Assembly: GCA_964016885.1 (NCBI GenBank)
Contig: OZ024740.1
Span: 4,216,001-4,280,000 of the forward strand
Length of the DNA stretch: 64,000 nt
Reading direction: 5' to 3'
Origin: Eledone cirrhosa
Lineage: Eukaryota
The notes below the pieces were generated by a model, which worked only from the letters and a program-made list of their open reading frames with translations, did no database searches and was not told where the DNA came from. The first letter of the stretch is position 1; the number at the start of each line of letters is the position of its first letter. Positions 1 through 64,000 of the stretch are shown piece after piece. Position numbers and translations under genes: made by a program.

Positions 1-906
1 GGAGAGATGAGGTTGGAGAGATGAGGTTGGAGAGATGAGGTTGGAGAGATGAGTTTGGAGAGATGAGGTTGGAGAGATGAGGTTGGAGAGATGAGATTGG
101 AGAGATGAGGTTGGAGAGATGAGGTTGGAGAGATGAGGTTGGAGAGATGAGGTTGGAGAGATGAGGTTGGAGAGATGAGATTGGAGAGATGAGGTTGGAG
201 AGATGAGGTTGGAGAGATGAGGTTGGAGAGATGAGGTTGGAGAGATGAGGCTGGAGAGATGAGGTTGGAGAGATGAGGTTGGAGAGATGAGGTTGGAGAG
301 ATGAGGTTGGAGAGATGAGGCTGGAGAGATGAGGTTGGAGTGAGGAGGTTGGAGAGAGGAGGTTGGAGAGATGAGGTTGGAGAGATGAGGCTGGAGAGAG
401 GAGGTTTGAGAGATGAGATTGGAGAGATGAGGTTGGAGAGATGAGGTTGGAGAGATGAGGCTGGAGAGATGAGGTTGGAGAGAGGAGATTGGAGAGATGA
501 GGCTGGAGAGAGGAGGTTGGAGAGATGAGGTTGGAGAGATGAGATTGGAGAGATGAGGTTGGAGAGATGAGGTTGGAGAGATGAGGTTGGAGAGATGAGG
601 TTGGAGAGATGAGGTTGGAGAGATGAGGTTGGAGAGATGAGGTTGGAGAGATGAGATTGGAGAGATGAGGCTGGAGAGATGAGGTTGGAGAGATGAGGTT
701 GGAGAGATGAGGTTGGAGAGATGAGGTTGGAGAGATGAGGTTGGAGAGATGAGGTTGGAGAGAGGAGATTGGAGAGATGAGGTTGGAGAGATGAGGTTGG
801 AGAGATGAGGTTGGAGAGATGAGGTTGGAGAGATGAGGCTGGAGAGATGAGGTTGGAGAGATGAGGCTGGAGAGATGAGGTTGGAGAGATGAGGTTGGAG
901 AGATGA
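1..906. repeat. 14-bp tandem repeat (GGAGAGATGAGGTT)n, ~64 units, truncated by window start
   Basis: Directly visible period-14 repeat with sporadic variants (GAGATT, GAGGCT, GAGAGGA). Confidence 0.97.
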
Positions 907-1179
907 AAGATAGATGAGACAGGGAAGAGATACTTTGATGAAACTAATTAGTTAGCAATAACAATGTCTCGTATTAAGTGCTAATATATATCTCACCATC
1001 AATATATATTGATTTGAGTTATCAAGCCACTTATGATAACATTTGTTATTCTTCACACCTCCTCTTCCTGTCACAAATTTAGTGTCAAGGGTGATCAGTT
1101 TTCACCAACTCCTACTACACCTCACCACAACTTTTCTACCTATCATAATAATCTTCTTCCATTATTAAAACAACTGAAC

Positions 1180-1365
1180 GGTGGTGGATTGGTAGTATCG
1201 GTAGAGAGTCGGACACCATGTTTTGTAGCATAGAGTTACGGCCCTTTAACATCTGAGTTCAAATCCCACCGAGGTTAACTTTGCCTGTCATCCTTCCGGG
1301 GTTGATAAAATAAAGTACCAGTAATGTACTGGGATAATTGCTGGCCTTGTGCCAAAGGTAAAACA
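1180..1365 (+). mobile_element. Full-length tRNA-derived-like SINE with 19-bp TSD
   Basis: A-box-like start GGTGGTGGATTGG, B-box-like GAGTTCAAATCC, and a core AACTTTGCC-TCATCCTT-CGGGGT-GATAAAATAAAGTACCAGT shared with other copies in the window. Flanked by ATTATTAAAACAACTGAAC at 1161-1179 and 1366-1384. Confidence 0.88.
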
Positions 1366-1417
1366 ATTATTAAAACAACTGAACATTTCAGCACAGTCCC
1401 TCCTCCTCGTCATCATC

Positions 1418-1605
1418 ACTATTATTATTATTATTGTTTCTTCCTTCAGCTTCTAATGCGGGAGATATATTACAGTGTTACCTCACTACCAGTGAACTCA
1501 GGTAACACCCCTTATTTTTAGAGTCACCTCCACAGTTTTCTAGCTCTTCCAATGTTTTTTGTAAATGTTCCAACCGAATTGCAATCCCTATTTCTTTAAT
1601 GTACC
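1418..1605 (-). mobile_element. Possible decayed 3' end of a non-LTR retrotransposon (RLE-type C-terminus) with (AAT)n tail
   Basis: Minus strand reads YIKEIGIAIRLEHLQKT, similar from memory to the C-terminal 'LQK-ALLGTARIL' motif of R4/NeSL-like elements, followed by an AATAATAAT tail. Degenerate and not database-confirmed. Confidence 0.3.
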
Positions 1606-1621
1606 TATTATTATTATTATT

Positions 1622-1765
1622 TTCAAATCCTGCCAAGGTTAACTTTGCCTTTCATCCTTACGGGGTCGATAAAATAAAGTACCAGTAATGTACTGGGGTC
1701 AATTTAATCCCTTTCAACTTTCTCCCTCCCTTTGTGCCTAAAGTAGAAATTATTATTATTATTAT
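1622..1765 (+). mobile_element. 5'-truncated SINE, same family
   Basis: TTCAAATCC...AACTTTGCCTTTCATCCTTACGGGGTCGATAAAATAAAGTACCAGTAATGTACTGGG...GTGCCTAAAGTAGAA plus an (ATT)n tail. Confidence 0.8.
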
Positions 1766-1768
1766 ATA

Positions 1769-1968
1769 GGGTGCTGGATTGGCAGTATCGGTAGAGGGTT
1801 GGACGCCATGCTTTCTAGCAGAGTTGCGTCCCTTTACAGTCTGAGTTCAAATCCCGCCGAGGTTAACTTTGCCTTTCATCCTTACGGGGTCGGTAAAATA
1901 AAGTACCAGTAATGTACTGGGTATTTCCTGGCCTTGTGCCTAAAGTAAAAACAATTATTATTATTATT
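1769..1968 (+). mobile_element. Full-length SINE, same family
   Basis: Aligns by eye end-to-end with 1180-1365; ends in an (ATT)n tail. Confidence 0.85.
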
Positions 1969-1971
1969 GTT

Positions 1972-2195
1972 ATATCCATGTTTTTCGATGTTTGCATGGG
2001 TTGGATAGTTCTTCTCCACTCCAGTAATTTTACCACATGTTGCAATCCTTTGTCATCTCTTTTGTGAGGTTTGACTTTTTCAGATCTGCTGCTTCCACCA
2101 CTTCTTTCCCTGCCATCCTCTTTCCCAGCTACCTTCCACCTGGATCACTTCACCCTTCTTTAGCCACCCAGCATCCTTCCTGTCCATACCAGGGT
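1972..2195 (-). mobile_element. Decayed 3' end of an RTE-like LINE
   Basis: Minus strand, across frameshifts, gives WYG..., IQVEGSWERGWQGKKW and EVVEAADLKKSNLTKEMTKDCNMW. This resembles the RTE-clade C-terminus (W.GH...VEG.R.RGRP...W...V..DL...L...M..DR..W). It is followed by a CCAACCCATGC 3' tail. Confidence 0.45.
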
Positions 2196-2310
2196 GGGTT
2201 GTCACATGTAAACTACATCTCACCCCTCTTTAGCCACCCAACATCCCTCCAGCTCACTTTACATGTTTCAGTGTTTAGTTTTACCGAGGTCAACTATCTT
2301 TCATCTTTAT

Positions 2311-2636
2311 GTGATGATGACAATGGTGATGACGATGGTGATGACGATGGTGATGACGATGGTGATGACGATGGTGATGACGATGGTGATGGCAATGGTG
2401 ATGGCAATGGTGATAGCAATGGTGATGGCAATGGTGATGACGATGGTGATGACGATGGTGATGGCAATGGTGATGACGATGGTGATGACAATGGTGATGG
2501 CGATGATGATAGTGATGATAGTGATGATAGTGATGATAGTGATGGTGATAATGAAGTTGACAATGGTAATAATGATGACGATGATGACAAGATGTTGAAG
2601 ATGTTGAAGATGATGATAATGACAATGATGTGATGA
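2311..2636. repeat. GAT-based cryptic microsatellite with 12-bp GATGGTGATGAC units
   Basis: Directly visible; it produces the D/G-, H- and S-rich ORFs in several frames. Confidence 0.9.
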
Positions 2637-2782
2637 TTTAGGTAACAACTTGCAGCCTCTCTATCAACCCTTTGACAGGGTGACAACTGTGTCAGGTATT
2701 CCTCACTGAGGAGAGTCCAATAATTAAGGGGGCACACACTCAGTCTCTGTATATAAATTGAAGGACAATGCTTCAATCCCTA

Positions 2783-3237
2783 ACACACACACACCCACAC
2801 ACACACATATACTTTAAATTGATACACATACATATATCAACATACATGTTTATACACTGACAAATATATCTTTACATTCACATATATATACACACAGACA
2901 TATACTTACATACACACACACATTATGTATACTCATGCATTTATATAAATATGCATACACAGACACACACATGTATAATTACATATACACGTGTATAATT
3001 AGATACGTACACACTCACACAAACTTACAGGCACATACACCTACATACATACACACAAAAACCTACATATACACACAATCACCTATATACAATGACACAC
3101 CCAAATATATGTTTACATTCATCTATATACACCTACACAGAGCTAACACACATACTCCTATAGACACTAACATACACCCACACAAACCTTAATATGTTCA
3201 CATCCACCAATACACACACCAACACCTTAACACACAA
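2783..3237. repeat. Degenerate CA/TA-rich low-complexity tract
   Basis: Interrupted (CA)n/(TACA)n runs. Confidence 0.8.
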
Positions 3238-3974
3238 AATTCTCCACATTGGAAATATTCATAGCAGAGTTGAACACATGCCAACATTTCCAGGGAATAT
3301 ATTAGGGCAGTGATTCCTAGATTTCAGTATTACACATAACCACTTCTACTAATCTTCAACTACCAAGCACCAATTCACCGACCAAAAACAGAAATTTCAT
3401 GTTGCTAATATATCGGTGACCTTTATATGCCAAAACAAAATGTAGGTCAAAAATGGGCCAATTATAGAGAAAGTTAACTTCCTATTCTTCAGAATACAAG
3501 CAGTGCCAGTTTTATGTCCCCCATTCATCCCCCACCCTAGACTGAACCCCCTTTCCCACAATGTTGCACCACTACCACCACATACCACCCCATCATTTGT
3601 TTCCTGACAACGAATCAGAATTTCAAATGTGAATTAACTAGAAACATGGTTTCCATACAAATTATCAATGACCCCCAACACAGTATGAATGGGTGAGCCG
3701 CTACATGGTTACTTGAACTGCTATAAATGGCAGCTCAATCTTCCTCATATTCTGAGGTTCAGCTGAAATGTTCATAAGCTGACCAAGATACTCTCATGGA
3801 ATGAACAAATGAGGTTTATTTTTCAACATAGTCCCTGGACAGAAACGATGCAGTTATTAATAAGAGGAGTTGAATTTAATGCATGCAAGATTTCACAGCT
3901 CTAACATCACTCTTGCATAGTTAGCCTACCTAATGTTATTCCCTATGTCTTACAGTAATAGTTGAGTAATGGGT

Positions 3975-4080
3975 AAAATTATTAGAGTCAGATAAAATGT
4001 TTCAACTCTCAACATTCTGAGTTCAAATCTCACTGAAGCCAACTTTACACTTCATCTTTTTAGGGTCAATAAACATAAGT
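3975..4080 (+). mobile_element. Old degenerate SINE of the same superfamily
   Basis: CTGAGTTCAAATCTCACTGAAGCCAACTTTACACTTCATCTTTTTAGGGTCAATAAA resembles the SINE core. Confidence 0.55.
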
Positions 4081-4194
4081 AGTGGATTGAGAGTATAGAA
4101 AATAGGGGGGTTAAGTAAATAGCTTGGAATTTGCTCTGACTCTTTACATTTTAAATTTAACTCTTAATGTCCCGTGACCACATCAAATTGCTTT

Positions 4195-4907
4195 AGTACT
4201 ATGATGTATCACATCAGCACTATGATGTATCACATCAGCACTATGATGTATCACATCAGTACTATGATGTATCACATCAGCACTATGATGTATCACATCA
4301 GCACTATGATGTATCACATCAGCACTATGATGTATCACATCAGCACTATGATGTATCACATCAGTACTATGATGTATCACATCAGTACTATGATGTATCA
4401 CATCAGCACTATGATGTATCACATCAGCACTATGATGTATCACATCAGCACTATGATGTATCACATCAGCACTATGATGTATCACATCAGCACTATGATG
4501 TATCACATCAGCACTATGATGTATCACATCAGTACTATGATGTATCACATCAGCACTATGATGTATCACATCAGTACTATGATGTATCACATCAGCACTA
4601 TGATGTATCACATCAGCACTATGATGTATCACATCAGCACTATGATGTATCACATCAGCACTATGATGTATCACATCAGCACTATGATGTATCACATCAG
4701 CACTATGATGTATCACATCAGCACTATGATGTATCACATCAGCACTATGATGTATCACATCAGCACTATGATGTATCACATCAGCACTATGATGTATCAC
4801 ATCAGCACTATGATGTATCACATCAACACTATGATGTATCACATCAGCACTATGATGTATCACATCAGTACTATGATGTATCACATCAGCACTATGATGT
4901 ATCACAT
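4195..4907. repeat. 21-bp minisatellite (AGYACTATGATGTATCACATC)n, ~34 units
   Basis: Near-perfect period 21 with essentially one C/T polymorphic site; internal inverted repeat TGATGT-ATC-ACATCA. Confidence 0.97.
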
Positions 4908-5046
4908 TAACAATTCAAGTTTTTAGTTTAGTCTAAAGTTGCAAGTCTTCACAGTAATAAACATACTGTAAACATTTGAATTAAGAAACAGGATTTTAGA
5001 TATTTTCTTCTAAATCATTAGAGAATGTGAAGAGTTAAGCCTTTAG

Positions 5047-7355
5047 TATTTACCTTACTCTATATATACTATTGTATTTTCACGGTAAAGGCTTTACCTC
5101 ACATAATATCTCACATAACATTTATATTACTCTATATATACTATTGTATTGTCACAGTAAAGGCTTTACCTCACATAATACCTCACATAACATTTACATT
5201 ACTCTATATATACTATTGTATTTTCACAGTAAATGCTTTACCTCACATAATACCTCACATAACATTTACATTACTCTATATATACTATTGTATTTTCACA
5301 GTAAAGGCTTTACCTCACATAATATCTCACATAACATTTACCTTACTCTATATATACTATTGTATTGTCACAGTAAAGGCTTTACCTCACATAATATCTC
5401 ACATAACATTTACATTACTCTATATATACTATTGTATTGTCACAGTAAAGGCTTTACCTCACATAAAACCTCACATAACATTTACATTACTCTATATATA
5501 CAATTGTATTTTCACAGTAAAGGCTTTACCTCACATAATACCTCACATAACATTTACATTACTCTATATATACTATTGTATTTTCACAGTAAAGGCTTTA
5601 CCTCACATAATATCTCACATAACTTTTACCTTACTCTAGATATACTATTGTATTGTCACAGTAAAGGCTTTACCTCACATAATATCTCACATAACATTTA
5701 CATTACTCTATATATACTATTGTATTGTCACAGTAAAGGCTTTACCTCACATAATATCTCACATAACATTTACATTACTCCATATATACTATTGTATTGT
5801 CACAGTAAAGGCTTTACCTCACATAATATCTCACATAACATTTACATTACTCTATATATACTATTGTATTGTCACAGTAAAGGCTTTACCTCACATAATA
5901 TCTCACATAACATCTACATTACTCTATATATACTATTGTATTTTCACAGTAAAGGCTTTATCTCACATAATACCTCACATAACATCTACATTACTCTATA
6001 TATACTATTGTATTTTCACAGTAAAGGCTTTACCTCACATAATACCTCACATAACATTTACATTACTCCATATATACTATTGTATTTTCACAGTAAAGGC
6101 TTTACCTCACATAATATCTCACATAACATCTACATTACTCTATATATACTATTGTATTGTCACAGTAAAGGCTTTACCTCACATAATACCTCACATAACA
6201 TTAACATTACTCTATATATACTATTGTATTTTCACAGTAAAGGCTTTACCTCACATAATATCTCACATAACATTTACATTACTCTATATATACGATTGTA
6301 TTTTCACAGTAAAGGCTTTACCTCACATAATATCTCACATAACATTTACATTACTCTATATATACTATTGTATTGTCACAGTAAAGGCTTTACCTCACAT
6401 AATATCTCACATAACATTTACATTATTCTATATATACTATTGTATTGTCACAGTAAAGGCTTTACCTCACATAATACCTCACATAACATTTACATTATTC
6501 TATATATACGATTGTATTTTCACAGTAAAGGCTTTACCTCACATAATATCTCACATAATATTTACATTATTCTATATATACGATTGTATTTTCACAGTAA
6601 GGGCTTTACCTCACATAATATCTCACATAACATTTACATTACTCTATATATACTATTGTATTTTCACAGTAAAGGCTTTACCTCACATAATACCTCACAT
6701 AACATCTACATTACTCTATATATACTATTGTATTGTCACAGTAAAGGCTTTACCTCACATAATACCTCACATAACATTTACATTATTCTATATATACGAT
6801 TGTATTTTCACAGTAAAGGCTTTACCTCACATAATATCTCACATAACATTTACATTATTCTATATATACGATTGTATTTTCACAGTAAAGGCTTTACCTC
6901 ACATAATACCTCACATAACATTTACATTACTCTATATATACTATTGTATTTTCACAGTAAAGGCTTTACCTCACATAATATCTCACATAACTTTTACCTT
7001 ACTCTAGATATACTATTGTATTGTCACAGTAAAGGCTTTACCTCACATAATATCTCACATAACATTTACATTACTCTATATATACTATTGTATTGTCACA
7101 GTAAAGGCTTTACCTCACATAATATCTCACATAACATTTACATTACTCCATATATACTATTGTATTGTCACAGTAAAGGCTTTACCTCACATAATATCTC
7201 ACATAACATTTACATTACTCTATATATACTATTGTATTGTCACAGTAAAGGCTTTACCTCACATAATATCTCACATAACATCTACATTACTCTATATATA
7301 CTATTGTATTTTCACAGTAAAGGCTTTACCTCACATAATATCTCACATAACATCT
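5047..7355. repeat. 72-bp satellite, left array (~32 units)
   Basis: Unit ACTCTATATATACTATTGTATTKTCACAGTAAAGGCTTTACCTCACATAATAYCTCACATAACATYTACATT. Confidence 0.97.
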
Positions 7356-7564
7356 CGTATACGAGAGACGTGTGTTGACGTGTGTGAACAAGCTCGGCTA
7401 CCGAGTCGGATTTACTTACTCAAAAAGTGAGTTTTGATTAATTTTTTTATACTGTAATATACGTTAACCCCTTGCCTTGGTCGTCAAACTTTGAGTTTAT
7501 TTATTTTCGCCCCTTTTTGGGGCGAATTTTCCAGTTAAAAATTTATTACGGCAAACTAATAGAA

Positions 7565-9308
7565 ATGGACGGAATTTTCACATCTCATCCTAACGTGAAA
7601 GCCACGCCCCCTAAGAAAGGTGATACAGAGAAGCTAGAAGCACAAGGCTCTAAGTCTTCCCTCCTCACTTCTGCAAAAGAAACATGGAACACGGAATTAA
7701 AAGAAAAATTTGTAGAAATGGGTGAAAACCCAGAAAGTCACATAAACGCAGACAAAAACATCAACGACAATAACAGCAATAGTCACAACACCAACCAAGG
7801 AAAAAATAACGATAACACCAAACAAAGTGAACCCACTACTGGTACCTCCTTTGCACAGGCGGTCCGGAAAACACAAACCTGCAAGCAACTGGACATTACA
7901 ACTCTGAGAGAAAAGATGAAGGAAGCGAAACAGTATGTAACTTTCAAAGAAGGAGGAGACTTCACAATCACCTCCCCACAAGAAATCAAAAGAGACACGA
8001 CGCTAAGAACGATATCTTTCAGAACAATTTCCAACATAACAAGGAAACCAACTCAATTATCCCAAAAAGAGATTGAGCTGGTCCTAAAAAATGTGTGGAG
8101 TGATATATCGTTCATACAAAAAGGGCCACTCTATGGGAATATAACGGTCCTAATGAAGGATCAATTGACGGCCAGGAAATACTCTGTGGCACCAATTGTT
8201 TCCAAGATATATACATTTTTCCCCACATATTTAGGGAAAAGAACGCAGAAGATAAGGGTCTCCGGAATCCGGCCAAATGCATGCATTTCCTGGGTACTAA
8301 CAGGATTTTTAGAAGACGAGGACGGAATCCTCTCAGTAGGAGAAGTCACCACAGACGTTTTCGGCGGTTTGAGCGTGGAGGTTCTGGTCCAAATGAGACC
8401 AGAACGAATCGCTAGAATACCACAGAGGGTGTCCCTCGATGGAGAAACATTTATATATATTTCAGCCGAGGGTAGGAGGCCCATATGTTACTACTGTTCA
8501 AGCAGGGGTCATCTAAGGGCTGCTTGTCCTCAATTGACAAAAAAAAAAGGCTCTTTTGCCTACACCCCACACACCACCACCGCCACCACCACCACCACCA
8601 CCACCTCCACCACCACCACAACAACAACAACAAAAACAACAGGGAAAAATAACACAAGACACGGCCCCACCCAAAACAACTCCCAAAACACACACAAATA
8701 CAACAAAACCCCAAAATACACCACTACCCGACAGCACGGACGAGGACCCAGCGGAAACGGCACCTAGTGACGAAGAGGGGGAACCCTTCCAACCTGTAAA
8801 AAGGAAAAAAAGAAAGCACCACTCGAACATAAACGAAACAAACACACAACCACCAACAAAAACAAAACAAACAGAACAAACAAAATCCGCCCCACCCCAA
8901 AACATAACACATACAACAAAACGTAAGCACACACAAGAACAACAAACAAACACAACACAAATAAAACAGTATACATACATTAACACAAATAACAAAGAAC
9001 TAGTAAAAACAATACACAAAGACCCTTTGGTGGAAACTGAAGGGCAATTCTTTGCAAGCGCGGCCAACAAACCGCATTTAAAAATGATAAGACTCCCAAT
9101 GGACACCTATGCAAAACTAAGAGAGAACTTTCCTGAGGACGTGGGGAAAACATGTACTCGACCCTATAACCGCGTCCTCTTGAAACGTTTCCCCACCCAC
9201 ACCTCACCAAACACCCCCACTCCACCACAGAACAACACCCCACCAAACAACCCCTCCAATACGCCCATGGATATTGTGCAACCTGCTCCTCAGGAGCCGA
9301 ACAGGTAG
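7565..9308 (+). pseudogene. ORF1 copy 1 (gag-like, CCHC knuckle), +1 frameshift at A10 run 8539-8548
   Basis: CYYCSSRGHLRAAC knuckle. The run is A10GG versus A9GG in in-frame copies, so this could be a homopolymer sequencing error. Confidence 0.8.
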
Positions 9309-9329
9309 GTCCTTCCTCTTTTAACCAAC

Positions 9330-12300
9330 ATGGCTGATATAAGAGTTGGGTTTCTGAATGTACGTGGCCTGGGACTGTCTTGGAAACAAGGCAAACTTTT
9401 AAACGATCTCAGGTCACATAGAATGGATGTAATGGCTATTTGCGAGTCCAGGATCAGCAGCGAGCACCAACTGGCGCCCCTCTTCGACGACTTTGAGATC
9501 TTCGCATCTCTCTGTCAACCGGGGGGTGGGGGTGGAGTTGTCGTTCTGCTGCGAAAACACCTGGGCCTCGCCATACAGAAGGTGCACCTGGACCCGGAGG
9601 GTCGACTGGTGGTTTTAGACGTCGGCAGTAGTGAAAGTGGAGCCCTTAGACTAATAGCTGTGTACGCCCCTTTTTGGGCAGCGCGGCCGGAATACTTCCA
9701 ACGTCTGGAAACTTTTCTGGGAACGTCCCGCTCCTTGCTTTTAGTGGGGGACTGGAATGGTATCCTGGATGCACGTTGGGACTATGTAGGGGCATGTGCC
9801 AATAGAGGGGGGTGTAAAAGCCTCAAAAGGTTAATCGGCCGATTTGACCTGGCCGATAGATATCGACTAGATTTTCCGACTGTACCACTATGGACGTGGA
9901 CCAATCGCAGTGGAACATCTAGGTCGTACCTAGATAGGGTCCTAGTTAGAGAGAACGATAGGGACACATTTAGCTGTCCAAAAATGTTCATGGTTGACTA
10001 TTCGGATCACAAGTTAGTGACCTGCATAGCCAACCTTGATAGAACCCATAGACAGGGACCCGGTTACTGGAAGCTGAACTTGTCCTTACCGAGAAGCAAA
10101 GCTTACAGTAAACGGATTAGCACGTTAGTTAAGCAGAATTTGACAGGGGCAATTGTCAACAACAGGTGGTGGAGCTCTCTTAAGAGAGCAATTAGAATAG
10201 AATCGATAGGTTTTAGTCAGGAATTAGCAAGGGATAGGAACAAGACGGAAAGGGAATTAGTAGATAGAGTAGAAGAGGCGATTAGGAGTGGCAATGTAGC
10301 CGGCGTGCTGGCATCAAGAATGGCCTTAGACCAGTTCTTTGAGGTGAAGCATGAAGGCTGCGTTGTCAGGAGTAAAATACGTGCTCTGGGTAATGAGGGA
10401 GCCAAAGCTGTAAGCTGGGCCCGAGTGACAGAGGCAAAAAGTGGGAACAAGTCCACGATTCGGTCTTTGAAGGACCAGGATGGGCGTGTGATCCTTGAAC
10501 CTGGGCAGATGTGTGCGGCCTTTCAGCGGCACTTTGCACGACTGTTCGAGAGGGGCGGCGCGCCGGGTGAGACTATGGATTTCAATCCATACCTCGACGG
10601 TCTGCCGCGCCTCTCGGACGCGGAGGCGAAGTCCTGCGAAAGGACGATTTCAGCTGCTGAGATAGGGGCGGCGCTGAGCCAATGCGGCAAACGCAAATCC
10701 CCGGGTCTCGATGGTCTACCATACGAGCTATATGTAGCGATGCCGGACTTGTTCTCCGATATCCTCGAAGCGGTCTACTGCAACTGGCAGCAGAACGGGA
10801 GAATTCCCAGTTCTGTGACCAAGGGCGTAGTTACGCTGGTGAGGAAGGATGAGAACAAGGGGGATGACATAAGTAACTTCAGGCCCATAACTCTGCTAAA
10901 TACAGAGTTAAAGATTTTGGCCAAGGTGTTAGCGAAGAGGTTGGCGCTTGTCGTTGGAAACCTGGTGGGAGAAGCGCAGACATGCGCAATCCCGTCCAGG
11001 TCCATTCACGACAATCTCCACCTTATGCGATACATCATAGAGAGGGTAGGGAATGAACCCGGCTTTGGTGGGGCCCTGATCAACTTGGATCAATCTAAAG
11101 CTTTCGATAGGGTTGACCATCGTTACCTGGATGCGGTGCTCGCGGCGGCAGGCTTCGGACCCGTTTTCAGGGGTTGGATTGCTGCGATGCACAGCAGCAA
11201 CGTCTGCTCAAGGGTCAAGGTGAACGGCCACCTCTCGGAGCCGTTCCAAATCATGCGATCCATCCGACAGGGATGCCCTCTCTCCTCCCTACTGTATGTG
11301 CTGGCTCTTGAGCCACTACTGCGGAAGTTGGAGCGGTTGCAGGGCATCCCTTTGGAACCGGGATTGCAGAAAGCGGCGTCGGCCTACGCCGATGACGTGA
11401 CAGTAATGGTGTCGAAAACCTCGCAAATCGGTGAGATCGGCACCTTACTGGAGGAATATGAAAGGTTTACAGGAGCCAAGCTGAACCGGGACAAGTCCGT
11501 CGGTTTGCAACTCGGAACATGGAGAGGCAAACCGATGCCCTCCAACGACGTCGTCGGACGCTGGACGGAGGGCCCGGTGAAGCTGCTTGGGGTCTGGTTC
11601 GGACCAGACCTCCAGGTGGAGAAAAACTGGAACGAGGTAACGGCCAGGGTGTTTGCACTCACCCAGAAGTGGGCCCAGTGCAAACTATCCCTGAAAGGTC
11701 GAGCGGAGGTGGCGAATACTTATATAGCATCCGTCATCTACTACCGCTTGACCGTCGTGCCTTGCCCAGTGAAAAGACTCGCCAAAATGGAGTGCGCGCT
11801 GTTCCAATTTCTTTGGAACAAGCGGACCCCTTTGGTGAGGAGATCCATCTGCTGTCAACACCCTTCGAAAGGAGGGCTGGGGATGCCGTGGCTACAGATG
11901 CGTAAACACGCATTAAGGCTACGGCACCTCCAGGTATTCCTCACCGGTCAACCGGTGTGGGCCCCGTTTGTGAGGCGAGCCTTTCCCAGACTCGTCTCGC
12001 TCACCGAGCTGCAATCCTGGGTCAAGCAAAGACCGAGAAAAGTGGGCGACTGGCACATTGAATGTGCCCAGGCGCTCACGGCCCTCTGGAAAGCGGACCC
12101 GGCAATCAGTGGAGACTCCACCTCGACATTCTATAGAGGGTTGGTACGCAGCAGGTGCGACGATGCTCTCGGAGAAGCTCTAGGCATGGAGGAAGATGAA
12201 CTGGCCAGTCTGTTCGGTAGGACGTTTGGCCCTGGACCGATGGACAACTTCCAAAAGTCCCTGGCTTGGCAGTGCTACCGAGGGGCTCTACCCGTTCGAG

Positions 12301-12766
12301 ACAAGCTCCACAGGCATGGGAGCCTGGGTAGAGATCCTTTGAATAAGATCTGTCCGAGATGCGTGCATGATGACGAAACCGTTGCGCACGCATTCGTACA
12401 CTGCCCAGGCATTGCTGACCTGTGGGGCTATGTGGAACGACTACTGTCGAGGGTGGACCAATCCGGTTGACCACCGAGTCCATTGTCACGATCAAACCGC
12501 CTCCCCCTTTCAAAAACGAAGGAGAGGCGGTTTTTCTCTGTGTGGTAGCCATGGCTAAAGAAGTTGTATGGTGGACGAGGCTGAAAGGGCTGAGGTCAGA
12601 CACCTTTCTCTCCGGCCAACAACTGGTCCCCTTTTTCAAATACCATTTTAAAAGAAGGATCAGAATGGAGAGAGAGGTGCTCTACCCCAGCAAGTTTTAT
12701 GAAAGGTGGGTGAAAGTAGGGAGAATGGCCAGAGTGAATGGGTCTTCTCTCTATATCAGCCTGTAG
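9330..12766 (+). pseudogene. ORF2 copy 1 (APE endonuclease + RT + C-terminal zinc finger), -1 frameshift near 12455
   Basis: All catalytic motifs are present; GGGTGGACC here versus GGGTGGGACC in the other copies truncates the last ~100 aa. Confidence 0.85.
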
Positions 12767-13003
12767 GTGAAAGAAGAGGAAAAAGCGGAGACGAGGGAAG
12801 CACCTACTCTTTGTGCTCCTGAGGAGAAGGGTTACACATTTTTTCCGGGGTGTGTGCGACCCATGTTAATGCCCCCTCCCTATTGAGGACTTCGTTTGTT
12901 GTTGTTATTTCATTGTTATATTTTTGTACTCGTTAATTATATGTAAACTTCCCCCCTTGTATCTGTCCCTACCTTTTGTGCCCTAGTGGCAAATAAAGAA
13001 ACC

Positions 13004-14438
13004 ACTCTATATATACTATTGTATTTTCACAGTAAAGGCTTTACCTCACATAATACCTCACATAACATTTACATTACTCCATATATACTATTGTATTTTC
13101 ACAGTAAAGGCTTTACCTCACATAATATCTCACATAACATCTACATTACTCTATATATACTATTGTATTGTCACAGTAAAGGCTTTACCTCACATAATAC
13201 CTCACATAACATTAACATTACTCTATATATACTATTGTATTTTCACAGTAAAGGCTTTACCTCACATAATATCTCACATAACATTTACATTACTCTATAT
13301 ATACGATTGTATTTTCACAGTAAAGGCTTTACCTCACATAATATCTCACATAACATTTACATTACTCTATATATACTATTGTATTGTCACAGTAAAGGCT
13401 TTACCTCACATAATATCTCACATAACATTTACATTATTCTATATATACTATTGTATTGTCACAGTAAAGGCTTTACCTCACATAATACCTCACATAACAT
13501 TTACATTATTCTATATATACGATTGTATTTTCACAGTAAAGGCTTTACCTCACATAATATCTCACATAATATTTACATTATTCTATATATACGATTGTAT
13601 TTTCACAGTAAGGGCTTTACCTCACATAATATCTCACATAACATTTACATTACTCTATATATACTATTGTATTTTCACAGTAAAGGCTTTACCTCACATA
13701 ATACCTCACATAACATCTACATTACTCTATATATACTATTGTATTGTCACAGTAAAGGCTTTACCTCACATAATACCTCACATAACATTTACATTACTCT
13801 ATATATACTATTGTATTTTCACAGTAAAGGCTTTACCTCACATAATATCTCACATAACATTTACCTTACTCTATATATACTATTGTATTGTCACAGTAAA
13901 GGCTTTACCTCACATAATATCTCACATAACATTTACATTACTCTATATATACTATTGTATTTTCACAGTAAAGGCTTTACCTCACATAATACCTCACATA
14001 ACATTTACATTACTCTATATATACTATTGTATTTTCACAGTAAAGCCTTTACCTCACATAATATCTCACATAACATTTACATTACTCCATATATACTATT
14101 GTATTGTCACAGGAAAGGATTTACCTCACATAATATCTCACATAACATCTACATTACTCTATATATACTATTGTATTTTCACAGTAAAGGCTTTACCTCA
14201 CATAATACCTCACATAACATCTACATTACTCTATATATACTATTGTATTTTCACAGTAAAGGCTTTACCTCACATAATACCTCACATAACATTTACATTA
14301 CTCCATATATACTATTGTATTTTCACAGTAAAGGCTTTACCTCACATAATATCTCACATAACATCTACATTACTCTATATATACTATTGTATTGTCACAG
14401 TAAAGGCTTTACCTCACATAATATCTCACATAACATCT
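13004..14438. repeat. 72-bp satellite spacer 1 (1435 bp = 20x72-5)
   Basis: Direct count from junction coordinates. Confidence 0.96.
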
Positions 14439-14647
14439 CGTATACGAGAGACGTGTGTTGACGTGTGTGAACAAGCTCGGCTACCGAGTCGGATTTACTT
14501 ACTCAAAAAGTGAGTTTTGATTAATTTTTTTATACTGTAATATACGTTAACCCCTTGCCTTGGTCGTCAAACTTTGAGTTTATTTATTTTCGCCCCTTTT
14601 TGGGGCGAATTTTCCAGTTAAAAATTTATTACGGCAAACTAATAGAA

Positions 14648-16389
14648 ATGGACGGAATTTTCACATCTCATCCTAACGTGAAAGCCACGCCCCCTAAGAA
14701 AGGTGATACAGAGAAGCTAGAAGCACAAGGCTCTAAGTCTTCCCTCCTCACTTCTGCAAAAGAAACATGGAACACGGAATTAAAAGAAAAATTTGTAGAA
14801 ATGGGTGAAAACCCAGAAAGTCACATAAACGCAGACAAAAACATCAACGACAATAACAGCAATAGTCACAACACCAACCAAGGAAAAAATAACGATAACA
14901 CCAAACAAAGTGAACCCACTACTGGTACCTCCTTTGCACAGGCGGTCCGGAAAACACAAACCTGCAAGCAACTGGACATTACAACTCTGAGAGAAAAGAT
15001 GAAGGAAGCGAAACAGTATGTAACTTTCAAAGAAGGAGGAGACTTCACAATCACCTCCCCACAAGAAATCAAAAGAGACACGACGCTAAGAACGATATCT
15101 TTCAGAACAATTTCCAACATAACAAGGAAACCAACTCAATTATCCCAAAAAGAGATTGAGCTGGTCCTAAAAAATGTGTGGAGTGATATATCGTTCATAC
15201 AAAAAGGGCCACTCTATGGGAATATAACGGTCCTAATGAAGGATCAATTGACGGCCAGGAAATACTCTGTGGCACCAATTGTTTCCAAGATATATACATT
15301 TTTCCCCACATATTTAGGGAAAAGAACGCAGAAGATAAGGGTCTCCGGAATCCGGCCAAATGCATGCATTTCCTGGGTACTAACAGGATTTTTAGAAGAC
15401 GAGGACGGAATCCTCTCAGTAGGAGAAGTCACCACAGACGTTTTCGGCGGTTTGAGCGTGGAGGTTCTGGTCCAAATGAGACCAGAACGAATCGCTAGAA
15501 TACCACAGAGGGTGTCCCTCGATGGAGAAACATTTATATATATTTCAGCCGAGGGTAGGAGGCCCATATGTTACTACTGTTCAAGCAGGGGTCATCTAAG
15601 GGCTGCTTGTCCTCAATTGACAAAAAAAAAGCTCTTTTGCCTACACCCCACACACCACCACCGCCACCACCACCACCACCACCACCTCCACCACCACCAC
15701 CACAACAACAACAAAAACAACAGGGAAAAATAACACAAGACACGGCCCCACCCAAAACAACTCCCAAAACACACACAAATACAACAAAACCCCAAAATAC
15801 ACCACTACCCGACAGCACGGACGAGGACCCAGCGGAAACGGCACCTAGTGACGAAGAGGGGGAACCCTTCCAACCTGTAAAAAGGAAAAAAAGAAAGCAC
15901 CACTCGAACATAAACGAAACAAACACACAACCACCAACAAAAACAAAACAAACAGAACAAACAAAATCCGCCCCACCCCAAAACATAACACATACAACAA
16001 AACGTAAGCACACACAAGAACAACAAACAAACACAACACAAATAAAACAGTATACATACATTAACACAAATAACAAAGAACTAGTAAAAACAATACACAA
16101 AGACCCTTTGGTGGAAACTGAAGGGCAATTCTTTGCAAGCGCGGCCAACAAACCGCATTTAAAAATGATAAGACTCCCAATGGACACCTATGCAAAACTA
16201 AGAGAGAACTTTCCTGAGGACGTGGGGAAAACATGTACTCGACCCTATAACCGCGTCCTCTTGAAACGTTTCCCCACCCACACCTCACCAAACACCCCCA
16301 CTCCACCACAGAACAACACCCCACCAAACAACCCCTCCAATACGCCCATGGATATTGTGCAACCTGCTCCTCAGGAGCCGAACAGGTAG
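14648..16389 (+). pseudogene. ORF1 copy 2, -1 frameshift at 15622-15631 (A9G)
   Basis: One G is missing after the A9 run; possibly a sequencing error. Confidence 0.8.
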
Positions 16390-16410
16390 GTCCTTCCTCT
16401 TTTAACCAAC

Positions 16411-19400
16411 ATGGCTGATATAAGAGTTGGGTTTCTGAATGTACGTGGCCTGGGACTGTCTTGGAAACAAGGCAAACTTTTAAACGATCTCAGGTCACAT
16501 AGAATGGATGTAATGGCTATTTGCGAGTCCAGGATCAGCAGCGAGCACCAACTGGCGCCCCTCTTCGACGACTTTGAGATCTTCGCATCTCTCTGTCAAC
16601 CGGGGGGTGGGGGTGGAGTTGTCGTTCTGCTGCGAAAACACCTGGGCCTCGCCATACAGAAGGTGCACCTGGACCCGGAGGGTCGACTGGTGGTTTTAGA
16701 CGTCGGCAGTAGTGAAAGTGGAGCCCTTAGACTAATAGCTGTGTACGCCCCTTTTTGGGCAGCGCGGCCGGAATACTTCCAACGTCTGGAAACTTTTCTG
16801 GGAACGTCCCGCTCCTTGCTTTTAGTGGGGGACTGGAATGGTATCCTGGATGCACGTTGGGACTATGTAGGGGCATGTGCCAATAGAGGGGGGTGTAAAA
16901 GCCTCAAAAGGTTAATCGGCCGATTTGACCTGGCCGATAGATATCGACTAGATTTTCCGACTGTACCACTATGGACGTGGACCAATCGCAGTGGAACATC
17001 TAGGTCGTACCTAGATAGGGTCCTAGTTAGAGAGAACGATAGGGACACATTTAGCTGTCCAAAAATGTTCATGGTTGACTATTCGGATCACAAGTTAGTG
17101 ACCTGCATAGCCAACCTTGATAGAACCCATAGACAGGGACCCGGTTACTGGAAGCTGAACTTGTCCTTACCGAGAAGCAAAGCTTACAGTAAACGGATTA
17201 GCACGTTAGTTAAGCAGAGTTTGACAGGGGCAATTGTCAACAACAGGTGGTGGAGCTCTCTTAAGAGAGAAATTAGAATAGAATCGATAGGTTTTAGTCA
17301 GGAATTAGCAAGGGATAGGAACAAGACGGAAAGGGAATTAGTAGATAGAGTAGAAGAGGCGATTAGGAGTGGCAATGTAGCCGGCGTGCTGGCATCAAGA
17401 ATGGCCTTAGACCAGTTCTTTGAGGTGAAGCATGAAGGCTGCGTTGTCAGGAGTAAAATACGTGCTCTGGGTAATGAGGGAGCCAAAGCTGTAAGCTGGG
17501 CCCGAGTGACAGAGGCAAAAAGTGGGAACAAGTCCACGATTCGGTCTTTGAAGGACCAGGATGGGCGTGTGATCCTTGAACCTGGGCAGATGTGTGCGGC
17601 CTTTCAGCGGCACTTTGCACGACTGTTCGAGAGGGGCGGCGCGCCGGGTGAGACTATGGATTTCAATCCATACCTCGACGGTCTGCCGCGCCTCTCGGAC
17701 GCGGAGGCGAAGTCCTGCGAAAGGACGATTTCAGCTGCTGAGATAGGGGCGGCGCTGAGCCAATGCGGCAAACGCAAATCCCCGGGTCTCGATGGTCTAC
17801 CATACGAGCTATATGTAGCGATGCCGGACTTGTTCTCCGATATCCTCGAAGCGGTCTACTGCAACTGGCAGCAGAACGGGAGAATTCCCAGTTCTGTGAC
17901 CAAGGGCGTAGTTACGCTGGTGAGGAAGGATGAGAACAAGGGGGATGACATAAGTAACTTCAGGCCCATAACTCTGCTAAATACAGAGTTAAAGATTTTG
18001 GCCAAGGTGTTAGCGAAGAGGTTGGCGCTTGTCGTTGGAAACCTGGTGGGAGAAGCGCAGACATGCGCAATCCCGTCCAGGTCCATTCACGACAATCTCC
18101 ACCTTATGCGATACATCATAGAGAGGGTAGGGAATGAACCCGGCTTTGGTGGGGCCCTGATCAACTTGGATCAATCTAAAGCTTTCGATAGGGTTGACCA
18201 TCGTTACCTGGATGCGGTGCTCGCGGCGGCAGGCTTCGGACCCGTTTTCAGGGGTTGGATTGCTGCGATGCACAGCAGCAACGTCTGCTCAAGGGTCAAG
18301 GTGAACGGCCACCTCTCGGAGCCGTTCCAAATCATGCGATCCATCCGACAGGGATGCCCTCTCTCCTCCCTACTGTATGTGCTGGCTCTTGAGCCACTAC
18401 TGCGGAAGTTGGAGCGGTTGCAGGGCATCCCTTTGGAACCGGGATTGCAGAAAGCGGCGTCGGCCTACGCCGATGACGTGACAGTAATGGTGTCGAAAAC
18501 CTCGCAAATCGGTGAGATCGGCACCTTACTGGAGGAATATGAAAGGTTTACAGGAGCCAAGCTGAACCGGGACAAGTCCGTCGGTTTGCAACTCGGAACA
18601 TGGAGAGGCAAACCGATGCCCTCCAACGACGTCGTCGGACGCTGGACGGAGGGCCCGGTGAAGCTGCTTGGGGTCTGGTTCGGACCAGACCTCCAGGTGG
18701 AGAAAAACTGGAACGAGGTAACGGCCAGGGTGTTTGCACTCACCCAGAAGTGGGCCCAGTGCAAACTATCCCTGAAAGGTCGAGCGGAGGTGGCGAATAC
18801 TTATATAGCATCCGTCATCTACTACCGCTTGACCGTCGTGCCTTGCCCAGTGAAAAGACTCGCCAAAATGGAGTGCGCGCTGTTCCAATTTCTTTGGAAC
18901 AAGCGGACCCCTTTGGTGAGGAGATCCATCTGCTGTCAACACCCTTCGAAAGGAGGGCTGGGGATGCCGTGGCTACAGATGCGTAAACACGCATTAAGGC
19001 TACGGCACCTCCAGGTATTCCTCACCGGTCAACCGGTGTGGGCCCCGTTTGTGAGGCGAGCCTTTCCCAGACTCGTCTCGCTCACCGAGCTGCAATCCTG
19101 GGTCAAGCAAAGACCGAGAAAAGTGGGCGACTGGCACATTGAATGTGCCCAGGCGCTCACGGCCCTCTGGAAAGCGGACCCGGCAATCAGTGGAGACTCC
19201 ACCTCGACATTCTATAGAGGGTTGGTACGCAGCAGGTGCGACGATGCTCTCGGAGAAGCTCTAGGCATGGAGGAAGATGAACTGGCCAGTCTGTTCGGTA
19301 GGACGTTTGGCCCTGGACCGATGGACAACTTCCAAAAGTCCCTGGCTTGGCAGTGCTACCGAGGGGCTCTACCCGTTCGAGACAAACTCCACAGGCATGG

Positions 19401-19848
19401 GAGCCTGGGTAGAGATCCTTTGAATAAGATCTGTCCGAGATGCGTGCATGATGACGAAACCGTTGCGCACGCATTCGTACACTGCCCAGGCATTGCTGAC
19501 CTGTGGGGCTATGTGGAACGACTACTGTCGAGGGTGGGACCAATCCGGTTGACCACCGAGTCCATTGTCACGATCAAACCGCCTCCCCCTTTCAAAAACG
19601 AAGGAGAGGCGGTTTTTCTCTGTGTGGTAGCCATGGCTAAAGAAGTTGTATGGTGGACGAGGCTGAAAGGGCTGAGGTCAGACACCTTTCTCTCCGGCCA
19701 ACAACTGGTCCCCTTTTTCAAATACCATTTTAAAAGAAGGATCAGAATGGAGAGAGAGGTGCTCTACCCCAGCAAGTTTTATGAAAGGTGGGTGAAAGTA
19801 GGGAGAATGGCCAGAGTGAATGGGTCTTCTCTCTATATCAGCCTGTAG
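16411..19848 (+). CDS. ORF2 copy 2, intact 1145 aa APE-RT
   Basis: APE motifs LNVRG, ICESR, GDWN, YLDR, SDH; Tx1/L1-type GPGYWKLN; RT motifs KSPGLDG, FRPITLLN, DQSKAFDRV, RQGCPLS, YADD; C-terminal CPRC...ETVAHAFVHC. Confidence 0.95.
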   Translation: MADIRVGFLNVRGLGLSWKQGKLLNDLRSHRMDVMAICESRISSEHQLAPLFDDFEIFASLCQPGGGGGVVVLLRKHLGLAIQKVHLDPEGRLVVLDVGSSESGALRLIAVYAPFWAARPEYFQRLETFLGTSRSLLLVGDWNGILDARWDYVGACANRGGCKSLKRLIGRFDLADRYRLDFPTVPLWTWTNRSGTSRSYLDRVLVRENDRDTFSCPKMFMVDYSDHKLVTCIANLDRTHRQGPGYWKLNLSLPRSKAYSKRISTLVKQSLTGAIVNNRWWSSLKREIRIESIGFSQELARDRNKTERELVDRVEEAIRSGNVAGVLASRMALDQFFEVKHEGCVVRSKIRALGNEGAKAVSWARVTEAKSGNKSTIRSLKDQDGRVILEPGQMCAAFQRHFARLFERGGAPGETMDFNPYLDGLPRLSDAEAKSCERTISAAEIGAALSQCGKRKSPGLDGLPYELYVAMPDLFSDILEAVYCNWQQNGRIPSSVTKGVVTLVRKDENKGDDISNFRPITLLNTELKILAKVLAKRLALVVGNLVGEAQTCAIPSRSIHDNLHLMRYIIERVGNEPGFGGALINLDQSKAFDRVDHRYLDAVLAAAGFGPVFRGWIAAMHSSNVCSRVKVNGHLSEPFQIMRSIRQGCPLSSLLYVLALEPLLRKLERLQGIPLEPGLQKAASAYADDVTVMVSKTSQIGEIGTLLEEYERFTGAKLNRDKSVGLQLGTWRGKPMPSNDVVGRWTEGPVKLLGVWFGPDLQVEKNWNEVTARVFALTQKWAQCKLSLKGRAEVANTYIASVIYYRLTVVPCPVKRLAKMECALFQFLWNKRTPLVRRSICCQHPSKGGLGMPWLQMRKHALRLRHLQVFLTGQPVWAPFVRRAFPRLVSLTELQSWVKQRPRKVGDWHIECAQALTALWKADPAISGDSTSTFYRGLVRSRCDDALGEALGMEEDELASLFGRTFGPGPMDNFQKSLAWQCYRGALPVRDKLHRHGSLGRDPLNKICPRCVHDDETVAHAFVHCPGIADLWGYVERLLSRVGPIRLTTESIVTIKPPPPFKNEGEAVFLCVVAMAKEVVWWTRLKGLRSDTFLSGQQLVPFFKYHFKRRIRMEREVLYPSKFYERWVKVGRMARVNGSSLYISL

Positions 19849-20085
19849 GTGAAAGAAGAGGAAAAAGAGGAGACGAGGGAAGCACCTACTCTTTGTGCTC
19901 CTGAGGAGAAGGGTTACACATTTTTTCCGGGGTGTGTGCGACCCATGTTAATGCCCCCTCCCTATTGAGGACTTCGTTTGTTGTTGTTATTTCATTGTTA
20001 TATTTTTGTACTCGTTAATTATATGTAAACTTCCCCCCTTGTATCTGTCCCTACCTTTTGTGCCCTAGTGGCAAATAAAGAAACC

Positions 20086-20368
20086 ACTCTATATATACGA
20101 TTGTATTTTCACAGTAAAGGCTTTACCTCACATAATATCTCACATAACATTTACATTACTCTATATATACTATTGTATTTTCACAGTAAAGGCTTTACCT
20201 CACATAATATCTCACATAACATTAATATTACTCTATATATACTATTGTATTTTCACAGTAAAGGCTTTACCTCACATAATATCTCACATAACATTTACAT
20301 TACTCTATATATACTATTGTATTGTCACAGGAAAGGCTTTACCTCACATAATATCTCACATAACATCT
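20086..20368. repeat. 72-bp satellite spacer 2 (283 bp = 4x72-5)
   Basis: Direct count; appears identical to spacer 3. Confidence 0.96.
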
Positions 20369-20577
20369 CGTATACGAGAGACGTGTGTTGACGTGTGTGA
20401 ACAAGCTCGGCTACCGAGTCGGATTTACTTACTCAAAAAGTGAGTTTTGATTAATTTTTTTATACTGTAATATACGTTAACCCCTTGCCTTGGTCGTCAA
20501 ACTTTGAGTTTATTTATTTTCGCCCCTTTTTGGGGCGAATTTTCCAGTTAAAAATTTATTACGGCAAACTAATAGAA

Positions 20578-22299
20578 ATGGACGGAGTTTTCACATCTCA
20601 TCCTAACGTGAAAGCCACGCCCCCTAAGAAAGGTGATACAGAGAAGCTAGAAGCACAAGGCTCTAAGTCTCCCCTCCTCACTTCTGCAAAAGAAACATGG
20701 AACACGGAATTAAAAGAAAAATTTGTAAAAATGGGTGAAAACCCAGAAAGTCACATAAACGCAGACAAAAACAACAACGACAATAACAGCAATAGTCACA
20801 ACACCAACCAAGCAAAAAATAACGATAACACCAAACAAAGCGAACCCACTACTGGTGCCTCCTTTGCATAGGCGGTCCGGAAAACACAAACCTGCAAGCA
20901 ACTGGACATTACAACTCTGAGAGAAAAGATGAAGGAAGCGAAACAGTATGTAACTTTCAAAGAAGGAGGAGACTTCACAATCACCTCCCCACAAGAAATC
21001 AAAAGAGACACGACGCTAAGAACGATATCTTTCAGAACAATTTCCAACATAACAAGGAAACCAACTCAATTATCCCAAAAAGAGATTGAGCTGGTCCTAA
21101 AAAATGTGTGGAGTGATATATCGTTCATACAAAAAGGGCCACTCTATGGGAATATAACGGTCCTAATGAAGGATCAATTGACGGCCAGGAAATACTCTGT
21201 GGCACCAATTGTTTCCAAGCTACATACATTTTTCCCCACATATTTAGGGAAAAGAACGCAGAAGATAAGGGTCTCCGGAATCCGGCCAAATGCATGCATT
21301 TCCTGGGTACTAACAGGATTTTTAGAAGACGAGGACGGAATCCTCTCAGTAGGAGAAGTCACCACAGACGTTTTCGGCGGTTTGAGCGTGGAGGTTCTGG
21401 TCCAAATGAGACCAGAACGAATAGCTAGAATACCACAGAGGGTGTCCCTCGATGGAGAAACATTTATATATATTTCAGCCGAGGGTAGGAGGCCCATATG
21501 TTACTACTGTTCAAGCAGGGGTCATCTAAGGGCTGCTTGTCCTCAATTGACAAAAAAAAAGGCTCTTTTGCCTACACCCCACACACCACCACCGCCACCA
21601 CCACCACCACCACAACAACAACAAAAACAACACGGAAAAATAACACAAGACACGGCCCCACCCAAAACAACTCCCAAAACACACACAAATACAACAAAAC
21701 CCCAAAATACACCACTACCCGACAGCACGGACGAGGACCCAGCGGAAACGGCACCTAGTGACGAAGAGGGGGAACCCTTCCAACCTGTAAAAAGGAAAAA
21801 AAGAAAGCACCACTCGAACATAAACGAAACAAACACACAACCACCAACAAAAACAAAACAAACAGAACAAACAAAATCCGCCCCACCCCAAAACATAACA
21901 CATACAACAAAACGTAAGCACACACAAGAACAACAAACAAACACAACACAAATAAAACAGTATACATACATTAACACAAATAACAAAGAACTAGTAAAAA
22001 CAATACACAAAGACCCTTTGGTGGAAACTGAAGGGCAATTCTTTGCAAGCGCGGCCAACAAACCGCATTTAAAAATGATAAGACTCCCAATGGACACCTA
22101 TGCAAAACTTATAGAGAACTTTCCTGAGGACGTGGGGAAAACATGTACTCGACCCTATAACCGCGTCCTCTTGAAACGTTTCCCCACCCACACCTCACCA
22201 AACACCCCCACTCCACCACAGAACAACACCCCACCAAACAACCCCTCCAATACGCCCATGGATATTGTGCAACCGGCTCCTCAGGAGCCGAACAGGTAG
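20578..22299 (+). pseudogene. ORF1 copy 3, premature TAG at 20869-20871
   Basis: CAG>TAG shared with copies 4 and 5; a 456-aa ORF remains from the ATG at 20929. Confidence 0.85.
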
Positions 22300-22320
22300 G
22301 TCCTTCCTCTTTTAACCAAC

Positions 22321-25300
22321 ATGGCTGATATAAGAGTTGGGTGTCTGAATGTACGTGGCCTGGGACTGTCTTGGAAACAAGGCAAACTTTTAAACGCTCT
22401 CAGGTCGCATAGAATGGATGTAATGGCTATTTGCGAGTCCAGGATCAGCAGCGAGCACCAACTGGCGCCCCTCTTCGACGACTTTGAGATCTTCGCATCT
22501 CTCTGTCAACCGGGGGGTGGGGGTGGAGTTGTCGTTCTGCTGCGAAAACACCTGGGCCTCGCCATACAGAAGGTGCACCTGGACCCGGAGGGTCGACTGG
22601 TGGTTTTAGACGTCGGCAGTAGTGAAAGTGGAGCCCTTAGACTAATAGCTGTGTACGCCCCTTTTTGGGCAGCGCGGCCGGAATACTTCCAACGTCTGGA
22701 AACTTTTCTGGGAACGTCCCGCTCCTTGCTTTTAGTGGGGGACTGGAATGGTATCCTGGATGCACGTTGGGACTATGTAGGGGCATGTGCCAATAGAGGG
22801 GGGGGGTGTAAAAGCCTCAAAAGGTTAATCGGCCGATTTGACCTGGCCGATAGATATCGACTAGATTTTCCGACTGTACCACTATGGACGTGGACCAATC
22901 GCAGTGGAACATCTAGGTCGTACCTAGATAGGGTCCTAGTTAGAGAGAACGATAGGGACACATTTAGCTGTCCAAAAATGTTCATGGTTGACTATTCGGA
23001 TCACAAGTTAGTGACCTGCATAGCCAACCTTGATAGAACCCATAGACAGGGACCCGGTTACTGGAAGCTGAACTTGTCCTTACCGAGAAGCAAAGCTTAC
23101 AGTAAACGGATTAGCACGTTAGTTAAGCAGAGTTTGACAGGGGCAATTGTCAACAACAGGTGGTGGAGCTCTCTTAAGAGAGCAATTAGAATAGAATCGA
23201 TAGGTTTTAGTCAGGAATTAGCAAGGGATAGGAACAAGACGGAAAGGGAATTAGTAGGTAGAGTAGAAGAGGCGATTAGGAGTGGAAATGTAGCCGGCGT
23301 GCTGGCATCAAGAATGGCCTTAGACCAGTTCTTTGAGGTGAAGCATGAAGGCTGCGTTGTCAGGAGTAAAATACGTGCTCTGGGTAATGAGGGAGCCAAA
23401 GCTGTGAGCTGGGCCCGAGTGACAGAGGCAAAAAGTGGGAACAAGTCCACGATTCGGTTTTTGAAGGACCAGGATGGGCGTGTGATCCTTGAACCTGGGC
23501 AGATGTGTGCGGCCTTTCAGCGGCACTTTGCACGACTGTTCGAGAGGGGCGGCGCGCCGGGTGAGACTATGGATTTCAATCCATACCTCGACGGTCTGCC
23601 GCGCCTCTCGGACGCGGAGGCGAAGTCCTGCGAAAGGACGATTTCAGCTGCTGAGATAGGGGCGGCGCTGAGCCAATGCGGCAAACGCAAATCCCCGGGT
23701 CTCGATGGTCTACCATACGAGCTATATGTAGCGATGCCGGACTTGTTCTCCGATATCCTCGAAGCGGTCTACTGCAACTGGCAGCAGAACGGGAGAATTC
23801 CCAGTTCTGTGACCAAGGGCGTAGTTACGCTGGTGAGGAAGGATGAGAACAAGGGGGATGACATAAGTAACTTCAGGCCCATAACTCTGCTAAATACAGA
23901 GTTAAAGATTTTGGCCAAGGTGTTAGCGAAGAGGTTGGCGCTTGTCGTTGGAAACCTGGTGGGAGAAGCGCAGACATGCGCAATCCCGTCCAGGTCCATT
24001 CACGACAATCTCCACCTTATGCGATACATCATAGAGAGGGTAGGGAATGAACCCGGCTTTGGTGGGGCCCTGATCAACTTGGATCAATCTAAAGCTTTCG
24101 ATAGGGTTGACCATCGTTACCTGGATGCGGTGCTCGCGGCGGCAGGCTTCGGACCCGTTTTCAGGGGTTGGATTGCTGCGATGCACAGCAGCAACGTCTG
24201 CTCAAGGGTCAAGGTGAACGGCCACCTCTCGGAGCCGTTCCAAATCATGCGATCCATCCGACAGGGATGCCCTCTCTCCTCCCTACTGTATGTGCTGGCT
24301 CTTGAGCCACTACTGCGGAAGTTGGAGCGGTTGCAGGGCATCCCTTTGGAACCGGGATTGCAGAAAGCGGCGTCGGCCTACGCCGATGACGTGACAGTAA
24401 TGGTGTCGAAAACCTCGCAAATCGGTGAGATCGGCACCTTACTGGAGGAATATGAAAGGTTTACAGGAGCCAAGCTGAACCGGGACAAGTCCGTCGGTTT
24501 GCAACTCGGAACATGGAGAGGCAAACCGATGCCCTCCAACGACGTCGTCGGACGCTGGACGGAGGGCCCGGTGAAGCTGCTTGGGGTCTGGTTCGGACCA
24601 GACCTCCAGGTGGAGAAAAACTGGAACGAGGTAACGGCCAGGGTGTTTGCACTCACCCAGAAGTGGGCCCAGTGCAAACTATCCCTGAAAGGTCGAGCGG
24701 AGGTGGCGAATACTTATATAGCATCCGTCATCTACTACCGCTTGACCGTCGTGCCTTGCCCAGTGAAAAGACTCGCCAAAATGGAGTGCGCGCTGTTCCA
24801 ATTTCTTTGGAACAAGCGGACCCCTTTGGTGAGGAGATCCATCTGCTGTCAACACCCTTCGAAAGGAGGGCTGGGGATGCCGTGGCTACAGATGCGTAAA
24901 CACGCATTAAGGCTACGGCACCTCCAGGTATTCCTCACCGGTCAACCGGTGTGGGCCCCGTTTGTGAGGCGAGCCTTTCCCAGACTCGTCTCGCTCACCG
25001 AGCTGCAATCCTGGGTCAAGCAAAGACCGAGAAAAGTGGGCGACTGGCACATTGAATGTGCCCAGGCGCTCACGGCCCTCTGGAAAGCGGACCCGGCAAT
25101 CAGTGGAGACTCCACCTCGACATTCTATAGAGGGTTGGTACGCAGCAGGTGCGACGATGCTCTCGGAGAAGCTCTAGGCATGGAGGAAGATGAACTGGCC
25201 AGTCTGTTCGGTAGGACGTTTGGCCCTGGACCGATGGACAACTTCCAAAAGTCCCTGGCTTGGCAGTGCTACCGAGGGGCTCTACCCGTTCGAGACAAAC

Positions 25301-25761
25301 TCCACAGGCATGGGAGCCTGGGTAGAGATCCTTTGAATAAGATCTGTCCGAGATGCGTGCATGATGACGAAACCGTTGCGCACGCATTCGTACACTGCCC
25401 AGGCATTGCTGACCTGTGGGGCTATGTGGAACGACTACTGTCGAGGGTGGGACCAATCCGGTTGACCACCGAGTCCATTGTCACGATCAAACCGCCTCCC
25501 CCTTTCAAAAACGAAGGAGAGGCGGTTTTTCTCTGTGTGGTAGCCATGGCTAAAGAAGTTGTATGGTGGACGAGGCTGAAAGGGCTGAGGTCAGACACCT
25601 TTCTCTCCGGCCAACAACTGGTCCCCTTTTTCAAATACCATTTTAAAAGAAGGATCAGAATGGAGAGAGAGGTGCTCTACCCCAGCAAGTTTTATGAAAG
25701 GTGGGTGAAAGTAGGGAGAATGGCCAGAGTGAATGGGTCTTCTCTCTATATCAGCCTGTAG
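22321..25761 (+). CDS. ORF2 copy 3, intact 1146 aa
   Basis: Same motifs; the G9 run at 22798-22806 adds one Gly in frame. Confidence 0.93.
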   Translation: MADIRVGCLNVRGLGLSWKQGKLLNALRSHRMDVMAICESRISSEHQLAPLFDDFEIFASLCQPGGGGGVVVLLRKHLGLAIQKVHLDPEGRLVVLDVGSSESGALRLIAVYAPFWAARPEYFQRLETFLGTSRSLLLVGDWNGILDARWDYVGACANRGGGCKSLKRLIGRFDLADRYRLDFPTVPLWTWTNRSGTSRSYLDRVLVRENDRDTFSCPKMFMVDYSDHKLVTCIANLDRTHRQGPGYWKLNLSLPRSKAYSKRISTLVKQSLTGAIVNNRWWSSLKRAIRIESIGFSQELARDRNKTERELVGRVEEAIRSGNVAGVLASRMALDQFFEVKHEGCVVRSKIRALGNEGAKAVSWARVTEAKSGNKSTIRFLKDQDGRVILEPGQMCAAFQRHFARLFERGGAPGETMDFNPYLDGLPRLSDAEAKSCERTISAAEIGAALSQCGKRKSPGLDGLPYELYVAMPDLFSDILEAVYCNWQQNGRIPSSVTKGVVTLVRKDENKGDDISNFRPITLLNTELKILAKVLAKRLALVVGNLVGEAQTCAIPSRSIHDNLHLMRYIIERVGNEPGFGGALINLDQSKAFDRVDHRYLDAVLAAAGFGPVFRGWIAAMHSSNVCSRVKVNGHLSEPFQIMRSIRQGCPLSSLLYVLALEPLLRKLERLQGIPLEPGLQKAASAYADDVTVMVSKTSQIGEIGTLLEEYERFTGAKLNRDKSVGLQLGTWRGKPMPSNDVVGRWTEGPVKLLGVWFGPDLQVEKNWNEVTARVFALTQKWAQCKLSLKGRAEVANTYIASVIYYRLTVVPCPVKRLAKMECALFQFLWNKRTPLVRRSICCQHPSKGGLGMPWLQMRKHALRLRHLQVFLTGQPVWAPFVRRAFPRLVSLTELQSWVKQRPRKVGDWHIECAQALTALWKADPAISGDSTSTFYRGLVRSRCDDALGEALGMEEDELASLFGRTFGPGPMDNFQKSLAWQCYRGALPVRDKLHRHGSLGRDPLNKICPRCVHDDETVAHAFVHCPGIADLWGYVERLLSRVGPIRLTTESIVTIKPPPPFKNEGEAVFLCVVAMAKEVVWWTRLKGLRSDTFLSGQQLVPFFKYHFKRRIRMEREVLYPSKFYERWVKVGRMARVNGSSLYISL

Positions 25762-25998
25762 GTGAAAGAAGAGGAAAAAGAGGAGACGAGGGAAGCACCT
25801 ACTCTTTGTGCTCCTGAGGAGAAGGGTTACACATTTTTTCCGGGGTGTGTGCGACCCATGTTAATGCCCCCTCCCTATTGAGGACTTCGTTTGTTGTTGT
25901 TATTTCATTGTTATATTTTTGTACTCGTTAATTATATGTAAACTTCCCCCCTTGTATCTGTCCCTACCTTTTGTGCCCTAGTGGCAAATAAAGAAACC

Positions 25999-26281
25999 AC
26001 TCTATATATACGATTGTATTTTCACAGTAAAGGCTTTACCTCACATAATATCTCACATAACATTTACATTACTCTATATATACTATTGTATTTTCACAGT
26101 AAAGGCTTTACCTCACATAATATCTCACATAACATTAATATTACTCTATATATACTATTGTATTTTCACAGTAAAGGCTTTACCTCACATAATATCTCAC
26201 ATAACATTTACATTACTCTATATATACTATTGTATTGTCACAGGAAAGGCTTTACCTCACATAATATCTCACATAACATCT
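25999..26281. repeat. 72-bp satellite spacer 3 (283 bp = 4x72-5)
   Basis: Same variant string as spacer 2 (ATACGATT, ATTAATATT, CAGGAAAGG). Confidence 0.96.
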
Positions 26282-26490
26282 CGTATACGAGAGACGTGTG
26301 TTGACGTGTGTGAACAAGCTCGGCTACCGAGTCGGATTTACTTACTCAAAAAGTGAGTTTTGATTAATTTTTTTATACTGTAATATACGTTAACCCCTTG
26401 CCTTGGTCGTCAAACTTTGAGTTTATTTATTTTCGCCCCTTTTTGGGGCGAATTTTCCAGTTAAAAATTTATTACGGCAAACTAATAGAA

Positions 26491-28212
26491 ATGGACGGAG
26501 TTTTCACATCTCATCCTAACGTGAAAGCCACGCCCCCTAAGAAAGGTGATACAGAGAAGCTAGAAGCACAAGGCTCTAAGTCTCCCCTCCTCACTTCTGC
26601 AAAAGAAACATGGAACACGGAATTAAAAGAAAAATTTGTAAAAATGGGTGAAAACCCAGAAAGTCACATAAACGCAGACAAAAACAACAACGACAATAAC
26701 AGCAATAGTCACAACACCAACCAAGCAAAAAATAACGATAACACCAAACAAAGCGAACCCACTACTGGTGCCTCCTTTGCATAGGCGGTCCGGAAAACAC
26801 AAACCTGCAAGCAACTGGACATTACAACTCTGAGAGAAAAGATGAAGGAAGCGAAACAGTATGTAACTTTCAAAGAAGGAGGAGACTTCACAATCACCTC
26901 CCCACAAGAAATCAAAAGAGACACGACGCTAAGAACGATATCTTTCAGAACAATTTCCAACATAACAAGGAAACCAACTCAATTATCCCAAAAAGAGATT
27001 GAGCTGGTCCTAAAAAATGTGTGGAGTGATATATCGTTCATACAAAAAGGGCCACTCTATGGGAATATAACGGTCCTAATGAAGGATCAATTGACGGCCA
27101 GGAAATACTCTGTGGCACCAATTGTTTCCAAGCTACATACATTTTTCCCCACATATTTAGGGAAAAGAACGCAGAAGATAAGGGTCTCCGGAATCCGGCC
27201 AAATGCATGCATTTCCTGGGTACTAACAGGATTTTTAGAAGACGAGGACGGAATCCTCTCAGTAGGAGAAGTCACCACAGACGTTTTCGGCGGTTTGAGC
27301 GTGGAGGTTCTGGTCCAAATGAGACCAGAACGAATAGCTAGAATACCACAGAGGGTGTCCCTCGATGGAGAAACATTTATATATATTTCAGCCGAGGGTA
27401 GGAGGCCCATATGTTACTACTGTTCAAGCAGGGGTCATCTAAGGGCTGCTTGTCCTCAATTGACAAAAAAAAAGGCTCTTTTGCCTACACCCCACACACC
27501 ACCACCGCCACCACCACCACCACCACAACAACAACAAAAACAACACGGAAAAATAACACAAGACACGGCCCCACCCAAAACAACTCCCAAAACACACACA
27601 AATACAACAAAACCCCAAAATACACCACTACCCGACAGCACGGACGAGGACCCAGCGGAAACGGCACCTAGTGACGAAGAGGGGGAACCCTTCCAACCTG
27701 TAAAAAGGAAAAAAAGAAAGCACCACTCGAACATAAACGAAACAAACACACAACCACCAACAAAAACAAAACAAACAGAACAAACAAAATCCGCCCCACC
27801 CCAAAACATAACACATACAACAAAACGTAAGCACACACAAGAACAACAAACAAACACAACACAAATAAAACAGTATACATACATTAACACAAATAACAAA
27901 GAACTAGTAAAAACAATACACAAAGACCCTTTGGTGGAAACTGAAGGGCAATTCTTTGCAAGCGCGGCCAACAAACCGCATTTAAAAATGATAAGACTCC
28001 CAATGGACACCTATGCAAAACTTATAGAGAACTTTCCTGAGGACGTGGGGAAAACATGTACTCGACCCTATAACCGCGTCCTCTTGAAACGTTTCCCCAC
28101 CCACACCTCACCAAACACCCCCACTCCACCACAGAACAACACCCCACCAAACAACCCCTCCAATACGCCCATGGATATTGTGCAACCGGCTCCTCAGGAG
28201 CCGAACAGGTAG
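26491..28212 (+). pseudogene. ORF1 copy 4, TAG at 26782-26784
   Basis: Shared nonsense codon. Confidence 0.85.
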
Positions 28213-28233
28213 GTCCTTCCTCTTTTAACCAAC

Positions 28234-31200
28234 ATGGCTGATATAAGAGTTGGGTGTCTGAATGTACGTGGCCTGGGACTGTCTTGGAAACAAGGCAAAC
28301 TTTTAAACGCTCTCAGGTCGCATAGAATGGATGTAATGGTTATTTGCGAGTCCAGGATCAGCAGCGAGCACCAACTGGCGCCCCTCTTCGACGACTTTGA
28401 GATCTTCGCATCTCTCTGTCAACCGGGGGGTGGGGGTGGAGTTGTCGTTCTGCTGCGAAAACACCTGGGCCTCGCCATACAGAAGGTGCACCTGGACCCG
28501 GAGGGTCGACTGGTGGTTTTAGACGTCGGCAGTAGTGAAAGTGGAGCCCTTAGACTAATAGCTGTGTACGCCCCTTTTTGGGCAGCGCGGCCGGAATACT
28601 TCCAACGTCTGGAAACTTTTCTGGGAACGTCCCGCTCCTTGCTTTTAGTGGGGGACTGGAATGGTATCCTGGATGCACGTTGGGACTATGTAGGGGCATG
28701 TGCCAATAGAGGGGGGGGGGGTGTAAAAGCCTCAAAAGGTTAATCGGCCGATTTGACCTGGCCGATAGATATCGACTAGATTTTCCGACTGTACCACTAT
28801 GGACGTGGACCAATCGCAGTGGAACATCTAGGTCGTACCTAGATAGGGTCCTAGTTAGAGAGAACGATAGGGACACATTTAGCTGTCCAAAAATGTTCAT
28901 GGTTGACTATTCGGATCACAAGTTAGTGACCTGCATAGCCAACCTTGATAGAACCCATAGACAGGGACCCGGTTACTGGAAGCTGAACTTGTCCTTACCG
29001 AGAAGCAAAGCTTACAGTAAACGGATTAGCACGTTAGTTAAGCAGAGTTTGACAGGGGCAATTGTCAACAACAGGTGGTGGAGCTCTCTTAAGAGAGCAA
29101 TTAGAATAGAATCGATAGGTTTTAGTCAGGAATTAGCAAGGGATAGGAACAAGACGGAAAGGGAATTAGTAGGTAGAGTAGAAGAGGCGATTAGGAGTGG
29201 AAATGTAGCCGGCGTGCTGGCATCAAGAATGGCCTTAGACCAGTTCTTTGAGGTGAAGCATGAAGGCTGCGTTGTCAGGAGTAAAATACGTGCTCTGGGT
29301 AATGAGGGAGCCAAAGCTGTGAGCTGGGCCCGAGTGACAGAGGCAAAAAGTGGGAACAAGTCCACGATTCGGTCTTTGAAGGACCAGGATGGGCGTGTGA
29401 TCCTTGAACCTGGGCAGATGTGTGCGGCCTTTCAGCGGCACTTTGCACGACTGTTCGAGAGGGGCGGCGCGCCGGGTGAGACTATGGATTTCAATCCATA
29501 CCTCGACGGTCTGCCGCGCCTCTCGGACGCGGAGGCGAAGTCCTGCGAAAGGACGATTTCAGCTGCTGAGATAGGGGCGGCGCTGAGCCAATGCGGCAAA
29601 CGCAAATCCCCGGGTCTCGATGGTCTACCATACGAGCTATATGTAGCGATGCCGGACTTGTTCTCCGATATCCTCGAAGCGGTCTACTGCAACTGGCAGC
29701 AGAACGGGAGAATTCCCAGTTCTGTGACCAAGGGCGTAGTTACGCTGGTGAGGAAGGATGAGAACAAGGGGGATGACATAAGTAACTTCAGGCCCATAAC
29801 TCTGCTAAATACAGAGTTAAAGATTTTGGCCAAGGTGTTAGCGAAGAGGTTGGCGCTTGTCGTTGGAAACCTGGTGGGAGAAGCGCAGACATGCGCAATC
29901 CCGTCCAGGTCCATTCACGACAATCTCCACCTTATGCGATACATCATAGAGAGGGTAGGGAATGAACCCGGCTTTGGTGGGGCCCTGATCAACTTGGATC
30001 AATCTAAAGCTTTCGATAGGGTTGACCATCGTTACCTGGATGCGGTGCTCGCGGCGGCAGGCTTCGGACCCGTTTTCAGGGGTTGGATTGCTGCGATGCA
30101 CAGCAGCAACGTTTGCTCAAGGGTCAAGGTGAACGGCCACCTCTCGGAGCCGTTCCAAATCATGCGATCCATCCGACAGGGATGCCCTCTCTCCTCCCTA
30201 CTGTATGTGCTGGCTCTTGAGCCACTACTGCGGAAGTTGGAGCGGTTGCAGGGCATCCCTTTGGAACCGGGATTTCAGAAAGCGGCGTCGGCCTACGCCG
30301 ATGACGTGACAGTAATGGTGTCGAAAACCTCGCAAATCGGTGAGATCGGCACCTTACTGGAGGAATATGAAAGGTTTACAGGAGCCAAGCTGAACCGGGA
30401 CAAGTCCGTCGGTTTGCAACTCGGAACATGGAGAGGCAAACCGATGCCCTCCAACGACGTCGTCTGACGCTGGACGGAGGGCCCGGTGAAGCTGCTTGGG
30501 GTCTGGTTCGGACCAGACCTCCAGGTGGAGAAAAACTGGAACGAGGTAACGGCCAGGGTGTTTGCACTCACCCAGAAGTGGGCCCAGTGCAAACTATCCC
30601 TGAAAGGTCGAGCGGAGGTGGCGAATACTTATATAGCATCCGTCATCTACTACCGCTTGACCGTCGTGCCTTGCCCAGTGAAAAGACTCGCCAAAATGGA
30701 GTGCGCGCTGTTCCAATTTCTTTGGAACAAGCGGACCCCTTTGGTGAGGAGATCCATCTGCTGTCAACACCCTTCGAAAGGAGGGCTGGGGATGCCGTGG
30801 CTACAGATGCGTAAACACGCATTAAGGCTACGGCACCTCCAGGTATTCCTCACCGGTCAACCGGTGTGGGCCCCGTTTGTGAGGCGAGCCTTTCCCAGAC
30901 TCGTCTCGCTCACCGAGCTGCAATCCTGGGTCAAGCAAAGACCGAGAAAAGTGGGCGACTGGCACATTGAATGTGCCCAGGCGCTCACGGCCCTCTGGAA
31001 AGCGGACCCGGCAATCAGTGGAGACTCCACCTCGACATTTTATAGAGGGTTGGTACGCAGCAGGTGCGACGATGCTCTCGGAGAAGCTCTAGGCATGGAG
31101 GAAGATGAACTGGCCAGTCTGTTCGGTAGGACGTTTGGCCCTGGACCGATGGACAACTTCCAAAAGTCCCTGGCTTGGCAGTGCTACCGAGGGGCTCTAC

Positions 31201-31676
31201 CCGTTCGAGACAAGCTCCACAGGCATGGGAGCCTGGGTAGAGATCCTTTGAATAAGATCTGTCCGAGATGCGTGCATGATGACGAAACCGTTGCGCACGC
31301 ATTCGTACACTGCTCAGGCATTGCTGACCTGTGGGGCTATGTGGAACGACTACTGTCGAGGGTGGGACCAATCCGGTTGACCACCGAGTCCATTGTCACG
31401 ATCAAACCGCCTCCCCCTTTCAAAAACGAAGGAGAGGCGGTTTTTCTCTGTGTGGTAGCCATGGCTAAAGAAGTTGTATGGTGGACGAGGCTGAAAGGGC
31501 TGAGGTCAGACACCTTTCTCTCCGGCCAACAACTGGTCCCCTTTTTCAAATACCATTTTAAAAGAAGGATCAGAATGGAGAGAGAGGTGCTCTACCCCAG
31601 CAAGTTTTATGAAAGGTGGGTGAAAGTAGGGAGAATGGCCAGAGTGAATGGGTCTTCTCTCTATATCAGCCTGTAG
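28234..31676 (+). pseudogene. ORF2 copy 4, frameshift at G11 (28711-28721) and TGA at 30465-30467
   Basis: The ORF track splits into 169, 524 and 396 aa pieces; GGA>TGA is shared with copy 5. Confidence 0.9.
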
Positions 31677-31913
31677 GTGAAAGAAGAGGAAAAAGCGGAG
31701 ACGAGGGAAGCACCTACTCTTTGTGCTCCTGAGGAGAAGGGTTACACATTTTTTCCGGGGTGTGTGCGACCCATGTTAATGCCCCCTCCCTATTGAGGAC
31801 TTCGTTTGTTGTTGTTATTTCATTGTTATATTTTTGTACTCGTTAATTATATGTAAACTTCCCCCCTTGTATCTGTCCCTACCTTTTGTGCCCTAGTGGC
31901 AAATAAAGAAACC

Positions 31914-31980
31914 ACTCTATATATACTATTGTATTGTCACAGTAAAGGCTTTACCTCACATAATATCTCACATAACATCT
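31914..31980. repeat. 72-bp satellite spacer 4 (67 bp = 72-5)
   Basis: A single incomplete unit between copies 4 and 5. Confidence 0.95.
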
Positions 31981-32189
31981 CGTATACGAGAGACGTGTGT
32001 TGACGTGTGTGAACAAGCTCGGCTACCGAGTCGGATTTACTTACTCAAAAAGTGAGTTTTGATTAATTTTTTTATACTGTAATATACGTTACCCCCTTGC
32101 CTTGGTCGTCAAACTTTGAGTTTATTTATTTTCGCCCCTTTTTGGGGCGAATTTTCCAGTTAAAAATTTATTACGGCAAACTAATAGAA

Positions 32190-33911
32190 ATGGACGGAAT
32201 TTTCACATCTCATCCTAACGTGAAAGCCACGCCCCCTAAGAAAGGTGATACAGAGAAGCTAGAAGCACAAGGCTCTAAGTCTCCCCTCCTCACTTCTGCA
32301 AAAGAAACATGGAACACGGAATTAAAAGAAAAATTTGTAAAAATGGGTGAAAACCCAGAAAGTCACATAAACGCAGACAAAAACAACAACGACAATAACA
32401 GCAATAGTCACAACACCAACCAAGCAAAAAATAACGATAACACCAAACAAAGCGAACCCACTACTGGTGCCTCCTTTGCATAGGCGGTCCGGAAAACACA
32501 AACCTGCAAGCAACTGGACATTACAACTCTGAGAGAAAAGATGAAGGAAGCGAAACAGTATGTAACTTTCAAAGAAGGAGGAGACTTCACAATCACCTCC
32601 CCACAAGAAATCAAAAGAGACACGACGCTAAGAACGATATCTTTCAGAACAATTTCCAACATAACAAGGAAACCAACTCAATTATCCCAAAAAGAGATTG
32701 AGCTGGTCCTAAAAAATGTGTGGAGTGATATATCGTTCATACAAAAAGGGCCACTCTATGGGAATATAACGGTCCTAATGAAGGATCAATTGACGGCCAG
32801 GAAATACTCTGTGGCACCAATTGTTTCCAAGCTACATACATTTTTCCCCACATATTTAGGGAAAAGAACGCAGAAGATAAGGGTCTCCGGAATCCGGCCA
32901 AATGCATGCATTTCCTGGGTACTAACAGGATTTTTAGAAGACGAGGACGGAATCCTCTCAGTAGGAGAAGTCACCACAGACGTTTTCGGCGGTTTGAGCG
33001 TGGAGGTTCTGGTCCAAATGAGACCAGAACGAATAGCTAGAATACCACAGAGGGTGTCCCTCGATGGAGAAACATTTATATATATTTCAGCCGAGGGTAG
33101 GAGGCCCATATGTTACTACTGTTCAAGCAGGGGTCATCTAAGGGCTGCTTGTCCTCAATTGACAAAAAAAAAGGCTCTTTTGCCTACACCCCACACACCA
33201 CCACCGCCACCACCACCACCACCACAACAACAACAAAAACAACACGGAAAAATAACACAAGACACGGCCCCACCCAAAACAACTCCCAAAACACACACAA
33301 ATACAACAAAACCCCAAAATACACCACTACCCGACAGCACGGACGAGGACCCAGCGGAAACGGCACCTAGTGACGAAGAGGGGGAACCCTTCCAACCTGT
33401 AAAAAGGAAAAAAAGAAAGCACCACTCGAACATAAACGAAACAAACACACAACCACCAACAAAAACAAAACAAACAGAACAAACAAAATCCGCCCCACCC
33501 CAAAACATAACACATACAACAAAACGTAAGCACACACAAGAACAACAAACAAACACAACACAAATAAAACAGTATACATACATTAACACAAATAACAAAG
33601 AACTAGTAAAAACAATACACAAAGACCCTTTGGTGGAAACTGAAGGGCAATTCTTTGCAAGCGCGGCCAACAAACCGCATTTAAAAATGATAAGACTCCC
33701 AATGGACACCTATGCAAAACTTATAGAGAACTTTCCTGAGGACGTGGGGAAAACATGTACTCGACCCTATAACCGCGTCCTCTTGAAACGTTTCCCCACC
33801 CACACCTCACCAAACACCCCCACTCCACCACAGAACAACACCCCACCAAACAACCCCTCCAATACGCCCATGGATATTGTGCAACCGGCTCCTCAGGAGC
33901 CGAACAGGTAG
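32190..33911 (+). pseudogene. ORF1 copy 5, TAG at 32481-32483
   Basis: Shared nonsense codon. Confidence 0.85.
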
Positions 33912-33932
33912 GTCCTTCCTCTTTTAACCAAC

Positions 33933-36900
33933 ATGGCTGATATAAGAGTTGGGTGTCTGAATGTACGTGGCCTGGGACTGTCTTGGAAACAAGGCAAACT
34001 TTTAAACGCTCTCAGGTCGCATAGAATGGATGTAATGGCTATTTGCGAGTCCAGGATCAGCAGCGAGCACCAACTGGCGCCCCTCTTCGACGACTTTGAG
34101 ATCTTCGCATCTCTCTGTCAACCGGGGGGTGGGGGTGGAGTTGTCGTTCTGCTGCGAAAACACCTGGGCCTCGCCATACAGAAGGTGCACCTGGACCCGG
34201 AGGGTCGACTGGTGGTTTTAGACGTCGGCAGTAGTGAAAGTGGAGCCCTTAGACTAATAGCTGTGTACGCCCCTTTTTGGGCAGCGCGGCCGGAATACTT
34301 CCAACGTCTGGAAACTTTTCTGGGAACGTCCCGCTCCTTGCTTTTAGTGGGGGACTGGAATGGTATCCTGGATGCACGTTGGGACTATGTAGGGGCATGT
34401 GCCAATAGAGGGGGGTGTAAAAGCCTCAAAAGGTTAATCGGACGATTTGACCTGGCCGATAGATATCGACTAGATTTTCCGACTGTACCACTATGGACGT
34501 GGACCAATCGCAGTGGAACATCTAGGTCGTACCTAGATAGGGTCCTAGTTAGAGAGAACGATAGGGACACATTTAGCTGTCCAAAAATGTTCATGGTTGA
34601 CTATTCGGATCACAAGTTAGTGACCTGCATAGCCAACCTTGATAGAACCCATAGACAGGGACCCGGTTACTGGAAGCTGAACTTGTCCTTACCGAGAAGC
34701 AAAGCTTACAGTAAACGGATTAGCACGTTAGTTAAGCAGAGTTTGACAGGGGCAATTGTCAACAACAGGTGGTGGAGCTCTCTTAAGAGAGCAATTAGAA
34801 TAGAATCGATAGGTTTTAGTCAGGAATTAGCAAGGGATAGGAACAAGACGGAAAGGGAATTAGTAGGTAGAGTAGAAGAGGCGATTAGGAGTGGAAATGT
34901 AGCCGGCGTGCTGGCATCAAGAATGGCCTTAGACCAGTTCTTTGAGGTGAAGCATGAAGGCTGCGTTGTCAGGAGTAAAATACGTGCTCTGGGTAATGAG
35001 GGAGCCAAAGCTGTGAGCTGGGCCCGAGTGACAGAGGCAAAAAGTGGGAACAAGTCCACGATTCGGTTTTTGAAGGACCAGGATGGGCGTGTGATCCTTG
35101 AACCTGGGCAGATGTGTGCGGCCTTTCAGCGGCACTTTGCACGACTGTTCGAGAGGGGCGGCGCGCCGGGTGAGACTATGGATTTCAATCCATACCTCGA
35201 CGGTCTGCCGCGCCTCTCGGACGCGGAGGCGAAGTCCTGCGAAAGGACGATTTCAGCTGCTGAGATAGGGGCGGCGCTGAGCCAATGCGGCAAACGCAAA
35301 TCCCCGGGTCTCGATGGTCTACCATACGAGCTATATGTAGCGATGCCGGACTTGTTCTCCGATATCCTCGAAGCGGTCTACTGCAACTGGCAGCAGAACG
35401 GGAGAATTCCCAGTTCTGTGACCAAGGGCGTAGTTACGCTGGTGAGGAAGGATGAGAACAAGGGGGATGACATAAGTAACTTCAGGCCCATAACTCTGCT
35501 AAATACAGAGTTAAAGATTTTGGCCAAGGTGTTAGCGAAGAGGTTGGCGCTTGTCGTTGGAAACCTGGTGGGAGAAGCGCAGACATGCGCAATCCCGTCC
35601 AGGTCCATTCACGACAATCTCCACCTTATGCGATACATCATAGAGAGGGTAGGGAATGAACCCGGCTTTGGTGGGGCCCTGATCAACTTGGATCAATCTA
35701 AAGCTTTCGATAGGGTTGACCATCGTTACCTGGATGCGGTGCTCGCGGCGGCAGGCTTCGGACCCGTTTTCAGGGGTTGGATTGCTGCGATGCACAGCAG
35801 CAACGTTTGCTCAAGGGTCAAGGTGAACGGCCACCTCTCGGAGCCGTTCCAAATCATGCGATCCATCCGACAGGGATGCCCTCTCTCCTCCCTACTGTAT
35901 GTGCTGGCTCTTGAGCCACTACTGCGGAAGTTGGAGCGGTTGCAGGTCATCCCTTTGGAACCGGGATTTCAGAAAGCGGCGTCGGCCTACGCCGATGACG
36001 TGACAGTAATGGTGTCGAAAACCTCGCAAATCGGTGAGATCGGCACCTTACTGGAGGAATATGAAAGGTTTACAGGAGCCAAGCTGAACCGGGACAAGTC
36101 CGTCGGTTTGCAACTCGGAACATGGAGAGGCAAACCGATGCCCTCCAACGACGTCGTCTGACGCTGGACGGAGGGCCCGGTGAAGCTGCTTGGGGTCTGG
36201 TTCGGACCAGACCTCCAGGTGGAGAAAAACTGGAACGAGGTAACGGCCAGGGTGTTTGCACTCACCCAGAAGTGGGCCCAGTGCAAACTATCCCTGAAAG
36301 GTCGAGCGGAGGTGGCGAATACTTATATAGCATCCGTCATCTACTACCGCTTGACCGTCGTGCCTTGCCCAGTGAAAAGACTCGCCAAAATGGAGTGCGC
36401 GCTGTTCCAATTTCTTTGGAACAAGCGGACCCCTTTGGTGAGGAGATCCATCTGCTGTCAACACCCTTCGAAAGGAGGGCTGGGGATGCCGTGGCTACAG
36501 ATGCGTAAACACGCATTAAGGCTACGGCACCTCCAGGTATTCCTCACCGGTCAACCGGTGTGGGCCCCGTTTGTGAGGCGAGCCTTTCCCAACTCGTCTC
36601 GCTCATCGAGCTGCAATCCTGGGTCAAGCAAAGACCGAGAAAAGTGGGCGACTGGCACATTGAATGTGCCCAGGCGCTCACGGCCCTCTGGAAAGCGGAC
36701 CCGGCAATCAGTGGAGACTCCACCTCGACATTCTATAGAGGGTTGGTACGCAGCAGGTGCGACGATGCTCTCGGAGAAGCTCTAGGCATGGAGGAAGATG
36801 AACTGGCCAGTCTGTTCGGTAGGACGTTTGGCCCTGGACCGATGGACAACTTCCAAAAGTCCCTGGCTTGGCAGTGCTACCGAGGGGCTCTACCCGTTCG

Positions 36901-37369
36901 AGACAAGCTCCACAGGCATGGGAGCCTGGGTAGAGATCCTTTGAATAAGATCTGTCCGAGATGCGTGCATGATGACGAAACCGTTGCGCACGCATTCGTA
37001 CACTGCCCAGGCATTGCTGACCTGTGGGGCTATGTGGAACGACTACTGTCGAGGGTGGGACCAATCCGGTTGACCACCGAGTCCATTGTCACGATCAAAC
37101 CGCCTCCCCCTTTCAAAAACGAAGGAGAGGCGGTTTTTCTCTGTGTGGTAGCCATGGCTAAAGAAGTTGTATGGTGGACGAGGCTGAAAGGGCTGAGGTC
37201 AGACACCTTTCTCTCCGGCCAACAACTGGTCCCCTTTTTCAAATACCATTTTAAAAGAAGGATCAGAATGGAGAGAGAGGTGCTCTACCCCAGCAAGTTT
37301 TATGAAAGGTGGGTGAAAGTAGGGAGAATGGCCAGAGTGAATGGGTCTTCTCTCTATATCAGCCTGTAG
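33933..37369 (+). pseudogene. ORF2 copy 5, TGA at 36159-36161 and -1 deletion near 36591
   Basis: The ORF track splits into 742, 201 and 269 aa pieces. Confidence 0.9.
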
Positions 37370-37606
37370 GTGAAAGAAGAGGAAAAAGCGGAGACGAGGG
37401 AAGCACCTACTCTTTGTGCTCCTGAGGAGAAGGGTTACACATTTTTTCCGGGGTGTGTGCGACCCATGTTAATGCCCCCTCCCTATTGAGGACTTCGTTT
37501 GTTGTTGTTATTTCATTGTTATATTTTTGTACTCGTTAATTATATGTAAACTTCCCCCCTTGTATCTGTCCCTACCTTTTGTGCCCTAGTGGCAAATAAA
37601 GAAACC

Positions 37607-37745
37607 ACTCTATATATACTATTGTATTTTCACAGTAAAGGCTTTACCTCACATTATATCTCGCATAACATTTACATTACTCTATATATACTATTGTATT
37701 GTCACAGTAAAGGCTTTACCTCACATAATATCTCACATAACATCT
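37607..37745. repeat. 72-bp satellite spacer 5 (139 bp = 2x72-5)
   Basis: Direct count; carries the CATTATATCTCGCAT variant typical of the right array. Confidence 0.95.
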
Positions 37746-37954
37746 CGTATACGAGAGACGTGTGTTGACGTGTGTGAACAAGCTCGGCTACCGAGTCGGA
37801 TTTACTTACTCAAAAAGTGAGTTTTGATTAATTTTTTTATACTGTAATATACGTTAACCCCTTGCCTTGGTCGTCAAACTTTGAGTTTATTTATTTTCGC
37901 CCCTTTTTGGGGCGAATTTTCCAGTTAAAAATTTATTACGGCAAACTAATAGAA

Positions 37955-39697
37955 ATGGACGGAATTTTCACATCTCATCCTAACGTGAAAGCCACACCCC
38001 CTAAGAAAGGTGATACAGAGAAGCTAGAAGCACAAGGCTCTAAGTCTTCCCTCCTGACTTCTGCAAAAGAAACATGGAACACGGAAATAAAAGAAAAACT
38101 TGAAAAAATGGGTGAAAACCCAGAAAGTCACATAAACGCAGACAAAAACAACAACGACAATAACAGCAATAGTCACAACACCAACCAAGGAAAAAATAAC
38201 GATAACACCAAACAAAGCGAACCCACTACTGGTACCTCCTTTGCACAGGCGGTCCGGAAAACACAAACCTGCAAGCAACTGGACATTACAACTCTGAGAG
38301 AAAAGATGAAGGAAGCGAAACAGTATGTAACTTTCAAAGAAGGAGGAGACTTCACAATCACCTCCCCACAAGAAATCAAAAGAGACACGACGCTAAGAAC
38401 GATATCTTTCAGAACAATTTCCAACATAACAAGGAAACCAACTCAATTATCCCAAAAAGAGATTGAGCTGGTCCTAAAAAATGTGTGGAGTGATATATCG
38501 TTCATACAAAAAGGGCCACTCTATGGGAATATAACGGTCCTAATGAAGGATCAATTGACGGCCAGGAAATACTCTGTGGCACCAATTGTTTCCAAGCTAC
38601 ATACATTTTTCCCCACATATTTAGGGAAAAGAACGCAGAAGATAAGGGTCTCCGGAATCCGGCCAAATGCATGCATTTCCTGGGTACTAACAGGGTTTTT
38701 AGAAGACGAGGACGGAATCCTCTCAGTAGGAGAAGTCACCACAGACGTTTTCGGCGGTTTGAGCGTGGAGGTTCTGGTCCAAATGAGACCAGAACGAATC
38801 GCTAGAATACCACAGAGGGTGTCCCTCGATGGAGAAACATTTATATATATTTCAGCCGAGGGTAGGAGGCCCATATGTTACTACTGTTCAAGCAGGGGTC
38901 ATCTAAGGGCTGCTTGTCCTCAATTGACAAAAAAAAAGGCTCTTTTGCCTACACCCCACACACCGCCACCACCACCACCACCAACACCTCCACCACCACC
39001 ACCACCACCACAACAACAACAAAAACAACAGGGAAAAATAACACAAGACACGGCCCCACCCAAAACAACTCCCAAAACACACACAAATACAACAAAACCC
39101 CAAAATACACCACTACCCGACAGCACGGACGAGGACCCAGCGGAAACGGCACCTAGTGACGAAGAGGGGGAACCCTTCCAACCTGTAAAAAGGAAAAAAA
39201 GAAAGCACCACTCAAACATAAACGAAACAAACACACAACCACCAACAAAAACAAAACAAACAGAACAAACAAAATCCGCCCCACCCCAAAACATAACACA
39301 TACAACAAAACGTAAGCACACACAAGAACAACAAACAAACACAACACAAATAAAACAGTATACATACATTAACACAAATAACAAAGAACTAGTAAAAACA
39401 ATACACAAAGACCCTTTGGTGGAAACTGAAGGACAATTCTTTGCAAGCGCGGCCAACAAACCGCATTTAAAAATGATAAGACTCCCAATGGACACCTATG
39501 CAAAACTAAGAGAGAACTTTCCTGAGGACGTGGGGAAAACATGTACTCGACCCTATAACCGCGTCCTCTTGAAACGTTTCCCCACCCACACCTCACCAAA
39601 CACCCCCACTCCACCACAGAACAACACCCCACCAAACAACCCCTCCAATACGCCCATGGATATTGTGCAACCGGCTCCTCAGGAGCCGAACAGGTAG
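37955..39697 (+). CDS. ORF1 copy 6, intact ~580 aa nucleic-acid-binding gag-like protein
   Basis: First ATG at 37955 (the track's start at 37862 is a TTG); CX2CX4HX4C knuckle; poly-Pro/Gln tract; basic KRKKRK NLS-like motif. Confidence 0.9.
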   Translation: MDGIFTSHPNVKATPPKKGDTEKLEAQGSKSSLLTSAKETWNTEIKEKLEKMGENPESHINADKNNNDNNSNSHNTNQGKNNDNTKQSEPTTGTSFAQAVRKTQTCKQLDITTLREKMKEAKQYVTFKEGGDFTITSPQEIKRDTTLRTISFRTISNITRKPTQLSQKEIELVLKNVWSDISFIQKGPLYGNITVLMKDQLTARKYSVAPIVSKLHTFFPTYLGKRTQKIRVSGIRPNACISWVLTGFLEDEDGILSVGEVTTDVFGGLSVEVLVQMRPERIARIPQRVSLDGETFIYISAEGRRPICYYCSSRGHLRAACPQLTKKKALLPTPHTPPPPPPPTPPPPPPPPQQQQKQQGKITQDTAPPKTTPKTHTNTTKPQNTPLPDSTDEDPAETAPSDEEGEPFQPVKRKKRKHHSNINETNTQPPTKTKQTEQTKSAPPQNITHTTKRKHTQEQQTNTTQIKQYTYINTNNKELVKTIHKDPLVETEGQFFASAANKPHLKMIRLPMDTYAKLRENFPEDVGKTCTRPYNRVLLKRFPTHTSPNTPTPPQNNTPPNNPSNTPMDIVQPAPQEPNR

Positions 39698-39718
39698 GTC
39701 CTTCCTCTTTTAACCAAC

Positions 39719-42700
39719 ATGGCTGATATAAGAGTTGGGTGTCTGAATGTACGTGGCCTGGGACTGTCTTGGAAACAAGGCAAACTTTTAAACGATCTCA
39801 GGTCGCATAGAATGGATGTAATGGCTATTTGCGAGTCCAGGATCAGCAGCGAGCACCAACTGGCGCCCCTCTTCGACGACTTTGAGATCTTCGCATCTCT
39901 CTGTCAACCGGGGGGTGGGGGTGGAGTTGTCGTTCTGCTGCGAAAACACCTGGGCCTCGCCATACAGAAGGTGCACCTGGACCCGGAGGGTCGACTGGTG
40001 GTTTTAGACGTCGGCAGTAGTGAAAGTGGAGCCCTTAGACTAATAGCTGTGTACGCCCCTTTTTGGGCAGCGCGGCCGGAATACTTCCAACGTCTGGAAA
40101 CTTTTCTGGGAACGTCCCGCTCCTTGCTTTTAGTGGGGGACTGGAATGGTATCCTGGATGCACGTTGGGACTATGTAGGGGCATGTGCCAATAGAGGGGG
40201 GTGTAAAAGCCTCAAAAGGTTAATCGGACGATTTGACCTGGCCGATAGATATCGACTAGATTTTCCGACTGTACCACTATGGACGTGGACCAATCGCAGT
40301 GGAACATCTAGGTCGTACCTAGATAGGGTCCTAGTTAGAGAGAACGATAGGGACACATTTAGCTGTCCAAAAATGTTCATGGTTGACTATTCGGATCACA
40401 AGTTAGTGACCTGCATAGCCAACCTTGATAGAACCCATAGACAGGGACCCGGTTACTGGAAGCTGAACTTGTCCTTACCGAGAAGCAAAGCTTACAGTAA
40501 ACGGATTAGCACGTTAGTTAAGCAGAGTTTGACAGGGGCAATTGTCAACAACAGGTGGTGGAGCTCTCTTAAGAGAGCAATTAGAATAGAATCGATAGGT
40601 TTTAGTCAGGAATTAGCAAGGGATAGGAACAAGACGGAAAGGGAATTAGTAGATAGAGTAGAAGAGGCGATTAGGAGTGGCAATGTAGCCGGCGTGCTGG
40701 CATCAAGAATGGCCTTAGACCAGTTCTTTGAGGTGAAGCATGAAGGCTGCGTTGTCAGGAGTAAAATACGTGCTCTGGGTAATGAGGGAGCCAAAGCTGT
40801 AAGCTGGGCCCGAGTGACAGAGGCAAAAAGTGGGAACAAGTCCACGATTCGGTCTTTGAAGGACCAGGATGGGCGTGTGATCCTTGAACCTGGGCAGATG
40901 TGTGCGGCCTTTCAGCGGCACTTTGCACGACTGTTCGAGAGGGGCGGCGCGCCGGGTGAGACTATGGATTTCAATCCATACCTCGACGGTCTGCCGCGCC
41001 TCTCGGACGCGGAGGCGAAGTCCTGCGAAAGGACGATTTCAGCTGCTGAGATAGGGGCGGCGCTGAGCCAATGCGGCAAACGCAAATCCCCGGGTCTCGA
41101 TGGTCTACCATACGAGCTATATGTAGCGATGCCGGACTTGTTCTCCGATATCCTCGAAGCGGTCTACTGCAACTGGCAGCAGAACGGGAGAATTCCCAGT
41201 TCTGTGACCAAGGGCGTAGTTACGCTGGTGAGGAAGGATGAGAACAAGGGGGATGACATAAGTAACTTCAGGCCCATAACTCTGCTAAATACAGAGTTAA
41301 AGATTTTGGCCAAGGTGTTAGCGAAGAGGTTGGCGCTTGTCGTTGGAAACCTGGTGGGAGAAGCGCAGACATGCGCAATCCCGTCCAGGTCCATTCACGA
41401 CAATCTCCACCTTATGCGATACATCATAGAGAGGGTAGGGAATGAACCCGGCTTTGGTGGGGCCCTGATCAACTTGGATCAATCTAAAGCTTTCGATAGG
41501 GTTGACCATCGTTACCTGGATGCGGTGCTCGCGGCGGCAGGCTTCGGACCCGTTTTCAGGGGTTGGATTGCTGCGATGCACAGCAGCAACGTCTGCTCAA
41601 GGGTCAAGGTGAACGGCCACCTCTCGGAGCCGTTCCAAATCATGCGATCCATCCGACAGGGATGCCCTCTCTCCTCCCTACTGTATGTGCTGGCTCTTGA
41701 GCCACTACTGCGGAAGTTGGAGCGGTTGCAGGGCATCCCTTTGGAACCGGGATTGCAGAAAGCGGCGTCGGCCTACGCCGATGACGTGACAGTAATGGTG
41801 TCGAAAACCTCGCAAATCGGTGAGATCGGCACCTTACTGGAGGAATATGAAAGGTTTACAGGAGCCAAGCTGAACCGGGACAAGTCCGTCGGTTTGCAAC
41901 TCGGAACATGGAGAGGCAAACCGATGCCCTCCAACGACGTCGTCGGACGCTGGACGGAGGGCCCGGTGAAGCTGCTTGGGGTCTGGTTCGGACCAGACCT
42001 CCAGGTGGAGAAAAACTGGAACGAGGTAACGGCCAGGGTGTTTGCACTCACCCAGAAGTGGGCCCAGTGCAAACTATCCCTGAAAGGTCGAGCGGAGGTG
42101 GCGAATACTTATATAGCATCCGTCATCTACTACCGCTTGACCGTCGTGCCTTGCCCAGTGAAAAGACTCGCCAAAATGGAGTGCGCGCTGTTCCAATTTC
42201 TTTGGAACAAGCGGACCCCTTTGGTGAGGAGATCCATCTGCTGTCAACACCCTTCGAAAGGAGGGCTGGGGATGCCGTGGCTACAGATGCGTAAACACGC
42301 ATTAAGGCTACGGCACCTGCAGGTATTCCTCACCGGTCAACCGGTGTGGGCCCCGTTTGTGAGGCGAGCCTTTCCCAGACTCGTCTCGCTCACCGAGCTG
42401 CAATCCTGGGTCAAGCAAAGACCGAGAAAAGTGGGCGAGTGGCACATTGAATGTGCCCAGGCGCTCACGGCCCTCTGGAAAGCGGACCCGGCAATCAGTG
42501 GAGACTCCACCTCGACATTCTATAGAGGGTTGGTACGCAGCAGGTGCGACGATGCTCTCGGAGAAGCTCTAGGCATGGAGGAAGATGAACTGGCCAGTCT
42601 GTTCGGTAGGACGTTTGGCCCTGGACCGATGGACAACTTCCAAAAGTCCCTGGCTTGGCAGTGCTACCGAGGGGCTCTACCCGTTCGAGACAAGCTCCAC

Positions 42701-43156
42701 AGGCATGGGAGCCTGGGTAGAGATCCTTTGAATAAGATCTGTCCGAGATGCGTGCATGATGACGAAACCGTTGCGCACGCATTCGTACACTGCCCAGGCA
42801 TTGCTGACCTGTGGGGCTATGTGGAAAGACTACTGTCGAGGGTGGGACCAATCCGGTTGACCACCGAGTCCATTGTCACGATCAAACCGCCTCCCCCTTT
42901 CAAAAACGAAGGAGAGGCGGTTTTTCTCTGTGTGGTAGCCATGGCTAAAGAAGTTGTATGGTGGACGAGGCTGAAAGGGCTGAGGTCAGACACCTTTCTC
43001 TCCGGCCAACAACTGGTCCCCTTTTTCAAATACCATTTTAAAAGAAGGATCAGAATGGAGAGAGAGGTGCTCTACCCCAGCAAGTTTTATGAAAGGTGGG
43101 TGAAAGTAGGGAGAATGGCCAGAGTGAATGGGTCTTCTCTCTATATCAGCCTGTAG
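39719..43156 (+). CDS. ORF2 copy 6, intact 1145 aa APE endonuclease/reverse transcriptase
   Basis: Complete APE, RT (YADD) and C-terminal Cys/His motifs; starts 21 nt after the ORF1 stop. Confidence 0.96.
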   Translation: MADIRVGCLNVRGLGLSWKQGKLLNDLRSHRMDVMAICESRISSEHQLAPLFDDFEIFASLCQPGGGGGVVVLLRKHLGLAIQKVHLDPEGRLVVLDVGSSESGALRLIAVYAPFWAARPEYFQRLETFLGTSRSLLLVGDWNGILDARWDYVGACANRGGCKSLKRLIGRFDLADRYRLDFPTVPLWTWTNRSGTSRSYLDRVLVRENDRDTFSCPKMFMVDYSDHKLVTCIANLDRTHRQGPGYWKLNLSLPRSKAYSKRISTLVKQSLTGAIVNNRWWSSLKRAIRIESIGFSQELARDRNKTERELVDRVEEAIRSGNVAGVLASRMALDQFFEVKHEGCVVRSKIRALGNEGAKAVSWARVTEAKSGNKSTIRSLKDQDGRVILEPGQMCAAFQRHFARLFERGGAPGETMDFNPYLDGLPRLSDAEAKSCERTISAAEIGAALSQCGKRKSPGLDGLPYELYVAMPDLFSDILEAVYCNWQQNGRIPSSVTKGVVTLVRKDENKGDDISNFRPITLLNTELKILAKVLAKRLALVVGNLVGEAQTCAIPSRSIHDNLHLMRYIIERVGNEPGFGGALINLDQSKAFDRVDHRYLDAVLAAAGFGPVFRGWIAAMHSSNVCSRVKVNGHLSEPFQIMRSIRQGCPLSSLLYVLALEPLLRKLERLQGIPLEPGLQKAASAYADDVTVMVSKTSQIGEIGTLLEEYERFTGAKLNRDKSVGLQLGTWRGKPMPSNDVVGRWTEGPVKLLGVWFGPDLQVEKNWNEVTARVFALTQKWAQCKLSLKGRAEVANTYIASVIYYRLTVVPCPVKRLAKMECALFQFLWNKRTPLVRRSICCQHPSKGGLGMPWLQMRKHALRLRHLQVFLTGQPVWAPFVRRAFPRLVSLTELQSWVKQRPRKVGEWHIECAQALTALWKADPAISGDSTSTFYRGLVRSRCDDALGEALGMEEDELASLFGRTFGPGPMDNFQKSLAWQCYRGALPVRDKLHRHGSLGRDPLNKICPRCVHDDETVAHAFVHCPGIADLWGYVERLLSRVGPIRLTTESIVTIKPPPPFKNEGEAVFLCVVAMAKEVVWWTRLKGLRSDTFLSGQQLVPFFKYHFKRRIRMEREVLYPSKFYERWVKVGRMARVNGSSLYISL

Positions 43157-43393
43157 GTGAAAGAAGAGGAAAAAGCGGAGACGAGGGAAGCACCTACTCT
43201 TTGTGCTCCTGAGGAGAAGGGTTACACATTTTTTCCGGGGTGTGTGCGACCCATGTTAATGCCCCCTCCCTATTGAGGACTTCGTTTGTTGTTGTTATTT
43301 CATTGTTATATTTTTGTACTCGTTAATTATATGTAAACTTCCCCCCTTGTATCTGTCCCTACCTTTTGTGCCCTAGTGGCAAATAAAGAAACC

Positions 43394-44371
43394 ACTCTAT
43401 ATATACTATTGTATTTTCACAGTAAAGGCTTTACCTCACATAATATCTCGCATAACATTTACATTACTCTATATATACTATTGTATTTTCACAGTAAAGG
43501 CTTTACCTCACATTATATCTCGCATAACATTTACATTACTCTATATATACTATTGTATTTTCACAGTAAAGGCTTTACCTCACATTATATCTCGCATAAC
43601 ATTTACATTACTCTATATATACTATTGTATTGTCACAGTAAAGGCTTTACCTCACATAATATCTCACATAACATTTACATTACTCTATATATACTATTGT
43701 ATTTTCACAGTAAAGGCTTTACCTCACATAATATCTCGCATAACATTTACATTACTCTATATATACTATTGTATTTTCACAGTAAAGGCTTTACCTCACA
43801 TTATATCTCGCATAACATTTACATTACTCTATATATACTATTGTATTTTCACAGTAAAGGCTTTACCTCACATAATATCTCACATAACATTTACATTACT
43901 CTATATATACTATTGTATTGTCACAGTAAAGGCTTTACCTCACATAATATCTCACATAACATTTACATTACTCTATATATACTATTGTATTGTCACAGTA
44001 AAGGCTTTACCTCACATATCTCACATAACATTTACATTACTCTATATATACTATTGTATTGTCACAGTAAAGGCTTTACCTCACATATCTCACATAACAT
44101 TTACATTACTCTATATATACTATTGTATTTTCACAGTAAAGGCTTTACCTCACATTATATCTCGCATAACATTTACATTACTCTATATATACTATTGTAT
44201 TTTCACAGTAAAGGCTTTACCTCACATAATATCTCACATAACATTTACATTACTCTATATATACTATTGTATTGTCACAGTAATGGCCTTATCTCACATA
44301 ATATCTCGCATAACATTTACATTACTCTATATATACTATTGTATTGTCACAGTAATGGCCTTATCTCACAT
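43394..44371. repeat. 72-bp satellite, right array (~13.5 units, two 69-bp units)
   Basis: Same unit with local variants CTCGCAT and CATTAT, plus a 3-bp deletion in two units; diverged terminal units. Confidence 0.96.
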
Positions 44372-44550
44372 GAATCTATGAGATTTTGATATTTATTTTG
44401 AGAACAATATCTTAACATAAATATGAGCAGCCAGTTATGACTGGTTTGAACAGAAAGTGTGACAGAATTCTGGCCTGATACAGCTGATTTAAATGCTAAA
44501 CAGTTAAATCTAACCAAGGTCAGCTTTGAAGACAATAAATACAGACAGTG

Positions 44551-44672
44551 AACTAGCAGAGTTTTCAGAGCATTGGATAAAATGCTTTGTGTTTCAGATC
44601 TTTGTTATCTGAGTTCAAATCTTGCCAAGGTCAACTTTGCCTTTCATCCATTTGGAGGTTGATAAATAAGGT
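44551..44672 (+). mobile_element. Degenerate SINE
   Basis: CTGAGTTCAAATCTTGCCAAGGTCAACTTTGCCTTTCATCC...GGTTGATAAA matches the SINE core. Confidence 0.65.
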
Positions 44673-44938
44673 AGAAATCTAGATGAAGGGATAGGTGGAA
44701 TTGTTAGAGAGTTGGGAGTTATGCCATCTGATCCAGCTTCTTACCTCGGTGAAAAGTTTGAGAGTACCTGCGAACAACTTTCAGTGTAATACGTCACTGT
44801 GACCAGCACCACCTCAGATGTGGGAGCAGTACACTACTGTGGGTCTTAGTTTGTAGGGAGTGATTAATTGACGAGGGTTGAAACTTTTTTTTTCAGCCAT
44901 AAAGGAACTGACCAGTTAACTGCAGTTGCTGAGATGTG

Positions 44939-45074
44939 GTCCTAGATGTGTTGAAGATGTGTGTCTATGAGATGGCCTAGCATTAAGAGTGACCATGAAA
45001 GTCCTAGATGTGTTGAAGATGTGTGTCATATGAGATGGTGATTGTGAGGCCTAGCATGAAGGGTGACCATGAAA
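44939..45074. repeat. Two-copy ~62/74-bp local tandem duplication
   Basis: GTCCTAGATGTGTTGAAGATGTGTGTC...GTGACCATGAAA at 44939 and 45001. Confidence 0.85.
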
Positions 45075-45255
45075 GCTCAAGTTTTAAAGTACTACTTGCA
45101 TATAAGCATTTATTTTTGTTTCACTTTGTTTTCCATGTAACTAGACCAGCGTTTCTCAACCTTGTTTTTACCACTGTAAAACACTTGAAACAGTTTTCAT
45201 GGCTCAGGTAACCCATGTATAAAAAATTATTATATATCATTATTACTCAAAAATG

Positions 45256-45372
45256 AACTCTGAGTTCAAATCCCGCCGAGGTTGACTTTGCCTTTAATCC
45301 TTACGGGGTCGATAAAATAAAGTAGCAGTAATGCACTGGGTAATTGCTGGCCTTGTGCCTAAAGTAGAAACA
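45256..45372 (+). mobile_element. 5'-truncated SINE with 17-bp TSD, nested in the hAT-like element
   Basis: SINE core flanked by ATTATTACTCAAAAATG at 45239-45255 and 45373-45389. Confidence 0.88.
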
Positions 45373-45406
45373 ATTATTACTCAAAAATGCATTAGCTTAT
45401 TAATCA

Positions 45407-48400
45407 CTGTTGTGGAAACCTAGGGTACCTGGAGAACACGGGCTACCTATTGCGGAAACCTAGGGTACTGGGGAACACTGGCTACCTATTGTGGAAACCT
45501 AGGGTACCTGGGGTAAACTAGCTACCTATTGTTGAAACCTAGGGTACCTGGGGAACACTGGTTACCTATTGTGGAAACCTAGGGTACCTGGGGAAACCTG
45601 GCTACCTATTGTGGAAACCTAGGGTACCTGGGGAAGACTGGCTACCTATTGTAGAAACCTAGGGTACCTGGGAACACTGGCTACCTATTGTGGAACCTAG
45701 GGTACCTGGGGAACACTGGCTACCTGTTGTGGAAACCTAGGGTATATGGGAAAAACTAGCTACCTATTGTGGAAACCTAGCGTACCTGGGAACACTGGCT
45801 ACCTATTGTGGAAACCTAGGGTACCTGGGGAAATCTGGCTACCTATTGTGGAAACCTAGGGTACCTGGGGAACACTGGCTACCTGGTGTAGAAACCTAGG
45901 GTACCTAGAGAACACTGGCTACCTATTGTGGAAATCTAGGGTACCTGGGGAAACCTGGCTACCTATTGTGGAAACCTAGGGTACCTGGGAAAAACTAGCT
46001 AACTATTGTGGAAACCTAGGGTATCTGGGAAAAACTAGCTACCTATTGTGGAATCCTAGGGTACCTGGGGAAACCTGGCTACCTATTGTGGAAACCTAGG
46101 GTACCTGGGGAACACTGGCTACCTATTGTAGAAACCTAGGGTACCTGGAGAAAATTGGCTACCTGTTGTCGAAACCTAGGGTACGTAGAGAACACTGGCT
46201 ACCTATTGTGGAAATCTAGGGTACCTGGAGAACACTGGCTACCTATTGTGGAAACCTAGGTTACCTGGGGAACACTGGCTACCTATTGTGGAAACCTAGG
46301 GTACGTGGGGAACACTGGCTACCTATTGTGGAAGCATAGGGTAACTAGGGAACACTGGCTACCTATTGTAGAAACCTAGGGTACCTGGGGAAGACTGGCT
46401 ACCTGTTGTGGAAACCTAGGGTACCTGGGATCACTGGCTACCTATTGTAGAAACATAGGGTACCTGGGAACACTGGCTAGCTATTGTCGAAACCTAGAGT
46501 ACCTGGGGAACACTAGCTACCTATTGTGGATTCCTAGGGTACCTGGGAACACTGGCTACCTATTGTGGATTCCTAGGGTACCTGGGAACACTGGCTACCT
46601 ATTGTGGAAACCTAGGGTACATGGGAACACTGGCTACCTGTTGTGGAAACCTAGGGTACCTGGGAAAACTGGCTACCTATTGTGGAAACATAGGGTACCT
46701 AGGGAAAACTGGCTAACTATTGTGGAAACCTAGGGTACCTAGGGAACACTGGCTACCTCTTATGGAAACCTAGATTACCTGGGGAACACTGGCTACCTAT
46801 TGTGGAAACCTTGGGTACATGGGGAACACTGGCTACCTATTGTGGAAACCTAGGATACCTAGGAACACTGGCTATCTATTGTGGAAACCTAGGGTACCTG
46901 GGTAAAACTGGCTACCTATTGTGGAATCCTAGGGTACCTGGGGAACACTGGCTACCTGTTGTGGAAACCTAGGGTATCTGGGGAACACTAGCTACCTATT
47001 GTGGAAACCTATGGTTCCTGGGAACACTGGCTACCTATTGTGGAAACCTAGGGTACCCGGGGAAACCTGGCTACCTATTGTGGAAACCTAGGGTACCTGG
47101 GGAACACTGGTTACCTATTGTTGAAACCTAGGTTACCTGGGGAACACTGGCTACCTATTGTGGAAACCTAGGGTACCTGGATAACATTGGCTACCTGTTG
47201 TGGAAACCTAGGTTACATGGGAAAACTGGCTACCTATTGTGGAAACTTAGGGTACAGGGGGAACACTGGCTACCTATTGTGGAAACCTAGGGTACCTGGC
47301 GATCACTGGCTACCTATTGTAGAAACCTATGGTACCTGTAGAACACTGGCTACCTGTTGTGGAAACCTAGGGTACCTGTGGAAAACTGGCTACCTGTTGT
47401 GGAAACCTAGGGTACCTAGGGAACACTGGCTACCTGGTGTGGAAACCTAGGGTACCTGAAGAACACTGGCTACCTGTTGTGGAAACCTAGGGTACCTGTG
47501 GAAAACTGGCTACCTGTTGTGGAAACCTAGGGTACCTAGGGAACACTGGCTAACTGGTGTGGAAACCTAGGGTACCTGTGGAAAACTGGCTACCTGGTGT
47601 GGAAACCTAGGGTACCTAGGGAACACTGGCTACCTGGTGTGGAAACCTAGGGTACCTGGGGAACACTGGCTACCTGTTGTGGAAACCTAGGGTACCTGTG
47701 GAAAACTGGCTACCTGTTGTGGAAACCTAGGGTACCTAGGGAACACTGGCTACCTGGTGTGGAAACCTAGGGTACCTGGGGAACACTGGCTACCTGTTGT
47801 GGTAACCTAGGGTACCTGGGAAAAACTGGCTACCTATCGTGAAACCTAGGGTACATGGGGAACACTGGCTACCTATTGTGGAAACCTAGGGTACCTGGAG
47901 AACACTGGCTACCTGTTGTGGAAACCTACGGTACCTGGGAACACTGGCTATCTATTGTGGAAATCTAGGGTACCTGGGGAAAACTGGCTACCTATTGTGG
48001 AAACCTAGGGTACCTGGGGAACACTAGCTACCTATTGTGGAAACCTAGGGTACCTGGGAACACTGGCTACCTATTGTGAAAACCTAGGGTACATGGGGAA
48101 CACTGGCTACCTATTGTGGAAACCTAGGGTACCTGGAGAAAATTGGCTACCTATTGTGGAAACCTAGGGTACCTGGGGAACACTGGCTACCTATTGTAGA
48201 AACCTAAGGTACCTGCAGAATACTGGTTACCTGTTGTGGAAACCTAGGTTACCTGGAGAACACTGGCTACCTCTTGTGGAAACGTAGGGTTCCCGGGGAA
48301 AACTAGCTACCTATTGTGGAAACCTAGGGTACCTGGGAACACTGACTACCTATTGGGGAAAACTAGGATACCTAGGGGAACACTAGCTACCTATTGTGGA

Positions 48401-51400
48401 AACCTAGGGTACCTGGGAACACTGGCTACCTATTGTGGAAACCTAGGGTACATGGGGAACACTGGCTACCTATTGTTGAAACCTAGGGTACCTGGGAAAA
48501 ACTGGCTACCTATTGTGAAACCTAGGGTACATGGAGAACACTGGCTACCTATTGTGGAAACCTAGGGTACCTGGGGAACACTGGCTACCTATTGTGGAAA
48601 CCTAGGGTACGTGGGGAACACTGGCTAACTATTGTGGAAACATAGGGTACCTAGGGAACACTGGCTACCTATTGTAGAAACCTAGGGTACCTGGGGAACA
48701 CTGACTACCTATTGTGGAAACCTAAGGTACCTGGGGAATACTGGCTACCTGTTGTAGAAACCTAGGGTACCTGGGAACACTGGCTACGTGTTGCGGAAAC
48801 ATAGGGTACCTGGGAACACTGGCTAGCTATTGTGGAAACATAGAGTACCTAGGGAAAACTGGCTAACTATTGTGGAAACATAGGGTACCTGGGGAACACT
48901 GGCTACCTCTTATGGAAACCTAGATTACCTGGGGAACACTGGCTACCTATTGTGGAAACCTAGGATACCTAGGAACACTGGCTATCTATTGTGGAAACCT
49001 AGGCTACCTGGGTAAAACTGGCTACCTATTGTGGAATCCTAGGGTACCTGGGTAACACTGGCTACCTGTTGTGGAAACCTAGGGTATCTGGGGAACACTA
49101 GCTACCTATTGTGGAAACCTATGGTTCCTGGGAACACTGGCTACCTATTGTGGAAACCTAGGGTATCCGGGGAAAGCTGGCTACCTATTGTGGAAACCTA
49201 GGGTACCAGGGGAACACTGGTTACCTATTGTGGAAACCTAGGTTACCTGGGAACACTGGCTACCTGTTGTGGAAACTTAGGGTACAGGGTGAACACTGGC
49301 TACCTGTTGTGGAAACCTAGGGTACCTGGTGAAAACTGGCTACCTATTCTGGAAACCTAGGATACCTGGGGAACACTGGCTACCTATTGCAGAAACCTAG
49401 GGTACCTGGAGAACACTGGCTACCTATTGTCGAAACCTAGGGTACCTGGGGAACACTGGCTACCTGTTGTGGAAACCTAGGGTATCTGGGGAACACTAGC
49501 TACCTGTTGTGGAAACCTGGGTACCTGGGAACACTGGCTACCTATTGTGGAAACCTAGGGTACATGGGGACCACTGGCTACCTATTGTGGAAACCTATCG
49601 TACCTGGGAACACTGGCTACCTGTTGTGGAAACCTAGGTTACCTGGGGAACACTGGCTACCTATTGTGGAAACTTAGGGTACCTGGGGAACACTAGCTAC
49701 CTGTTGTGGAAACCTAGGGTACCTGGGTAAACTGGATACCTATTGTGGAAACCTAGGGTACGTGGGAACACTGACTACCTATTGGGGAAACCTAGGGTAC
49801 CTGGGGAACACTGGCTACCTATTGTGGAAACCTACGGTACCTAGGAACACTGGCTATCTATTGTACAAAACCTACGGTACCTGGGGAAAACTGGCTACCT
49901 ATTGTGGAAACCTAGGGTACCTGGGAACACTGGCTATCTATTGTGGAAACCTAGGGTACCTGGGGAACACTGGCTACCTATTGTGGAAACCTACGGTACT
50001 TGGGAACACTGGCTATCTATTGTGGAAACCTAGGGTACCTTTGGGAAAACTGGCTACCTACTGTGGAAACCTAGGGTACCTGGGTAAAACTGGCAACCTA
50101 TTGTAGAAATTTGGGTACCTGGAGAACACTGGCTACCTGTTGTGGAAACCTAGGTTACCTGGGGTACACTGGCTACCTGTTGTGGAAACCTAGGGTACCT
50201 GGGGAACACTAGCTACCTGTTGTGGTAACCTTAGGGTACCTGGGAACACTGGCTACCTATTGTGGTAACCTAGGGTACATGGGGAACATGGCTACCTATT
50301 GTGGAAACCTAGGGTACCTGGAGAAAATTGGCTACCTATTGTGGAAACCTAGGGTACCTGGGGAACACTGGCTACCTATTGTAGAAACCTAAGGTACCTG
50401 CAGAATACTGGTTACCTGTTGTGGAAACCTAGGTTACCTGGAGAACACTGGCTACCTTTTGTGGAAACGTAGGATTCCCGGGGAACACTAGCTACCTATT
50501 GTGGAAACCTAGGGTACCTGGGAACACTGACTACCTATTGTGGAAAACTAGGATACCTAGGGGAACACTAGCTACCTATTGTGGAAACCTAGGGTACCTG
50601 GGAACACTGGCTACCTATTGTGGAAACCTAGGGTACATGGGGAACACTGGCTACCTATTGTTGAAACCTAGGGTACCTGGGGAAAACTGGCAACCTATTG
50701 TGAAACCTAGGGTACCTGGAGAACACTGGCTACCTGTTGTGGAAACCTAGGGTACCTGGGAACACTGGCTACCTATTGTGGAAACCTAGGATACCTGGGG
50801 AACACTGGCTACCTGTTGTGGAAACCTAGGGTACCTGGGAACACTGGCTACCTGTTGTGGAAACCTAGGTTACCTGGGGAACACTGGCTACCTATTGTGG
50901 AAACTTAGGGTACCTGGGGAACACTAGCTACCTGTTGTGGAAACCTAGGGTACCTGGGGAACACTGGCTACCTATTGTGGAAACCTATGGTACCTGGGTA
51001 ACACTGACTATCTATTGTGGAAACCTAGGGTACCTGGGGAACACTGGCTACCTATTGTGGAAACCTACGGTACCTGGGAACACTGGCTATCTATTGTATA
51101 AAACCTACGGTACCTGGGGAAAACTGGCTACCTATTGTGGAAACCTAGGGTACCTGGGAACACTGGCTATCTATTGTATAAAACCTACGGTACCTGGGGA
51201 AAACTGGCTACCTATTGTGGAAACCTAGGGTACCTGGGAACACTGGCTATCTATTGTGGAAATCTAGGGTACCTGGGGAAAACTGGCTACCTATTGTGGA
51301 AACCAACTGTACCTGGGAACACTGGCTATCTATTGTGGAAACCTAGGGTACCTGGGGAACACTGGCTACCTATTGTAGAAACCTTGGGTACCTGGAGAAC

Positions 51401-54400
51401 ACTGGCTACCTGTTGTGGAAACCTAGGTTACCTGGGGAACACTGGCTACCTATTGCGGAAACCTAGGGTACTGGGGAACACTGGCTACCTATTGTGGAAA
51501 CCTAGGGTACTTGGGGAACAATGGCAACCTGTTGTGGAAACCTAGGGTACCTGGGGTAAACTGGCTACCTATTGTTGAAACCTAGGGTACCTGGGGAACA
51601 CTGGCTACCTATTGTGGAAACCTAGGGTACCTGGGGAAACCTGGCTACATATTGTGGAAACCTAGGGTACCTGGGGAACACTGGCTACCTATTGTAGAAA
51701 CCTAGGGTACCTGGGAACACTGGCTACCTATTGTGGAACCTAGGGTACCTGGGGAACACTGGCTACCTGTTGAGGAAACCTAGGGTATCTGGGAAAAACT
51801 AGCTACCTATTGTGGAAACCTAGGGTACCTGGGAACACTGGCTACCTATTGTGGAAACCTAGGGTTCCTGGGGAAACCTGGCTACCTATTGTAGAAACCT
51901 AGGGTACCTGGGGAACATTGGCTACCTGTTGTAGAAACCTAGGGTACCTAGAGAACACTGGCTATCTATTGTGGAAATCTAGGCTACCTGGGGAAACCTG
52001 GCTACCTATTGTGGAAACCTAGGGTACCTGGGAAAAACTAGCTAACTATTGTGGAAACCTAGGGTATCTGGGAAAAACTAGCTACCTATTGTGGAATCCT
52101 AGGGTACCTGGGAACACTGGCTACCTATTGTGGAAACCTAGGGAACCTGGGGAAACCTGGCTACCTATTGTGGAAACCTAGGGTACCTGGGGAACACTGG
52201 CTACCTATTGTAGAAACCTAGGGTACCTGGAGAACACTGGCTACCTGTTGTCGAAACCTAGGGTACCTAGGGAACACTGGCTACCTATTGTTGAAATCTA
52301 GGGTACCTGGAGAACACTGGCTACCTATTGTGGAAACCTAGGTTACCTGGGGAACACTGGCTACCTATTGTGGAAACCTAGGGTACGTGGGGAACACTGG
52401 CTACCTATTGTGGAAACATAGGGTACCTAAGGAACACTGGCTACCTATATTAGAAACCTAGGGTACCTGGGGAACACTGGCTACCTATTTTGGAAACCTA
52501 ATGTACCTGGGGAATACTGGCTACCTGTTGTGGAAACCTAGGGTACCTGGGAACACTGGCTACCTATTGTGGAAACATAGGGTACCTGGGAACACTGGCT
52601 AGCTATTGTGGAAACCTAGAGTACCTGGAGAACACTAGCTACCTATTGTGGATTCCTAGGGTACCTGGGGACCACTGGCTACCTATTGTGGAAACCTAGG
52701 GTACATGGGAACAGTGGCTACCTGTTGTGGAAACCTAGGGTACCTGGGGAACACTGGCTACCTATTGTGGAAACATAGGGTACCTAGGGAAATCTGGCTA
52801 ACTATTGTGGAAACATAGGGTACCTGGGGAACACTGGCTACCTCTTATGGAAACCTAGATTACCTGGGGAACACTGGCTATCTATTGTGGAAACCTAGGG
52901 TACATGGGGAACACTGGCTACCTATTGTGGAATCCTAGGGTACCTGGGTAAAACTGGCTACCTATTGTGGAATCCTAGGGTACCTGGGGAACACTGGCTA
53001 CCTGTTGTGGAAACCTAGGGTATGTGGGGAAGACTAGCTACCTATTGTGGAAACCTATGGTTCCTGGGAACACTGGCTACCTGTTGTGGAAACCTAGGGT
53101 ACCCGGGGAAACCTGGCTACCTATTGTGGAAACCTAGGGTACCTGAGGAACACTGGTTACCTATTGTGGAAACCTAGGTTACCTGGAGAAAATTGGCTAC
53201 CTATTGTGGAAACCTAGGGTACCTGGGGAACACTGGGTACCTATTGTAGAAACCTAAGGTACCTGCAGAATACTGGTTACCTGTTGTGGAAACCTAGGGT
53301 ACCTCGGGAAAACTGGCTACCTATTGTGGAAACCTAGGGTACCTGGGTAACACTGGCAACCTATTGTAGAAACCTTGGGTACGTGGAGAACACTGGCTAC
53401 CTGTTGTGGAAACCTAGGTTACCTGGGGAACACTGGCTACCTATTGCGGAAACCTAGGGTACTGGGGAACACTGGCTACCTATTGTGGAAACCTAGGGTA
53501 CCTGGGGAACACTGGCAACCTGTTGTGGAAACCTAGGGTATCTGGGGTAAACTGGCTACCTATTGTTGAAACCTAGGGTACCTGGGGAACACTGGCTACC
53601 TATTGTGGAAACCTAGGGTACCTGGGGAAACCTGGCTACATATTGTGGAAACCTAGGGTATCTGGGAAAAACTAGCTACCTATTGTGGAAACCTAGGGTA
53701 CCTGGGAACACTGGCTACCTATTGTGGAAACCTAGGGTACCTGGGGAAACCTGGCTACCTATTGTGGAAACCTAGGGTACCTGGGGAACATTGGCTACCT
53801 GTTGTAGAAACCTACGGTACCTAGAGAACACTGGCTACCTATTGTGGAAATCTAGGGTACCTGGGGAAACCTGGCTACCTATTGTGGAATCCTAGGGTAC
53901 CTGGGAAAAACTAGCTAACTATTGTGGAAACCTAGGGTATCTGGGAAAAACTAGCTACCTATTGTGGAATCCTAGGGTACCTGGGAACACTGGCTACCTA
54001 TTGTGGAAACCTGGGGAACCTGGGGAAACCTGGCTACCTATTGTGGAAACCTAGGGTACCTGGGGAACACTGGCTACCTATTGTAGAAACCTAGGGTACC
54101 TGGAGAACACTGGCTACCTGTTGTCGAAACCTAGGGTTCCTAGGGAACACTGGCTACCTATTGTTGAAATCTAGGGTACCTGGAGAACACTGGCTACCTA
54201 TTGTTGAAATCTAGGGTACCTGGAGAACACTGGCTACCTGTTGTGGAAACGTAGGGTTCCCGGGGAACACTGGCTATCTATTGTATAAAACCTACGGTAC
54301 CTGGGGTAAACTGGCTACCTATTGTGGAAACATAGGGTACCTGGGAACACTGGCTATCTATTGTGGAAACCTAGGGTACCTGGGGAAAACTGGCTACCTA

Positions 54401-57064
54401 TTGTGGAAACCTACGGTACCTGGGAACACTAGCTACCTATTGTGGAAACCTAGGGTACCTGGGAACACTGGCTACCTATTGTGAAAACCTAGGGTACATG
54501 GGGAACACTGGCTACCTATTGTGGAAACCTAGGGTACCTGGAGAAAATTGGCTACCTATTCTGAAAACCTAGGGTACCTGGGGAACACTGGCTACCTATT
54601 GTAGAAACCTAAGGTACCTGCAGAATACTGGTTACCAGTTGTGGAAACCTAGGTTACCTGGAGAACACTGGCTACCTGTTGTGGAAACGTAGGGTTCCCG
54701 GGGAACACTAGCTACCTATTGTGGAAACCTAGGGTACCTGGGAACACTGACTACCTATTGTGGAAAACTAAGATACCTAGGGGAACACTAGCTACCTATT
54801 GTGGAAACCTAGGGTACCTGGGAACACTGGCTACCTATTGTGGAAACCTAGGGTACATGGGGAACACTGGCTACCTATTGTTGAAACCTAGGGTACCTGG
54901 GGAAAACTGTCTACCTATTGTGGAAACCTAGGGTACCCGGGGAACACTGGCTACCTATTGTGGAAACCTAGGGTACCTGGGGAACACTGGCTACCTGTTG
55001 TGGTAACCTAGGGTACCTGGGGAAAACTGTCTACCTATTGTGGAAACCTAGGGTACCTGGGGAAAACTGGCTACCTATTGTGGAAACCTAGGGTACCTGG
55101 GTAAAACTGGCTACCTATTGTGGAAACCTAGGGTACCTGGGGAACACTAGCTACCTATTGTGGAAACCTAGGGTACCTGGGTAAAACTGGCTACCTATTG
55201 TGGAAACCTAGGGTACCTGGGGAACACTAGCTACCTATTGTGGAAACCTAGGGTACCTGGGGAACACTGGCTACCTATTGTGGAAACCTAGGGTACCTGG
55301 GGAACACTGGCTACCTATTGTGGAAACCTAGGGTACCTGGGGAACACTAGCTACCTATTGTGGAAACCTAGGGTACCTGGTAACACTGGCTACCTATTGT
55401 GGAAACCTAGGATACCTGGGAACACTGGCTACCTGGTGTGGAAACCTAGGGTACCTGGAGAACACTGGCTAACTTTTGTGGAAACCTAGGGTACCTGGGG
55501 AACACTGGCTACCTGTTCTGGAAACCTAGGGTACCTGGGGAACACTAGCTACCTGTTGTGGAAACCTAGGGTACCTGGGAACACTGGCTACCTATTGTGG
55601 AAACCTAGGGTACCTGGGGAAAACTGGCTACCTGTTGTGGAAACCTAGGGTACCTGGTGAGAACTGGCTACCTATTCAGGAAACCTAGGGTACCTGGGGA
55701 ACACTGGCTATCTATTGTATAAAAGCTACGGTACCTGGGGAAAACTGGCTACCTATTGTGGAAACCTAGGGTACCTGGGAACACTGGCTATCTATTGTGG
55801 AAACCTAGGGTACCTGGAGAAAATTGGCTACCTATTGTGGAAACCTAGGCTACCTGGGGAACACTGGCTACCTATTGTAGAAACCTAAGGTACCTGCAGA
55901 ATACTGGTTACCTGTTGTGGAAACCTAGGTTACCTGGAGAACACTGGCTACCTGTTGTGGAAACGTAGGGTTCCCGGGGAACACTAGCTACCTATTGTGG
56001 AAACCTAGGGTACCTGGGAACACTGACTACCTATTGTGGAAAACTAGGATACCTAGGGGAACACTAGCTACCTATTGTGGAAACCTAGGGTACCTGGGAA
56101 CACTGGCTACCTATTGTGGAAACCTAGGGTACATGGGGAACACTGGCTACCTATTGTTGAAACCTAGGGTACCTGGGGAAAACTGGCTGCCTATTGTGAA
56201 ACCTAGGGTACATGGGGAACACTGGCTACCTATTGTGGAAACCTAGGGTACCTGGGGAACACTGGCTACCTGTTGTGGAAACCTAGGGTACCTGGGGAAC
56301 ACTGGCTACCTGTTGCGGAAACCTAGGGTACCTGTGGAAAACTGGCTACCTGTTGTGGAAACCTAGGGTACCTAGGGAACACTGGCTACCTGGTGTGGAA
56401 ACCTAGGGTACCTGGGGAACACTGGCTACCTGTTGTGGAAACCTAGGGTACCTGGGGAAAACTGGCTACCTATTGTGAAACCTAGGGTACATGGGGAACA
56501 CTGGCTACCTATTGTGGAAACCTAGGGTACCTGGGGAACACTGGCTACCTATTGTGGAAACCTAGGGTACCTGGGGAACACTAGCTACCTATTGTGGAAA
56601 CCTAGGGTACCTGGGAACACTGGCTACCTGTTGTGGAAACCTAGGGTACCTTGGAAACACTGGCTACCTTTTGTGGAAACCTAGGGTACCTGGGAACACT
56701 GGCTACCTATTCTGGAAACCTAGGGTACCTGGGGAAGACTGGCTACCTGTTGTCGAAACCTAGGGTACCTGGGAAAACTGGCTACCTATTGTGGAAACCT
56801 AGGGTACCTGGGAACACTGGCTACCTATTGTGGAAACCTAGGGCCCCTGGGGAACACTGGCTACCTATTGTGGAAACCTAGGGTACCTGGGGAACACTGG
56901 CTACCTGGTGTGGAAACCTAGGGTTCCTGGGGAACACTGGCTACCTGGTGTGGAAACCTAGGGTACCTAGTGAACACTGGCCACCTGTTGTGGAAACCTA
57001 GGGTACCTGGCGAACACTGGCTACCTGTTGTGGATCACCTAGGGTACCTGGGAACACTGGCTAT
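45407..57064. repeat. 39-40-bp satellite (GTGGAAACCTAGGGTACCTGGGGAACACTGGCTACCTATT)n, ~290 units
   Basis: Directly visible, moderately diverged units with recurring rare-variant blocks. Confidence 0.97.
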
Positions 57065-57440
57065 CGCTGAACTAGACCAAAGCAACATGTACAGAACTGA
57101 AATGAACTGAACACAGACTTCAGAACAAAATAAATTGATAAATTACAACAAAAAATATTTCCTTAATTATCAACTAAAGAAATAATTTTATATTTTGCTG
57201 AGTAATTATTGATATAAAAGACAGAGAATGGGATTTTAATATTGAAGTTATTCCTGGGGTATGAGACTAGAGACACATGGAAACATACATACAAATAAAC
57301 AAAGAAGATATACACTGAGGTGATGACACTGGTAGTGATGAGGATGATAACTAATTTACAAATGAACATGTGAAGAAGTAAGCATATGTGTGGGGAGATG
57401 CAACAGTGAAACCAATTTATAGATGTCCTTTGTGTCTTCC

Positions 57441-60400
57441 CACCATCTTCCCACCATGTTGAGTTACCCTACCATCTTCCCACAGTCTTGAATTTCCCAA
57501 CTATCTTCACACCATGTTGAGTTACCTCACCATCTTCCCACATATTAAAATACCTCACATTCTTCCCACATGTTAAAATACCTCACCCTCTTCCCACATG
57601 TTAAAATACTTCATCATCTTTCCATGTTAAAATACTTCATCATCTTCCCATGTTAAAATACCTCACCCTCTTCCCACATGTTAAAATACCTCACCATCTT
57701 CCCACGTTATAATATCTCACCATCTTCCCACATGTTAAAATACCTCACCATCTTCCCATGTTAAAATACCTCACCATCTTCCCATGTTAAAATAATCTCA
57801 CCATCTTCCCATGTTAAAATACCTCACCATCTTCCCACATTTTAAAATACCTCACCATATTCCCACATGTTATAATATCTCACCATCTTCCCACATGTTA
57901 AAATACTTCACCATCTTCCCACGTTATAATATCTCACCATCTTCCCACATGTTAAAATACCTCACCATCTTCCCATGTTAAAATACCTCACCATCTTCCC
58001 ATGTTAAAATAACCTCACCATCTTCCCATGTTAAAATACCTCACCATCTTCCCACATGTTAAAATACCTCACCATCTTCCCATGTTAAAATAACCTCACC
58101 ATCTTCCCATGTTAAAATACCTCACCCTCTTCCCATGTTAAAATAACCTCACCATCTTCCCATGTTAAAATACCTCACCATCTTCCCACATGTTAAAATA
58201 CCTCACCTCTTTCCATGTTAAAATACTTCACCATCTTCCCATGTTAAAATACCTCACCATCTTCCCACATGTTAAAATACCTCACCATATTCCCACATGT
58301 TATAATATCTCACCATCTTCCCACATGTTAAAATACCTCACCATCTTCCGACGTTATAATATCTCACCATCTTCCCACATGTTAAAATACCTCACCATCT
58401 TCCCATGTTAAAATACCTCACCATCTTCCCACATGTTAAAATACCTCACCATCTTCCCATGTTAAAATACCTCACCCTCTTCCCATGTTAAAATAACCTC
58501 ACCATCTTCCCATGTTAAAATACCTCACCATCTTCCCACATGTTAAAATACCTCACCTCTTTCCATGTTAAAATACCTCACCATCTTCCCATGCTAAAAT
58601 AACCTCACCATCTTCCCATGTAAAAATACCTCACCATCTTCCCCCATGTAAAAATACCTCACCATCTTCCCCCATGTAAAAATACCTCACCATCTTCCCA
58701 TGTTAAAATAATCTCACCATCTTCCCACATGTTAAAATACCTCACACTCTTCCCACATGTTAAACTACTTCATCATCTTCCCATGTTAAAATACCTCACC
58801 CTCTTCCCACATGTTAAAATATCTCACCATATTCCCACATGTTATAATATCTCACCATCTTCCCACATGTTAAAATACCTCACCATCTTCCCATGTTAAA
58901 ATACCTCACCATCTTCCCATATTAAAATACCTCACCATCTTCCCATGTTAAAATACCTCACCATCTTCCCACATGTTAAAATACTTCACCATATTCCCAC
59001 ATGTTAAAATACCTCACCATCTTCCCGTGTTAAAATACCTCACCATCTTCCCATGTTAAAATACCTCACCATCTTCCCACATGTTAAAATACCTCACCAT
59101 CTTCCCACATGTTAAAATACTTCACCATCTCCCATGTTAAAATACCTCACCCTCTTCCCATGTTAAAATACCTCACCCTCTTCCCATGTTAAAATACCTC
59201 ACCCTCTTCCCATGTTAAAATACCTCACCATCTTCCCATGTTAAAATACCTCACCATCTTCCCACATGTTAAAATACCTCACCATCTTCCCACATGTTAA
59301 AATACCTCACCCTCTTCCCATGTTAAAATACCTCACCATCTTCCCATGTTAAAATACCTCACCATCTTCCCATGTTAAAATAACCTCACCATCTTCCCAA
59401 ATTAAAATACCTCACCATCTTCCCATGTTAAAATACCTCACCATCTTCCCACATGTTAAAATACCTCACCATCTTCCCACATGTTAAAATACTTCACCAT
59501 CTTCCCATGTTAAAATACCTCACCCTCTTCCCATGTTAAAATACCTCACCCTCTTCCCATGTTAAAATACCTCACCATCTTCCCATGTTAAAATACCTCA
59601 CCATCTTCCCATGTTAAAATACCTCACCATCTTCCCATGTTAAAATACCTCACCATCTTCCCACATGTTAAAATACCTCACCATCTTCCCACATGTTAAA
59701 ATACCTCACCCTCTTCCCATGTTAAAATACCTCACCATCTTCCCATGTTAAAATAACCTCACCATCTTCCCATGTTAAAATAACCTCACCATCTTCCCAT
59801 GTTAAAATACTTCACCATCTTCCCATGTTAAAATACCTCACCCTCTTCCCATGTTAAAATACCTCACCCTCTTCCCATGTTAAAATACCTCACCATCTTC
59901 CCATGTTAAAATACCTCACCATCTTCCCATGTTAAAATACCTCACCATCTTCCCATGTTAAAATACCTCACCATCTTCCCACATGTTAAAATACCTCACC
60001 ATCTTCCCACATGTTAAAATACCTCACCCTCTTCACATGTTAAAATACCTCACCATCTTCCCATGTTAAAATACCTCACCATCTTCCCATGTTAAAATAA
60101 CCTCACCATCTTCCCATGTTAAAATACCTCACCATCTTCCCATGTTAAAATACCTCACCATCTTCCCACATGTTAAAATACCTCACCATCTTCCCACATG
60201 TTAAAATACTTCACCATATTCCCACATGTTAAAATACCTCACCATCTTCCCATGTTAAAATACCTCACCATCTTCCCATGTTAAAATACCTCACCATCTT
60301 CCCACATGTTAAAATACCTCACCATCTTCCCACATGTTAAAATACCTCACCCTCTTCCCATATTAAAATACCTCACCATCTTCCCATGTTAAAATACCTC

Positions 60401-63400
60401 ACCATCTTCCCACATGTTAAAATACCTCACCATCTTCCCACATGTTAAAATACTTCACCATCTTCCCATGTTAAAATACCTCACCCTCTTCCCATGTTAA
60501 AATACCTCACCATCTTCCCATGTTAAAATACCTCACCATCTTCCCATGTTAAAATACCTCACCATCTTCCCATGTTAAAATACCTCACCATCTTCCCACA
60601 TGTTAAAATACCTCACCATCTTCCCACATGTTAAAATACCTCACCCTCTTCCCATGTTAAAATACCTCACCATCTTCCCATGTTAAAATAACCTCACCAT
60701 CTTCCCATGTTAAAATAACCTCACCATCTTCCCATGTTAAAATACCTCACCATCTTCCCATGTTAAAATACCTCACCATCTTCCCACATGTTAAAATACC
60801 TCACCATCTTCCCACATGTTAAAATACCTCACCATCTTCCCACATGTTAAAATACTTCACCATCTCCCATGTTAAAATACCTCACCCTCTTCCCATGTTA
60901 AAATACCTCACCCTCTTCCCATGTTAAAATACCTCACCATCTTCCCATGTTAAAATACCTCACCATCTTCCCATGTTAAAATACCTCACCATCTTCCCAC
61001 ATGTTAAAATACCTCACCATCTTCCCACATGTTAAAATACCTCACCCTCTTCCCATGTTAAAATACCTCACCATCTTCCCATGTTAAAATACCTCACCAT
61101 CTTCCCATGTTAAAATAACCTCACCATCTTCCCATATTAAAATACCTCACCATCTTCCCATGTTAAAATACCTCACCATCTTCCTACATGTTAAAATACC
61201 TCACCATCTTCCCACATGTTAAAATACTTCACCATCTTCCCATGTTAAAATACCTCACCATCTTCCCATGTTAAAATACCTCACCATCTTCCCATGTTAA
61301 AATACCTCACCATCTTCCCATGTTAAAATACCTCACCATCTTCCCATGTTAAAATACCTCACCATCTTCCCACATGTTAAAATACCTCACCATCTTCCCA
61401 CATGTTAAAATACCTCACCCTCTTCCCATGTTAAAATACCTCACCATCTTCCCATGTTAAAATACCTCACCATCTTCCCATGTTAAAATAACCTCACCAT
61501 CTTCCCATGTTAAAATACCTCACCATCTTCCCATGTTAAAATACCTCACCATCTTCCCACATGTTAAAATACCTCACCATCTTCCCACATGTTAAAATAC
61601 TTCACCATCTTCCCATGTTAAAATACCTCACCCTCTTCCCATGTTAAAATACCTCACCCTCTTCCCATGTTAAAATACCTCACCATCTTCCCATGTTAAA
61701 ATACCTCACCATCTTCCCACATGTTAAAATACCTCACCATCTTCCCACATGTTAAAATACCTCACCCTCTTCCCATGTTAAAATACCTCACCATCTTCCC
61801 ATGTTAAAATACCTCACCATCTTCCCATGTTAAAATAACCTCACCATCTTCCCATGTTAAAATACCTCACCATCTTCCCACATGTTAAAATACTTCACCA
61901 TCTCCCATGTTAAAATACCTCACCCTCTTCCCATGTTATAATACCTCACCCTCTTCCCATGTTAAAATACCTCACCATCTTCCCATGTTAAAATACCTCA
62001 CCATCTTCCCATGTTAAAATACCTCACCATCTTCCCACATGTTAAAATACCTCACCATCTTCCCACATGTTAAAATACCTCACCCTCTTCCCATGTTAAA
62101 ATACCTCACCATCTTCCCACGTTAAAATACCTCACCATCTTCCCATGTTAAAATAACCTCACCATCTTCCCATATTAAAATACCTCACCATCTTCCCATG
62201 TTAAAATACCTCACCATCTTCCCACATGTTAAAATACCTCACCATCTTCCCACATGTTAAAATACTTCACCATCTTCCCATGTTAAAATACCTCACCCTC
62301 TTCCCATGTTAAAATACCTCACCATCTTCCCATGTTAAAATACCTCACCATCTTCCCATGTTAAAATACCTCACCATCTTCCCATGTTAAAATACCTCAC
62401 CATCTTCCCACATGTTAAAATACCTCACCATCTTCCCACATGTTAAAATACCTCACCCTCTTCCCATGTTAAAATACCTCACCATCTTCCCATGTTAAAA
62501 TACCTCACCATCTTCCCATGTTAAAATAACCTCACCATCTTCCCATGTTAAAATACCTCACCATCTTCCCATGTTAAAATACCTCACCATCTTCCCACAT
62601 GTTAAAATACCTCACCATCTTCCCACATGTTAAAATACTTCACCATCTTCCCATGTTAAAATACCTCACCCTCTTCCCATGTTAAAATACCTCACCCTCT
62701 TCCCATGTTAAAATACCTCACCATCTTCCCATGTTAAAATACCTCACCATCTTCCCACATGTTAAAATACCTCACCATCTTCCCACATGTTAAAATACCT
62801 CACCCTCTTCCCATGTTAAAATACCTCACCATCTTCCCATGTTAAAATACCTCACCATCTTCCCATGTTAAAATAACCTCACCATCTTCCCATGTTAAAA
62901 TACCTCACCATCTTCCCATGTTAAAATACCTCACCATCTTCCCATGTTAAAATAACCTCACCATCTTCCGATGTTAAAATACCTCACCATCTTCCCATGT
63001 TAAAATACCTCACCATCTTCCCATGTTAAAATAACCTCACCATCTTCCCATGTTAAAATACCTCACCATCTTCCCACATGTTAAAATACTTCACCATCTC
63101 CCATGTTAAAATACCTCACCCTCTTCCCATGTTATAATACCTCACCCTCTTCCCATGTTAAAATACCTCACCATCTTCCCATGTTAAAATACCTCACCAT
63201 CTTCCCATGTTAAAATACCTCACCATCTTCCCACATGTTAAAATACCTCACCATCTTCCCACATGTTAAAATACCTCACCCTCTTCCCATGTTAAAATAC
63301 CTCACCATCTTCCCACGTTAAAATACCTCACCATCTTCCCATGTTAAAATAACCTCACCATCTTCCCATATTAAAATACCTCACCATCTTCCCATGTTAA

Positions 63401-64000
63401 AATACCTCACCATCTTCCCACATGTTAAAATACCTCACCATCTTCCCACATGTTAAAATACTTCACCATCTTCCCATGTTAAAATACCTCACCCTCTTCC
63501 CATGTTAAAATACCTCACCATCTTCCCATGTTAAAATACCTCACCATCTTCCCATGTTAAAATACCTCACCATCTTCCCATGTTAAAATACCTCACCATC
63601 TTCCCACATGTTAAAATACCTCACCATCTTCCCACATGTTAAAATACCTCACCCTCTTCCCATGTTAAAATACCTCACCATCTTCCCATGTTAAAATACC
63701 TCACCATCTTCCCATGTTAAAATAACCTCACCATCTTCCCATGTTAAAATACCTCACCATCTTCCCATGTTAAAATACCTCACCATCTTCCCACATGTTA
63801 AAATACCTCACCATCTTCCCACATGTTAAAATACTTCACCATCTTCCCATGTTAAAATACCTCACCCTCTTCCCATGTTAAAATACCTCACCCTCTTCCC
63901 ATGTTAAAATACCTCACCATCTTCCCATGTTAAAATACCTCACCATCTTCCCACATGTTAAAATACCTCACCATCTTCCCACATGTTAAAATACCTCACC
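57441..64000. repeat. 26-28-bp satellite (ATGTTAAAATACCTCACCATCTTCCC[AC])n, truncated by window end
   Basis: Directly visible; diverged units at 57441-57540, increasingly homogeneous to the right. Confidence 0.97.

What the first reader, a model, noticed from the sequence alone, without database searches (positions are those of the whole stretch)
5047..44371. Tx1-like retrotransposon apparently specialised for one phase of a 72-bp satellite, forming a six-element head-to-tail array
Seen: six co-oriented full-length copies, all with the same junctions ...CACATAACATCT|CGTATACGAG and AATAAAGAAACC|ACTCTATATATAC. Spacers are 1435, 283, 283, 67 and 139 bp, all exactly 72n-5. Known: Tx1-clade APE elements often target multicopy repeats (Keno-U2 snRNA, Mutsu-5S rDNA, Dewa-tRNA spacers, Kibi/Koshi-microsatellites, Tx1L-Tx1D transposon). 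I do not recall a 72-bp satellite target. Inference: this is either a sequence-specific family using satellite DNA as a safe harbour, or one insertion amplified by satellite-mediated recombination. Satellite variants 14-50 bp downstream of the 3' junctions differ between copies and follow the local array type, and the elements fall into at least three haplotypes (1/2, 3/4/5, 6). This favours several independent events plus some duplication.
Basis: partly seen in the sequence, partly recalled or inferred. Interest (0 to 1): 0.88.

Follow-up and report, generated by a model that had tools for sequence, protein, structure and literature searches.

The report
LINE that targets a transposon's repeat
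Six copies of a young copy-and-paste jumping gene sit at the same base of a 72-letter repeat inside a small cut-and-paste transposon, as do some 300 copies across this likely octopus genome, and the element likely carries about 30 letters of its landing site on its own RNA to join its front end precisely, a trick already known from fly and other rDNA elements.

Summary
Observation confirmed: six 5.63-5.65-kb APE-RT LINEs, identical junctions, spacers 1435/283/283/67/139. It is a genome-wide sequence-specific family: 259 of 261 exact young 3' ends are followed by the same repeat phase, 312 exact 5' junctions. The '72-bp satellite' is the internal tandem repeat of a ~220-bp TTAA-flanked, piggyBac-like MITE (at least 10,630 left ends); the whole 39.5-kb region is one inflated MITE, as with Xenopus Tx1L in Tx1D. 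Repeat positions 37-67 before each element are element-borne: local variants vanish there, and the empty site of copy 1, still present in the array, shows two variants overwritten and 5 bases lost. Inferred mechanism: TPRT with ~30 nt of target on the RNA 5' end annealing upstream, as proposed for melanogaster R1A and many R2; 45 of 48 sampled copies are full length. An 80%-identical sister family sits in (ATCT)n. This array = about four insertions plus DNA-level duplication (copy 3 is a copy 4/copy 2 chimera; copies 3-5 share a stop). The scan found this family before on other DNA of this genome. New variant of a known kind.

The parts
5035..5052 (+). Left end of the host MITE: TTAA (5035-5038) and degenerate terminal inverted repeat from 5039
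   Evidence: TIR preceded by TTAA at 43 of 50 left ends with a TIR (84 left flanks examined)
5057..7355 (+). Left tandem array of the MITE's 72-bp internal repeat, with a 19-unit higher-order duplication
5561..6784 (+). Empty-site copy of the insertion site of element 1 (5 units = 6929-7288 and 11 units = 13004-13795 with 0 mismatches; junction unit 5921-5992)
   Evidence: other registers give 25-39 mismatches
7325..7355 (+). Element-borne target-like tract (unit positions 37-67) of copy 1; two local variants overwritten relative to the empty site
   Evidence: boundary inferred
7356..13003 (+). LINE copy 1; 0 substitutions from L198 on another chromosome outside the CAC-repeat; both ORFs shifted by 1-bp indels
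13004..14438 (+). Spacer 1, 20 units minus 5 bp; last 31 nt element-borne (C53, T66, A67 of the matching unit 6137-6203 replaced)
14439..20085 (+). LINE copy 2; related to the copy-1 source; ORF1 shifted, ORF2 open
17547..22426 (+). 4,880-bp block identical to 23460-28339 (3' part of copy 2 + spacer 2 + 5' part of copy 3): recent unequal crossover, or an assembly duplication
20086..20368 (+). Spacer 2 (283 bp), identical to spacer 3
20369..25998 (+). LINE copy 3, chimera: identical to copy 4 over nt 1-1900 and to copy 2 over nt 3701-end; ORF1 stop at codon 98
25999..26281 (+). Spacer 3 (283 bp)
26282..31913 (+). LINE copy 4; ORF1 and ORF2 stops shared with copy 5, absent from 49 other copies
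31914..31980 (+). Spacer 4 (67 bp, one unit)
31981..37606 (+). LINE copy 5, likely local duplicate of copy 4
37607..37745 (+). Spacer 5 (139 bp); 37715-37745 is the element-borne tract of copy 6
37746..43393 (+). LINE copy 6, separate source lineage (nearest sampled copy L218, 16 substitutions); both ORFs open
37955..39697 (+). ORF1 of copy 6, 580 aa, one CCHC knuckle (weak Pfam hit, below cut-off)
39719..43156 (+). ORF2 of copy 6, 1145 aa: APE endonuclease, RT, zf-RVT
43394..44371 (+). Right tandem array of the 72-bp repeat
44372..44507 (+). Unique right body of the MITE, degenerate right TIR ending 44503, TTAA 44504-44507
   Evidence: TTAA follows the TIR at 32 of 39 right ends with a TIR (65 right flanks examined)

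Best explanation
A young two-ORF APE-RT LINE family sits at one base of the 72-bp internal repeat of a TTAA-flanked MITE at about 300 places in this genome, likely by nicking that site and copying its RNA there, and the about 30 target-like bases that precede full-length copies likely come from the element's own RNA and anneal upstream to join the 5' end without a target duplication. Steps: (1) shown: fixed 3' junction at the unit boundary; (2) inferred: APE nick of the bottom strand there and target-primed reverse transcription; (3) shown: unit positions 37-67 upstream of full-length copies lose local variants and carry an element-specific C66, and 5-7 target bases are lost; (4) inferred: the cDNA end anneals to the upstream unit and primes the second strand, which makes joins uniform and favours full-length copies; truncated cDNAs join by the ordinary route with short duplications; (5) every further unit remains a target, so spacers are 72n-5; (6) in this array about four insertions (copies 1, 2, 4/5 ancestor, 6) were followed by likely unequal crossover that made copy 3 and the 4/5 pair.
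For: Targeting: 259 of 261 exact 3' ends followed by ACTCT genome-wide; 48 of 48 copies at 95.5-100% identity among 94 non-window loci (first 100 of 351 listed hits, six window copies dropped) start the flank at unit position 1; 312 exact 5' junctions and 285 exact 5'-UTR 20-mers; reversed-pattern controls 0. Host: TIR+TTAA at both ends, 10,630 exact left ends, 43,343 exact empty sites. Independence: LINEs 99.96% alike sit in MITE bodies 82% alike; median LINE identity 98.4% vs MITE body 83.6%, 18 loci; copy 1 equals L198 and is 1 substitution from L244 and C20_1, which lie in 72-, 60/72- and 42-bp array types. Element-borne tract: mismatch to consensus in the junction unit equals ordinary units at positions 1-36 (p=0.43) but is 4-14 times lower at 37-65 (p=5e-10; 79 junction units vs 157 ordinary units); local markers kept 17 of 22 at 1-36, 0 of 48 marker positions (12 loci) at 37-65; C66 at 90 of 92 junctions vs 0 of 267 upstream ordinary units there and 643 exact empty C66 sites genome-wide; direct empty/filled comparison in this window. 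45 of 48 full length; truncated L174 has a 9-bp and L236 a 2-bp duplication. Precedent: PMC2718515 sections 11 (part 1) and 15; PMC3774820 abstract and passages. Duplication.
Against: No RNA, nicking or transposition data; the 5' end of the transcript is inferred from DNA only. Tract length is not uniform: 12 of 92 junctions match the tract for only 1-25 nt, while two copies in a 42-bp array carry 139 nt of 72-bp type upstream and L219 lacks the downstream markers over the whole unit. L220 has the same five markers on both sides, which fits a long target duplication instead (1 locus; 3 of 38 informative loci identical, 35 different). L232 is truncated with a deletion, not a duplication. Only three truncated copies were seen. 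Samples are positional or top-scoring, not random, and junction units are not fully independent (local duplicates). No ribozyme that would set the RNA 5' end was found. Copies 3-6 share one private base and 5-6 another, so local gene conversion blurs the event count.
Confidence: 0.83

Rival explanations
1. One insertion was amplified by recombination in the repeat, and all copies descend from it at the DNA level.
For: Identical junctions; 4,880-bp identical block; copies 3-5 share 9 private substitutions with a stop codon, copies 4-5 three more; the C10 array also holds local pairs. True for two of the six copies here.
Against: Copies on at least 20 contigs, both strands; near-identical LINEs in unrelated, 82%-identical MITE hosts; copy 1 has its own empty site; copies 1, 4/5 and 6 differ at family-wide polymorphic sites.
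Confidence: 0.02
2. A composite MITE+LINE was spread by a piggyBac-type transposase (hitchhiking).
For: Whole TTAA-flanked MITEs that contain a LINE exist (L171, L201, L226).
Against: MITE bodies around LINEs are at most 93.6% alike while LINEs are up to 99.96% alike; no correlation (Spearman 0.10, 153 non-independent pairs); unit number and array type differ around near-identical LINEs; this window's TIRs are degenerate.
Confidence: 0.03
3. Copies spread by DNA-level homing: a break in an empty repeat is repaired from an occupied repeat, copying the whole element and flanking bases.
For: Explains 45 of 48 full-length copies, uniform junctions and converted flank; two C20 copies carry 139 nt of foreign upstream repeat.
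Against: Conversion is one-sided: downstream local markers are kept from position 9 on (9 of 9 at 1-18, 26 of 29 at 19-30) while the upstream tract has a sharp edge near position 37; truncated copies with short duplications exist; 21 of 55 copies keep an open RT ORF.
Confidence: 0.06
4. The upstream tract is not element-borne; the endonuclease simply chooses units that match the consensus over 30 bp upstream.
For: Would also give low variation at 37-65; full-length copies were never seen directly after the TIR (0 of 92).
Against: Empty-site units carry variants that the filled sites lack (T41, C53 at copy 1; C53, T66 at copy 2); L176 and L177 lie in 60-bp arrays yet have the 12 missing bases only in the junction unit; C66 is rare in empty units; a truncated copy sits at the first site after a TIR, so the nick does not need the upstream unit (L236).
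Confidence: 0.04
5. The family is real but copy 3 (and its spacer) is an assembly duplication, so the array has five copies.
For: 4,880 bp without a single difference; copies 1 and 2 have homopolymer-type 1-bp indels.
Against: Copy 3 differs from copy 4 in nt 1901-3700 (2 substitutions and a G-run length) and shares one private base with copy 5 only; similar local pairs occur on C10.
Confidence: 0.12

Closest known systems
Xenopus laevis Tx1L in Tx1D (non-autonomous piggyBac family)
   Same: APE-type L1-group LINE inserted sequence-specifically in a non-autonomous piggyBac-type transposon (PMC4494074, PMC1950540, PMC6719617 passages). That Tx1D has internal tandem repeats holding the target is recalled, from no call.
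   Different: Different host repeat (72-bp unit of a ~220-bp MITE); full-length copies here make no target duplication but replace 5-7 bases (Tx1L's 23-bp duplication is recalled, from no call); ~300 young copies, serial arrays up to six.
Melanogaster-type R1A (R1 clade, 28S rDNA) and R2 lineages with upstream ribozyme cleavage
   Same: Full-length copies with a precise short target deletion and no 5' variation, truncated copies with duplications, explained by upstream target sequence on the RNA 5' end (PMC2718515 sections 11 part 1 and 15: 9-bp deletion, 16-27 nt; PMC3774820: up to 36 nt, uniform 7-bp deletion in springtail).
   Different: L1/Tx1-type protein, not R1 or R2; target is a dispersed MITE repeat, not rDNA; no HDV-like ribozyme detected; full-length share here is 45 of 48.
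Microsatellite-specific Tx1 families Kibi, Koshi, crocodilian (TTCC)n/(TTTC)n families; Tx1-Mar/SINEU-3 in Mariner-N4_AMi
   Same: The 80%-identical sister family here sits in (ATCT)n and stacks head-to-tail (12 of 28 5' ends follow another 3' end); tandem serial insertion is described for SINEU-3 (PMC4494074 passage).
   Different: A switch between a microsatellite and a MITE repeat separates two close sister families in one genome; both keep ATCT before the 5' boundary and TCTAT two bases after the 3' end.

Membership tests
L1 group non-LTR retrotransposon | ORF2 with N-terminal APE endonuclease, RT and C-terminal Cys motif; separate ORF1 | tested here: met
   Pfam Exo_endo_phos 2e-12, RVT_1 2e-27, zf-RVT 2e-6; ORF1 580 aa
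L1 group non-LTR retrotransposon | Closer to L1 ORF2p than to R2-type RTs | tested here: met
   PDB: human L1 ORF2p E 3.5e-53 over residues 10-864, R2 proteins E 3e-23 or weaker
Tx1 clade | RT phylogeny grouping with named Tx1 families (Tx1L, Keno, Kibi, Koshi, Mutsu, Dewa) | not testable with these tools
   No named Tx1 sequence was returned: 30 homologues and 9 clusters carry no useful name; Repbase/Dfam not held
Tx1 clade | Gag-like ORF1 with CCHC knuckle (recalled as typical) | tested here: inconclusive
   zf-CCHC E 0.0075, 16.8 bits, below the 20.8 cut-off; C-x2-C-x4-H-x4-C is visible at residues 348-364
Target-specific non-LTR family (criterion of PMC4494074: more than 20% of flanks in one repeat) | Flanks in one sequence type at one position | tested here: met
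   259 of 261; 48 of 48
Non-autonomous piggyBac-like MITE (host) | TTAA on both sides and short TIRs starting CCC, ending GGG; no coding capacity; high copy | tested here: met
   TTAA at 43 of 50 left and 32 of 39 right TIRs; ~200-220-bp monomers; 10,630 exact left ends
Non-autonomous piggyBac-like MITE (host) | Autonomous piggyBac partner with matching TIRs (excludes Kolobok and other TTAA families) | not tested
   No search for the transposase partner was made
R1A/R2-type 5' joining by upstream target sequence on the RNA | Uniform full-length 5' junction with fixed short deletion; target-like tract that travels with the element | tested here: met
R1A/R2-type 5' joining by upstream target sequence on the RNA | Transcript 5' end lies in upstream target sequence | not testable with these tools
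   No RNA holder listed
R2-type HDV-like ribozyme | Nested double pseudoknot at the 5' end | tested here: not met
   No Rfam match above chance in 37400-44500; crude own descriptor 0 hits, 1 of 40 shuffles hit; descriptor not validated on known ribozymes

The most novel reading that the evidence does not exclude
The short target copies at the RNA ends are the main targeting and completion device of this lineage: swapping a (ATCT)n tract for a ~30-nt MITE-repeat tract, with few endonuclease changes, retargeted the family from a microsatellite to a transposon-born repeat and made almost every insertion full length, so the element would be a compact integrator that can be re-aimed by changing its terminal tracts.
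Probability: 0.15. Interest if true: 0.75.

Novelty: new variant of a known kind. Interest (0 to 1): 0.42.

Why it matters
It joins two known strategies in one young family: a Tx1L-like choice of a piggyBac-type MITE as landing site and an R1A/R2-like homology join at the 5' end. Because the targets are thousands of dispersed, slightly different repeats rather than uniform rDNA, the overwritten tract can be mapped from sequence alone (edge near position 37, with an empty and a filled site side by side in this window), which speaks to the open question of how LINE second-strand synthesis is primed. A close sister family with a different target makes the basis of a target switch testable. An APE element that delivers 5.6 kb full length in over nine of ten cases to a multicopy site is of some interest for gene insertion. 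It is not a new principle.

Tried and rejected
Rfam scan of copy 6 and flanks: two chance-level hits only. Long hairpin between the target-like tract and the 5' UTR seen in the MFE fold: not better than shuffles (139 of 300, 252 of 300 and 45 of 300 as stable), rejected; only the 14-bp palindrome at the junction is real. HDV-like descriptor: none. General long-TSD model for full-length copies: 35 of 38 informative loci have different markers on the two sides, rejected as the rule. First per-position count failed to remove duplicate loci and was replaced; the 3' list required ACT after the end and is not used as evidence of targeting. A variant T36 as a junction artefact: as frequent in ordinary units (7 of 157 vs 7 of 79), not pursued. 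C66 in ordinary units of this array as an element scar: 643 empty C66 sites exist genome-wide, so it may be an ordinary variant. Protein searches gave no named Tx1 reference. No RNA holder listed. Contigs of run X7 do not cover the element's 5' part; no conclusion drawn. PMC85248 and PMC362770 are not held, and the supplements of PMC4494074 could not be read: the satellite-targeting Tx1 family of its Fig. 3 and any Repbase entry for this octopod family remain unseen and may bear on novelty.
Full report
1. Observation. The six elements, their junction strings and the five spacers (1435, 283, 283, 67, 139 = 72n-5) are exactly as described. ORF2 of copy 6 has APE endonuclease, RT and zf-RVT domains and its best solved relative is human L1 ORF2p (E 3.5e-53; R2 proteins 3e-23 or weaker). 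ORF1 has a CCHC motif with only a sub-threshold Pfam hit. In this assembly only copy 6 has both ORFs open; 7 of 55 aligned full-length copies do. The window is G000:C1:4,216,001-4,280,000 of a 3.0-Gb genome; octopus-like is my inference from a recalled SINE, not tested.

2. It is a genome-wide, site-specific family. A 20-mer ending at the element's last base occurs 261 times; with ACTCT added, 259 times; reversed controls 0. The 5' junction occurs 312 times exactly and an internal 5' 20-mer 285 times. A 21-mer just inside the 3' end, blind to the flank, occurs 351 times; I fetched the 94 non-window places among the first 100 listed (contigs C1-C8, positional, six window copies dropped). 48 are 95.5-100% identical to copy 6 and all 48 continue at unit position 1; 45 of 48 reach the 5' end. 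The other 46 (44 at 76-83%, 2 without a BLAST hit) are a sister family, 43 followed by (ATCT)n; its ORF2 is 80% identical. The 30+30 top-scoring loci gave the same junctions.

3. The satellite is the inside of a MITE. Array flanks share a short TIR with TTAA outside it: 50 of 84 left flanks have the TIR (43 with TTAA) and 39 of 65 right flanks (32 with TTAA). Monomers are about 200-220 bp; 10,630 exact left ends and 43,343 exact empty target 23-mers exist. In the window the MITE runs 5039-44503 with degenerate TIRs. LINE pairs up to 99.96% alike lie in MITE bodies 82% alike (medians 98.4% and 83.6%, 18 loci), so the LINEs entered old, diverged hosts one by one and did not ride a composite transposon.

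4. The 5' junction. Among 92 distinct non-window 5' junctions, 90 end in the same 12 bases including C66. In 79 ungapped junction units against 157 ordinary upstream units, mismatch rates are equal at positions 1-36 (p=0.43) and 0.2-0.5% versus 1.9-2.4% at 37-65 (p=5e-10) (13 junctions with another register were left out of this count). Local markers shared by the two preceding units are kept 17 of 22 times at 1-36 and 0 of 48 (12 loci) at 37-65, whereas downstream they are kept from position 9 on (25 junctions with short upstream arrays were not scored). L176 and L177 lie in 60-bp arrays and have the missing 12 bases only in the junction unit. The window holds its own control: units 5561-6784 repeat the surroundings of copy 1 with 0 mismatches over 5 units upstream and 11 downstream (other registers 25-39); only the junction unit differs, at positions 41 and 53, both towards the element tract, and 5 bases are lost. 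At copy 2 positions 53, 66 and 67 change likewise, though only two upstream units match and the downstream flank does not follow. A long target duplication is not the rule (35 of 38 informative loci differ between sides). Of three truncated copies, L174 has a 9-bp and L236 a 2-bp duplication, L232 a deletion. Against uniformity: 12 of 92 junctions match the tract for 25 nt or less, two C20 copies carry 139 nt of foreign repeat, and L220 fits a long duplication.

5. Mechanism. Shown: fixed 3' register, overwritten upstream tract with an edge near position 37, short fixed loss, high full-length share. Inferred: APE nick at the unit boundary, TPRT, annealing of the cDNA end to the upstream unit to prime the second strand. 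This is the model published for melanogaster-type R1A (precise 9-bp deletion in full-length copies, duplications in truncated ones, 16-27 nt of upstream target on the RNA; PMC2718515, sections 11 part 1 and 15 read) and for R2 lineages that cleave up to 36 nt upstream (PMC3774820, abstract and passages read). How the RNA gets its 5' end is open: no Rfam match, no HDV-like fold by a crude descriptor, and the long hairpin is not beyond shuffles. No RNA run was listed.

6. History of this array. Copy 1 has 0 substitutions from L198 (C2) and 1 from L244 (C8) and C20_1, outside the CAC repeat, and has its empty site: a very recent insertion. Copy 2 comes from a related source (4 substitutions, lacking two alleles that copy 1 shares with other loci). 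Copy 6 is a separate lineage. Copies 3-5 share nine substitutions absent from 49 other copies, one an ORF1 stop; 4 and 5 share three more, one an ORF2 stop, which points to local DNA duplication. Copy 3 equals copy 4 over nt 1-1900 and copy 2 over nt 3701-end, and spacers 2 and 3 lie in 4,880-bp identical blocks: an unequal crossover, or an assembly duplication that only long reads can exclude. Two private bases shared with copy 6 suggest gene conversion. About four insertions plus two duplications is the simplest count. Tandem arrays recur (C10: spacers 67, 715, 67, 67).

7. Comparison with what is known. Works like Tx1L in Tx1D, a non-autonomous piggyBac family (PMC4494074, PMC1950540, PMC6719617; passages read) for target choice, and like R1A/R2 for 5' joining. 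Tx1 membership by phylogeny could not be tested; L1-group membership is met. The Fig. 3 legend of PMC4494074 lists satellites among Tx1 targets, and PMC4640811 (passages) describes YURE in U2-derived satellites, so a satellite target is not unprecedented. PMC13282606 (passages) counts 13 recently active L1-Tx1 families in Octopus vulgaris and does not use the words target or satellite. Eight searches found no description of this family or of a Tx1-type element with an upstream-homology join; subscription papers, Repbase and the supplements of PMC4494074 were not visible. The scan's own notes (consulted after my reading was fixed) report the same family at other loci of this genome; they are not independent support.

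8. Verdict. Real, site-specific, young; a new variant of a known kind. New here are the side-by-side empty and filled site that maps the overwritten tract, the genome-wide counts, the sister family with another target, and the mixed origin of the six-copy array. Interest 0.42.

Noticed in passing
L152-L238 (46 loci), e.g. L205, L166: Sister LINE family (76-83% DNA, ORF2 80% amino-acid identity) followed by (ATCT)n in 43 of 46 loci; 28 of 46 have a 5' end, 23 of these behind TCTATCTATCT; 12 of 28 follow another 3' end within 150 bp.
   Followed up: partly
G000 C1-C3, 65 loci: The MITE-targeting family lies within 31 Mb of contig ends (29 of 29) while the (ATCT)n sister is spread through the arms (Mann-Whitney p=6e-10); perhaps because multi-unit MITE arrays are distal. 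19 of 30 positional MITE left ends have a single site.
   Followed up: partly
window 37896-37918 and L205 5' UTR: Both families have a GC stem with a U5 loop 35-60 nt before ORF1, with paired differences between the two; two sequences only.
   Followed up: no
window 37743-37756: 14-bp palindrome spanning the 5' boundary; the sister family has a 6-bp hairpin at the same place.
   Followed up: partly
L245-L247 (G000:C20:1-30000): Two LINE copies of different haplotype in a 42-bp variant array (unit includes the TIR), each preceded by the same 139 nt of 72-bp type repeat.
   Followed up: partly
L248-L250 (G000:C10:40.72-40.75 Mb); C10:41.38-41.43 Mb: Another head-to-tail array of five copies, spacers 67, 715, 67, 67, made of two local pairs; two three-copy arrays nearby (listing).
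   Followed up: partly
L220: TIR, one unit, LINE, then a unit with the same five private variants and the MITE end: candidate insertion into a monomer with a long duplication.
   Followed up: no
L192, L198 (3' flanks): Another repeat interrupts the 72-bp unit about 15 nt into it at two loci; its start looks Helitron-like (label recalled, untested).
   Followed up: no
window 5849-14371: The C66 variant is common in ordinary units of this array (10 exact sites) but rare genome-wide (643 vs 43,343; different patterns).
   Followed up: partly
window 1-906, 4198-4907, 45410-57063, 57512-64000: Other tandem arrays: 14-bp, 21-bp, an 11.6-kb 40-bp array and a 26-bp array with 134/373-bp higher order.
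   Followed up: no
window ~1180-2000, ~44590-44700, ~45250-45390: Several copies of a short interspersed repeat that I recall as an octopus-type SINE (label from no call).
   Followed up: no
runs X1, X3, X6 (organism labels A, B, C; studies P1, P2): Contigs hold the element's 5' end with 32, 28 and 32 upstream tract bases; X1 and X6 reach the 31-letter bridging rule, so the same 5' junction occurs under other organism labels. One of these may be the source species.
   Followed up: partly
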